Shown here in pieces: positions 1 through 64,000 of a stretch of 64,000 nt of DNA (within the stretch, counting starts at the first letter, position 1; each line of letters starts with the position of its first letter). The DNA is from Azolla caroliniana (lineage: Eukaryota; Plantae; Polypodiophyta): positions 4,278,001-4,342,000 of the forward strand of contig JBHGNT010000014.1 in assembly GCA_043228905.1 (NCBI GenBank), in the 5' to 3' direction. Position numbers and translations under genes: made by a program. A model generated the notes under the pieces. It saw nothing but the letters and a program-made list of their open reading frames with translations, was not told where the DNA came from and did not search any database.

Positions 1-3000
1 ATTCGGCTAATCCATTGGCTTGCGGATAATACAGAGTGCTTCGCTTGTGCACCACCGCATAGAATTTCTTCAAGCTCTCCACCACTTGTCCTAGGAAATG
101 CCCACCTTGGTCGCTAATTAGCTCAATTGGACATCCATACTGGCACCAGATATATTCATATAAAAACTTTGCCGTGGATGCCACGGTGTTGTCATGTAGT
201 GCTTTGGCTTCCACCCACTTGGTGCAGTAGTCCGTAGTGACAATCACATATCGGTTGCTGGTTCTCATTGCTGGTGGTTTAAATGGGCCGACGAAGTCCA
301 GCCCCTATTTCTAAAATGGTTCCAATGGTAGCACTGGCTGGTGAGGCATTCTTGCCTGTTCCGTTGGTTGGCCCATCCGCTGACATAAATTGCATTCCTT
401 AGCATACTGGACGACGTCTTTTAATGTTGTCGGCCACCATACGACTCTACCATATTTTCCTTGTCGTAGTGTGCCCAACATAATGCCCTCAGGCAACCCT
501 GCAGTGTGCTTTGCGCATTATTTGGTCTTTTTCATCATTGCGCACCGCGCGCTGCCATATGCCATCCGCGCCTTTATGGTACAATGTGTCCTGCAGTAGG
601 CAGAAGTGCCGGCTTTGTACTGCTAATCGTTTCCGCTTGTCTCTGTTCATATCCTCTGGAGGTAATCCGGTGCTCAGGAATTGGTGCATGTTAGTGAGCC
701 ACTTGTCCTCCTCGACGACCGTACCATCTGTTGCCATTTCAGCTGTGATCCTAAACAACACTGCATCTGGAAACTCGTTTGGGACTCCGTCACTAGTTTC
801 ACCGGAGTCTAACCGGCTCAAATAATCTGCAACCGCATGTCGTATGCCTGGATGGTGAAATATCTCGAACTCAAATTCCTGTAATAATAACGTCCACCGG
901 GCCAACTTACCTGTGAGCGATGCTTTTGAGACCAAGTAAAGTAACGCCGAATGGTCTACATGAAAGGAAAATTTCCTCCCCAATAAATAGTGTCGGAACT
1001 TGGTGACGATGTAGATCGTGCCCAAGGCTTCTCTTTCCGTTGTTGAGTAATTACGTTCCGCCTAGGACAACTTCCGGTTGGCATAATACACGGGCCGATA
1101 CCACTTCGGTTCGGCAAGCTGCATTAATGCGCTCCCAATTGCTATGTCCGATACATCTACGAATACGTGGAATTCTTTAGACCAATCCGGAGGTTGCACC
1201 ACCGGTGTTTGTGATAGTAACTTACTTTTAATGCCTGGTAAGCCTTCTCTTCTGTGTCCGTCCATTAAAACGGTGTCCGGTGCACCGCAACATGCAATGG
1301 TGTGGCCAGGTCTGCCAGATACCGGAGCATCCAGCTATGCCACCGGATTTGTCCTAGGAACCGACTCGATGCTTTCGCCGTGGTGGGTGCCGGTGCCTCC
1401 AAAATTGCTTTGACCTTGTCCGAGTCTATTGCAATACCATCCTTGCTAACGATGTGGCCTAGTAATGCACCGCTTGACACTCCGAACACGCATTTCGCCA
1501 GGTTAAGGCTTAACCGGTAAACCCTACATTTCTCAACACATAGTCGGAGGTGTTGGAGGTGTTCCTCTTCCTGATTGTACACGGCGAAATCATCTAGGAA
1601 CACCTACATGAATGCTAGAATAAATTCTCCGAAAATCTCCATGATTATCCGCTGAAAGGTCGCTGACGTCGTTTTAAGTCCGAACATCATGACTACGGCG
1701 ACAAATACTCCCCATTCGGTAACAAAAGCGGTTTTCTCCTAGTTGTTGGGGTGCATCCGGATCTGATTGTAGCCGCTGAATCCGTCCAGGAAACTATAAA
1801 CTTCGTGACCAACTATTGCATCCAGGATTCCATCCGTAAAAGGGAGTGGGAAGGCGTCAGTTATCGTTGCTGCATTCAACTTCTGGTAGTCGACACATAC
1901 CCTGATTTTTCCGTTCTTTTTTCGGTACAATGACTATCGGACTCAGCCATGTCACCTTCTTGACTGGTCGGATGAACCCTACCCGTAACAATTTGTTGAT
2001 TTCGTCCTTTACTTTTGCTGCATAGTTAGGGTTCATTCGGTAGCGCTGTTGTGCCACCGGCTTGTCATCCTTACTTAGATGTATTTGGTGTTGATACAAC
2101 TGAGGATCTAGCCCCCGCATGTCCTCATAAGACCACGCGAATACGTCCCGGAACTCCTTTAATAAGGTGATCATTGCCTTCTTCCTATCTGGAGTCATTT
2201 CTTTGGCGATGTGAACCAATATTGTGTCTTCTGCGGTGCCTAGGTTTACCTCTTCCAGTTGAGAGGCTTTTACGCGTTGAGATACTGCCAATTCCTTCTC
2301 CAAAGCTTCCTGCGCTTGCCGTAACTCTCTGATGGCTTCTTTATCCAGTTCTTCATTGGCATCCTCCGGTTGCATTATATATGGTGCCACTGCTTCGGCG
2401 ACATCAATTTCAAATAAAGGTACAATTTTCGGATTCTCCTATTAGTACTGATTGACCTCTTCATCAGCCAATCCTTCAAGCATGTTGACACATTCTGCAT
2501 ACAACGGTGTCAACTCCTTGCCAGTACTTGAACGTGGTTGTGTAGGTACTTGTACTTTCGCTTTGCCGCGCTGGAAAGTAATTATGTTTTTCCACCAGTT
2601 TTGCTTGATGTGCACTATTTTTAGCCATGGGCGGCCCAACAACAGTGGGTATACCCCTTGTGCATTGAGTTGGAGGACTACTGCCGAAATGCGGAATGCG
2701 TGACCTCCAATAGTCACTTCCAAATCTCGTATCAATCTGGTAGGTCTTACTGAACTTGTGTCCGCCATCCGGAGCCAAAATGGGCATGGCTCCCAGTCCT
2801 GGATTCCCAGGGTATTACAAGTTCAGAGGCTAATCACATTCACGCCGGATCCTCCATCTATAATCGTTCCGGGTAGCTCTCGTCCCTTGACGATGGTTGT
2901 GATAGCCGGATTGCTCGTGTCCACTACCGTCGGTCCTTCCTCCGGATTAGAAAAGAACATCGGAGCCGGTGGCGTGTCGACCGTAGTCACTCCCGTCTTC

Positions 3001-4771
3001 AGTCCTTCCGTAAACCGAGGTACTAACTGCAATAGCCAACCTAATGGTAGCGTGATTTGGCATTCTTGCAACGCTTGCCATGTTGGGTTTTCCACCTGGC
3101 TATTGTCAGTGGGCTCCTCTTTTTGTTGTTCTAGTTCTGCCACATTCCGCTCATTTGCCTTCTTTACCCATTCGGTGGCTTCCTTCCGGATGGCTTCTTG
3201 GGTTTCCCACTCCGTTGCTTTTCCTTTTGACCTCATGGTCACTTGTTGTATGTCCGCAACTTCTTCTACCACCATGTTTACCGTTGGTCGCTTATCGTAG
3301 CTTTTCGCCAGACATTGGTTACTGTAGTGTCCCTCTTGTCGGCAATAGTAGCAATAAGCCTTCCGGGTGTTGCTGGATTTTGGTGTAAGTGCTTGGCCTT
3401 GGTCCGGTTGGGTGCTTGGTGTACCCTTTTCCGGCTCCCGTTGGTGATCCCCTTTTTTATTGAAATGCCGTTTTTTGTTGAAATGCTTTTTGTTCCGGTA
3501 ACCCTGTTGGGGCTGGTCTTCATACTTGCCATAGTCCTCCCTTCGTGGGTTTTAACCGGGGGAGTGATCCCGGTTGTATAGCTCATTCCGTTCCCCATTA
3601 TAGTCCCGATATCTATCATATCTATCATACCGGTCGCGGTCATAAGCGTCTCTTCAATCACTGTACCGGACATCTTGTGTCGGCCGATAACGCTCCTCTC
3701 GCCGCCAACGCTCTTCTTCCTCCTCCTGGTTGCTCCATGGTTTGATTAGCTAGACCAATGGCACTTGCCGATTCAACAAGTTATACTCGCACCGATCCAT
3801 TGTGTGGTTTGTGGAATGGCAAAGTAGGCATTGAGAACGCATGGTGCACTCCAGTGCCGATTGTCCAGCATTCAAGCAAGTCGTACATTGAATTTCTTGT
3901 CGAAATCGGAGGGCTTCATCAGTTGGTAACGTTCATTGGAGTGCCCCATCGTCAGCCACGAGCTGGAGTTTTCCATTTCCCTGACTCGGTCTATGACCTG
4001 GTCGACGGAACTCGTGCGGAAATCAATGACTATGCACACCGTTCGTAGGGGTTCTCAGAATGCTGCTAGGAATATCGCCTTAGTCTCTTCCTCCGGTGGT
4101 GCCCGACGGAGCTAGTTGTGCATTCTCTGGAATCGGATTACAAATTGTTGAATGTTCTTCGTGGGCTCTTGCCGGATGGTATAAAACAGGCCAATCATTT
4201 CCTGTTGATCCACCTCTTTGTGAAAAAAGTGCAAGAATTTAGTTTTCAATGCCTCAAATGTCGTGATGGTGTTGGGATCTTGTGTCAGGCGCCATCTAGT
4301 GGCGGGCCCTTCCAGGGTCATGCCGAACCCTACCATCTTTGAGCGTTCTACTTCGGCTGCGGTTAAGCGTTGTGACACATGATTCGCTTCCCAGGTCTGT
4401 TGAAATGCATAGACGTGGGCCTTTGCATCTGGATCATCTCGGTACTTGGGATATTGAAACGGCATGTCGTTGTCCGGTGTTGGAACGCGGGCTGGTGGTG
4501 TCGGAGGTCTTTCCTCCTCCTCCGTCGGAGGTCTTTCTTCCTCGGTGGGAGGTCTTTCCTCCGCTGCTTCGAGTGTTGGGGGTTGCTCAAACCTTGGCCG
4601 GTTTGTGGCTTCCAGCTCTCTCATTTCTGGTTCCCGTGTCGATAAGGTGTCTGATTCCTCGTTCGCCGGTTCATTTGGGGTGTCGTGACTGCTACGGTAA
4701 TTGGAATGAGCACTATATTCGCTGTCCGAGTCCAAAGGCCGAAAATAGTTCTGAATCACCTTCTCCTGCAA
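1..4771 (-). pseudogene. Gypsy gag-pol, broken by stops and frameshifts
   Basis: ORF fragments carry the motifs CVDYQKLN, FLDGFSGYNQI, FLDDFAVY, FHVFVDVS, LARWTLLLQEF and CNLCQR. Confidence 0.9.
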
Positions 4772-5044
4772 GTAATGCCTGCAGAAGGGATTCCGCTTCC
4801 CGAAGACTACTTAAGCTGCTTCCTTCGTCGGGGTGGAAATCTTGTTGCAAACAGAGTGACTACTCGGTCACTCGCCGGATCACTTTGGAAAATGATTGAT
4901 CCACACAAATCTCTTCCGCCACTTGCTTGAAGGCCTCTCGCTTCCGCAGCCGCTCAACAAGTCTCCTTGTGCGATTCGTAACCGGTCCGTTCGTTGGTCT
5001 AGTCATCCATTCCCGTTGTTGTTCCCTACGCCTATGTAGGAATC

Positions 5045-5054
5045 GTGGTCGCCA
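5045..5054 (-). promoter_or_regulatory. Primer-binding site, tRNA-Arg type (TGGCGACCAC)
   Basis: The minus strand reads ...AACA CAGTTTT TGGCGACCAC just inside the LTR. This is complementary to the GUGGUCGCCA 3' end I recall for plant tRNA-Arg. Confidence 0.7.
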
Positions 5055-5061
5055 AAAACTG

Positions 5062-5520
5062 TGTTACTCCTAGGGCTGGACAATAGCCTAACACAGGGCG
5101 TCTACGGAAGACACTTCACCAAAGGGTGTCACGACGAGGTAACTTAGACTAACGATTGATCAGACCTTTATCGGCTACTTAAGCAACATATCATGAATCT
5201 TAATACACGTGTAAGATAGAAAGTAATTACCACAGAACGGTAATCAATACACAGAGATAAGACAATAGAGCTTTATTAATTATCCGTCGTGATTTACAAT
5301 GTAACCGGGCCTTTTTATAGATCACTGGCTCTGCATACAAAACGGTGCCAAACGGCACACTGATATGAACCGGTTCGGATCCGGATCGGCATACCGATTC
5401 CAGTCCGTCCGTTCACTTCTCAAAATATACTTAATTACGTGATATTCTAATAACAGCTTCTGATAATTCCTGCCCTTTCACATTCTGGACTGTCCTCCAC
5501 TCCTTGCCGGCTGGGTAACA
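5062..5520 (-). repeat. 5' LTR of the Gypsy element (459 bp)
   Basis: TGTTA...TAACA termini. It is homologous and equal in length to the solo LTR at 30407-30865. Confidence 0.88.
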
Positions 5521-5684
5521 TTGGCTAACCAGACTGACTGGATAGCTGAGATTAGGTTTGGCGATAGTCAAATATATCAGGCTTCAAACAATTTGCCTGA
5601 ACTGTTTCTCATTGCAAGCCGCTCCCGAGTCATGGCGAAGCTTTAGATTTCGGTCAAGAGAACTGGCGACAGATTGGCAATCCG

Positions 5685-8600
5685 TCATTCTGAACTTGAT
5701 AACATCGCTACAACTACAACCAGTACCACACGAACGGTCATCATCCTTGCTACTGGTTGAAAGGTCTCATCGTAGTCGACGCCATGTGTTTGTGTGTAGC
5801 CCTTGGCCACCAATCGGGCCTTGTACCTTTTGACAGAGCCGTCGGTGTTGTACTTTACTTTGTACACCTACTTTCATCCGATCAGCTTGCACTGCTTTGG
5901 GGGGTCAACCAGGTCCCATGTCTCGCTGTCAGCTAGTGCCCACATTTCTTCCTCCATGGTCTCTTGCCACTTGGCATCCTGTGATGCCTCCGTGTAGCTC
6001 TTTGGCTTGCGAACTTCTGCCACATTCATCATGTTACGGGCATGACCATATAATATCCTATGGTGAGAATTTACCATAGTATTCTATACACGTGGATAAG
6101 TGTGAGGTTTACGGTCATGACCATATAATACAGCATGTATGCATAGTGATGCGCCATGTACTCGTTGTACTCGTACCGGATTATGAGCTTCTTGTGGCGA
6201 GTCGATCAGTGCAACTTCTTGTTGGCCAATTTGATGGCCCTCTTGGCCGCGTTTGACCTCAACTCTAGAGGTCCTTTGTCACGGTCATGGCCCCATTGGA
6301 TTCACTCCGATCTGAGGTTTCCTCATCAATGCCGTATTCTGACATCTTCATCTTCCCCTTCTCTCGGTGAGTCAACCTCCTTGGCTTTTTCTTTGGGGAG
6401 AGGACGACCAATTCTTCTTTGCTTTCCGTGTAGCTGTTTTGGCTCGATTCCTCAATCAGCCCACTTAGCTGAAATGAAATTGGACCCTCTTCTTGAGTGC
6501 TATTTCTTCCTCAAATGAGTTGGCTATGCTTGCCTTATCTTCAGAATTCAGCTCAGAGCTCACTAGGGTCAGATTGGCTGGAGGTAGATACCACAAAGCC
6601 GATTTGTTGAAAACAACATCTCGACTAACTCACACCTCTTTGGTTCGGGGGTTATCACATTTATAACTCTTTTGCTCATGCAAGTGGCTACCGAGCATAC
6701 ACTTTTCGGATTTGGCATCTATCTTTCTCGTCTTTTCGTCCGAGAAGATTACCCTCAAGTGCGCCAAATTTGGCTTCCGCCTGAAATCTAGCTCATGTGG
6801 TGACACTTTCCCTCTATTTGTCGATGTCCTATTCTGAAGGTAGATAGTCATCTTGATGGTGTCATCCCAATAAAGTTTCAATATTCTCTTCCCCTCAAGC
6901 ATTGCCTTGACCACTTCCACAATCGAATGATTCTTCTGTTCAGCCACACTGTTCTGTTATGACGTGTATCTGTAGGAGAATTCCCATTGAATTCCTTTCT
7001 TATATAGATAACAAGTGAATTGACCGAGAAACTATTATTTTCCACCATTGGACCTCAGGCACTTAATCTTCCACTCAGTCTCCCATTTGGTTAGGCTCGT
7101 CCGCTTCAGAAAACACGAGAAGACTTCACTTTTCTTTTCAATTAAACATACCCGTGTGTGCCAGGTGAAGTTGTCGATGAAGGAGCCGATACTTCGGCTC
7201 CTACCAATGCTGATATTTTGTGTTCGTCCCCAAATGTCCAAATGAATCAAATTGAGCTTGTTATAGCTCCAATTGCGTTCACTGGGGAAAAGACTCTGGT
7301 GCTGCTTCCAAAGTTGGCACGATTCACATATTTGGCCTTTCTGGCCATTGAACTTGGGCAAGCTGAAAACTATACGTTTTGACTGCATCTCTTGAAGCCT
7401 TGCGAAGTTGATGTGGCTGATCTGCTTATGCTAGAGGTCGATGTCTGACTCGACGTTCTATCCCTTTGCAAACATTGTGGCACCAATGTCATTCGTGTCG
7501 AGGATAAACATCCTCCCTTCTCTATTCCTTCGTGCAATAATTCAGCCTTCATCTTCGATGAAGCAGCCATGGTGATTAAATCAGACTTGCATGCCTTGGT
7601 TGACACTAGATTCTTGGCGATTGTTGGAACATGCAAGAAATTCCGCATCAATTCTCTTTGGTCAACATAGCTCAGAGGGATATCATTGATGTGCTCGATT
7701 CGGGTGTACAATGTTGTCGTCGGTCTCAACAACTCCTAGCTGCTCCTGCTTCTCTAAGCTCGAGAAGCTCGGGAGTCGACACACCAAAACTCTTCCTACA
7801 TACTCCCCTTTTATTGGAATTGTGCTTCATAATAAATACAAGGTCGTTTCCAACATGCCTTGAATTCTCGGCGTAGTGCAACTGTTGCCGATTCCCTGCC
7901 TCGGCTCTACCTGATTTGGCCTTCTTCTAGTATTCTCTCTCCATGTGGACCTTTTTGCCACAACACCAATAGTTTTTCGATTTTGTTTGCCGGTGTTGAA
8001 ATATATCAAGCTCAACTTAGTTTTGTCGTTTAGTCAACACGCGTAACATAGTAGTTACCTACATAGAATTTAGTTAGAAGTGTTGACCTTAAACCCTTAA
8101 ATAGGATTTTGTACTTGTACGTAAGTGGGGATACATTCAAGTATATTGAATATAGGACTTACATCCTTGTACCTATATTCTACTCTCACATGTGCACCGT
8201 TGCACATGAGTTGTATATATACCTCATTGTGGGAACTCAAACCTTCATGGAAACCATCGAAGAACCTTCGGAAGAAGTGGGAGCTTCCATGCCAAACAAG
8301 GTCGGCAAATGAGGCCCACAACTTGCAACTATTGCGGAAAAATCAGCCACTGCGAGGAGGAGTGCGGAAAAAGAAGAAGCGAGTCGGCTTCGACAAGTCG
8401 ACAACTCACGAATTACACCACCAACTCCGAAGACGACGACTATAGCGGACAATTTGTAATGAGGCATAAAGAAAACTCTATATCGGCCTCCGACTCCGCA
8501 AGCACCTCCAATTCGGAAGACTTGTGGTTCGTCGATTCAAGCGCCTCACATCATATGATGTCACACCAAGAGTGGTTTCGTGACTTACGAACAACGAACC

Positions 8601-10445
8601 AATCCGGCTTCTTAGAGACAGGAGACAACACCGCACATCCCATTCGGCACATCGGCAATGTCCCATTCGGAAAAGAAGGCGAGCAAACTTGCATCAAGAA
8701 TGTTTTGCACGTGCCCACAATAACGAAGAATTTGGTTTCGTTTGGCCAAATCGTGGAGCAAGGCATGCAAGTCCACTTTAACAACGACAATTGTTTCATC
8801 GAGAAAGATGGCCAACTCATAACCAAGGGACGGAGAGACAGTCGAATGTTCATCCTCGATTCGAATGAGTTGAAATAGGCCATGTATGCCAAAGGTCTCA
8901 AAACCGAGACAAGCATCGAGTTGTGGCACAAAAGAATCGGCCACATAAACCTCCAATGGCTTCGAGCAATGCAATCAAAGGGAATTGTCATCGGACTTCC
9001 GACATTCGAATTGAAACAAGTCGACCGAGTATGCGAAGCATGCCAACTCGGCAAACAACATCGACTCCCATTCCCAAAGGAAAGCTATGAAAGCAAAGGC
9101 CTCCTCAACATCATATACTCGGATGGATGGGGACCGACTCAAACGCCGACGATTGGCGGATGCTGATTCTACGTCACCTTCATCGACGACTACTCGCGAT
9201 GCATGTGGATCGTCCCGATGAAGAAGAAGAGCGAAGTGTTCTCCCACTTCCAAAAACTCAAGGGAGAAGTCAAAAAAGAAACTGGTCGGCACATTCGATG
9301 CCTACGATCGGATGGAGGCAAGAAGTACTTCTCCGATGAATTCACCTCCTACCTCCAAAGTGAAGGCATTCGGAGAGAATTCTCATGCTGACACACATCC
9401 CAAAAAAATGGAGTCGCCGAAAGGAAGAATCGGCAAATAATCGAGGTAGTACGTGCCATGTTACATGAGAAGCACATCCACGGCTGAAGCGGCATCCACG
9501 ACCGTCTATCTCATGAATCGATGCACTACTAATGGAGTGCATGAGCTCTACAGAAGTGGCTCGTAACCCAAGATGGATGAAAGTAGTTGGCCTTCGCCCA
9601 CACACTAAAAGCCTTCGTCACCGGCTTGAGGGGGAGGAACCAAGATTGCCACAGAAAGGCTGAAGAAAGCTAAAGGCTGGCCAAAAGCCATGACCAAACT
9701 GGATGTTGGATGCCTCACATTTATTGCCATGGAAAGGCTGAAGAAAGCCGAAGGCCGGAGCACACGACCAAACCGAATGTTAGACGCCTCACACTTGAGC
9801 TTGAGATATATCAAGCTCAACTTAGATTAGTTGTTTAGTAAACGCACGTAACTTAGTAGTTACCTAGATAAAATCTAGTCAGAAGTGTTGACCTTAAACC
9901 GTTAAATAGGATTTCATTCTTGTACGTAAGTGGGGATACATTCAAGATCCTCCACTACCAAGTATATTGAATATAGGACTTACATCCTTGTACCTATATT
10001 CTACTCACACATGTGCATTGCTGCACATGAGTTGTATATGTACCTCATTGTGGGAATTTTTGTATTTGATGACGATGATGCTAATTTAATATAGAGTTAA
10101 TCATCCCCCATCTTGTGTTGTTCATAATTGTAACTTCCTCTTTCTCTTCCTCTCACACAAATACACACACATATCACTTAATCTTCCGCTTAGCTTAATC
10201 ACATAATTATGTACTAATTAACCCACAGTTAATTACCTAATTCTTAACAACTGGTTTCTAACACCACCTTGACTCCCCCTACTACAGGAAGGTTCTTGCT
10301 TGCTTTCTTCTCTTTTGTTCTAGCTCTGCTCATTTCGGCCGCCAGTATGTGTATTAAACCACCTCTTCCCCCATGACCACGGGGCTGATCCGCCTTCCTG
10401 TATAGCATCTGGCTATCAACATGTGTGCTTCTCGACGCACCTGCG
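5685..10445 (-). pseudogene. Old, heavily decayed Ty1/Copia (gag-PR-IN-partial RT), split by the element at 7994-10249
   Basis: Fragments include [10 protein letters not shown] (5685-5867), IHLDIWG...CLRSNGG (7035-7388) and HVPTIAKNLVS (7370-7732). Gag-like sequence resumes at 10255-10445. No LTR is seen. Confidence 0.8.
7994..10249 (+). mobile_element. Internally deleted Ty1/Copia (PR and IN retained; most of gag, RT and RH lost)
   Basis: The 5' LTR remnant 7994-~8235 matches the 3' LTR ~9801-10249. The flanks GCCGG/ACTGG are a 5-bp TSD with two transitions. ORF pieces include WFVDSSASHHM, LWHKRIGH and LRSDGG. Confidence 0.8.
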
Positions 10446-10568
10446 ATTGGGTCAAGGAATCGTGTTGCGTGAGAGACTAGTGGTGTGAGTGGTGGTCAGA
10501 TCATTTACGAAAATTGATATTGACACTTTGAGAATCAACTACAACCAATGGGTAGTTAACATCCTATA

Positions 10569-11036
10569 TGTTGAGAAGCAAGCTCAACATGGTATGCGAT
10601 GCTTATTGGGAAATAAGCTATAGTAGCTATTTAGCTACTAGTGAACAAAAAGGTAAAATAGCTATTTAGCTAGTGACAGCTAATTAGCTAGTGAACAACT
10701 ATTTAGCGACTGACAGCTAATTAGCTACTGGCAGCTAATTAGCTGCATGTGTAATAACTTATGACTTAGGTAAAAGTAAGTGAGAGTGAATAGGAAGTAA
10801 GTAGTAAGAAAAAAACAGAGAATAGTGAGTAGAGAACTCTGAGAGAGAGTGAGAGACCAGAAGACTGACGAGAGCAAGTTGAGCTCTACATGTAATAGAA
10901 GAAAACCATTTTGCTACTACTGAGGTAAGTCCCCTTTCCTTTCTCTGTCTGTTTAGAGCACGCTAACGATCCAACACACTACGATCCGCCGCGCACATAA
11001 GAAGAGCCCGAGTGCCTTCTTCACGTTTTCTTAACA
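10569..11036 (+). repeat. 5' LTR of the intact Copia
   Basis: Direct repeat of 15541-16008. Confidence 0.98.
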
Positions 11037-11048
11037 TGGTATCAGAGC
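11037..11048 (+). promoter_or_regulatory. PBS, initiator tRNA-Met
   Basis: TGGTATCAGAGC immediately follows the LTR's terminal CA. Confidence 0.97.
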
Positions 11049-11175
11049 AGAGTTGCTCATAAAGAAGAGTACAAAAGTGCATAGATCTGAGAAAGGTATT
11101 TCTCTGTTTGCTGATCTGAATCAGAAAGTTACTTGTTGAAGTAATTGTAACAGAAAACCTAGTTTGGAAGAGATA

Positions 11176-14100
11176 ATGGCTGCAGAGAATGCGGGCCAAA
11201 TAGTTACAGAGAAACTAGATAAAAACAATTTCCCGGCGTGGAAATTTAGAATGACAAATTTCCTAATGGGGAAAGGATACTGGGATTACATTGAAGGAGA
11301 CCTAGAAGAGGCTCCGGAGATCCCAGAAGAAAATGCCACAGCAGCACAGATTAAAGCATTCAAAGATTGGAATCAAGGGGCAAGGAAGGTAATGCATTGG
11401 CTCTCACTTAGCATCTCAGATTCGATGCTTGGGCACATACAGGATGCTATGCTCCCAAAAGAAGCTTGGGACAGTTTGGTAAAACTGTTTGCAGTAAACA
11501 CAAAAGCTAGAAAGCTACAGTTGAAGACTGAGCTAAATACCTTAGAAAAAGGTAAGATGTCAATAAATGAGTATGCCCTAAAAATCAAGAGTATATGTGA
11601 ATCACTTGCTTCTATCAATGTGAAGATAGAAGATGATGACAAAGTGGAAATATGCTTAAGAGGCTTAGGACCTCAATACAAGAGTTTTAAAACTTCTATG
11701 CTCACAAGGGATAGTATCCCAAGTTTTTCAGATCTGGTCTCAATGCTTGTGGTAGAGGAAAGGAATCAGATGGATGATGCAAATAAAGGAAACTCAGAGA
11801 ACGAGGGGCAAGCCCTCTATAATAATGCCGGAAGAGGCCGAGGAAGAGGCCATGGAAGATTTGGCTCAGGAAGAACCAATAATAATGGCTTTCAAGGAAG
11901 AGGACAACAAGCTCATAGAGGAGGAAACAACAACAGAGGCAGGGGGAGCAACCGAGGTAGAGGTAAGCAAACTTATGTAAATGATGATGGCTGTTGGTAT
12001 TGTGGTAAACCAGGCCATACACAGGCTGAATGTTACAAGAAACAAAATGATGAGAAAAGAGGAAAAGGACAACAGAGTAACTATGCCTCTACTAGTGAAG
12101 ATTGTGAAAAGGAAGGTGTTTTTGTAGTGCAACATGAGATAGCAGCAGTGGCTGAAAGCTCACAGAAATGTAATGAAGAGTTTACGTGGTATGTAGACTC
12201 GGGGGCATCTAACCATATGACTGGACATGCAAATTGGTTTGAGAGTTTAAGAGAACCAGAGGTTCCTGGTTATGTACAAACAGGTGATGACACAACTCAC
12301 CAAATAAAACATGTTGGAGATATCCCATTGTGGGAAGAAAGAGGAAAAACCAAGTATATGTTGGATGTGATGCATGTTCCAAATCTTGCTAAGAATCTGA
12401 TTTCTGTTGGACAGATAGTAGAGCAAGGTATGCAAGTAAAGTTTAAGCCAAGTGGATGCTATATAGAAAAGAATGGGAAGCTCATTGCAAAAGGGAAGAG
12501 ACAAGGAAGAATGTTTATCTTGGATGTAGAAATGCCCAAACAGATTTCAGCCATGTTTGCAAATGGAACGAGTGTAATCTCAGATGTGGAAATGTGGCAT
12601 AAAAGGATTGGCCATATAAGTATGCAAACATTAAAGAATATGTTGAGAAAAGATGCAGTGGCTGGACTGCCAAACTTGAAAAAGTGTGAAATGGGAAAAG
12701 TATGTGAAGCATGTCAATATGGTAAGCAAAACAGGTTGCCATTCCCTCATGAGAGACATGTAAGCAAAAATCTGTTGGATTTGGTACATACAGATGTATG
12801 GGGACCAACAAAGAATGCATCTATTGGTGGATGCAGATTTTATGTTACATTTATTGATGATTGTTCACGGAAGACATGGGTGTACTTCATGAAGGAGAAA
12901 AGTGAAGTATTTGACTGTTTTCGTAAGTTTAAATGCATGGTAGAAAAGCAGGCTGGTACTAGGATAAAATGTTTGAGATCTGATGGAGGAGGAGAGTATT
13001 TCTCCAATGAATTTTCTGATTTTTTGTGTAATCAGGGAATAAGAAGACAGTTCACATGCCGATATACTCCACAGCAAAATGGAGTTGCTGAGAGGAAAAA
13101 CAGAACTTTGGTGAACATAGCAAGGGCAATGATGACTGAGAAGAACATGCCATTATACTATTGGGCAGAAGCTGTAAATACAGCAAATTACATTTTAAAT
13201 AGATGTATTACATCAGGAGTACATGAGGCAACTCCTGAAGAGTGTTTTTATGGCAGGAAGCCTAGCTTACAACACTTGAAAGTGTTTGGATGCCTTGCAT
13301 ATGTACATGTGCCTGCAGAAGTAAGAAGTAAGTTGGATCCAAAGGCAGAAAAATGTATCTTTGTTGGATATTCAGAAGAACAAAAAGGGTACAGATGTTA
13401 TAACCCTGTGACTAAAAAGATTGTGACAAGTCGAGATGTGATATTTGATGAGTTGGCTAGTTGGTATAGTCCAAAACAGAATCCAGAGACTGATGAAGAC
13501 AATGAGATTGAAGACAAAGACAAATCTGAAAATGTAGAAGACTGCCACAGAGATGGAAGCAAGGTTGGACAGCAAAGTCCAACATCAACAGAATGTTCTG
13601 GACCATCAAAAAGCTCAGATGGTAAATCTGATTCAAATTCATGGAGTGGAAAAACTGGACAGAAAAAATCTGATGACAAAAAAGGAAAACAGAAAATGCC
13701 AGAGTATGAAATCCCGGATGACCTATCAAAAAACATGGAAGATGAAGATTCAGATATGTCTTTGGATGATTTCCTTGGAATACAGGAAATGAAAATCCCT
13801 GGTATGGAAAAGGCAATAAAGAATGCAAATCAGAAACTGAGAAGATCAGATAGAGAGAAAAAGACTGTAGAAAGATTTGGGTATGATACATACATGGCTA
13901 TGCATTATGCATACATGTCTAAGGTAGTACAGATCCCTGACCCAAACAGCTTCGAAGAAGCAAAATCTGAGAAGAAATGGATGGATGCAATGCAAGAAGA
14001 GATTGATGCATTGGCTGAGAACAAAACGTGGGATTTAGTGAAGTTACCAAAAGAGAAAAATGTGGTAGGCTGCAAATGGGTCTACAAGACAAAGCATGAC

Positions 14101-15522
14101 TCCAATGGGAATGTAAGTAGACATAAAGCAAGATTGGTTGCAAAAGGATATGCTCAGATGCAAGGGATTGATTATGATGAGACTTTTGCACCGGTTGCAA
14201 AGATGGCAACCTTGAGAACACTACTTGCTGTAGGAGCAGCCAGAAAATGGATTTTGCATCACATGGATGTAAAAAATGCTTTTTTACATGGTAACTTGGA
14301 AGAAGAAGTGTATATGAGTCAACCACCAGGTTTTGAAGATAAGAAACAACCTGATTATGTATGTAAGCTGAAAAAAGCTCTCTATGGACTGAAACAGGCA
14401 CCAAGAGCATGGCACAGAGAACTTTCAGATTCTCTGAAAAATCTTGGTTTCAAAATGTCAAAAGCTGATCCTTCTTTGTATGTAAAAAGTGAAAATGATT
14501 GCATTGTTATTATTCTGATTTATGTAGATGATTTGATTATTGGAGGAGATTCCGTGGATGAAATAAGAAAGTTGAAAAAAAATCTGGAAATGCAGTTTCA
14601 TATGAAAGATTTGGGAGATCTGAGATATTTTCTTGGTATTGAAATCATCAGATCTGAAAGTGGTATATGTATGTTGCAAAAACAGTATGCAACAACTATG
14701 TTGAAAAAGTATGGTATGCTTGGATGCAAACCTATTGCTGTACCACTTGATAAAAACTGCAAGTTGAGGGCTGATTTGGGAGCCAAGATAGAAGATGTAA
14801 ACATGTACAGGTCTATGGTGGGCAGCCTTATTTATTTGACTATAACAAGACCTGGTTTGAGCTATGCTGTTGGATTAGTCAGCCAGTTTATGCAACAGCC
14901 AACAAAGCCACATTTGGACTGCATTAGAAGAATTCTGAGGTATGTAAAAGCTACTCAGAACTATGGATTGTTTTACAGGGCTGATTTGGACATAAATCTG
15001 GAAGGATATACAGATGTTGATTGGGCTGGAAGCCAAACAGACAGGAGATCCACAAGTGGATATATCTTTACATTGGGAAGTGCAGGTATTTCATGGAGTA
15101 GCAAGAAACAGGCTACTGTTGCATTGTCTAGTACTGAAGCTGAGTACAGAGGAGCTGCCATAGCCACTTGTGAAGAGGTATGGATTAGAAGATTGCTTGC
15201 TGATTTGGGAGAGTATATAGACGGTACTGTCACAATCTGCTGTGACAACATGAGCAGCATTCAACTTGCAAAGAACCCTGTGTTCCATGCAAGAACAAAG
15301 CACATTGAAGTGCATTATCACTTTGTTAGAGAAAAAGTGATTGAAGGAGAAGTTGATCTGGTGTATGTGAATACAAATCAGCAGGTTGCTGATATTCTCA
15401 CAAAGGGATTGAGTGTGGAAAAGCATACACAGTTTCGGAACATGATGGGAGTTGTAGATATTGATATGATGGCTGAAAAGCATCATGAAAAAGAAGTTGT
15501 AGATAACCCCAAGAAAAGATAA
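11176..15522 (+). CDS. Copia Gag-Pol polyprotein (gag, zinc knuckle, protease, integrase, RT, RNase H), ~1448 aa from the first ATG
   Basis: Motifs: CWYCGKPGHTQAEC knuckle; WYVDSGASNHM protease; HKRIGH..CEAC, HTDVWGP, RSDGGGEY and NGVAER integrase; YVDDL RT; YTD/EAEY/CDN/VADILTK RNase H. The ORF track starts at a TTG at 11164. Confidence 0.96.
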   Translation: MAAENAGQIVTEKLDKNNFPAWKFRMTNFLMGKGYWDYIEGDLEEAPEIPEENATAAQIKAFKDWNQGARKVMHWLSLSISDSMLGHIQDAMLPKEAWDSLVKLFAVNTKARKLQLKTELNTLEKGKMSINEYALKIKSICESLASINVKIEDDDKVEICLRGLGPQYKSFKTSMLTRDSIPSFSDLVSMLVVEERNQMDDANKGNSENEGQALYNNAGRGRGRGHGRFGSGRTNNNGFQGRGQQAHRGGNNNRGRGSNRGRGKQTYVNDDGCWYCGKPGHTQAECYKKQNDEKRGKGQQSNYASTSEDCEKEGVFVVQHEIAAVAESSQKCNEEFTWYVDSGASNHMTGHANWFESLREPEVPGYVQTGDDTTHQIKHVGDIPLWEERGKTKYMLDVMHVPNLAKNLISVGQIVEQGMQVKFKPSGCYIEKNGKLIAKGKRQGRMFILDVEMPKQISAMFANGTSVISDVEMWHKRIGHISMQTLKNMLRKDAVAGLPNLKKCEMGKVCEACQYGKQNRLPFPHERHVSKNLLDLVHTDVWGPTKNASIGGCRFYVTFIDDCSRKTWVYFMKEKSEVFDCFRKFKCMVEKQAGTRIKCLRSDGGGEYFSNEFSDFLCNQGIRRQFTCRYTPQQNGVAERKNRTLVNIARAMMTEKNMPLYYWAEAVNTANYILNRCITSGVHEATPEECFYGRKPSLQHLKVFGCLAYVHVPAEVRSKLDPKAEKCIFVGYSEEQKGYRCYNPVTKKIVTSRDVIFDELASWYSPKQNPETDEDNEIEDKDKSENVEDCHRDGSKVGQQSPTSTECSGPSKSSDGKSDSNSWSGKTGQKKSDDKKGKQKMPEYEIPDDLSKNMEDEDSDMSLDDFLGIQEMKIPGMEKAIKNANQKLRRSDREKKTVERFGYDTYMAMHYAYMSKVVQIPDPNSFEEAKSEKKWMDAMQEEIDALAENKTWDLVKLPKEKNVVGCKWVYKTKHDSNGNVSRHKARLVAKGYAQMQGIDYDETFAPVAKMATLRTLLAVGAARKWILHHMDVKNAFLHGNLEEEVYMSQPPGFEDKKQPDYVCKLKKALYGLKQAPRAWHRELSDSLKNLGFKMSKADPSLYVKSENDCIVIILIYVDDLIIGGDSVDEIRKLKKNLEMQFHMKDLGDLRYFLGIEIIRSESGICMLQKQYATTMLKKYGMLGCKPIAVPLDKNCKLRADLGAKIEDVNMYRSMVGSLIYLTITRPGLSYAVGLVSQFMQQPTKPHLDCIRRILRYVKATQNYGLFYRADLDINLEGYTDVDWAGSQTDRRSTSGYIFTLGSAGISWSSKKQATVALSSTEAEYRGAAIATCEEVWIRRLLADLGEYIDGTVTICCDNMSSIQLAKNPVFHARTKHIEVHYHFVREKVIEGEVDLVYVNTNQQVADILTKGLSVEKHTQFRNMMGVVDIDMMAEKHHEKEVVDNPKKR

Positions 15523-15531
15523 GTTGCGCTT

Positions 15532-15540
15532 GAGGGGGAG
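15532..15540 (+). promoter_or_regulatory. Polypurine tract
   Basis: GAGGGGGAG abuts the TG of the 3' LTR. Confidence 0.93.
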
Positions 15541-16008
15541 TGTTGAGAAGCAAGCTCAACATGGTATGCGATGCTTATTGGGAAATAAGCTATAGTAGCT
15601 ATTTAGCTACTAGTGAACAAAAAGGTAAAACAGCTATTTAGCTAGTGACAGCTAATTAGCTAGTGAACAACTATTTAGCGACTGACAGCTAATTAGCTAC
15701 TGGCAGCTAATTAGCTGCATGTGTAATAACTTATGACTTAGGTAAAAGTAAGTGAGAGTGAATAGGAAGTAAGTAGTAAGAAAAAAACAGAGAATAGTGA
15801 GTAGAGAACTCTGAGAGAGAGTGAGAGACCAGAAGACTGACGAGAGCAAGTTGAGCTCTACATGTAATAGAAGAAAACCATTTTGCTACTACTGAGGTAA
15901 GTCCCCTTTCCTTTCTCTGTCTGTTTAGAGCACGCTAACGATCCAGCACACTATGATCCGCCGCGCACATAAGAAGAGCCCGAGTGCCTTCTTCACGTTT
16001 TCTTAACA
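15541..16008 (+). repeat. 3' LTR of the intact Copia
   Basis: Direct repeat of 10569-11036. Confidence 0.98.
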
Positions 16009-16049
16009 CTATATACCGAACATATGTAGGAAAAGATAGATCAAATTGA

Positions 16050-19000
16050 GACAGACACAAAGATGACCCACAAAGTATAAATGTATTTGACTCCGACTCA
16101 TCCCGTTTGAGGTCGGCCAAGAGATTGACCCTTTGCTCTTGTTCTTCCCTTATCTCATTTTCCAAGATGGTCTTGTGTGATGGTTTGGCCATCACTACCT
16201 CTTGTTCATCTGGCTGGTGATTCGTCTCCTCTTGTAGTAATTTTTTGATTGCCTTGCTATGGGTCTAGATGAGAGAGGCGATTTGCTCTGTCAAGTCTTT
16301 TCGGAGCATTAGGACTCTACTTTTGTCCAGCTTGAAATATCTACGACCCTCTTTTTGTCGATTGTCGTGGTTGGCCCAAAAAATTTGCAATTCGATTGCT
16401 TGTGCTGACCACATGTTCCATCCTCTAGAGAGGGTATCAGTAACCTGGGAGTACAATCATAGTCGGTGTTTGAAGATTAGAGCTTTAATCTGCGTTTTTT
16501 CCATCTCGCTCTTCACTCGGCATTCCTGTAAGTCGCTTTCAAATCTGGCGTGTTGAGCGTACATCTCCTCCATTTGAGCTCACATTGTATTGACTTGGGC
16601 GGTGTAGTAAGCATGTTCAACCTTGAGTTGGCGTACTAGCTCATGCTCTGCCTGTTCGATGGCGTGGAGTTCCTGACGATACCTTGCCATTTTGTCACGT
16701 TGTAGCCGATCATGGATTCAAAGGTCAAGCAGCTATTGGTGAAATTTGTTGAATTCGGCCACCAGTATGTCGTTCTTTGTCTCTAGTTTCTCGTATCTCT
16801 TCTAGGCATCCTAGAGGGCCTCCTTATGAGTGACGATTGTATCTTGCAATGACTGTTGAAAGACGGCTTGAACTGTCTTTATGGCACCTGCCATTCGGTC
16901 AGTGAGAGCCTGCAAGACTGTGGTATGCACTTCCTCTTTTAGCACGCAGGGCTTGTTCAGTATTTCGTTGTTGCTTGTCTAGGCGTTCTGCTCCTTGCAC
17001 CTCCGATGCTACATGGCTTTAGTGAACTGCCTCTTTTACTTGCAAGATTGTGTTGAATTGTGTTTGCAATTCAACCTCTTGGTGTTAAGCCGTTTGGAGG
17101 GTTGTGTCGGGATCGTAATCGACTACAACCAGTTCCTCGTATATATGTTCGGGTGCAAAGAATTGAGAGAGATAGTACTTAGACGAGAAAATGAAAAACA
17201 TAAGACTGAAAATGAGAAGATACAGAGACACAAGATCTTTTACATGGAAAACCCGAAAGGAAAAAACCACAGGGGTCAACAAACCCTAAGAAACAGAATC
17301 ACTATAATTGAGAGGAAATACAATAGTGAGAATCTTAAAGCAACGACCTATGAGTTCTCCTTTGTCAACTGGAAGACTGAAGAGTTTCTAATCTCACTCC
17401 CTCTCTCTCCCTCTCTCTTACTAGTTACAGAGGCCACTACTCATAGTAACTACTTACAACTATAATGAGTCAACTACACATAAAGTTTTCCCTAGTTGTA
17501 TTTATAAATACACAACTTTCTGGCTATTGACATACATATCCCACAAAGGCACATTTAGACTATTTACATATATGGTCTCCCGATTTCGGTTTCGACCTCG
17601 GCCGAAACACTCATAGACTCCATCTGATTTTGTTCATTCTCTTCCCATCAAGAAGGACCGGTTTCTCAACAAGTTGCTCGGAGGTGCTTGAGTTCGGCAA
17701 GGACCTCAATGTAATGTTCTTTTGCCTTTGTGGCCATCACTGTTTGCATGGCTAGGTCCTCAGTAGGGACTATTATGTCGACAGTTGTGGGGCGTGGAGT
17801 GGTTGCCACCGGTAACGGAGTTTCGGTCTAGGGAAGGAGGGTAACCGAGGTGGGTTCAGCGATGACGGATTCGGGGAGGGGGTAGAGGTGTGGTAATCTC
17901 TGGTAGCAGAGTTTTGGCTTGGGGAAGAAGGGTAGCCGAGGTGGGCTTGACGACGACAGACTTGGGGAGGGGTAGAGGCGTGGTAACCTTTGGTAGCGGA
18001 GTTTTGGCTTGGGGAAGGCCGGTAGCGGAGGTGGGTTTGGCGATGACTAAATCTGGGAAGGGCATAGATGTATTGTGGCCGGAAGTGGGGAGCGCGGGTT
18101 GTTCAGCCTGGCCATTCTCTTCGCTTGCTCCGACCTGACGCTGAAGCTTGTTATTTTTTCCTTCGGAAGCCTACCAAAGCTCCGTTTGCATCTTGGCCTA
18201 CTTGTGCGCCTCTTTGCTACTGATAGCCATATCTTTGGCCATGTGGGTCCTGTGGATCAATTCCTTGTAAGCTTCTATCAAAGCCTCTTTTCAACTTGGG
18301 TAGTTCGATGAGGAGGTGGTTACTCCTCTTTTGCCATTTTCAGCCGATTTTCTATAGAGCCATGTCCTTGTCCGATTCAAGCTCTCCTGCGATGGCCCGC
18401 TGAACCATCAGCCTATTGGCATGCTCTTCGGCCATGCATGTGACGACTACTACTTGGAGTCGAGTGAGGAAGTCAATGAGCTCATATGAAGTGCCGTTCC
18501 GCAAAATGCCTGCTAGCTGGAAAGCTTCGACTGGTAGATTTGGGAAAGCCATCACTTCATTGTCTGAAATTCGAGAGGCTTGGCCCTGTTCTACATTCCT
18601 TGTCAAGGATAGAGCCTCGTCCTTGGCAACGGCTATGGTCTTATTGGGGACGACGACGATCTGCAATTATCCTCGCTACGCCTTTGTAGCCGGCGACGCT
18701 TCTTAACGAGGCTCGGTTGTGCGAACGCCTTTTGTGTGTTTGCTGAATCTTTTCTTGGCTATTTAGGTCGATCTCAAGAGGGTTGTGTCTTGTTTTCGAC
18801 CAAAGGTTTCTTGGTCTCCTCCTAGAGTTCCTATTGAGGGCTATGCTAGGTTTGTTAGGGCTTCGCCATTGGGATTGACCACATCTCCAAAAAAGCGTTC
18901 GGCCCGCCCTGTGTGCGATAGGCCTTGGCCAAGACGGAGTAATCCCCGAAATGGGCTTCAAGGACATGTTGGGGCGGAACCTCGATATCGTGATGGCCCC

Positions 19001-19175
19001 TTTGTTTCAGACCCAACACCGACCATATCTGGTCACCTGTGATGGTGTCGGGGTGCAACCACAAGCCGATTTCTTGGGCGTCAAGGTGGGGCGGTGTGTC
19101 TATAAATCTCAAGTATCCAACTAGGTTGTGCATGCTCAGCCAGGTCTAGAGCTACATGGAGACTTCAAGCGACAT
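16050..19175 (-). pseudogene. Large decayed extra ORF of unknown function downstream of a Gypsy pol remnant, interrupted by a solo LTR
   Basis: Collinear minus-strand fragments at 18855-19133, 18352-18666, 17856-18065 (Pro/Thr repeat) and 16265-16456. An in-frame ATG at 19175 has a pyrimidine-rich leader and TATAAAA (~19315-19321) upstream. The 3' end is approximate. Confidence 0.6.
17105..17671 (-). mobile_element. Solo LTR (567 bp) of a Tnt1/Tork-like Copia family
   Basis: TG...CA ends with flanks GGTTG/AGTTG. Its reverse complement resembles the LTR starting at 22354. Confidence 0.8.
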
Positions 19176-19859
19176 GTTGGGCTCGGGAGATTGAGAGTAA
19201 GGAATAGAGAGGAAGGTTCTCTATAAAGAGCGAGAAGGTCAAGAGCTCAAGGAGAAAGCTTGAAGGCTAAGTGCTTCTATGTGTAAGTGAATGCTAGGCC
19301 TATGTGGAACTGCTTTTTATAGATGATGTTGTTCTCGATGTGCGGCCTTGTGCCCTAGATTCAAAATCTTCCCTGCCATTCCTTCCATTAATTCCATGCG
19401 TCGGAAATTATCTGTACTTTCTTTTCCTTGCTAGGTGTGCATGCTCTTTAATACTCAAATTAGTGGGCCTTTTTTTCGCACTTAATATACAATGAATGTA
19501 CATATTCGGATAGGTGGGGTGGTTACCGTAATTGGGGCGACGTGCCCCCGTCAGCTGCGGTGTCACCTACCTCGGGCTGACCGTGGTCGTGTAATTTGTC
19601 TGAAAATGGGTTGGTTCGGGTATGGCAGAGGTATAGCTTCAATCAGAACCCGTTGACCCATTTCAACATGATTTCTCCAGCTAATGTCTCGAGTTGAAAG
19701 GTGTCGTTTAACTTGTCGATAATCTAGAACGGACTTGTCCCTCAAAACCGGAGCATCCCCGGAATCGAGCCGAGCCGAGTTTGAAAAGCCAAAACTACCT
19801 TGCCGATTTCAAATAATTTCTCGTTCCCTTTTCAATGAAGATCGACAAGCGCTTTATGC

Positions 19860-20437
19860 CGCAGTTGACTGTGCTCCAGATAGTTTATACTAGCAAGCCG
19901 ATCTTCTCCAAGTTCGAGTAGTTGTTTGAGTTGTTTCTGTTATGACTCGGTTTCGGGGAGTCGTTCCGAAATCTGCACACGTAAGCTTGCACTTGGAATT
20001 CTATCGGCAAGAAGGCTTCTAATCCGAATGCCAACCGAAAAAGCGTGAACTTAATTCTAGTCTTGAATGTAGTGTGATAAGCCCAAAGCATGTTGTGCAG
20101 CTTGTCATCCTAGCCGCAAAAACACCCCACTCAGTCACGAATGCTGTCTTTTCTTGGTCCTCGGGGTGGATTCAAATCTGATTGTATCCACTGAACCCAT
20201 CCAAAAAGTTGTACCTCTCGTGGCTTGCCACTACGTCCACTACGTCATCCGTAAAAGCACTTGGGAAAATGCATTAGTAATTGTTTCTGTATTCAATTTC
20301 CGATAATCGACATACACCCGAATTTTTCCATTTGTCTTCGGAACGATGATGATTGGGCTAAGCCACGTGACACGTTTTACGGGCCGAATGAACCCAACTC
20401 GGGGGAGTTTATCAATTTCTTCTTTGACCTTCGCCAC
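19860..20437 (-). pseudogene. Gypsy pol remnant (RT N-terminus joined by deletion to integrase C-terminus)
   Basis: KVKEEIDKL..WLSPIIIVPK..VDYRKLN (20240-20437) and LWAYHTTFKT..FGLEA (19885-20091). It is related to the element at 1-5520. Confidence 0.85.
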
Positions 20438-22353
20438 TATCGGGATGTGGTGTGTTTAGTGCGACAAAAAGTGAAAAAGTGAGGATACACACATATTTTA
20501 CAAATACTTGTGTAAATGAAAATAAATCAATAATAAATAAACATAGGGCCTAATGACATTGAGTACGTATAAAGGGGTGCAAGTATTGTCTCTTACCTTA
20601 CACCTCCAAGGTAAGAGACAATAAACATAGGGCCTATTGACATTTGAACCTTACACCTCCAAGGTAAGAGACAATTGATTTTGTATATTTTCTTATCATA
20701 TTCAATATTCCATAGGAAACAAACGTATAAAAATGTCACAATCATGGAGAGACCTATAAAAGCCTCTAGTTGGGCTTGTGTAAGGGGGGTTTCAATTTGG
20801 AGATCATCATCATCAATCATATAGTATTCTTCTTATTCTTCTTCTCAAATATAAAAATCTTTGTTCTTTTCAAGTGTGACATTGGTTTCCTTGACTCTTA
20901 TGTTCACATCGTCATCTTTTGGAGAAATTTGTGAACGTCCTCCCTAGTCCAAGACCCCGGTGGTCTCGCTCAACGAAAGCACAACTGCGCGCGAATCTTC
21001 ACAACATCATTTGGTGAACCCGGCATGAAGAGAGGTAGGGGAGGATGAAGCTGAACGAAGAATATCTCATGAAAGCAATGTCAAAAACGATAGAATTTTC
21101 AAGAAAAGGGAAAAGAGGAGATGCGACCCAACAATCCGTCGACAGTGTGCTCAGTGAATCAGATAATTCCATGGGGGTGAAGTGCAAAATTTTGTAAGGG
21201 CCTACAATGCCGAGATGGATTCGAGAGATGTGAACGAAGCAATGAGGCTGGAGTACTTTTGTCGAGCGTCAAAAAGCTCATGATTCATGGGTGTCCTTCA
21301 AAGAAGCTTTACAAGAGGCATATGGTTATGAAGAGTCGAAGGGATGAGGTCTATACGATGAAGACCCACCAGAGTGCTATGCATGCATTCGTTGAGTTTG
21401 AGTGTCGCTTTGCTCAACTCTCGGAGTAGGATCAAGGATTGGTGAAGGCAAATAAAGTCTTAATGTTTGTAAAGTCGATTTATCGGAAGGAAAGGAAGGC
21501 CATTGGAATCCAACTCGAGGATGACGATGGTCTGAATGGCCTCACCGAAAATTGGGCCGAAGTGAAAAGCGTATGCCAACGACATGTTAAAGGAAGATGG
21601 GAATCTTGTCGACAATGTCACTGTCCATGAGGGATGATCAAAGGAGGATAAGATGTGGCAACACTACACCACCGAAGGAAGAGAGCTCAAAGAGGGAAAA
21701 TTCAACGACACTGAACATAGAAGCCTTAATGAGAGAAGCATTTGAGAACATAAAGGTGCAAGTCGAGGTTGAAGATAAGCTTAAAATGGAGCCAAATTGG
21801 AGGTAAATGATGATTGAGGAAGAAGAGACCTCCCAACAAACGGGGATTAATGATGCGGTTGATATGACGGCCAAGGTTTAGTGCGATAGTATGACGTAGA
21901 AGGTGTGGAACACTTCATCTTCTCATCTTGTGGAGAAACGATGGCCAAGGATGAGGCCGATGACTCGAGGATGGTGAATGCCACTTCAAGGGAGGACAAA
22001 TGTTTCGGACCACACATCGTGTTTAAAACATTGGGTGATGAAGGAGCAAGCCTAATAGAAGCTGAAATGATGAAGGAGGATAAAGAGTACGAGGACGGCG
22101 TGATTGAGGAGGTAACCACGAAAAACGACATCAAGGAGGTGGCAATGGACAACACAGCAAAGGAGATCGACCAAAGGCATATGGAATCCTCCACACTTGT
22201 TCCATAGACTTGGGCAGTTGCGTCTGAGAAACAACATGATACCCAAGAGATGGAAGGTGGCGACGAGGAAGCGAAGATGGGAGCTGATGCACGTGACAAG
22301 GACATAGCCATGGACAACGACATTGAGTCTAAGGAGTTAGAGATGGCTATGAA
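20438..22353 (+). mobile_element. tRNA-Trp-primed gag-type LTR element, copy 1 (5' LTR plus decayed gag; interrupted)
   Basis: LTR ~20438-21006 ends CTTCACAACA, followed by PBS TGGTGAACCCGGCATGAA at 21012. The gag fragment LEDDDGLNGLTENWAEV is homologous to copies 2 and 3. Confidence 0.75.
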
Positions 22354-24462
22354 TGTTGGGAAATAGGTTCCTCTGGATGGGAAGAGAAGAACCGATTTGG
22401 TGAGTAACTCGGCCAAGGCCAAAACCGAAATCAAGGACACAAGGGTAATTCGACCGAGGCCGAAATTGAAATAAAAACCGGCATCGAAATTGAAATTTAT
22501 TCGGAAGACTATAATTGTAAATACTCTAAAATGCCTCTTAGGGGCTATACATGTAAATAGCCAGAAAGTTGCTTTTGTCTATAAGCAACTAGGGAAAACT
22601 TTAGTAAATAGTAGTTGATCATTATTGAAAAGTTAGAACGAGGTAGTTGCCTTTGTAATCGTTGTCGCGATATTCCGCGAGTACGTGTAAGATCCAAGGT
22701 GGGACCGCGGGGGTCTTGGACTAGGGAGTAGAGGGTACTGGGAGACTAATTCCCTCCGTGATCGACCGCACCAGAGTAGCACAAAACCGGATCGTTACCG
22801 GTTTGGGTACAGGAGGCTACTAAATCAGAAAAGAGGGCGAGATGGATAGAGAGAGAGAGAGAGAGACCACGCACGCACGCAACATTGGCCTAACTCACGC
22901 CCTTATGTACAAAAACAAAGGGAAAGAAACGCATCCGACACCAACAAAGACACAAATATGCATAACCTGTTATATATAATTACAAGAGCAAGATACAACT
23001 CCGGCTTCGAGCCGGACCAAGGTAGGTTAGGTTACAACAACCGTCTACTGCCAAGTCGCCGATCGGGGAGCTCTCGGGCTCGTCGCGCCGAGTGGGGTCT
23101 TGCACAGGAGACCAAGTAGAAGCAAACCCCACTGAACATACAAGCTCTTCACCGGACTCAACCCTAAATAGACACGAAGGAGAAGAAGAAGTCGAAGAAC
23201 CCTAACCGAAAACATGAAAGTAAGAAGAAGAAGAAGAAGAAAGCTACCAAGATAACACCCTAAAACAAAGTAGGGAGAAAAGACCAAAGTACAAACCTTA
23301 AGAGAATAAGAGAAAGATGAAGACCAAGAACTACCCTAAATCTAACGGTATACCCTCCCAATTCAAAATGGGCAAGCCCTCTACAAGGGACCCTTCGTTC
23401 CTTTTATAGAACAAGGAGAGGGATGCATAACAATGTGGGATAAATCCCGATTTACATGGGATCCTCTGTCCCGATTTAACTCCTTCTCGGCACCATAAGG
23501 GCACCCCTATTATTCACATGTTTATACAAGGGTAAGTGCACATGATGCACTTTGCCGATGTTTCCAATATTTCCTGGTTTCTCACCGTGACCCGGAATCT
23601 TCACTACATCCGCCCCCACCAAACCACACGTCCACCGGTACGTGCCAAGTTCGGAGAAGGGTGAAAGATTCCGGCCGGTGAGGAACCCGTCTTCCGTAAT
23701 CTACATTTTGGCTGTCGTGTTGGCCTTGCCGGTTTGAATCGTCGGCTCCGGTTCCTTCTCCGCACTTGCCTCTCCGTAGGCTCGTTTGACCCGTCGTTAG
23801 GTCATTCACAGTGATCCCGTGGTCTGCGTGCTTCCCTGTAGGCCCTTCTTTCGACTGCATTCACGCTTCTCGTTCCTTCGGATACGCGGTGTCCTCCATC
23901 CGAGGAGCACCCGTGATGGCCCGCTTGGCCTCTGTCGACCTTCGCGTCGTCCCGATTCTCGTTCCACACTGACCTCCAACGCTTTTGTCCCTCGCCATCG
24001 CCTACCTTCTCCTTGGTCTTATGCTGCCATGACGATCGAATTGCCAAGGTCTCCAGAACCAGTGTGGAGGATCCCTCTCTGGCCTTCTACATGAGATCGC
24101 TTGGACCCACAACTCATCTTCGTGCATGTATTCCTCCTCTAGTACCTCTGTTGTCGTAGTGTAATTCACACACTACATGAAAATTGCATTTTGGTCCTTC
24201 CGAATGGGACAAGGAAGAATCGGCAAGAAAGACCCAGTGCGAACCGGAAGGAGGAACCGGTAAGGACTGAACCCGGTAAGGAGACCCAACAAGAGCCGGA
24301 TGAAAAAGGCCGGTGAGAGTCAGTGAGAAACGAGCGAAGAGGACCGGTAAGGAGGACTTGGTAAGAACCGGATAAAGAAAACCGGCGAGAACCGGATGAA
24401 GAAGGCCGGTGAGAGTCTCTCACCGGATGAAGAGACAAATTTGTAAGTAAAAGAAAAGATTG

Positions 24463-24537
24463 TTACATGCATAGGGCAAGATTCAAACCTTGCACCTCCA
24501 TGTTAATAATATTAAGCCTTACCACTATACTAGCATA
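24463..24537 (-). ncRNA. tRNA-like A-box/B-box cassette in the LTR (second copy ~27562-27635); not a canonical tRNA
   Basis: The minus strand of the 3' LTR copy reads TAGTATAGTGGTAA...GGTTCGAATC with tRNA spacing. The anticodon arm does not pair. Confidence 0.5.
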
Positions 24538-25072
24538 TTATGAATTTTAAAGTTATACTAAACTTTATCCCATGTAAATATTTTAGATATACACCAGTAC
24601 AAAAAGTTACTCATACATACACAGTCGAGTTAAAAGAAAAGATGGGATAGAAAGCTAATCATGCACATGGAGTGTGCATGAAAACTAAAGTTAGAAAAAG
24701 CATGTTAGATAAAGCATATAGTCTATAGTTAGAGAAAAAACATGGATTGTGAAGACTCTATCATCACTATATAAGGATGAGGAGCACAATGTAATAGGGG
24801 GTGAAATACTTGGAAATTGGATATATTTCCTAAAACACCAATTAATATAATATATTCTTGGGATTCACGAATTTGTGATCAAAATTGTCTCTTACTATCT
24901 AAATATTGATTAAATACACTAAACTCATGGGATTCACGAGATTCATAACTTACCTATCTTTCTACCTATTCATAACTAGCCTTATATTGTATTCTTCTTT
25001 CTCCTAGTCCAAAACCTCAGTGGTTCCCACCCGACTCACGCAACGATCTGGAGCCGAAAGGCACGACACAAG

Positions 25073-25090
25073 TGGTGAACCTGACGTGAA
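25073..25090 (+). promoter_or_regulatory. PBS, tRNA-Trp type
   Basis: TGGTGAACCTGACGTGAA is one mismatch from TGGTGAACCCGACGTGAA, the complement of the plant tRNA-Trp 3' end as I recall it. Confidence 0.85.
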
Positions 25091-25106
25091 GACGGGTGGC
25101 AAAGAG

Positions 25107-27200
25107 ATGGAGAATCAACAAGAGGCGATGACCATAATGATGATGATGATTGAGCGGATGCAACAAGAACAACGTGCGATGTCGGAGATGAAGGCGGTAG
25201 TAGAGCGGCTTCTACGACGAAATGGGGAATCAATGGAAAGGATGTGTCATGCTATCTATGTGACTACAAGGCAGAGATGATGCGATGTGGGAGACCGAAA
25301 GGATTGCAAGTGATATCCTTCAGCCGGGTAACCACGGATGGGTTACAAGAGAGAATCTACAAGATACGGCAACAAAACCCAACATGGGGGTCCTTTGAAG
25401 AAGCTTTACGAGAGGCATATGACTACGAGAGATCGAAGGGACGAGATCGGCGAGAGTTCAATGAATGGGTGGCATTGGAGAAGACCCACTGAAGTGCAAC
25501 ACTAGCATTCTTAGAGTTTGAGTATCGTTTTGCTCAACTCTCAGAGCGGGAAGAACGATTGGTGGGGATGGATAATGTCCTAATGTTCGTGAAGTCGATC
25601 AATCAGAAAGAAATCATGGACATCGGGATCAAACTCGAAGACGATGACGGTGCAAATGGTCTTACCGAGGATTGGGCTGAAGTCGAAAGGGTATGCTGGA
25701 CACATGATGAGAGGAAGATGAGAATCTTGTCAACAACTACATGGCTCATGAAGGATGGTCAATTGAGGACAAACGATGTAGCCGACATGAAGGCCGAAAT
25801 ACAATACGAAGGTACCACGGGAGAGGGTGTAGAACAAGCTACCCTCTTGTCTTGCAAAAGAACGACGGCGAAGGATAAGGCCAATAGACTAAGAGTGGCG
25901 AACACCACTTCAAGTGTAGAAGAAGATTTTGGGATACGAGTGTTCGAGACATCGGATGAGAAAGAGTTAAGCATAATAGATGCCTTCATAATTGATGGAG
26001 ATAAAGAGTGCGAGGCGGACTTGATTAAGGAGGTCGCCGCAAAAGATTACATCGAATCGGAGGTGGCTATGGACAAATCAATGTCGGATGACCATATCAA
26101 GACTTTCCCATCACTAATTCTAGAGACTCCGGCGGTTGCGTCTGAAAGGCAACGTGAGACTGAAGAGACGGAAGGTGGCGGAGAGAAAACAAAGGTCGAA
26201 GCCGATGCATACGATGGAGAGATAGCCGAGAAGGTGGCTATAGGTGAAACAACGGAGGACGATAATACCGTGGATTTCTGCCCACTAATTCTAGAGACTT
26301 CGGCAGTTGTGTCCGAGAACCAACGTGAGACCGGAGAGACGGGAGGTGGGAGTAAAGAATGTAAAATGGGAAGTGGGTTCGGATGGAAGATCATCAGGTC
26401 AGAATTCCGGTCTAAAAGAAAGCTAAAGCAAGCGGAAGTGGATTCGGGAAAAATCCGAGAGTTCGACGCGGACGGAAATCATTCCAACCGGAAGCTGATC
26501 GAACGACACCGATCCGGAAAGAAGTTCTGGAAATCAAACTGGTCGAGACCGGTGAAAACAAAGAAATGAAAGAAAATCCAGACGGAAACCGATCGGTTGA
26601 AACCGACTTGAAAGGGGGCCGAATCGGTAAAAACCGATCAACCGATTCCGATTCGGACAAATATGAATCGAAATGGAAGCCGATCTAACCGAAAGATGAT
26701 CAGACGACACCAATATAGAAAGAAGCTTATCCGACTCAACCGGAGGTCGGAGAGATCCAAGATGATAAAGACAAGGAAGAGGCCAAGTAGGTGCACTACA
26801 AAGGATGACAAGGACCAAGCGGGCCAACCAAATTTGAAGGGTGTTACCAAGGATGAGATCGCGACAAAGGAGGGCTTTATCATGAAGATTGTCAATTCTA
26901 ACACGATATTATACGACAAAGGTGGACGAAGTGGAAAGCATGTCTCCTGCACAAGAAGAGCACAAGGAGCCATCACAGCCGATCATGGCAATTCAAAGAA
27001 TGAAAGAAGAATATGGTGGATCGGATGGCAACAATGGTTCGGGTGGAAAGAATGTATATACTCAAAATGGAGAGACAAAGTCGACATAGCAAGCGAAACG
27101 AAGGGTACTACGAGTAAAGGAGAATTACGAGAAACCTGCAACCGAACAGAACCGACAACGAGACTAACAATCACCGACAACTTCGGCACATACCGGAGGA
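25107..27200 (+). pseudogene. Gag-like protein with a long acidic, low-complexity C-terminal extension (decayed)
   Basis: Fragments at 25020-25280, 25244-25492 and 25559-26569 carry repeated PLILET(P/S)AV motifs. No PR, RT, RH or IN motifs appear before the PPT. Confidence 0.7.
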
Positions 27201-30200
27201 TGTGCGGGTTTGGAGGGGGCGAGTGTCGTAGTATAATTCGCACACTACATGAAAATTGCATTTTGGTCCTTCTGAATGGGACAAGGAGGAATCGGCAAGA
27301 AAGACCCAGTGCGAACCGGAAGGAGGAACCGGTAAGGACCGAACCCGGTAAGGAGACCCAGCAAGAGCCGGATGAAAAAGGCCGGTGAGAGTCGGTGAGA
27401 AATGAACGAAGAGGACCGGTAAGGAGGACCCGGTAAGAACCGGATAAAGAAAACCGGCGAGATCTGGATGAAGCAGACCCGGTAAGAACCGGATGAAGAA
27501 GGCCAGTGAGAGTATCTCACCGGATGAAGAGACAAATTTGTAAATAAAAGAAAAGATTGTTACATGCATAAGGAAAGATTCGAACCTTGCACCTCCATGT
27601 TAGTAATGTTAAGCCTTACCACTATACTAGCATATTATGAATTTTAAAGTTATACTAAACTTTATCCCATGTAAATATTCTAGATATGCACCAGTACAAA
27701 AAGTTACTCATACATACACACTCGAGTTAAAAGAAAAGGTGGGATAGAAAGCTAATCATGCACATGGAGTGTGCATGAAAACTAAAGTTAGAAAAAGCAT
27801 GTTAGATAAAGCATATAGTCTATAGTTAGAGAAAAAACATGGATTGTGAAGACTCTCTCATCACTATATAAGGATGAGGAGCACAATGTCATACGGGGTG
27901 AAATACTTGGAAATTGGATATATTTCCTAAAACACCAATTAATATATATATATTTGTGGGATTCATGAATTTGTGATCAAAATTGTCTCTTACTATCTAA
28001 ATATTGATTAAATACACTAAACTCATGGGATTCACGAGATTCATAACTTACCTATCTTTCTACCTATTCATAACTAGCCTTATATTATATTCTTGTTTCT
28101 CCTAGTCCAAAACCTCAGTTGCTCCCACCCGACTCACGCAACGATCCGGAGCCAAAAGGCACGACACCGTGTGTTGCGCATCCCCTTCTCGTGTTCGACA
28201 CCGCCCGTGCCAAACTCCGATTACTTCCCATGCATGCGTCGTCGGCCCTTGCCCGACCAGATCGTGCATCGCCGCTTCTCCACACACCGGCGTCCTTTGC
28301 ATAACAGGAACACCCCGTAGTAGCCGGCTTGGCCACTTTCGTCTTCCGCGGTTGCCACCAGTTCGGAGCCTTCCGCTTGGCGTCGTCCCCTCATCCCCAC
28401 CAGTTTGTTACTTTAGGTTTGGCCTGCCACGCCAGTCGTTCCGACTCTGACTGAGCCGCCGAGATCTCCGAAGAGGGTGCGTCAGATCCTTCTCTGGCCC
28501 TCGATCCTGTTTTCGGTCACCGACTTGTGTACCGAGTGCATCTGATCTTTGTCTTGCCAACTCTGTTGGTCAGGTCCGTATCCGGTTCATGGCCCCATCG
28601 TTGGCCTGATACCTCTTTCCACTCTTTCGGCCCTTGCTTTGTCTGATCCCATTCGCCTACCACCACCGTCAGTCTCTCGGTCTTACCTCAGCTCCGCTGC
28701 CGACTGCCAAAATCTCCGGATCGGTGTGAGGATCGCTCATCCGCACTTCCCGCATCGCCGTTTCCCGTTTCCTGCCCCACCATCCTTCTCACTCGGTTTC
28801 ACGTTGCCATGTCGGCTTCAACTGCCGGTGTCTCCGGATCGGTGTGAGGATCCCATAGGGCCGTCTTCCACATTGTCTTCCGGCCGTGTCGGATCCGCGT
28901 CTCCGTCCTTCGTCCTTGCCGGAAGGCCCGATCTCGGTTAGTGGCCGCCTTGCCGGCCCTGATACCGCCATGCCCGCTCGTTCTCTCTTGCTGCATCGCC
29001 GGTTCCCGTTTCCTACTGCCACCATTCTTCTTATTTGATCTCACGTTGCCATGTCCGCTTGAACTTCCAGTGTCTCCGGATTGGTGTGAGGATCCCATAG
29101 GACCATCCAATCACTACCTTTGCCCTCGTCCCCTCGCTGCCACCATCCTTCTCTTGGTCTTACGTCGGTTCCGTTGTCGACTGCTGAAGTCTCTAGGCCG
29201 GTGTGGAGGATCCTCCTTAGGCCTCCCGTCATTCCTGACCTTATCTCGGGTCATCCTTCTCCGCATGTCAAGAGGGTGGCTTGCTCCACACCCTCTCCCA
29301 TGGTACCGTGGTACCGTATTCCCGGCCTCTCCGAAGGCCTGCTTCCTCCACCCTTCCGGATCGGTTATCCGGAAGTCCGCCCTACCCGGTTCTCGTTTGG
29401 GCTCATCCGATCTCTCTGAATTGCCGGGTCCCGTTCTCCTACCGCCACCGTCAGTATCTTGGTCTTATGTCGGATCCGATGCCGACCACCCAAGTCTCTA
29501 GCCCGGTGTGAGGTGACCCGTAGGACCGGTCTTCGTTCCACCGCTTTCGGATCAGTTGTATTGGCCGTGACTTCCGTGTCCTCGCCGCCACTTTCTGTCT
29601 CTTAGGTCTTCCGTTGGTTCTCGGATGCAACTGCCTAAGTCTCAGGAATGAGTGTGGAGGACCCATACTTCAGTCAACTGCCTCTTTCATTTCTCCCTGC
29701 CACCATCGACCGCCTTTCTTGCGCTTCCCCACCATCTCCCTTCTCTTTCGATCTCATGTTGCCTCGCCGGCCGAACTGCCGAAGTCTCCAATCAAAATGT
29801 GGGGATACCGATTTCGTAATGACTACCGACGACTCGTCCAGGGCCACCGACCCTTTTAGTGGTGTCGGTGGAAAGCATTCTCTCTATGATCGATCAAGCC
29901 CCACTTGGGCTTAATTCTCCAATGTCCGGAGTTTCGACTCCGATGTCGATCCCGCCGGACTCTCGACCATCTTCTTCCCGATTCCCGACCTTCTCCCGGT
30001 CGGTCTTTCTTCCCATGTAAAAGAGGGCGGCTCATTCCGCACCCTCTCCCGTATCGGCACCTTCATACCGAACCTTGCCCCTGTCGAACAATCCACATCT
30101 AGATCGTGCTCCACTCTAATCGGAACGCCGACCAGTTCGATCCCCGGTCGGGTCGACTTCCGATTTCGCTCCCTTCGGCGCCGGCTCTCATTTCCTCTTT

Positions 30201-30406
30201 CTTCTCTGCTGCGGCTCCGTCCTCAACCTCCTCGCAGGCCGTTTCCCATCCTTCTTCGCTGGCGTCTTCCATCTCTCTACTCTTATGCCGGCACATGGGC
30301 TTGACTGCCGGAGTCTCCAGAATCCGTGTGCAGGGTTCTTCTCCGCTGTCGACCTCCTCCTTGGCCGGTCTTTCTCCGCAAGTCGAGAGAGCGTCTCGCT
30401 CCACAC

Positions 30407-30865
30407 TGTTACCCGGCCAACAAAGGAGCTAAGGACACCAACACCAGGGTGTGAAAAGGGGAATTGTTATTTAGGGAATCTATTGTAATTACTAATCTTA
30501 ATATATTAATATATGAGAAGATGTGGACGGACAGACCGGAATCTGTATGCCGATCCGGATCCCGACCGATCCTGAATAGGTGCCGGTTGGCACCATTTTG
30601 TACTTCGCACCGGTGACCTATATAAAGGCCCGGTTACAATGTAGTCATTAACGGAGAGTAATATAAACGTTTTGTTTAATCATTGAGTATTGTTCACTAT
30701 TATGTGATTATGGTATATCTTATGCGTGTTGATAACGTATTACTAGTAACCAATGAAGGTCTAATTAAGCATTGTGTCATAAGTTACCTCGCCGTAACAC
30801 CCTTTGGTGAAGTGTCTTAAGGGGACACCCTATGTTAGGTTGTTGTCCGGCCCTAAGGATTAACA
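30407..30865 (+). mobile_element. Solo LTR (459 bp) of the Gypsy family at 1-5520
   Basis: TGTTA...TAACA termini with a perfect TSD CACAC. An empty-site paralogue (GCTCCACACCCTCTCCCATGG) lies at ~29283. Confidence 0.92.
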
Positions 30866-32743
30866 CACACCCTCTCCCATGGTACCATCATACCATTCGT
30901 CGGCCTCTGCCTGGGTCTTGTCCACCTTGTCCAGAAGAACGACTTGCTCTGAGTCTTCGGAATCTATCCGTGTGCCGGATCTCTCTTCTTCTTCAACCAT
31001 CGCCTTCAAAGCCTCGAACGCTTCCCGGACCAAGGCTTCGACATCGAGCTTCGACGAACCTTCTTGTTGCATGCCCGCTTCTTGTCGTGATGACACGTCG
31101 TCGCGCGTTATCTTCCTTTTTCCTTTCGCAAACTGCTCCTCATCCAACTATCGGCATACTCGTTCGACTTCCGACCATTCCTCGGTAAGGCCATTCGCTC
31201 TGTCATCGTCTTCGAGCTCAATCCCAATGGCCTCTCGTTCCGCTCGGTCAATCAACCTAACGAACAACAGGGTTGTGTCTGCCCCCACCAAACTTTGCTC
31301 CCGCTCCAGGAGCCGAACAAGCCCCCGCTCGAACTCCCGAAACGCCTTCGTTGCGCCTCGGTGGGTCTTCGCCGATGCAACCCACTAGTCGAAGTCGCAT
31401 CGTCCCCGGCTCTTCCGTCGTCCTCCATATGCCTATAGGAGCGCCTCTTCGAAAAACTCCCATGAACTATGAGCTTCTCGGAGCTCCTTTACTTCTTTCC
31501 GTGTGCATCCGGATGGCAATGCCCCGACAAAAGAACTCCAACCTCCACACACCGTCTACGCTTCGCACCTCCATTTCTGCGTTGTAGGCTTCCAAGTAGC
31601 ATGCGACTTTGTCCCCATTGAAACGGCCGACTCTCTCAACCACTCCCTTAATAGCTTGGTGCGCTGCTTCCTTCCTCATCTCCACTCGTTCGAACTCCAA
31701 CACCACTTCAGCCATCATCTCCGCGAAGTCATTGTCTTCCGACTCCATCCTCCCTTGCCGCCTTTTCACGTCTGGTTCACCAAAGATGTCGCGATATTCC
31801 GCGAGTACATGTAGGATCCAAGGCGGAACCGCGAGGTTCTTGGACTAGGGAGTAGAGGGTACCGGGAGACTGACTCTCTTCGTGACCGTCCGCACTAGAG
31901 TAGCACAAAACCGGATCGTTACCGGTTTGGGTACAGGAGGCTACTAAATTAGAAAAGAGGGCGAAATGGATAGAGAGAGAGAGAGAGCACGCACGCACGC
32001 AACACCGGCCTAACTCACGCCCTTATGTATAGAAATAAAGGGAAAGAAACGCACCTGACACCAATAGAGACACAAATATGCAGAACCTGTTATATATAAT
32101 TACAAGAGCAAGATACAACTCCGGCTTCGAGCCGGTCCAAGGTAGGTTAGGTTACAATAGCCGTCTACTGCCAAGTCGCCGATCGGGGAGCTCTCGGGCT
32201 CGTCGCGCCAAGCGGGGTCTTGCACAGGAGACCAAGCAGAAGCAAACCCCACTAAACATACAAGCTCTTCACCAACACGAAGGAGAAGAAGAAGAAGAAG
32301 AACCCTAACCGAAAACAAGAAAGTAAGAAGAAGAAGAAGAAAGCTACTAAGATGAAACCCTAAAACAAAGTAGGGAGAAAAGACCAAAGTACAAACCCTA
32401 AAAGAATAAGAGAAAGATGAAGACCAAGAACTACCCTAAATCTAACAGTATACCCTCCTAACTCAAAATGGGCAACCCCTCTACAAGAGACCCTCCCTTT
32501 CTTTTATAGAATAAGGAGAGGGATGTGTAACAATGTGGGATAAATCCCGTTTTACATGGGATCCTCTGTCCCGACTTAACTCCTATTATTCACACGGTTA
32601 TACAAGGGTAAAGGGTAAGTGCACATGATGCACTTCACCGATGCTTCATATATTCCCCGGTTACTCACCATGGCCTGGAATCTTCACGACACCGTGAGTG
32701 AGAGAGTGGGAGTGTAACTCTCTAGCAGTATTGTCATAGACAC

Positions 32744-32817
32744 AATGAAATGTAGGGGGTTGAACCCATGACCTCTTGGTCTTATTGGGAAACCCTACCA
32801 ATTGAGCTACATTCCAT
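32744..32817 (-). ncRNA. tRNA-shaped cassette at the start of the chromovirus LTR (second copy ~33473-33545)
   Basis: Minus strand, consensus of the two copies: TGGAATG TAGCTCAATTGGTAGGGT...GGTC ATGGG TTCAACC CCCTA CATTCCA. It has a 7-bp acceptor-like stem, an A box and a B box over about 72 nt. Confidence 0.6.
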
Positions 32818-33169
32818 CTATGTATTATTGTATTGTATAAGTTTCAACTTATTACATTGTAAGTTAATCACTAGAACTTTCAAGAAACTTCTAGAGAATG
32901 CATAGACATGCACTCTCTAGAAGTTTCCATGCTTCTCTAGATATTTCCTAGCTTACATGGATAGCACCACATTCTTGTATAAATACTTCGGTGCACCTTG
33001 ACTACAATCAAGGTGAACAAACTGTCACGGACGTAGACGAGGGCAAGGACAAGTAGGCGAGCTCAATATTAACAAAGAGAGAAAGATAGATATATAGATA
33101 GAGAGGAGCATAGACAAGAGAACAAGAGAGAGAGGAGCATAGACTCTAACATTCTTCTCGAATTCCATA

Positions 33170-33390
33170 ACACCACCCTCCTCCACCGCCAGCTGTGGAA
33201 TTGTCGACGGGCAAAGAATATGAGGTTGACCAAATCCTCGACTCTCAATATCGTCGTTGATAGCTCTGATATTTGGTCTTATGGAAAGGTTACCCCATTT
33301 CAGACGCCACATGGGAACCAATTACACATTTACAAAATGCTTCGGAGGCCATTCGCGATTTTCATCAACGATACCCACATAAGCCATTCA
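33170..33390 (+). pseudogene. Integrase C-terminal chromodomain (group I, Tcn1-like)
   Basis: Translates as PPPPAVELSTGKEYEVDQILDSQYRR**L*YLVLWKGYPISDATWEPITHLQNASEAIRDFHQRYPHKP. Confidence 0.88.
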
Positions 33391-34430
33391 CGATTTTCAT
33401 CAACAATACCCACATAAGACAGCCGCGAGTCTCTGGAGGCGGCCTTAGGGGGAGGATAATGTTATAGACACGATGGAATGTAGGGGGTTGAACCCATGAC
33501 GTCTTGGTCTTATTGGGCAACCTTTTCAATTGAGCTACATTCCATCTATGCATTATTGTATTGTATAAGTTTCAACTTATTACATTGTATGTTAATCACT
33601 AGAACTTTCAAGAAACTTCTAGAGAATGCATAGACATGCACTCTCTAGAAGTTTCCATGCATTCTCTAGATGTTTCCTAGCTTACATGCATACCACCACA
33701 TTCTTGTATAAATACTTCGGTGCACATTGATTACAATCAAGGTGAACAACACCAGTTACGGAAGCATAATTTAGTTCTCACTCTTTTGTCTACCCACTCT
33801 CTCTCTTGTTCTCTTGTCTATGCTCCTTTCTATCTATATATCTATCTTTCTCTCTTTGTTAATATTGAGCTCACCTACTTGTCCTTGCCCTCTTCTACAT
33901 CCGTGACAATAGCCGTTTGTCAGATGAAGGAGAACTCGAGGTCGTTGCCTCCGAGTTCCGTATTTGTACTTCCTCTCTACTATAGTGATATGTTTTCTCG
34001 GGGTTTGTGGACCCCCGTGGTTTTTTCCCATTTCGGGTTTTCCACGTAAAATATCGGTGTCTTTGTGTCTTCACGTTTTTCTGTCTGTGTACTAGTTCCT
34101 CGTTTTTGCACATGAACACGAACGTGTAACCAGTTGTTGCCAGTCGATTCCTAGCAAAGTGGTATCAGAGCGATGGAAAACTCGTTCGGCGGCAAGTTTA
34201 AGCTAACCGATGCCAACTACTTAGTGTGGAAGTCAAAGATGAGAGATATACTCGTGTGCAAAGACCTTTGGTTGCTAGTGCAGTTCGGAGATAGAAGACC
34301 AAAAAAGATCGATGCAGCGACTTTGGAAGTGTTGCATCTGAAGGCGGCCGCATATATAAGGTGTTTTATAGACATGAGTCTATACAACAACTTCCACGAA
34401 GAAACAGAAGAAGATGTTCTATGGAAGAAG

Positions 34431-36529
34431 TGTTATAGGTTTTAGGGTTAGTGTTAACATTTATGATAATCATGACAATTGATGATAAAGATAGACATGG
34501 TGGGTGTGATGACGATGGAGAGTATGATGGTGAGAGAGATCATGACGATGTTGACAAGGCATTGAGAAGCATTGTGGGGTGGGGGGTGGTGCCTAGAATG
34601 GCTCCACCCCCCTGCCAAGGGGGTTCAACATTAAGGGGAGAGAGAGGAAGAGAGATGACAAAGAGAGAGAGACAGAGAAAATGATTATTCATGTTTCATT
34701 CATTCCCCATAAGGGGTTAAATAGTACAAGAGGGGGTAGTTACATAGGGGTGCAAGCCCCCTCGAGCATTCATACATAGGTTGTTTTTGGTCGTTTCTCC
34801 GGCCGTCTTTGCTCTGGTTGACGATCCGTCGCCGTCCGTCAATCCGGTCATTTCCGGCCTCATTGCCCTACCGCTATAGCCGTCATTTGTTTCCGTTGCC
34901 TGTCCATTTCAATCATTTTTGTCCCCAGCTTCGTTGTCATCTCCGTCTCCATCTCTTTGCCTTGTCCAGTAGTCATCATCATCGTTCATCTTTCGTTGCC
35001 ATCCATCACTGTCGGCCATCACCATTGCCATCTCTATTTGGCCCGTCCGGGCACCACCACTTCATCCGGCCGCCTATGCGCTGTCAAGCCTCTGTGCCGG
35101 TGCTTCGACGTTGTTTTTTGTCCCGTTCATTCAGGCCGGCTGCAACCGCTTCCCATTGTCGTTGTCTATCATTGTCCTTTTGTCGTGGTCGTCTTGTGTC
35201 TTTGTCTCCGTCTGGGTTTGCCAGTTGCCTCTGTCGTTGTCTGTCGACCGCCCATTTCGTCTGACCGTTTGTCTGATCTGGTCCGGTCCTCCGTCTTTCT
35301 AGCTGTGTCTGTCTGGTTGGCCATGTCCTTCCGGGACTTTTTCTCTAGTTCCGCCATTCTGCATTGCCCATGGTCTTTGTGTGGCATCTCTGTCGTAGTT
35401 GACATCCATGTCTCTGTTTGTCCAGTGGTCTTCTTCTCTGTTAAGTGTCTCCAACTGTGTCTTTCTAGTGTTGTTTGTTTCTCTGTTCGTTGATGTCCGG
35501 TTTGCGTTTGCATCTCTTCTCTGTCTTCTATGGTCCTTCGGTGTTAACCAACTCTGGTTCTTGTTCCAATTCCACTTCCGACTCTCTCTGTGTTGTTTCT
35601 TCTGGAACCATTGCCAGTGCATTCTCAGCACATCCTGCCGGTCTTCGCTCCACACACTACGACTTTCTCCATAGTCTCCTGGCGGGCTTCTCTTTCCGGT
35701 CGTGCTAGCACCGGTTCCCTCTACGTTGTTGTTTGTCCAGCCGTGCATCTTGCACCACACTTTTGGGAACACGCACATTGTCGCTAACCACTTTCGGAAA
35801 CACGCACATGGACACTAATTGCAACCTCGCACACACATTGTTGCCATTCATGCATTCCTCCATATACTTCCTCCAACATCTTCACCGTCATTTTCACGTT
35901 TCGCCATTTCTTGCACTTAGTTGCTATGGCTTGCACATCTGCGTATCATTCTTCGACTCCGTCTCCAAAGGGGGATCGCCTTAGTGGTCGCCAAAAGCTA
36001 TTATAGGTTTTAGGGTTAGGGTTAACATTTATGATAATCATGACGATTGATGATAAAGATAGACATGGTGAGTGTGATGACGATGGAGAGTATGATGGTG
36101 AGAGAGATCATGACGATGTTGACAAGGCATTGAGAAGCATTGTGGGGTGGGGGGTGGTGCCTAGAATGGCTCCACCCCCCTCCCAAGGGGGTTCAACGTT
36201 AAGGGGAGAGAGAGGAAGAGAGATGACAAAGAGAGAGGGAGAGAGAGAGAGAGAGAGAAAATGATTATTGATGTTTCATTCATTCCCCATAAGGGGTTAA
36301 ATAGTACAAGAGGGGGTAGATACATAGGGGTGCAAGCGCACTTGTGCATTCATACTGGACACTCACTCACACCTCCTCTTATCCATCCACATGCACACAC
36401 GTGTGCATGTGTTCACATACGTATAGACTCAGAATTACATTTATGCCCCCTACATATACACAACATCATGATAACATTCGACCCTCGCTCATCACACTTG
36501 ACTCTCCGTACATCTCATATGGGGTAACA
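34431..36529 (-). mobile_element. Small non-autonomous LTR element with a tRNA-Arg-type PBS
   Basis: LTRs at 34431-~34775 (truncated) and 35999-36529. Minus-strand PBS TGGCGACCAC at 35984-35993. The internal region is low-complexity with no recognisable domains. Confidence 0.75.
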
Positions 36530-39500
36530 TCGATTCCTAACAAAGTGGTATCAGAGCGATGGAAGACTCATTCGGTGGCATGTTTAAGCTAACTGATGCC
36601 AACTACTCAGTGTGGAAGCCAAAGATGAGAGATATACTCGTGTGCAAAGACCTTTGGTTGCCGATGCAGTTCGGAGATGGAAGACCAAAAAAGATTGATG
36701 CAGCGGCTGAAGAAGAAACAGAAGCAGATGTTCTATGGAAGAAGATCGACGTCATGTTTGAAAACAAGAACGCCATGAACCAAGTCTCAGTATTTCAAAA
36801 AATCGTGAGGCTCCAGTATGGCGGAGCACATCAATGCCTTCCAAGGATTGATGAACCAAACGAGCTCTCTGGAAGTACCTTTGGCTGACGAGGTATTAGC
36901 ATTGTTGTTGCTGGGATCCCTTCTGGTTGTCATGCTGGGCAACACGAGACCGGAAGGGAAACACCTATCCCTAGAGCAGGTGAAGTCGAGCTTGCTGAAT
37001 GAAGAAGCTCACCGGATGACTAAAAGTGCTTCTCATCCTACAGAGCCGGAGATCTCAGATATGTAAAGATGGGAAATGAAGGAGCATGCTGAATTGTCGG
37101 CACTGGAGATGTGTGCTTGGAAACATCAACTGGATGTATGACACGTTTCGGAGGTTCGATTGAACCTAATATCAGTCGGTCGGGTAGATGATGAAGGCTA
37201 CATGGGTAGCATCCGGAACGGTGTCATGAAGTTCTGCCAAGGAAGCTTGATCGTGGCTCGAGCTCAGAAGACCAACACACTGTACATAATGAATGCTCGG
37301 ATATGCTGAGGGGAAGCAAATGTGGCAGCCGACACGGTCGATGAACTGTGGCACAAGAGGCTATGCCATATGAGCCAAAAGTGGATGTGAAAGCTTGCCG
37401 AGGACAACCTCATTCCGGAGGTGAAGAATGTGCAACTTGAGAAGTGCACTAATTGCTTGGCTGGCAAGCAGAATCGAACATCCTTCTAAGCAAGGCCCCC
37501 GATGAGGAAGAAAATGCCACCGGAACTCGTGCATACGGACGTATGCTATGTGGACACGAAGTCGCATGGTGGTTCACAGCATAGTATGAACCATACGTAC
37601 CATACGTGCATTCGCATTCGTGAATGGTTCAATCATTCGAGAAAGAAAAACACCCTCAAAGAATGATAAATACCATACTTTTGGATTAACTATTTATTAT
37701 GAGGTAGATAAGCCTAAAAATGAAAACAAAAACAAAATAAAAACATTGAAAAAATGGGAAAAAAACAAAAAGAAACACAAGAATGTTTGGATAACATTCG
37801 CATTCATTTTCCAATGTAGGAAAACGAATGTTATACTAGACGAACACGAATTTTACCTCCTTGTGACCTTCATTGATGACTGTAGCCGGAAGTTGTGGGC
37901 TTTTGTGCTGAAGACGAAGGATCAAGTGTTATCCGTCTTCAAGAGTTCCAAACGAGGGTCGAGAGAGAAACAAGCCGAAAACTGAAGGCAGTCCAAGCGG
38001 ACAATGGCGGAGAGTATCGTGGACCATTCGAGCAATGTTTCCGAAATCAAGGAATCCGGCTCGAGTATACCATGCTGAAGATGCCATAGCTTAATGGGTT
38101 GGGCGAGAGAATGAACCAGACCGTAATGGAAAGGGTTCGAAGTATGCTTGCACATGCTAAGTTACCGAAGACGTTCTAGGCTGAGGCACTGATGACAACA
38201 ACGTACGTGATAAACCAATCACCCTCAGTACCCTTGGACAGTGATATCCCACAAAGGGTGTGGAGCGGCAAACATGTTTCGTACCGACATCTTAGGGTGT
38301 TCGACTAACTTGCCTATGTGCATGTTAGAAAAGACCAAAGGGGAAAACTAGACTCAAAATCTTGGCCAGGTATATTTCTCGGCTACAACAATGATGAATT
38401 TGGCTATCGGCTATGGGACTTAGCCGAGAAGAAAGTGTGATTAGGATCGGCGACATTGTCTTCCTGGAGGAAAAGACTATAGTCGACTGGGAGATTGAGA
38501 ATAAGTCTCCAACTACCGAATCGAATAGAGTCGACGCTTGGCCGAATCGAGTAGAAGCCGATTCGATCGATATCGAATCCGAGCTAGTCGCCTGATTTAA
38601 TACTCGGCAAAATCAAGAACTGACTGAAGAATGAGGGGAAACGGCCGAACAAGGAACCGAATTCATCTCAGCTGAAGAAATCGAAGAAGAACCAACCATG
38701 CCGAATGGAGGCCGAAGATACCCCTAAGAGAAAGGAGCCCCCCCCCCCCCCCCACATTGCTCGAGCCGGATTCCTTGAGTGTCATGCAAGAGCTAAGGAA
38801 GCTAAGGAAGATACCCACAACCAAAAGTGGTTGAGTGTCATGCAAGAGGAGATAGATTCCTTGCATGAGAACCACACATATGAATTGATCAAACTGCCAA
38901 GAGGAAAAAAGGCACTTCGGAATAAATGGGTATACAAGTTGAAACAAGGAGATGGCGGGAGTCCACCCTGGTACAAGGAACGAATCATCATGAAAGGATT
39001 TTAGCAAAAGAAGGGTGTCGATTTCGAAGAAATATTTGCCCCGCAGCCAACATGGATCTCGAAGTCGAGGAATTGGATGTCAACATGGTGTTTTTGTACG
39101 GTGATCTCGAAGAGGAGATCTAAATGCACCAGCACGAAGGATTTGTAGAGAAAGGTAAAGAGAACCTACTATGCCAATTAAGGAAGAGCCTTTATGGGTT
39201 GAAGCAAGCACCTCGGCAATGGTACCGAAAATTTGAATCCTTCATGACCGACAACGGGTACCATAAAATGCAGGCCAATCATGCGTATTTGTGAAGAAAT
39301 TCAACGGAGGAGATTTCCTAATCCTCTGTTGTACGTGGATGACATGTTGATTGTCGGACGGGACCATACGAAGATCTGAGTGCTGAAGAAACCTTTGAGC
39401 AGATTGTTCCCGATGAAGGATATGGGTCCCGCAAAGCAAATCATGGGGATGCACATTGTTCGGGATCAAACAAAGAAATTGTTGTGGCTGTCACAAGAAA

Positions 39501-40338
39501 AATACGTGACAAAGGTGCTCCAGAGATTCGGCATGGAAAGCACGAAACCGGGCGGCTCGACACTACCAACGAACTGCAACCTAAGCAAAGAACAATGTCT
39601 GAAATCGAAAACCGCAAAGGCCGAGATGTCAAAAGTGTGAGGAAATAACGCTCGACCACAACCGAGTCTTAAAACAATGAATAGAGGAGAACAAACTCAA
39701 ACAGAGATGACACAATATTTTTACGTGGTAAACCCTAATAGGGAAAAACCACGGCAGCCCACAGACTCCAAACTATCACTATATAAGAAAGGTACAATCA
39801 AATATCTTCGCTCGCTAGGCGGCGGTTACAACAAAGTATCGCTCTATATATGTCTCTCTCTACACAACAGTTATGCACATACAACAATATGACAACACAC
39901 ACTTCTGTGATTGCCCTAGGTCATATTTATAGTCATATGAACTTAGGCCTATTTACAAATATAGCCTCAATAGGCTTACTCAAAACATATTTACAAATAT
40001 GTCTTTTCTTCCGGTTCTCACCGGGTCCATCCGATCCGGTTTCCGGATCTCTTCCGGTTCTCACAGGATCCTCTTCATTAATAACCGGGTCCCATCCGAA
40101 GGGACCGAAATCCCAACAATCTCCCCCCTTCACTCCGGCATGGGATGTCTCATTAGCCCAATCCGCCTTCGGCACACATCTAGCTTGTCGGTTGTTAGCA
40201 CCTTGGTCAACATGTCCGACCCGTTCTCCTTCGTGTGGATCTTCGTCAGCACGAAGTCTTGATCTTCTACCTTCTCCCGAAGCTAGTGATATCTCCTTTG
40301 GATGCGCTTCGTCTGGGAATGATAGGCCACATTCTTCG

Positions 40339-43300
40339 TGTTGAGCGGCAAGCTCAACTGGATCCGGATCGGCATCCGAAAGGATGAGCCGGATCGGTGA
40401 GCCGGTGAGCGAGTGAGTTGGTGAGCTGGGGAGCTAGTTAGCCGAATCAAGCAGTAATCAGAAGCCTAGTAGTAGCCTAGACTACTAGGTAGCCTAGCTC
40501 AACTGGATCCGGATCGGCATCCGAAAGGATGAGCCGGATCGGTGATCCGGTGAGCGAGTGAGCTAGTGAGCTGGGGAGCCAGTTAGCCGGATCAAGCAGT
40601 AATCAGAAGCCTAATAGTAGCCTAGACTACTAGGTAGCCTAGCTCAACTGGATCCGGATCGGTCTCCGAAGGATGAGCCGGATCGGTGAGCCGGTGAGCG
40701 AGTGAGCTGGTGAGCTGGGGAGCCAGTTAGCCGGATCAAGCAATAATCAGAAGCCGGATCAAGGTAGTTAATGTCTCGTAGTTAGTGTTAGACACTCGTG
40801 TGAGCATTGAAGTACACTGTACTTTTGTCAGTCCTCTTAGGACTTGTATAAATAGTGTTGTTGAGCACGTTGTATGTAAAGAAAATTTTACAGTGTTGTT
40901 GAGAATAGATTTAACTTGTTCTGCTCTTTCTCTATCCCTCTTGCGTACCTTCTGTGTGTTAATCTATCTATCTCTCTCACTCTATTGCTATCCGGCTAAG
41001 CTAGTTTTCTAACACTTCCGCACCTACGTTTTTACATGGTATCAGAGCATGAGGGTTGAGAACCTTTGTAGCCGACATCAACATCTAAAGACAAACCCTA
41101 AGACCCGGTAAGAACAGAAAGAGAAGTGATGGACAGAGGAATGGCTAGCTCGCTCCCGATGGAGAAGCTCGACAGATCTAACTACACATCTTGGTCATAC
41201 AAGATGCAATAGTACCTGCTTGGGCATGGTTACTGGAGCTATGTCGACGGAGCAAACGATACAGCACCTGATGCGACACACAAGGACTTCCAAGTGTGGG
41301 AACAAGCAGCAAGCAGAGTGATGTACTGCTTTGCATCCAATGTCGGAGACCAGCTTCTGAGCCATGTCCGAGATGCCAAGATGTCAAAAGAAGCTTGGGG
41401 AAACCTGAAGAAGGTTTTCACGGCAAACACTACGGCCCGAAAGCTGCAACTCTGACAAGACTTGAGCAATGTCCGACAAAAGGACATGTTGGTAGCCAAT
41501 TACAAGGCCCGAATCAAAGAGATCTATGACTCACTTGCCTCTATCAATGTCACTGTAGAAGAAGATGACATTGTGCAGGTCTGTCTTGGGGGCCTAGCAT
41601 TTAAGTTCAGAGCGTTCCGAACGGCGGTATGTACAAGGGAGAATACGCCGTCATTTTTCAACTTATAGTCGATGCTCCTTCTAGAGGAGAACCACGCCAG
41701 TGCGTCAACAAGTGCACCCACCGACAGTCGGATGTTGTACACGGAGGCAGATCGGCCCCGTGGGTGTGGTGGACGAGGCGGGTCGGCTCGCAATGGTAGT
41801 GGCCGACAAGAGCAAAACCGAAGGCACAAAGAATGTGCCGACAGCAGTTCCGGACCTTGCACAAGCAGGGGGAGTCAAGGCGGCGCTAGAGGCCGGCAAG
41901 CAAATGCCAACATGGAATGCTAGTACTGTGGTAAAAAGGGCCACAGAGAAAGTGAGTGCTGGAAGAAGCGCGCCGATTCGGACAGATCCGGATCCGGCAA
42001 GGCTGGCAGAGAGAACTGACAATACTCGCACTACGCAGAAGGATCGAGAGGATCCAAAACCGGAAAAGTCGGTAAAGGGCCAGCCTTGGTGATGAAACAC
42101 GAGGCTAACTCGATGAAGAAGACCACTTCCAAATCGGAGGAAGTGTGGTACGTTGATTCCGATGCGTCTAATCACATGACGAGCCACAAAGAGTGGTTCT
42201 CTTTCTTGGAGAAACCGGAACAACCAGGAGTCATCAAAACTGGAGACGACACTCCTCACCCAATCATGCATGTCGGAGAAGTCCCTTTTGAGCCACGTCG
42301 GACAGAGGGGGAAGATGATGAACGTATCACACGTTCCGACTATCATGAAGAACTTGGTGTCAGTCGGTCAAATCATTGACCAAGGGATGCAGGTGCGGTT
42401 TACGCACCTTGGGTGCTTCATTGAGGAAGAGGGCCAGATTATTGCGCAAGGGCGCAGAGATGGGAGGATGTTCATCGTCGGCACCGCTTTGTTCGCTAAA
42501 GGACAGAAGATTGAATCAGATATTGATCTCTGGCATAAGCGGATCGGCCACGTCAATTACCGGAGGCTTCAAGACCTGCAAATGAAACAAGTTGTTTCTG
42601 GTTTGCCGAAGTTCAGTGGCCGGAAGGTCCAAATATGTGAAGCCTGCCAACTCAAGAAGCAACACCGGCTTCCATTCCCCACTGAGCGAAACCGTAGCCG
42701 TAACAAGCTCGACCTTATTCATTCGGATGTATGGTGACCGACATAGAACGTTAGTCTTGGCAGGAGTCGATACTTCGTCTCCTTCATTGACGACTACAGC
42801 CGGCACACATGGATCTACCTCATTGAAGAGCAAAGTCTTCTAGTGTTTCTGGAACCTACAAAGCTTGGTTGAATGGGAAATGGAGAGGAAGATCAAGTGC
42901 CTCTGGTCAGATGGCGGAAAAGAATATTTTTCCGGCCAATTCAACAGTTATCTGAAGCAAAATGTAATTCGGAGAGAATTCAACTGCAGGTACACACGAG
43001 AGCAAAACGGTGTGGCCGAAAGGAAAAACCGGTTGATTGTGGACACGGCAAGGGCAATACTGGAGGAGAAGAGCATGCCCCATTTCTACTGGGCTGAGGC
43101 GGTCCGGACGGCCATCTACATCCAAAACCGGATCGGTGACAAGGTGTCCGCGCATGAGTTGTATTTCGGGCACAAGCCGAATTTGAGACTCCTTCGGATA
43201 TTCGGTAGCATTGCATATGTGCATGTGCTGGATGAGAAGCGGAGGAAGCTAGATGCAAAGTCAAAGAAATGCATCCTGGTCGGTTACTCGCATGAGCAAA

Positions 43301-46300
43301 AGGGGTATAAGTGTTATAACCCCTAGACGAAGCAGGCCCGAGTTAGCCGGGATGTTGAGTTTGATGAGACAACATTATGGTATGCCTTACCGGATCCGAC
43401 TTCCGACCCCGACCCGATACCAGAGGATGCGGCTAGTGAGCCTAAACCGGTCTAGTTAGAAGACGAAGGGTTCGAGACTCTAGATGTGAGTCCGGAATTG
43501 TTTCGGTTGAGTGGGCCGAACGAGCGACTGGGTCACACAAACCAGTCGGAAGATGAACCAGTGAGTAGTGGAGACTCTACCGTGTTCCCCCCGTGCAAGG
43601 AACCGAGGAGACGGTTCACGCGCAAGGAGAAGGGGAAGAGGAAGATGTTGGAGCATGAGACCGGCAATGGTGAGTCGGATCGGAGTGGATCCGACTCTGA
43701 AAAAGAAGAAGGAGGATCTTCGGCAATGAAGACCGAACCAGCCAAGAAGGGCCTCAAACCGGGTAACGATGAGTTACACCGGTCTTCCAACTAGAAGAAC
43801 CCCGTGAAGCGGTACGGGTACAATGAGAACATGGTGCATCACTATGCATACATGACCAAGGTGGCGGAGGTGTGTGAGCCAGAGAGCTATGCAGAAGCGG
43901 CAAAGGACACAAATTGGCGTGCCACTCTGGAGGAAGAAATGCGGGCACTAGATGCCAATGACACATGGGACCTAGTTGACCCTCTCCGACACTGTAAACC
44001 GATCGGATGTAAGTGGGTGTACAAGTACAATGTCGACGGTTCGGTTAATCGGTGCAAGGCCCGGTTAGTGGCGAAGGGATACCGTAGACCCACGGACTCG
44101 ACTACGATGAGACCTTCGCTCTGGTAGTGAAGATGACGACAATTCGTGTGGTGCTGGCGGTTGTTGTGGCAAGGGGGTGGCATCTTCACCAGATGGACGT
44201 GAAGAATGCATTCTTCAAGGAGATCTTGAAGAAGCGGTCTTTATGACCCAACACCTCGGTTTCCAGTCGGAGATGGACAAGTCGGCGGTATGTCGGCTGA
44301 AGAAGTCACTTTATGGCCTGAAGCAAGCCCCCAGAGCTTGGAATACGAAGATCACGCACCGATTGCGTAAGATGGGGTTTGCGGCCTCCAAGTCCGACTC
44401 TTCGTTGTTCATCTGGCAAGGTCCAGACGGTCCGGTTTGCATCTTGTTGTATGTTGATGATCTAGTCATCATCAGACCCGGATCAATGAAATTAGCCAAG
44501 TCAAGTCCCAACTATCAGACACATTTGAGATGAAAAACTTGGGGGACCTTCACTATTTCCTTGGAATCAAGGTGATCCAAACCCCCAACGGCATATTGCT
44601 CTCACAAAGACACTATGTGTTGAATATGTTGTATAAGTTCGGCATGATGGAATGCCCACCAATCTCCACACCCCTGGACCGGAACCAAAAGCTCCGTCCC
44701 AACTCCGGACCGGCCTGCGATGAGAAGCAGTTCCAACAAATCACTCGACCGACATCAGTTATCCGGTCAATGTGATCAGCCAATATATGTAGAAGCCAAT
44801 ATATGTAGATGCCGACCATGGAGCACCTTCTGTGTGCGCATCAAATTTTGTGATATGTGAGGAGCACGAAGGACCGGGGACTATTATATCATTGTATACC
44901 CAAAGAGCTAGTTGGCTACACCAATGCCGACTGGGCCGGCGATGCATCGGATCGCTGATCCAGCTTCGGCTATATGTTTTCCCTTGGTAGCACGGCTGTT
45001 GCGTGGAGCAACAAAAAGTAGCCAACAGTGGCCCTTTCAAGCACTAAGGCTGAATACCGGGGCGCTACCGTTGCCACCTGTGAAGCCATTTGGCTTTGGC
45101 GACTGTTGCAAGACCTGCGGATCAAGGTGCCGACCCCGATCCTGATCTACTGCGACAACATAAGCAGCATGCAGCTCACCAAGAACCCCATATTCCATGC
45201 TTACACAAAGCACATAGAAGTGCACTACCACTTCGTGTGTGAGCGTTTCCTAAGCGGTGAAGTCAAACTTCGGTATGTTCATACGGATCGGCAAGTTGCC
45301 AACATCTTCACCAAACCGCTCGGATCGAACAAGTTGCAGGACTTCACCGAAATGCTTGGTGTTCAGCATCTCGACATGCCACACTTGAGGGGGAGAACGG
45401 GCATGGGCAAAGACACCGGGATGGGCAAAGGCAAAGAAATTGTCGATTGCGCCGGTGAGGGAAGAACTGACAAAGGGAGATACAAGAAGAAGAAAGGAGT
45501 CGAGTCGACAAAGGAAGTTGAGACATCCGAACATGTCGGAATAAGCGGAATCGGCGGTAGAGTCAAGAAATACAAAGCCGACCGGAAGAAGAAGGCACCC
45601 AGACATGGTCCGATGTGGTGAAGGGCCTAGAGCTAGAAGACGAATCGGGAGCGACCGATTAGGACAAGAGCTGGAATGAATCGGAGACAGCCGATTCAGT
45701 TCAACAGACGGATTCGGAAGAATCGGATCAATTCAAGGCCAAGAGGACGAGAAGGTAGCGAAAGTCAATGCCAACACGAAGGAATCGGCGAATCGGCAAG
45801 CACCAAAGTCACAACAGCGAGGAAGCTGAATTGGGCCTGTTGAGCAGACGAGCTGACCAAGGAGGTCGAGGTGCGCAAAATCAGAAGGGTCATGGCAAAC
45901 GGGACCGGACCAGACGAGGAGCGCGAGTGAGGCAGAGTGAGGCCAAAAGGAGTCGGGTGGAAGGACCTGCTGCCATGGAGACTAACACTACGATCCGACC
46001 TCAACCGGATCCGGATCGGCTGAATAAGCCTGAACCGGTGAGTGAGTGAGCCGGTGAGCTGGGGAGCCGGTTAGTCGGATCAAGCAGTAACCGGAAGCCT
46101 AGTAGTAGCCTAGACTACTAGGTAGTTAATGTCTCGTAGTTAGTGTTAGACGCTCGTGTGAGCATTGAAGTACACTGTACTTCTGTCAGTCCTCTTAGTA
46201 CTTGTATAAATAGTCTTGTTAAGCACGTTGTATGTACAAAGAATTTTACAGTGTTGTTGAGAATAGATTTAACTTGTTCTGCTCTTTCTTTGTCCATCCT

Positions 46301-46387
46301 ACGTACCTTCTGTGTGTTAATCTATCTCTCTCTCTCTCTCTGTTGCTATCCGGCGTTGTCTAACACTTCCACACATTCGTTTTTACA
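40339..46387 (+). mobile_element. Near full-length decayed Ty1/Copia
   Basis: Perfect TSD CTTCG, 5' LTR 40339-41036, PBS 41037-41048, fragmented gag-pol 41129-45621, and 3' LTR ~46000-46387 lacking its 5' terminus. Confidence 0.93.
40351..40765 (+). repeat. Tandem array of about three 145-bp units in U3 of the 5' LTR
   Basis: AGCTCAACTGGATCCGGATCGG recurs at 40351, 40496 and 40641. Confidence 0.92.
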
Positions 46388-46645
46388 CTTCGCAAGGTGG
46401 ATGACACTTTGACTATCGTAGTAGAGCCAGTATTCCTCCTATCGGATCCCTAGCTCTCAAATGCAATCCTTCATCCAGATTACTTCCTTGCCGGCTTCCA
46501 CAACTGCCATCTACTCTGCTTCCGTTGTCGATAGTGCCATGGACTTCTACAGCCTCGACTACCATGATACGGCTCCCCCTGCATAAGTCATGACATATCC
46601 GGATGTAGACCGGTTGGTATCCGCATCAACTGACATATACGAATC

Positions 46646-46882
46646 CGTGAATCCGTCATGTTGGGGTTTACCGGAGGCACATACTCGAGGTGCCTTCCAA
46701 ATACCGTAGTATCCACTTTACCGCGTTCTATTGCTCTCTTCCGAGATTCCTCATGAACCACCTCGTGAATCCGTCATGTTGGGGTTTACTGGAGGCACAT
46801 ACTCGAGGTGCCTTCCAAATACCGTAGTATCCACTTTACCGCGTTCTATTGCTCTCTTCCGAGATTCCTCATGAACCACCTC
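46646..46882. repeat. 118-bp near-perfect tandem duplication inside the Copia RT/RH region
   Basis: CGTGAATCCGTCATGTTGGGG...CACCTC starts at 46646 and again at 46764. Confidence 0.9.
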
Positions 46883-46970
46883 ACCACTCCGACTGCATAT
46901 CTGATATCCCGCCAGCTACATACCATCGTGTACATCAAGCTCCCGACGGTAGAAGCATATGGTATCTTCG

Positions 46971-48165
46971 GGGCCTCTAACCAGAGGATATCAAATTCAT
47001 GCGTTTATACTCTTAAGACTTAACGGAAATCAAAAAAGTTTGACAAATTTCATTTAGAAAGGAAAAGAAAAATTACAATCTATCCCAAGATTGGGATTAC
47101 AAAAGTTTAGGGTTTGCGAGATATGACTTTGATAAGAAACAATTAGGTTTCAAATTTATGAGATATGGCTTTCATAAGAAAAAAATTAGGGTTATTCGAG
47201 AGATATGGCGTCCATAAGGAAATTTAGGGTTTTTGATAGATAGTTTCCGTAAGGAAAATTAGGGTTTATGTGAGAGATAGCTTCCGTAAGGAAAATTAGG
47301 GTTTATTTGAGAGATAGCTTCTATAAGGAAAATTAGGGTTTTTGAGAGATAGTTTCCGTAAGGAAAATTAGGGTTTATGTGAGAGATAACTTCCGTAAGA
47401 AAAACTAGGGTTTATGGCTTCCATAAGAAAATTAGGGTTTTTCCCCCCCCCTAAAGATGGCTTTGATCCCCTAAGGACCATTCTTCCCTATGGATGGATC
47501 ATCGAGAGCTAGCTTTTCTCCTCCCTTCACGCACTTGCATGAAGGAACTCCGGTTTCCATCTTCAATTCAATTGCATGCATCCACATGACCTTTACTTTA
47601 CATAAAGTTTGACTTTAGTTGCGTGCGTTCACATAACCTTTACTTTAGATTACTTTGCTTTACTTTAGTTCGTCGCATGATCTGTTTGGTTGCATCTAGC
47701 CCGATCCGGTTCCGATTCCGTCCGGCCCGATTCGGTTGCATCTAGCCCGATCCGTTCGTCGTCTGGTTCCGGTTCGGTCGCATTTGGCCCAGTCCGGTCT
47801 CCGTCCGATCCGTTCAAAACCATTAAGAGTAATTAAGCCACATCCACCAATTCGGACAATGTAACCCAAGTCCAACCTTGAACATTCTGTGCTTCACACA
47901 TAGACATAATATAATAGGTTTTGGCTCTCCTTATATAATCTGGGATCCAATGTTGTCCTATCTATGTGGGATATCTCACAATTTTGTTTTTCTCTTCTTC
48001 TCAAACTTCACACACACATAACTTGATACTTGTTTATCCGTTTCATCTGTAGTAAAATGCGTTATGAAGCTCTTAAAGACATCTATCTTTCCTTATCAAC
48101 CCATTAAGCTAATCTTAAATAATAATTTACTAGTTTTCATATCATGTGTGAAAAACCACACGACA
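46971..48165 (+). mobile_element. 5'-truncated LTR (ends CACGACA) with a telo-box array and TATA box
   Basis: Non-coding insert in Copia pol. Its terminus CACACGACA|CCGG matches the ends of the Trp-primed family. TATATAA lies at 47932. Confidence 0.6.
47106..47440. repeat. Minisatellite of about 10 units of 35-40 bp, nearly all carrying TTAGGGTTT (telo-box)
   Basis: Consensus is roughly AAGGAAAATTAGGGTTTATGTGAGAGATAGCTTCCGT. Confidence 0.9.
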
Positions 48166-50862
48166 CCGGTTCCGGTGTCTTCTTCTTCTTCTTCTTCGTC
48201 GGTCTATTCAGTTTCTTGTCCAAATCCGGGCGGTTCATCAAGGGTCATCCGGTTACCGGGTAAGTCCTTGTGTCCTCAAACCAGTTTTCATTGGATGATC
48301 CGGAGTTCATCACCTTCTTCTCCGACTCCCATTTGGCAATGGTCCGGTCTTCCATGAAGACTACGTCCGGACTCCGGAACACCTTCTTGTTGACCAAATC
48401 CCACACCCAGTAACCGAACTCATCATTGCCGTATCCAAGGAATATGCATGGCTTGGACTTCGGATCTAGCTTTGCTCTCTTGTCCTTTGTGACATGCACA
48501 TATGCGAGACACCTAAACCCCTTTAGATGCCGGTAAGACAAGACCTTACCGGTCCATACTCTCTGTGGTGTGTCTCCATCCAAGGGTATTAACGATGATC
48601 TATTGATCACATACGTCGTTGTCATCAGCGCCTTAGCCCAAAATTTCTTGGGTAGCTTTGCATGTGCCAGCATGCTCCGGACTCTCTCCATCACGGTCTG
48701 GTTCATCCTTTCGGCCAACCCGTTCAATTCTGACTTCTTCAGCACGGTGAATTCGAGCTGGATTCCCTTTGACCAACAGTACTCCTCGAACTGCCCCAGG
48801 TATTCTCCTCCATTATCTGTTCGAACCGCTTTCAGCTTCCGGTCGGTTTCTCTTTCCACTCTCGCATGGAGCTCCTTGAAGACAGATAACACCTAATCCT
48901 TTGTCTTCAGCAATGAAACCCACAGCTTTCGGCTGTGGTCATCTATGAACGTCACAAAGTACTGCGATCCGGCATGTGACTTCATGTACACTTGACATGC
49001 ATCGGTATGCACTAGCTCCAGTGGTGCATTCCGTCTCATCAGTGGTCTTGACCGGAAGGAGGTTCGGTTTTGCTTGCCGGCCAAGCAATCGGTGCACTTC
49101 TCAAGATGCACATCTTTCACCTCTGGAATGAGGTTATCTTCGGCAAGTCTTCTCAATCCCTTCTAGCTCATATGGCACGGTCTCTTGTGCCACAACTCAC
49201 CGGTAGTGTCCAATGCTATGTTCACTTCTTCCTCTTCCGGGCTCGAGCCACAATTAGGCTTCCTTTGCTGAATTTCATGACTCCGTTCCGGAGGCTACCC
49301 GTGTAGCCTTCATCATCTAGCCGACCAACTGATATTAGGTTTAGTCGAACCTCCGGAACGTGTCGGACATCCTTCAACAACAACTTGCATCTGGTTGATG
49401 TCGTAAACAACACATCTCCTATGCCGACAATTCGGCAAGTCCCTTCATTTCCCATCCGAACACAACCGTGATCTCCGACTGTGTAGGATGAGAAGCATCT
49501 CTAGTCCGGTGTCAGGTGGAACGACACTTCGGAATCGACAACCCACATTGTCTCATCGCCGACAAGGTTTAACTCATTCTCCTCGATAATGAGCATCAGT
49601 TCTTCTTCACTTGCCACGATTGCCGATGTTCCCTTCCAATCCGACCCTTTCCGGTCCGAACCATTCTTCGAATCGGCATTGTCAGTTCCTTTCTCTTTCC
49701 GGAAGTGCCAACAGTTTTTCTGGAAGTGTCGAGGCTTTTCACAATAAAAGCAAGTAGGCCTCCCCCTTGACTTTGACCATGTCCCCGACTTTTCCCGGTT
49801 ATGGGGACTCCGGTTCCATTATCTTCCTCTCTGTGCTTCCGATTCGGTAAGGAGGGCTTTAGAGTCGGAAATCATTTCTTTGTCTTTCCGACGCGCCTCT
49901 TCATCTAGCAAGCTCTGTATCTTCGCCAGGTGGTGGTTATAACACAGTATCGCTCTATATATATCTCTCTATATATACAACAGTTATGCACATACAACAA
50001 TATGACAACACACACTTCTATGATTGCCCTAGGTCATTTTTATACTCATATGAACTTAGGACTATTTACAAATATAGCCTCAATAGGCTTACTCAAAACA
50101 TATTTACAAATATGTCTTCTCTTCCGATTCTCACCAGGTCCATCCGATCCGGTTTCCAGATCTCTTCCGGTTCTCACCGGATCCTCTTCATTCATAACCG
50201 GATCCCATCCGGAGGGACCGAAATCCCAACAAAAAGTTCCTTATGCCTCAGCAGTTGGAAGCCATCATGTACACAATGGTATGTACTAGGCCGGACATAG
50301 GATACGCAGTCGGCATGGTTAGCCAATATATGACCAACCCCTAAAGAGAGCATTGGGATGCCGTGAAGTGGATACTTTGGTACCTAAAAGGCACCTCGAA
50401 CGTATGTCTTCGTTTCGGTTCAGGTAACCTCACACTAGAAGGTTATACTAACTCAGACATGTCGGCTAATGTGGATACCATCCGATCCACATACCGATAC
50501 ATAATGACTTATGCACGGGGAGCTATTTTGTGGCAGTCAAGGTTGTAGAAGGTTGTGGCACTGTCAACCACGGAAGCCGAATATATGGCCGTAGCGAAAG
50601 CCGGCAAGGAAATCATAAGGATGAAGGAGTTTATCGATGAGCTGGGAATTCGGTAGGAGGAATTCCAACTCCATTGTGATAAGTAGAGTGTCATCCACCT
50701 TACAAAAAATGTCGCCTACCACTTGAGGACCAAACACATCCAGAGAAAATATCATTGGCTCCGAGAGCAAGTAGAAGAAAATGAGTTTTCTCTAGTGAAG
50801 ATCCACACGGCCGAAATTGATCGAATATGCTGATGAAGGTGATGTCACCCGAAAAGCTAAAC

Positions 50863-51064
50863 TGTTCAGAGTCGAACTCAACTTCCCATAGAAATAGGTT
50901 TCACACTAGCTCATGGACATCCCAGGCTAGTTTCGTGAATAGTAGAAAGGGCCCTTGCCCTAGTTTAGTTGGTATTTAAACCAACCTTTTGTAACTTTGT
51001 TACTGTTGGAAGTAATACATAGTTTTCTCATCTTAAGACTCTCTCTCTCTGTTTCTCATAAGTG

Positions 51065-51109
<45 letters not shown>

Positions 51110-54100
51110 TCCTACCACTGCATACAATCACTCTCACTCTCCTTTCTTTACATGGTATCAGAGCGTGTGGTTTTCTAATGAAGACTAATCGATTATGGTG
51201 TTCTACATACTGACGATCAACAGAACCGGTTCAAGAAACATAGAAGAAATCATCATGAATACCCAGATGAGAAGCGCTCTTCCTACGGAGAAGCTCGACA
51301 GGACAAACTTCGCATCTTGCGACTATAAGATGCATTAGTGCCTTGTCGGACAAGGATACTGGAGCTATATTGAAGGAGCTCATGAAGCGCAACCCAACCC
51401 AACACACGCTAACTATCTTGTTTGGGAGCAGGCCGCAAGTCGTGTGTTGTATTGCCTTGCATCAGGGAAGCGTGGGGCAATCTCAAGAAGATCTTCGCGG
51501 CCAATATAGCTGCCCGCAAGCTTCAGCTTCGTCAGGAGTTGAATGACATTCAACAAAGGGACATGTCAATCGGCACCTATGCCTCAAAGATCAAGGAGTT
51601 GTGTGATGCCCTCGGGTCGATCAATGTTGGCATTGATGACGAAGAAATGGTGCAGATATGCCTTGGAAAGCTTGGCACCTCGATTCAACGCAATAAGGTC
51701 CGTTGTCCTCGCAAGAGAGAATCCTCCCACCTTTTTCGATCTCCAATCAATATTCCTGGTCAAGAAAAATCATGCCCGACAAAGGAGCAACGCACTAGAG
51801 GGTGAGATGCTCTACTCCCAGCCGGATGATAGAAGAAACTTTGTCTGTGGAAATAGAGGTCGATTCTGACAAGGCCGTCACGGTCAGCAGACCCAAGAGC
51901 ATAACTCCCACCAATGGCAGGCGAACAGGAACAATCCCAAAGAGTTTGGTAGAAGGGGGAGTCATCATGCCGGACCAAGCAATCGTGATAACCCAATCAA
52001 ATGCAAATACTGCAGAAAACTCAGTCACTATGAAGAGGAGTGCCGAAAGAAGAAGTGAGAGTCGGCTTCAACCAGCCAACAACTCACAAACTACGCATCG
52101 AATTCCGACTACGACAATCGTAACGGAATATTCACGAATTACGCATTGAATTCTGAGTACGCCGATCATAGCGGAATGTTCATGATGAGGCAAAAATCAC
52201 ACTCAATGGAGACACAAGGTGAAACAAGCACCACACCCTCAAAGAATGTATGGTTTGTTGACTCGGGAGCATCCAACCTCATGACGTCTCATGAAGATTG
52301 GTTTCGGGAATTATGAAAACCCGAACGTCCTAGATATGTCAAGACAGGCGCTGACACGACTCATCCAATACAGCATATCGGGAACGTCCCATTCGACAAC
52401 GACGACAAACAAACCTTCCTCAAGAACGTACTGCATATTCCTACCATCACAAAAAACCTAGTCTCGGTCGGCCAAATTGTCGAACAAGGAATGCAAGTAC
52501 GATTCCACAATGATGGGTTCTTTATCGAAAGAGGTGATCGAGTCGTAGGTCACGGCCGTATGTTTGTCCTCGAATCGAACGAGGTAAAATCGGCAATGTT
52601 TGCAAAGGGCCTCAAAGTCAAAACCGACCTAAACTTGTGGCACAAGAGAATTGGTCACATCAATCTCCAGAAGCTTTAGAATATGCAATTGAAAGGAGTC
52701 ATAATCGAACTCCTGAACTTTAGCACAAAGGAGATTACGGGCGTATGCAAAGCGTGCCAATTCGGAAAGCAACGCTGACATCCATTCACAAAAGAGTGGA
52801 ATGTGAACAAAGGGATCATGGATGTCGTACATTCAGATGTATGGGGACCGGCCCAAAAAACCACACTCGGCAGATGCCGATATTCGGTTACGTTCATCAA
52901 CAACTTCTCCAGGCACACCTGGATCTACCTGGTAAGAAAGAAGAGTGAATTGTTCGGACACTTCCAGAGGTTGAAAGCCGAAGTTGAAAAAACTATTGGT
53001 CGGCACGTACGCCGCCTTCGATCAAATGGAGGCAAAGAATATTTCTTGGATGAGTTTACGGTCGTATCTCCGAAAGGAAGGAATCCGACGAGAATTTTCA
53101 TGCCGTCACACACCTCATCAAAACGGCGTAGCCGAGCGGAAGAACCGACACATAGTAGAGGTTGCACGGGCAATGATGAACGAGAAGAACCTGCCAAAAT
53201 CATACTATGCAGAAGCGGCGAACACGGCCATATACCTCATGAACAGGTGCACAATCTCGAGAGTACACGACGCAACCCCCCATGAGAAGTTTCTTGGTAA
53301 GAAGCCGGACTTATCACATGTTCGTATTTTTGGCTCAATCGCTTATGTGCATAGTCCCAATGATACACGACAAAAGCTCGACCTGAAGTCAAAGAAATGT
53401 ATCCTCGTTGGGTACCTGCTCGAACAGAAGGGGTACAAATGCTACAATCCATGTACCCGAAAAGTTCGAACAAGTCGAGATGTCGTTTTCGACGAGTCCG
53501 CATCCTGGTACGCACCAGAGACAACTTCGACTCCGACTCCGCTCGACCCGGAATACGCTGAAATAGAGGCAGAAGCCGAAGATCGACTTACACGCATCTT
53601 CGACAAAAGTCCAATCATGACCCGAATAAGTGGGCCACAAGAACCTCCGAGTTATCAAAGCACTTCTCTGACGAGCCCAAAGTTGGACAAAGGGAAGGCC
53701 AAAATGTTGGAGTATAAAGACAATTACTTCAACGACAACGAATTGACTCACTCCCTCGATAGTGAGTTTGAAGGCCTTGACATCCGGACAAATGGAGGCA
53801 AGAAAGCCTTAGTATCCGCAAATGAGAAGCTCTGCCGATCCACCCGTGAAAAGAACCTCGTAAGACAATTTAGCTACAACGATTACATGGCGTATCATCA
53901 CGCCTTTATGATGAAGGTAGCGTCAGTACGTGAGCCGGAAACCCTTTCCGAAGCCATAAAGGATCCACAATGGATCGACACGATGAATGAAGAAATGCAA
54001 GCCCTATGCAAAAATGAGACATGGGATCTCATTCCTCACATTCCGCACAAGAAAGCAATTGGTTGTCGATGAATTTACAAAGTAAAACACAATGCCGACG

Positions 54101-55734
54101 GCTCCATAAATCGCTTCGAAGCATGGCTCATTGGGAAAGGATGCGCACAAACGCACGGAGTTGGCTACGAAGAGACCTTTGCCCTAGTGGCAAAGATGAC
54201 AACTGTGTGAACCGTGGTTGCAATCACATCAGCAAAAGGGTGGCACCTCCATCAGATGGATGTGAAGAGCGCCTTCCTCCAAGAGGAACTAGAGGAGGAA
54301 GTGTACATGATCCAACCACCCGGCTTTGAATCGTGCAATCATCTGAACGACGTTTGCCAACTCAAGAAGCCACTCTACGGCCTCAAACAAGCATCGTGTG
54401 CGTGGCATTCGAAGATCGCGCAGTATCTTCATCAAATCGGATTTTGAATGTCAAAATCTAATAATTCTATGTACATCCAAAACGAGTCAAATAGCCCAAT
54501 CGTCATCATCCTATACGTGGATGGATTTGGTCATCGGAGGAAAGGAGCTCGCAGAGATTAACAAGGTCAAATCACTTCTCTTTGGCAGATTCGAAATGAA
54601 AGACTTGCACGAGCTCCATTACTTCTTAGGCATCGAAGTTATTCAGACACCAGTCGGGATAATGATCTCACAACGACACTACGTCCTCAACTTACTCTAC
54701 AAGTTCCGCAGGATGGAGTGCAAACCTGTGTCCACCCCGCTTGATTGTAATCTCAAGCTTGATGTTGATTCCAGAACAGCGGAGTGCGAGCCAACTCAGT
54801 ATCGCCAATTGATCGGCAGCCTCATCTACCTAACCATTACGCGACCCGACCACAACTATTCTGTCGGCCTACTCAATGAATTCATGTAGAATCCGCGAAA
54901 CCTTCATCTTGATTGTGCTAAGAGGGTACTTTGGTACCCCAGTGGTATGATGGATTATGGCATCAGATACAGGTCAAATACGATAATTTTACTCGAAGGG
55001 TACACAGACGTGGAGTTGGGCAGGTTAGAAAGCGGATAGACAATCAACATTAGGATTCGTCTTCTCCCTCAGCAGTGGAGCAATCTCATGGAGTAGCAAG
55101 AAGCAACCGACAGTCGCACTATCGACCAAAGAGACCGAATACAGGGGTGCGGCGGTCACCGTATGCGAAGCCGTATGGCTCAAGCGTATCCTGAAGGATC
55201 TAGGCATACCCATCAAGGATCTGATTCATCTATACTACGACAACATGAGCAGTATCTACCTGGCGCGAAACCCCGTATTCCACTCGCGGATTAAGCATGT
55301 CGAAGTGCACTACCACTTTATCTGCGAACACATGCAGGCTGGAGATATAGACATACACCACATCAACACGAATCTACAGGTAGCTGAGATTTTCACGAAA
55401 GCCCTAGGTATCGACAAGCTGTAGTAGTTCGCATCGAACCTTGGCCTATCTATTCCCGACCAACTGAGCTTGAGGGGGAGTACATAACAATGAACCGATT
55501 GATTGATTGAAGCCGAACAAGGAGTATGCAACTGAAAAGCCGAACAATCGAAGTTCAAAGCGTTCCGAAGACCGATTTGAAACAATTTTTCGATATCTGG
55601 AAGTTTTGATCGAAGGGGCGTGTTGAGAATCGAACTCAACTTCCCATAGAAATAGGTTTCACACTAGCTCATGGATATACCATGCTAGTTTTGTAAATAG
55701 TAGAAAGGGCCCTTGCCCTAGTTTAGTCAGTATT
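50863..55734 (+). mobile_element. Decayed Ty1/Copia with its 3' LTR interrupted
   Basis: 5' LTR 50863-51152, PBS 51153-51164, fragmented gag-pol ~51255-55490. The 3' LTR starts at 55621 and is cut at 55734. Confidence 0.9.
51067..51106. repeat. (CA)20 microsatellite inside the LTR
   Basis: Read directly from the sequence. Confidence 0.95.
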
Positions 55735-58057
55735 TGTTGAGCGAGCAAGCTCAATCGTATTAGGATCTGCTAAATAAGCTAGAGCCGGATCGGTATCCAG
55801 AACGGAGAACGGATCGGTGTCCGGAGGATATCCGGAACCAAGAGCCGGATCAGATTGAAACCGGTAGGCCGTTAGAGGCCTACGGATCCAGCCTAGTACG
55901 TAGGCATATTTTTGGGAGTCAGTGTTAGTCGCTCGTATGAGCATTGAAGTACCTGTTAGTATTTTTGTCAGTCCTTTATGGACTTGTATAAAAGTGCACT
56001 CTGAGCACATTCTATGTACAAAGGATTGTATTTTTTTAATAGAGTTTTTTATGTTCTGATGTCTCTCTGTCTCTCCCGTGTATGCTAAGTACTCTCAAGC
56101 TTCCATTGAACCTGTTTTATTCTCAGATGCTACCCGGCTAAACTGTTTTTGTCAAACCTTCGGCACGCTAACTTTCGCATGGTATCAGAGCGCAGGAGTT
56201 GAGATTCCTCTGCAGTCGACAGACATTTTCGAAGACAAACCCTAACACCCGGTGAAGAACAGTAGAGAACCGAAATGGACATACGTATGGCAAGTTCGCT
56301 TCCCACAAAAAAGCTCGACTGGAGCAACTATGCATACTGGTCATATAAAATGCAGCAGTACCTATGGGGGCATGGATATTGAAGCTATGTGGAAGGAACT
56401 AACGAGGTAGCACCGAAGCTGGCACACAAAGACTTCCCGGCATGGGAGCAAGGAGCCAACTGAGTATTGTACTGCCTCGCGTCAAGTGTGCATGATCAAA
56501 TGCTCGGTTACATCAAGGATGCAAAAACCAAAGGAGGCTTGGGAAAATCTATCGAAGATTTTCACCGCAAGTACCACAACCCGTAAGTTGGAGCTCTGGC
56601 AAGAGCTGAACAACATCTGGCAGAGAGGTATGTCAGTTACAGACTACATCACCAAGATTAAGGAGATCTACAATGCACTCGAATCCATCAACGTAATGGT
56701 GGAAGAAGACGAGATGGTCCAGATCTATCTTGGTGGTCTAGCCCAATAGTATGGGTCAATCCAGACGGCAATTTGCACCCGGGAGAAGCCATTGTCTTTC
56801 TTCGACCTACAATCGATGTTGATGGTCGAAGAAAACCACATGAGTGGGTCGATGACCACTCAATCAGATAGCCAGCTGCTGTACACGGAGGCGGATCGGC
56901 CCCGTGGGCGTGGAGGACAAGGTTGGTCGGCACGCAATGGAGGTGGGTCGGCACACAATGGAGGTGGCCGGCAAGAGCAAAACCGAAGGCACAGAGACGG
57001 TGTCGACAGCACTTCTAGACCCTCCGCAAGTAGGGTAGGTCAAGTTGGAGCCGGAAACCGACAGTGGAAAACCGACACGAAATGTTGGTACTGTGGCAAG
57101 AAAGGCCACAAAGAAAGCGAGTGATGGAAAAAGAGTGCCAATTCGGACAAATCCAAATCCCTAAACCCTAAACAAAACGGTGCGGAGAGAATTCAACTAC
57201 CGATACACACCAGAACAAAATGGTGCGGCCGAAAGGAAGAACCAGTCGATTGTCGACGCGGCAAGGGCAATGCTAGAGGAGAAGAGCATGCCCAACTTCT
57301 ACTGGGTTGAGGCAGTCCAGACAGCCGTCTACATCCAAAATCGGATCAGAGACAAGGTGTCAGCACATGAGTTGTATTTCGGGCGGAAGTCGAATTTGAG
57401 AGACCTTCGGATATTCGGTAGCATAGCATATGTGTATGTACCGAATGAGAAGCCGAGAATGTTGGATCCGAAGTCAGAGACGGGGTATAAATGTCAAAAT
57501 CCCCGTACTAAACAGGTTCGAGTAAGCCGAGATTTTGAGTTTGATGAGTCGGCATCATGGTACTCTCTCCCGATTCCAACTCCCGATGAAGACCCGATTC
57601 CGAAGGATGAAGAAGGATTCGGTACTCTAGATGAGAGTCTGATCTCATTCCGGCTAAGTGGGTCGAATGAGCGGCTGTGTCGGAATGACCATTTAGATTA
57701 AGAACCGACGAGTAGTGGAGACTTTGTCGTGCTCTCCCTGCACAAGAAACCGAGGCGACGGTTCATGCACAAAGAGAAGGGGAAGAAAAAGATCTCAGAA
57801 TACAACACCGGCAGTGAAGAGTCAGATCAGAGTGATTCTAACTCCAGACAAAACAAAGTCAGATCTTCTGAATAGAAATCTGAACTGGCCAAGAAAGGCC
57901 TCAAACCAGTTGACGAAAAATTGTGGCAGTCAACATGCCAAAAGAATACCATAAAACGGTGCGAATACAATGATTACATGTCACATCACTCTGCGTACAT
58001 GACCAAGGTGGCGTAAGTGCATGAGCCGGAGAGCTACGCAGAAGCAGCAAAAGACGT
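55735..58057 (+). mobile_element. Decayed, internally deleted Ty1/Copia (5' part)
   Basis: 5' LTR 55735-56179, PBS 56180-56191, gag from 56275. A deletion at ~57160 removes PR and the N-terminal half of IN. The element is interrupted at 58058. Confidence 0.88.
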
Positions 58058-58588
58058 TGTCGCATTGTTACGTGCATGCGTGGAGAACGAGGCGGGACCA
58101 CGGGGGCCTTGGACCGAGAAATAACCGAATGAGAAGAGGGGAAGGAACCTACCGATGTACTTCACACTCGCACAAACACAGAGATTCACGGGAGTTGCAA
58201 CTAACTCTAAACAATGGAGACAGAACGAATGTATATGTATATATAGATCAAGGAGTTACAATCGGCAAGCCGGCGAGTGATAGGCTCCGACGCCTGCACA
58301 CACACAGAACGCGAGATGGAGACCCTGCCGGAAGCACTCGGGTGTTCCGCGAAGCAGAGTCGGCCTCCCGAAAACCTGCACAGAACGACTATGGAGAAGA
58401 TAGAGGAGAAGAGCTCGGTTCCAGTCTGGCAGCACTTCGTCCGGCAAAACCTATCTATGTACTATACAACAAAACTTGTGCCCACGTGTAAGGGCCGGTT
58501 TACGCACGTTATACCCGGTTTCCGCCTAGGGATGGTTCTCTCCACGACATCCGCCCCCACCTAACTGCACATCCATCGGTATGTGCCA
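58058..58588 (-). mobile_element. 3' LTR plus PPT region of another member of the Trp-primed family (copy 4)
   Basis: LTR TGTCGC...CACGACA at 58058-58549, followed by TCCGCCCCCAC..GCACATCC..CGGTATGTGCC, which matches the pre-LTR sequence of copies 2 and 3. The left flank is ACGT. Confidence 0.78.
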
Positions 58589-61500
58589 TGTAAAGAATCA
58601 AGAGATGGATTCTTGTGAAGCGGAAGAGATATGAGTTATGTGTGTGTATGAGAGAGAGTGTGTGTGTGTGTGTGAGAGACAAGGAATACGCAAGGTAAAA
58701 GTATATTGACAAAGGAGAAAGACTCAACATTATACAAAGTGGGAGGAGGGTGCTTTATGTAGTCACCCTCTCTCTTCATTAACTACAAGACTCATGGAGC
58801 ATGGGGAATATGAAAGCTCATAAGTTATGTGTCATAGAATATGATTCTATGACTCATACTAAATGCTAGAATACAAAGTGGTGACATAATGGTGACTCTT
58901 GACCGTTGGAGTGTCTCTTCACTCTCAAGGTGAGTTCACACACTAGACCAAGTTGAGCTTGATTCTCAACACGCCCCCTCAAGCTCAAGTCGGGTCGATT
59001 TCAGACGGTATCCGAAATCCGCTTCAACTCGTGTTCCGGAGTCCGCGTCGGCTCGCTTTATGCGGAGTTGTGGAACCCGTGCTCCAGCTTGCGTTGTGCG
59101 TAGTTACGAAATCTGTGCTTCGGCTTGTGTCTTTCTTCGCGTCTTTGCGCGGTAGATCGTCTCTTCACTGCTTTGTTGCGTGGTTGCGGAATCCACGCGT
59201 TATTGCGTAGTGTCTTCAGTACTCCCCCTCACGCTTGGCAGGTCAGGGATCGTCAATCCGAGATCGGTCATGAATTGCCATAGCTTGTCGGCTCCTAAGG
59301 CTTTAATGAAGATGTCGTCCGTTTGAAGATTGGTGTTAATGTGTTGTAGGTCGACATCGCCAGCCAGAACGCGCTCTTGGATGAAGTGATAGTGCACTTC
59401 GATGTGCTTTGTCCGCGCATGGAACACAGGGTTCCGAGCCAGATAGATACTGCTCATGTTGTCGTAGTAAAGGGAAGTCGGATTCTTTATGGGTACGCCC
59501 AGATCCTTCAAAATCCTCTTGAGCCATACGGCTTCACATGCACCTACGGTTGCGCCCCTATATTCCGCCTCTGTACTGGAAAGAGCGACGGTAGGCTGCT
59601 TCTTGCTACTCCAAGATATTGCTCCGCTGCCGAAGGAGAAAACAAATCCGGAGGTTGATCTTCTATCGGCTTTGTAGCTGGCCCAATCGGCGTCTGTGTA
59701 CCCCTCGAGTCGTATTGGCATCGCGGTCTTGTAGAGGATGCCGCAATCCATTGTGACGCTCACGTATCGTAGAACTCGCTTAGCGCAATCCAAGTGAGTA
59801 TCACACGGTGTTTGCATGAATTGGCTAAGGAGACTGACCGGATAACTGAGATTGGGTCGAGTGATCGTGAGGTAAATGAGACTCCCGATGAGTTGCCAAT
59901 ACTGAGTCGGATCACATGCTTTGGTGCTAGAGTTTGCATCTAGTTTGAGATTACAATCGAGCGGGGTTGCCACGGATTTGCACTCAGCCATCCCGAACTT
60001 GTATAACAAGTTGAGGATGTAGTGTCGTTGAGAGATCATGATTCCGGCCGAAGTCCAAATTACCTCGATGCCGAGGAAGTAGTGGAGCTCCTTCATGTCC
60101 GTCATCTCGAACTTGTCGGAAATGAGGGATTTGACTTTATTGATTTCGACGAGATGCTCACCTCCAATGATTAGGTCATCCACATATAAAATGATGACGA
60201 TCGGACTTGCGGAATTGCTTCGTATGTAGAGGGAGTTGTCCGATTTTAACATACGGAAGCCGATTTGATGAAGATATTGCGTTATCTTCGAATGCCAAGC
60301 ACACGGTGCTTGCTTGAGGCCATAGAGTGGCTTCTTGAGTCGGCAAACCGCTTTCAGATGGGTGCTCGATTTGAAGCCGGGTGGTTGGATCATGTACACC
60401 TCCTCTTCTAATTCGCCTTGTAGAAAGGCGTTCTTCACGTCCATTTGATGGAGGTGCCACCCTTTCGCCGCGGCAATCGCAATTACGATCCGCACCGTCG
60501 TCATCTTTGCCACTGGGGCAAAGGTCTCTTCGTAGTCGACGCCATGCGTCTAAGCGTATCCGTTCGCTACGAGTCGAGCTTTGTAGCGGTTTACGGAGCC
60601 ATCGGCGTTATACTTCACCTTGTAGATCCATCTGCATCCGATCTCCTTTTTGTGTGGTGAGGTGGGAACGAGATCCCACGTCTCGTTCTTCCGCAGTGCT
60701 TGCATCTCCTCGTTCATTGCTTCAATCCATCGCGGGTCCTTCGCAGCTTCCGAAAAAGTTTCCGGCTCCCGTACTGTCGCTACCTTCATCATAAAGGCAT
60801 AATGGTACGGCATATAATCGTTGTAGCCAAAACGGCTTACGGGGTTCTTTTCACGAGTAGATCAATGGAGTTTTTCATTTGCAGAGATGAGGGCTTTCTT
60901 AGCTCCGATTGGTACATCGAAGCCATCGAACTCACTGTCGAGTGAGTGAGTCGATTCATCGTCGTCGAAGCAATCGTCTTCGTATTCTGCCATTTTCGCC
61001 TTGCCTTTGTCCATCTTCGGGCTAGGCCGTGATGTGCTTTGATCGCTCAAAGGCTCTTGTGGTCCGCTCAGTCGGGTCGTGATCGGACTTTCTTCGATCA
61101 TACGCGTAGGGCGATCTTCATCCTCGATCTCTTGTTTGGCAGATTCCGGGTCGAGTGGAGTCGGAGGCGAAGTTGTCTCTGGTGCGTACCAGGATGCGAA
61201 CTCGTCAAAAACGACGTCTCCACTTACTCGAGATTTTCGAGTTGAGGGGTTATAGCACTTGTACCCCTTTTGCTCCAATGAGTATCCTACGAGGATACAT
61301 TTCTCCGACTTCGGGTCGAGCTATTGACGCTTCTCGTCGGGGATGTGTACGTACGCAATGGGGCCAAATATCCAAACATGTGATAGGTTCGGCTTCTTTC
61401 CAAAGAATCTTTCGTGCGGAGTGACCTCGTGCACGCCGGATGTTGTGCACCGGTTCATTAGGTAGACGGCCGTATTTGCAGCTTCGGCCCAATATGACTT

Positions 61501-64000
61501 GGGCATATGCTTCTCGTTCATCATGGCCCGCGCTACTTCGAGCATGTGCCGATTTTTGCGCTCGTCTACTCCGTTTTGTTGTGGAGTGTGTCAGCAAGTG
61601 AATTCTCGCCGAATTCCTTCCTTTCGGAGATATGCCTTGAAGTCGTCCGAGAAGTACTCCTTGCCGCCATCCGATCGAAGACAACGTACATGTCGGCCCT
61701 TGGCTTTCTCGACTTCATTCTTGAATGTTTGGAAGTGTCCGAACACTTCGCTCTTTTGCCGCATCAGGTAGATCCAAGTGTACCTAGAGAAGTCGTCGAT
61801 GAAGAGCACGTAATATCGGCATCCGCCGAATGTAGCCATCTGCGCCGGTCCCCATACGTCGGAATGGACTACATCAAGTAGACCTTTGCTCACGTTCCGC
61901 TCTTTCAGGAATGGGTGTTGGTGTTGCTTGCCGAATTGGCACGCTTCGCATACACCTTCAATCTCCTTCTCTTTGATTGTCGGGAGTCCGATGACGACTC
62001 CTTTCGATTTCATTGCTTTGAGTTTGTTGAGATTGATGTGCCCGATTCGCTCGTGCCATACCTCTATGTCGGAGTCGGCTTTCGTGCTTTTCGCGAACAT
62101 GGCGGATTTCATCTCATGTGAATCGAGAATGAACATCCGGCCCTCTCTTCTTCCGCGTGCGATGATTCGGCCTTCTTTTTTGATGAAGCACCCTTCTTGA
62201 TCGAATCGTACTTGCATCCCTTGCTCAACCATTTGGCCGACCGAGACCAAATTCTTCGTGATGGTGGGAACATGCAAGACATTTTTAATGTATGTTTGCT
62301 TACCTCTTTCGCCGAACGGGACATTGCCGATGTGCCGAATCGGGTGCGTAGTGTCATCTCCGGTTTCGACATAACCGGGTCGCTCCGGCTTTCGAAGTTC
62401 GAGAAACCATTCTTTATGGGATGTCATATGGTTTGAGGCTCCGGAGTCTACAAACCATACGTCCTCCGGATTGAGGGCACTAGTTGAGGTAGAGGCCGAC
62501 ATAGAGTTTGCTCTATGTTTCATCATGAACATTCCGCCACGGTCGGAGTTGCATGCATACATTCCGCCACGATCTTCGTAGTCGGAATTGTGTGCGTAAT
62601 TCGTGAGTTGTCGGCTTGTGGAAGCCGATTCACACATCTTCTTTCGGCAGTCTTCTTCGTGGTGGCCGAGCTTTCCGCAATATCCGCATTCGGTTGCGTT
62701 TTGATGGCTCGGGTCGGAGTGGAAGCTCCCCTTTCTTGCGAAGGTTCCTCATTGGCCTCCATTTTGCAGCCGAAATTGGGAGTTGTTGTCGTAGGTCGGA
62801 CCTCGTCCGCCTTGTCCTTGGCCGAATCGGCCTCTCGCTCGTCCGCGGCCTCTTCCTCCATTAGAGTGCGTGTAGCGCATGTGGCCTTCCGACTCATTGC
62901 TCCTTGTACACACATGGTTTTCTTTGACCAATAGCATCGATTGGAGCTTGAAGAAGGAGGGAAACTTCTCACATGCTAGAACGGCGGTTCGCATCACGCC
63001 GAACCGTGGTGCGAGGCCACCGAGGCATATTTGCACCATCTCATCATCATCTATACTTACGCTTATTGAGCCGAGCGATTCGCAAAGCTCCTTGATCTTC
63101 AAGGTGTATGTCGTGATGGACATGTCCCTTTGTTGAATGTTGTTCAACTCTTGGCGGAGTTGAAGCTTCCTCGCGGTCGTGTTGGCGGCGAAAATCTTTC
63201 GTAGATTTTCCCACGCTTCCTTCGGCGTCTTGGCTTCTCGAATGTAACCGAGCATGTGATCGTGAACACATGTCGCCAAGCAATACATCACGTGGCTTGC
63301 GGCTTGCTCCCATGTCGCGTATCCGGGAGCCGCTTCGGCGGGTCGGTCTTCATGCGCTCCTTTGATGTAGCTCCAATAGCCTTGTCCGACAAGGTATTGG
63401 TGCATCTTGTACTCAAAAGATGTGAAGTTGTTTCGATCCAACTTTTCGGTAGGGAGAGCACTCCCCATTTGAGTATTCATTATGTCAATTCTTCTTCTTC
63501 TTCTTCTTCTCTCTTCGAATGAGAGCTATGTAGCGAAGCTACGATAGCTATGAGCCGGTTCTTGGTCATCGGCGTAGAACACAACACACGATCACGATGA
63601 GGCAAATGGGCTAGATCAAGCTACCAAATCGCTATGATACCATGTAAAGAATCAAGAGATGGATTCTTGTGAAGCGAAAGAGATATGAGTTATGTGTGTG
63701 TATGAGAGAGAGAGAGTGAGTGAGTGAGAGAGACAAGGAATATGCAAGGTAAAACTATATTGACAAAGGAGAAAGACTCAACATTATACAAAGTGGGAGG
63801 AGGGTGCTTTATGTATTCACCCTCTCTCTTCATTAACTACAAGACTCATGGAGCATGGGGAATGTGAAAGCTCATAAGTTATGTGCCATAGAATATGATT
63901 CTATGACTCATACTAAATGCTAGAATACAAAGTGGTGACATAATGGTGACTCTTGACAGTTGGAGTGTCTCTTCACTCTCAAGGTGAGTTCACACACTAG
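58589..64000 (-). mobile_element. Near full-length Ty1/Copia, lightly decayed; 5' LTR runs off the window
   Basis: 3' LTR 58589-58971, 5' LTR 63643->64000, PBS 63631-63642 (TGGTATCATAGC), PPT 58972-58980. Confidence 0.94.
59200..63480 (-). pseudogene. Copia gag-pol with a few stops and frameshifts
   Basis: Gag 62749-63480, PR/IN 61591-62637 (WFVDSGASNHM, HSDVWGP, RSDGGKEY), RT/RH 59200-60513 (YVDDL, YTDADW). Confidence 0.93.

What the first reader, a model, noticed from the sequence alone, without database searches (positions are those of the whole stretch)
22659..58057. 4-bp target duplications centred on CG: apparent CpG-directed integration
Seen: both complete Trp-family copies have 4-bp rather than 5-bp flanks, CTGT/CCGT (24148-24151, 28167-28170) and TCGT/CCGT (22659-22662, 32692-32695). 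Each pair differs by one C>T. One-sided junctions give CCGG (48166) and ACGT (58054). The fifth is CCAC (20434), probably ancestral CCGC because the homologous RT reads YAAKVK. The other elements here with recoverable TSDs have 5-bp duplications with no common motif. Inference: the helper integrase makes a 4-bp stagger at NCGN, possibly reading methylated CG to target heterochromatin. The sample is only five sites, in CG-rich hosts.
Basis: partly seen in the sequence, partly recalled or inferred. Interest (0 to 1): 0.78.

Follow-up and report, generated by a model that had tools for sequence, protein, structure and literature searches.

The report
Phygy-type retrotransposons that insert at CG
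These jumping-gene copies duplicate four bases centred on CG when they insert, a real and strong preference that was already published for the moss Phygy lineage to which they likely belong, while the idea that they read methylated CG remains untested.

Summary
The five elements are pol-less Ty3/gypsy LTR elements with a Trp-type primer site. Both complete copies have 4-bp duplications (CTGT/CCGT, TCGT/CCGT); two one-sided junctions read CCGG and ACGT; the fifth (CCAC) is not NCGN. Four other elements have 5-bp duplications without a motif. Independent sites confirm it: 21 of 22 5' junctions of related families in metagenome contigs are NCGN against about 5% background, 3 of 3 usable 3' junctions too, and loose ends in three public runs end in ACGT, ACGC, ACGT. 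Neumann et al. 2019 list exactly this for Phygy: 186 elements, 4 bp, NCGN, tRNA-Trp. Autonomous relatives have RT-RH-IN with no chromodomain, no extra RNase H and no methyl-reader domain. No A at position 4 (0 of 22) refines the motif to VCGB, as in 4-bp retroviral intasomes. Most likely the integrase reads the CG sequence itself; methyl-CG reading is neither supported nor excluded.

The parts
24152..28166 (+). E1: pol-less LTR element, LTRs 24152-25068 and 27224-28166 (3.8% apart), primer site at 25073, broken gag-like frame, purine tract before 27224; nested in E2
24148..24151 (+). E1 left target copy CTGT
28167..28170 (+). E1 right target copy CCGT
22663..32691 (-). E2: pol-less LTR element, 5' LTR 32691-31787, 3' LTR 23608-22663 (8.3% apart), primer site at 31782, broken gag-like frame; about 5.6 kb without its two nested insertions; sits in a copia-type LTR
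22659..22662 (+). E2 target copy TCGT
32692..32695 (+). E2 target copy CCGT
20438..22355 (+). E3: 5' LTR 20438-21006, primer site at 21012, broken gag-like frame; cut off by a later LTR insertion; inserted in a gypsy RT
20434..20437 (+). E3 flank CCAC (not NCGN; one side only)
46969..48165 (-). E4: LTR of the same group, start at 48165, cut about 45 nt before its end; in a copia element
48166..48169 (+). E4 flank CCGG (one side only)
58058..58574 (-). E5: 3' LTR 58549-58058 with purine tract and a short internal stub; in a copia RT
58054..58057 (+). E5 flank ACGT (one side only)

Best explanation
E1-E5 are pol-less copies of a Trp-primed Ty3/gypsy group that insert with a 4-bp duplication centred on CG; they likely belong to the Phygy lineage and are likely moved by a helper integrase that recognises the CG sequence itself, without needing it to be methylated. 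Shown: the 4-bp register, the CG centre, the lack of pol in the window copies, the existence of gag+pol relatives that share LTR ends, primer site, purine tract and gag N-terminus. Inferred: trans-mobilisation by those relatives; a symmetric intasome that bends the central pyrimidine-purine step (hence few T at position 1 and no A at position 4) and adds base contacts that pick CG over CA, TG and TA; C>T changes in the duplications arising afterwards by deamination of methylated cytosines in silenced nests. Because CG is common in young retroelements and scarce in some other DNA, sequence choice alone would favour nesting.
For: 21 of 22 5' junctions NCGN in eight LTR-start groups; 3 of 3 usable 3' junctions; CG at -3/-2 on the left and +2/+3 on the right fixes a 4-bp register; loose ends at E1's LTR start end in ACGT, ACGC, ACGT and ACG+G. 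Phygy: 4 bp 100%, NCGN, tRNA-Trp 81%. E1 gag N-terminus 74% DNA identity to autonomous L053 over 314 nt and E1's last internal 35 nt 94% to L015/L062. Helper pol: RT, RNase H, zinc-binding and core integrase only, 12 of 12 proteins scanned without chromodomain or methyl-binding family; the profile aligns to Ty3 Gag-Pol through the integrase C-terminal domain with only an acidic tail left. T 2 of 22 at position 1, A 0 of 22 at position 4, the pattern described for 4-bp retroviruses. CG is 21.5% of YR steps in the flanks, so bending alone does not explain it (P about 2e-13). ZAM subgroup targets CGCG in Drosophila; that flies lack maintenance CG methylation is recalled.
Against: No Phygy reference sequence could be read, so lineage placement rests on structural traits. 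No methylation data. A methyl group could be sensed by the catalytic core with no separate domain. 10 of 22 flanks resemble other repeats (no control), and Phygy domains are reported enriched at centromeres of a liverwort, which fits some chromatin steering. Two uncalled candidate starts (L031 ACAC, L002 AATA) would be misses.
Confidence: 0.72

Rival explanations
1. The integrase (or a tethered host factor) prefers 5-methyl-CG and so steers insertions into methylated heterochromatin.
For: All five window sites lie in other retroelements; both duplication mismatches and the one metagenome miss (ATGG) are C>T; Phygy enriched at centromeres in Apopellia and often nested in Tcn1 in Physcomitrella.
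Against: The window is almost all retroelement, so nesting is uninformative; deamination can follow insertion; no reader domain; CG-centred targets reported in Drosophila.
Confidence: 0.15
2. The trait is real but these families are a separate Trp-primed clade (for example TatI-like or a sister of Phygy) that shares or re-evolved the NCGN rule.
For: TatI also has 4-bp duplications and tRNA-Trp (n=4); no protein named from Physcomitrium among the 120 listed of 194 pol hits or the 29 gag hits; the L013 autonomous unit is 7.3 kb, just under the Phygy range.
Against: No extra RNase H in the relatives, which defines Tat; NCGN is reported for Phygy alone among plant lineages; nearest named proteins are from the liverwort Riccia at 66%.
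Confidence: 0.11
3. Chance or misplaced boundaries: CG at the junctions reflects CG-rich hosts or belongs to the LTR ends.
For: Only five sites in the window, one a miss; LTR termini themselves hold CG (TGTCG...CGACA).
Against: Boundaries were fixed by purine-tract-anchored LTR starts and primer sites; 21 of 22 against 5% background, other offsets at background; sites in flanks with no other CG in 96 nt (L034, L044).
Confidence: 0.02

Closest known systems
Phygy (non-chromovirus Ty3/gypsy, Physcomitrella; Neumann et al. 2019, PMC6317226; seen: passages and supplement file 3)
   Same: 4-bp duplication, NCGN preference, tRNA-Trp primer, no extra polyprotein domain, no extra ORFs.
   Different: The window copies lack pol and are shorter (4.0 and about 5.6 kb against 7.7-10 kb); my sites narrow NCGN to VCGB; tree placement untested.
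TatI (Selaginella; same paper, supplement file 3)
   Same: 4-bp duplication, tRNA-Trp primer.
   Different: TatI carries an extra RNase H, absent in the relatives here; no NCGN rule reported.
Drosophila ZAM subgroup (PMC5408687; seen: passages; PMC3276498 passages give ZAM 4 bp)
   Same: Gypsy-type integrase, palindromic CG-centred target (CGCG), 4-bp duplication.
   Different: Insect errantiviruses; stricter outer bases; relationship to this clade not tested.
4-bp retroviral intasomes, PFV and MLV (PMC4422553; seen: abstract and section 6)
   Same: Central YR step, T and A disfavoured at the first and last duplicated positions.
   Different: Their preference is weak and covers all YR steps; here CG is nearly obligatory.
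TR-GAG non-autonomous elements (recalled; no call)
   Same: LTR elements that keep gag-like coding sequence and lack pol.
   Different: Described from flowering plants as I recall; not compared here.

Membership tests
Phygy | 4-bp target duplication | tested here: met
   2 of 2 complete copies, each with one C>T; left and right CG offsets agree
Phygy | NCGN target preference | tested here: met
   4 of 5 in the window; 21 of 22 in related loci
Phygy | Primer site for tRNA-Trp | tested here: met
   TGGTGAACC-type site behind the 5' LTR of E1-E3; E4, E5 by LTR likeness. That this motif matches plant tRNA-Trp is recalled; no tRNA library was queried
Phygy | Gypsy order RT-RH-IN, no chromodomain, no extra RNase H | tested here: met
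   In the autonomous relatives L009, L013, L015, L052, L053, L062; the window copies have no pol
Phygy | Clusters with Phygy in RT/RH/IN trees (the formal definition) | not testable with these tools
   Reference FASTA too large to read; no Physcomitrium-named hit
Phygy | Length 7.7-10 kb with polyprotein filling the interior (descriptive, for autonomous copies) | tested here: inconclusive
   Window copies are pol-less and shorter; autonomous unit in L013 is 7.3 kb with gag and pol filling it
TatI | Extra (archaeal-type) RNase H in the polyprotein | tested here: not met
   No second RNase H family; profile aligns to Ty3 without such an insert
Chromovirus (heterochromatin-targeting) | Chromodomain at the integrase C-terminus | tested here: not met

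The most novel reading that the evidence does not exclude
Phygy-type integrases are methyl-CG-sensing enzymes: a reader-less catalytic core that prefers 5mCG in a VCGB context and so sends autonomous and gag-only copies into already silenced DNA, a route to heterochromatin that needs no chromodomain.
Probability: 0.15. Interest if true: 0.7.

Novelty: new member of a known kind. Interest (0 to 1): 0.22.

Why it matters
Neumann et al. call Phygy the one plant LTR lineage with a target-sequence preference. These data show that the rule holds across at least eight related LTR groups and for pol-less copies, and narrow it to VCGB. Intact gag and pol frames of relatives (L053, L062, L013) make the open question testable: whether CG choice depends on methylation. 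If it does not, it is a useful model of sequence-specific gypsy integration; if it does, it would be a new way to target heterochromatin.

Tried and rejected
No genome is held, so no genome-wide count. Empty-site comparison inside the window: the homologous LTR at 17395-17583 shows E2's flanks are contiguous but differs at the site; other hosts' homologues stop or differ at the junction, so no pre-insertion sequence was recovered. The gypsy at 1-5450 is not the helper: another primer site and 25-30% identity to the Trp-group pol. First lay of reads on 2.6 kb did not list the junction rows. No locus held both host junctions of one element, so no further paired duplications. Atlas search gave only generic gypsy clusters. 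The integrase fold job had not finished after nine collections and no fold search was run. Paper searches for NCGN/CpG target preference with methylation found nothing or nothing to the point (listings; no passage); most subscription papers are not searched. Earlier-finding look-ups were empty. The host species was not determined; 'bryophyte-like' is an inference.

Full report
Observation. The window is a nest of LTR retroelements (GC 46.5%). E1 (24152-28166) and E2 (22663-32691, minus) are complete, with a TGGTGAACC primer site four bases behind the 5' LTR and a purine tract before the 3' LTR; reading this site as tRNA-Trp is recalled. Their duplications fit 4 bp with one C>T each and do not fit 5 bp. 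E4 (48165) and E5 (58058) are LTRs of the same group by likeness to primer-bearing LTRs elsewhere. E3's flank CCAC is a miss. Four of five at a CG frequency of 0.06 has P about 6e-5, post hoc. Four other elements have 5-bp duplications with no motif; five gave none.

Independent sites. No genome is held. A scan of metagenome contigs for LTR end plus primer site gave 122 loci (42 of 64 parts scanned; long flanks fetched for 80). LTR starts were anchored on copies preceded by a purine tract, so the host flank did not define them. First pass: 21 of 32 non-tract hits were NCGN, other offsets at background. The 11 misses were two decayed purine tracts, two reverse LTR ends beside a primer site, six weak internal matches and one true site, ATGG. 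A stricter rule, set after seeing that pass (TG-type start, 350-1500 nt upstream of the primer site), gave 21 of 22; three hits outside that distance gave 1 of 3. Four loci with uncalled candidate starts would add two NCGN (L049, L053) and two misses (L031, L002). The 22 sites fall in eight LTR-start groups, one with 12 members; CG is 5.1% of flank dinucleotides. At 3' ends, L013, L045 and L078 give ACGT, ACGG, ACGT; three rows were dropped as internal or artefact. CG at -3/-2 on one side and +2/+3 on the other fixes a 4-bp stagger. E1's own family is high-copy in public runs; laid on the 3' LTR start, contigs that leave at 27224 have consensus ends ACGT (X1, 8 contigs), ACGC (X2, 7), ACGT (X11, 5), and two X11 contigs leaving one base earlier read ACG plus the matched G, while overall agreement is only about 0.5, as for unrelated flanks; no such row was shown for X5 and 57 rows were hidden.

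What the elements are. E1-E3 keep a broken gag-like frame and the window has no pol of this group. The loci include gag+pol relatives (L009, L013, L014, L015, L053, L062). E1 shares its gag start with L053 (74% over 314 nt) and its last internal bases with L015 and L062; L013 holds an autonomous and a pol-less unit in tandem. Pol has RT, RNase H, zinc-binding and core integrase, gag has DUF4100 and a protease; none of 12 proteins has a chromodomain, second RNase H or methyl-binding family. A profile of 48 sequences aligns to Ty3 Gag-Pol to the end of the integrase C-terminal domain. The nearest named proteins are from the liverwort Riccia sorocarpa (66%).

What is known. Neumann et al. 2019 (PMC6317226; passages and supplement file 3 read; the element table and FASTA could not be read and may hold the per-element duplications) state that Phygy elements prefer NCGN and list 186 elements, 4 bp in 100%, tRNA-Trp in 81%. 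Jedlicka et al. 2019 (PMC6911290, passages) also find 4 bp commonest for Phygy. Phygy domains are reported from the liverwort Apopellia, enriched at centromeres (PMC12885004, passages). So the trait is known; membership is met on four traits and untested on the tree.

Mechanism. Position 1 is T in 2 of 22 and position 4 is A in 0 of 22 (P about 3e-4 for the latter, post hoc), which narrows the motif to VCGB; one window site (E2, TCGT copy) departs, by a C>T from its twin. Retroviruses with 4-bp duplications disfavour T and A at those places and favour a central YR step (PMC4422553, abstract and section 6). Bending alone is not enough, since CG is 21.5% of YR steps in the flanks, so base contacts are inferred. 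A CG-centred target is also reported for the Drosophila ZAM subgroup (PMC5408687, passages), in a host that by my recall lacks maintenance CG methylation. For methyl reading: sites lie in repeats (5 of 5 in the window; 10 of 22 flanks with a repeat-like hit, no control) and mismatches are C>T. But the window is nearly all repeats, and methylation after insertion explains the mismatches: 11 of 26 transitions between E1's LTRs are in CG. Two sites lie in flanks with no other CG in 96 nt, so the signal is not a by-product of CG-rich hosts. I found no paper that tests methyl dependence for this lineage.

Verdict. Real, strong, and already described in kind. New here: pol-less members, more families, the VCGB refinement, and intact helper frames for a test. 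Interest 0.22.

Noticed in passing
window 10569-16008: Young copia element with one intact 1460-aa frame, LTRs 0.6% apart, CTATA duplication, in DNA strongly depleted of CG (o/e 0.13-0.39) while surrounding elements are near 0.9.
   Followed up: partly
L013:186-11295: Tandem array LTR-autonomous unit-LTR-pol-less unit-LTR sharing LTRs; the first LTR is itself preceded by a purine tract.
   Followed up: partly
L013:7395-10688, L075:333-4610, L041:2339-4240: Pol-less relatives keep long open frames (630-1430 aa) that start gag-like and run into repeat-rich sequence; no Pfam hit for the two scanned. They may be under selection.
   Followed up: partly
window 1-5450 (-), 30450-30868, 34432-36355: A second gypsy group with a TGGCGACC primer site (tRNA-Arg by recall): a broken gag-pol element, a solo LTR inside E2 and a short pol-less copy; duplications not recoverable.
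   Followed up: partly
window 25069 to 24237; 23608 to 22660 (runs X1, X3): Contig joints suggesting an E1-type copy inserted into an E1-type LTR with CG at the joint, and an LTR end joined to an LTR start for E2; L031 has a similar LTR-end-like flank before its start.
   Followed up: no
integrase core of P0010-P0132: The loop after the second catalytic Asp is DRGEL[DN] in most relatives matched, a candidate for target-base contacts.
   Followed up: no
22 junction sites: C at position -5, just outside the duplication, in 11 of 22, and A or T at -6 in 16 of 22; not tested further.
   Followed up: no
window 33023-33134 and 33797-33908: Inverted 112-nt repeats (96%) overlapping a short element with LTRs at 32732-33019 and 33460-33748; structure unresolved.
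   Followed up: no
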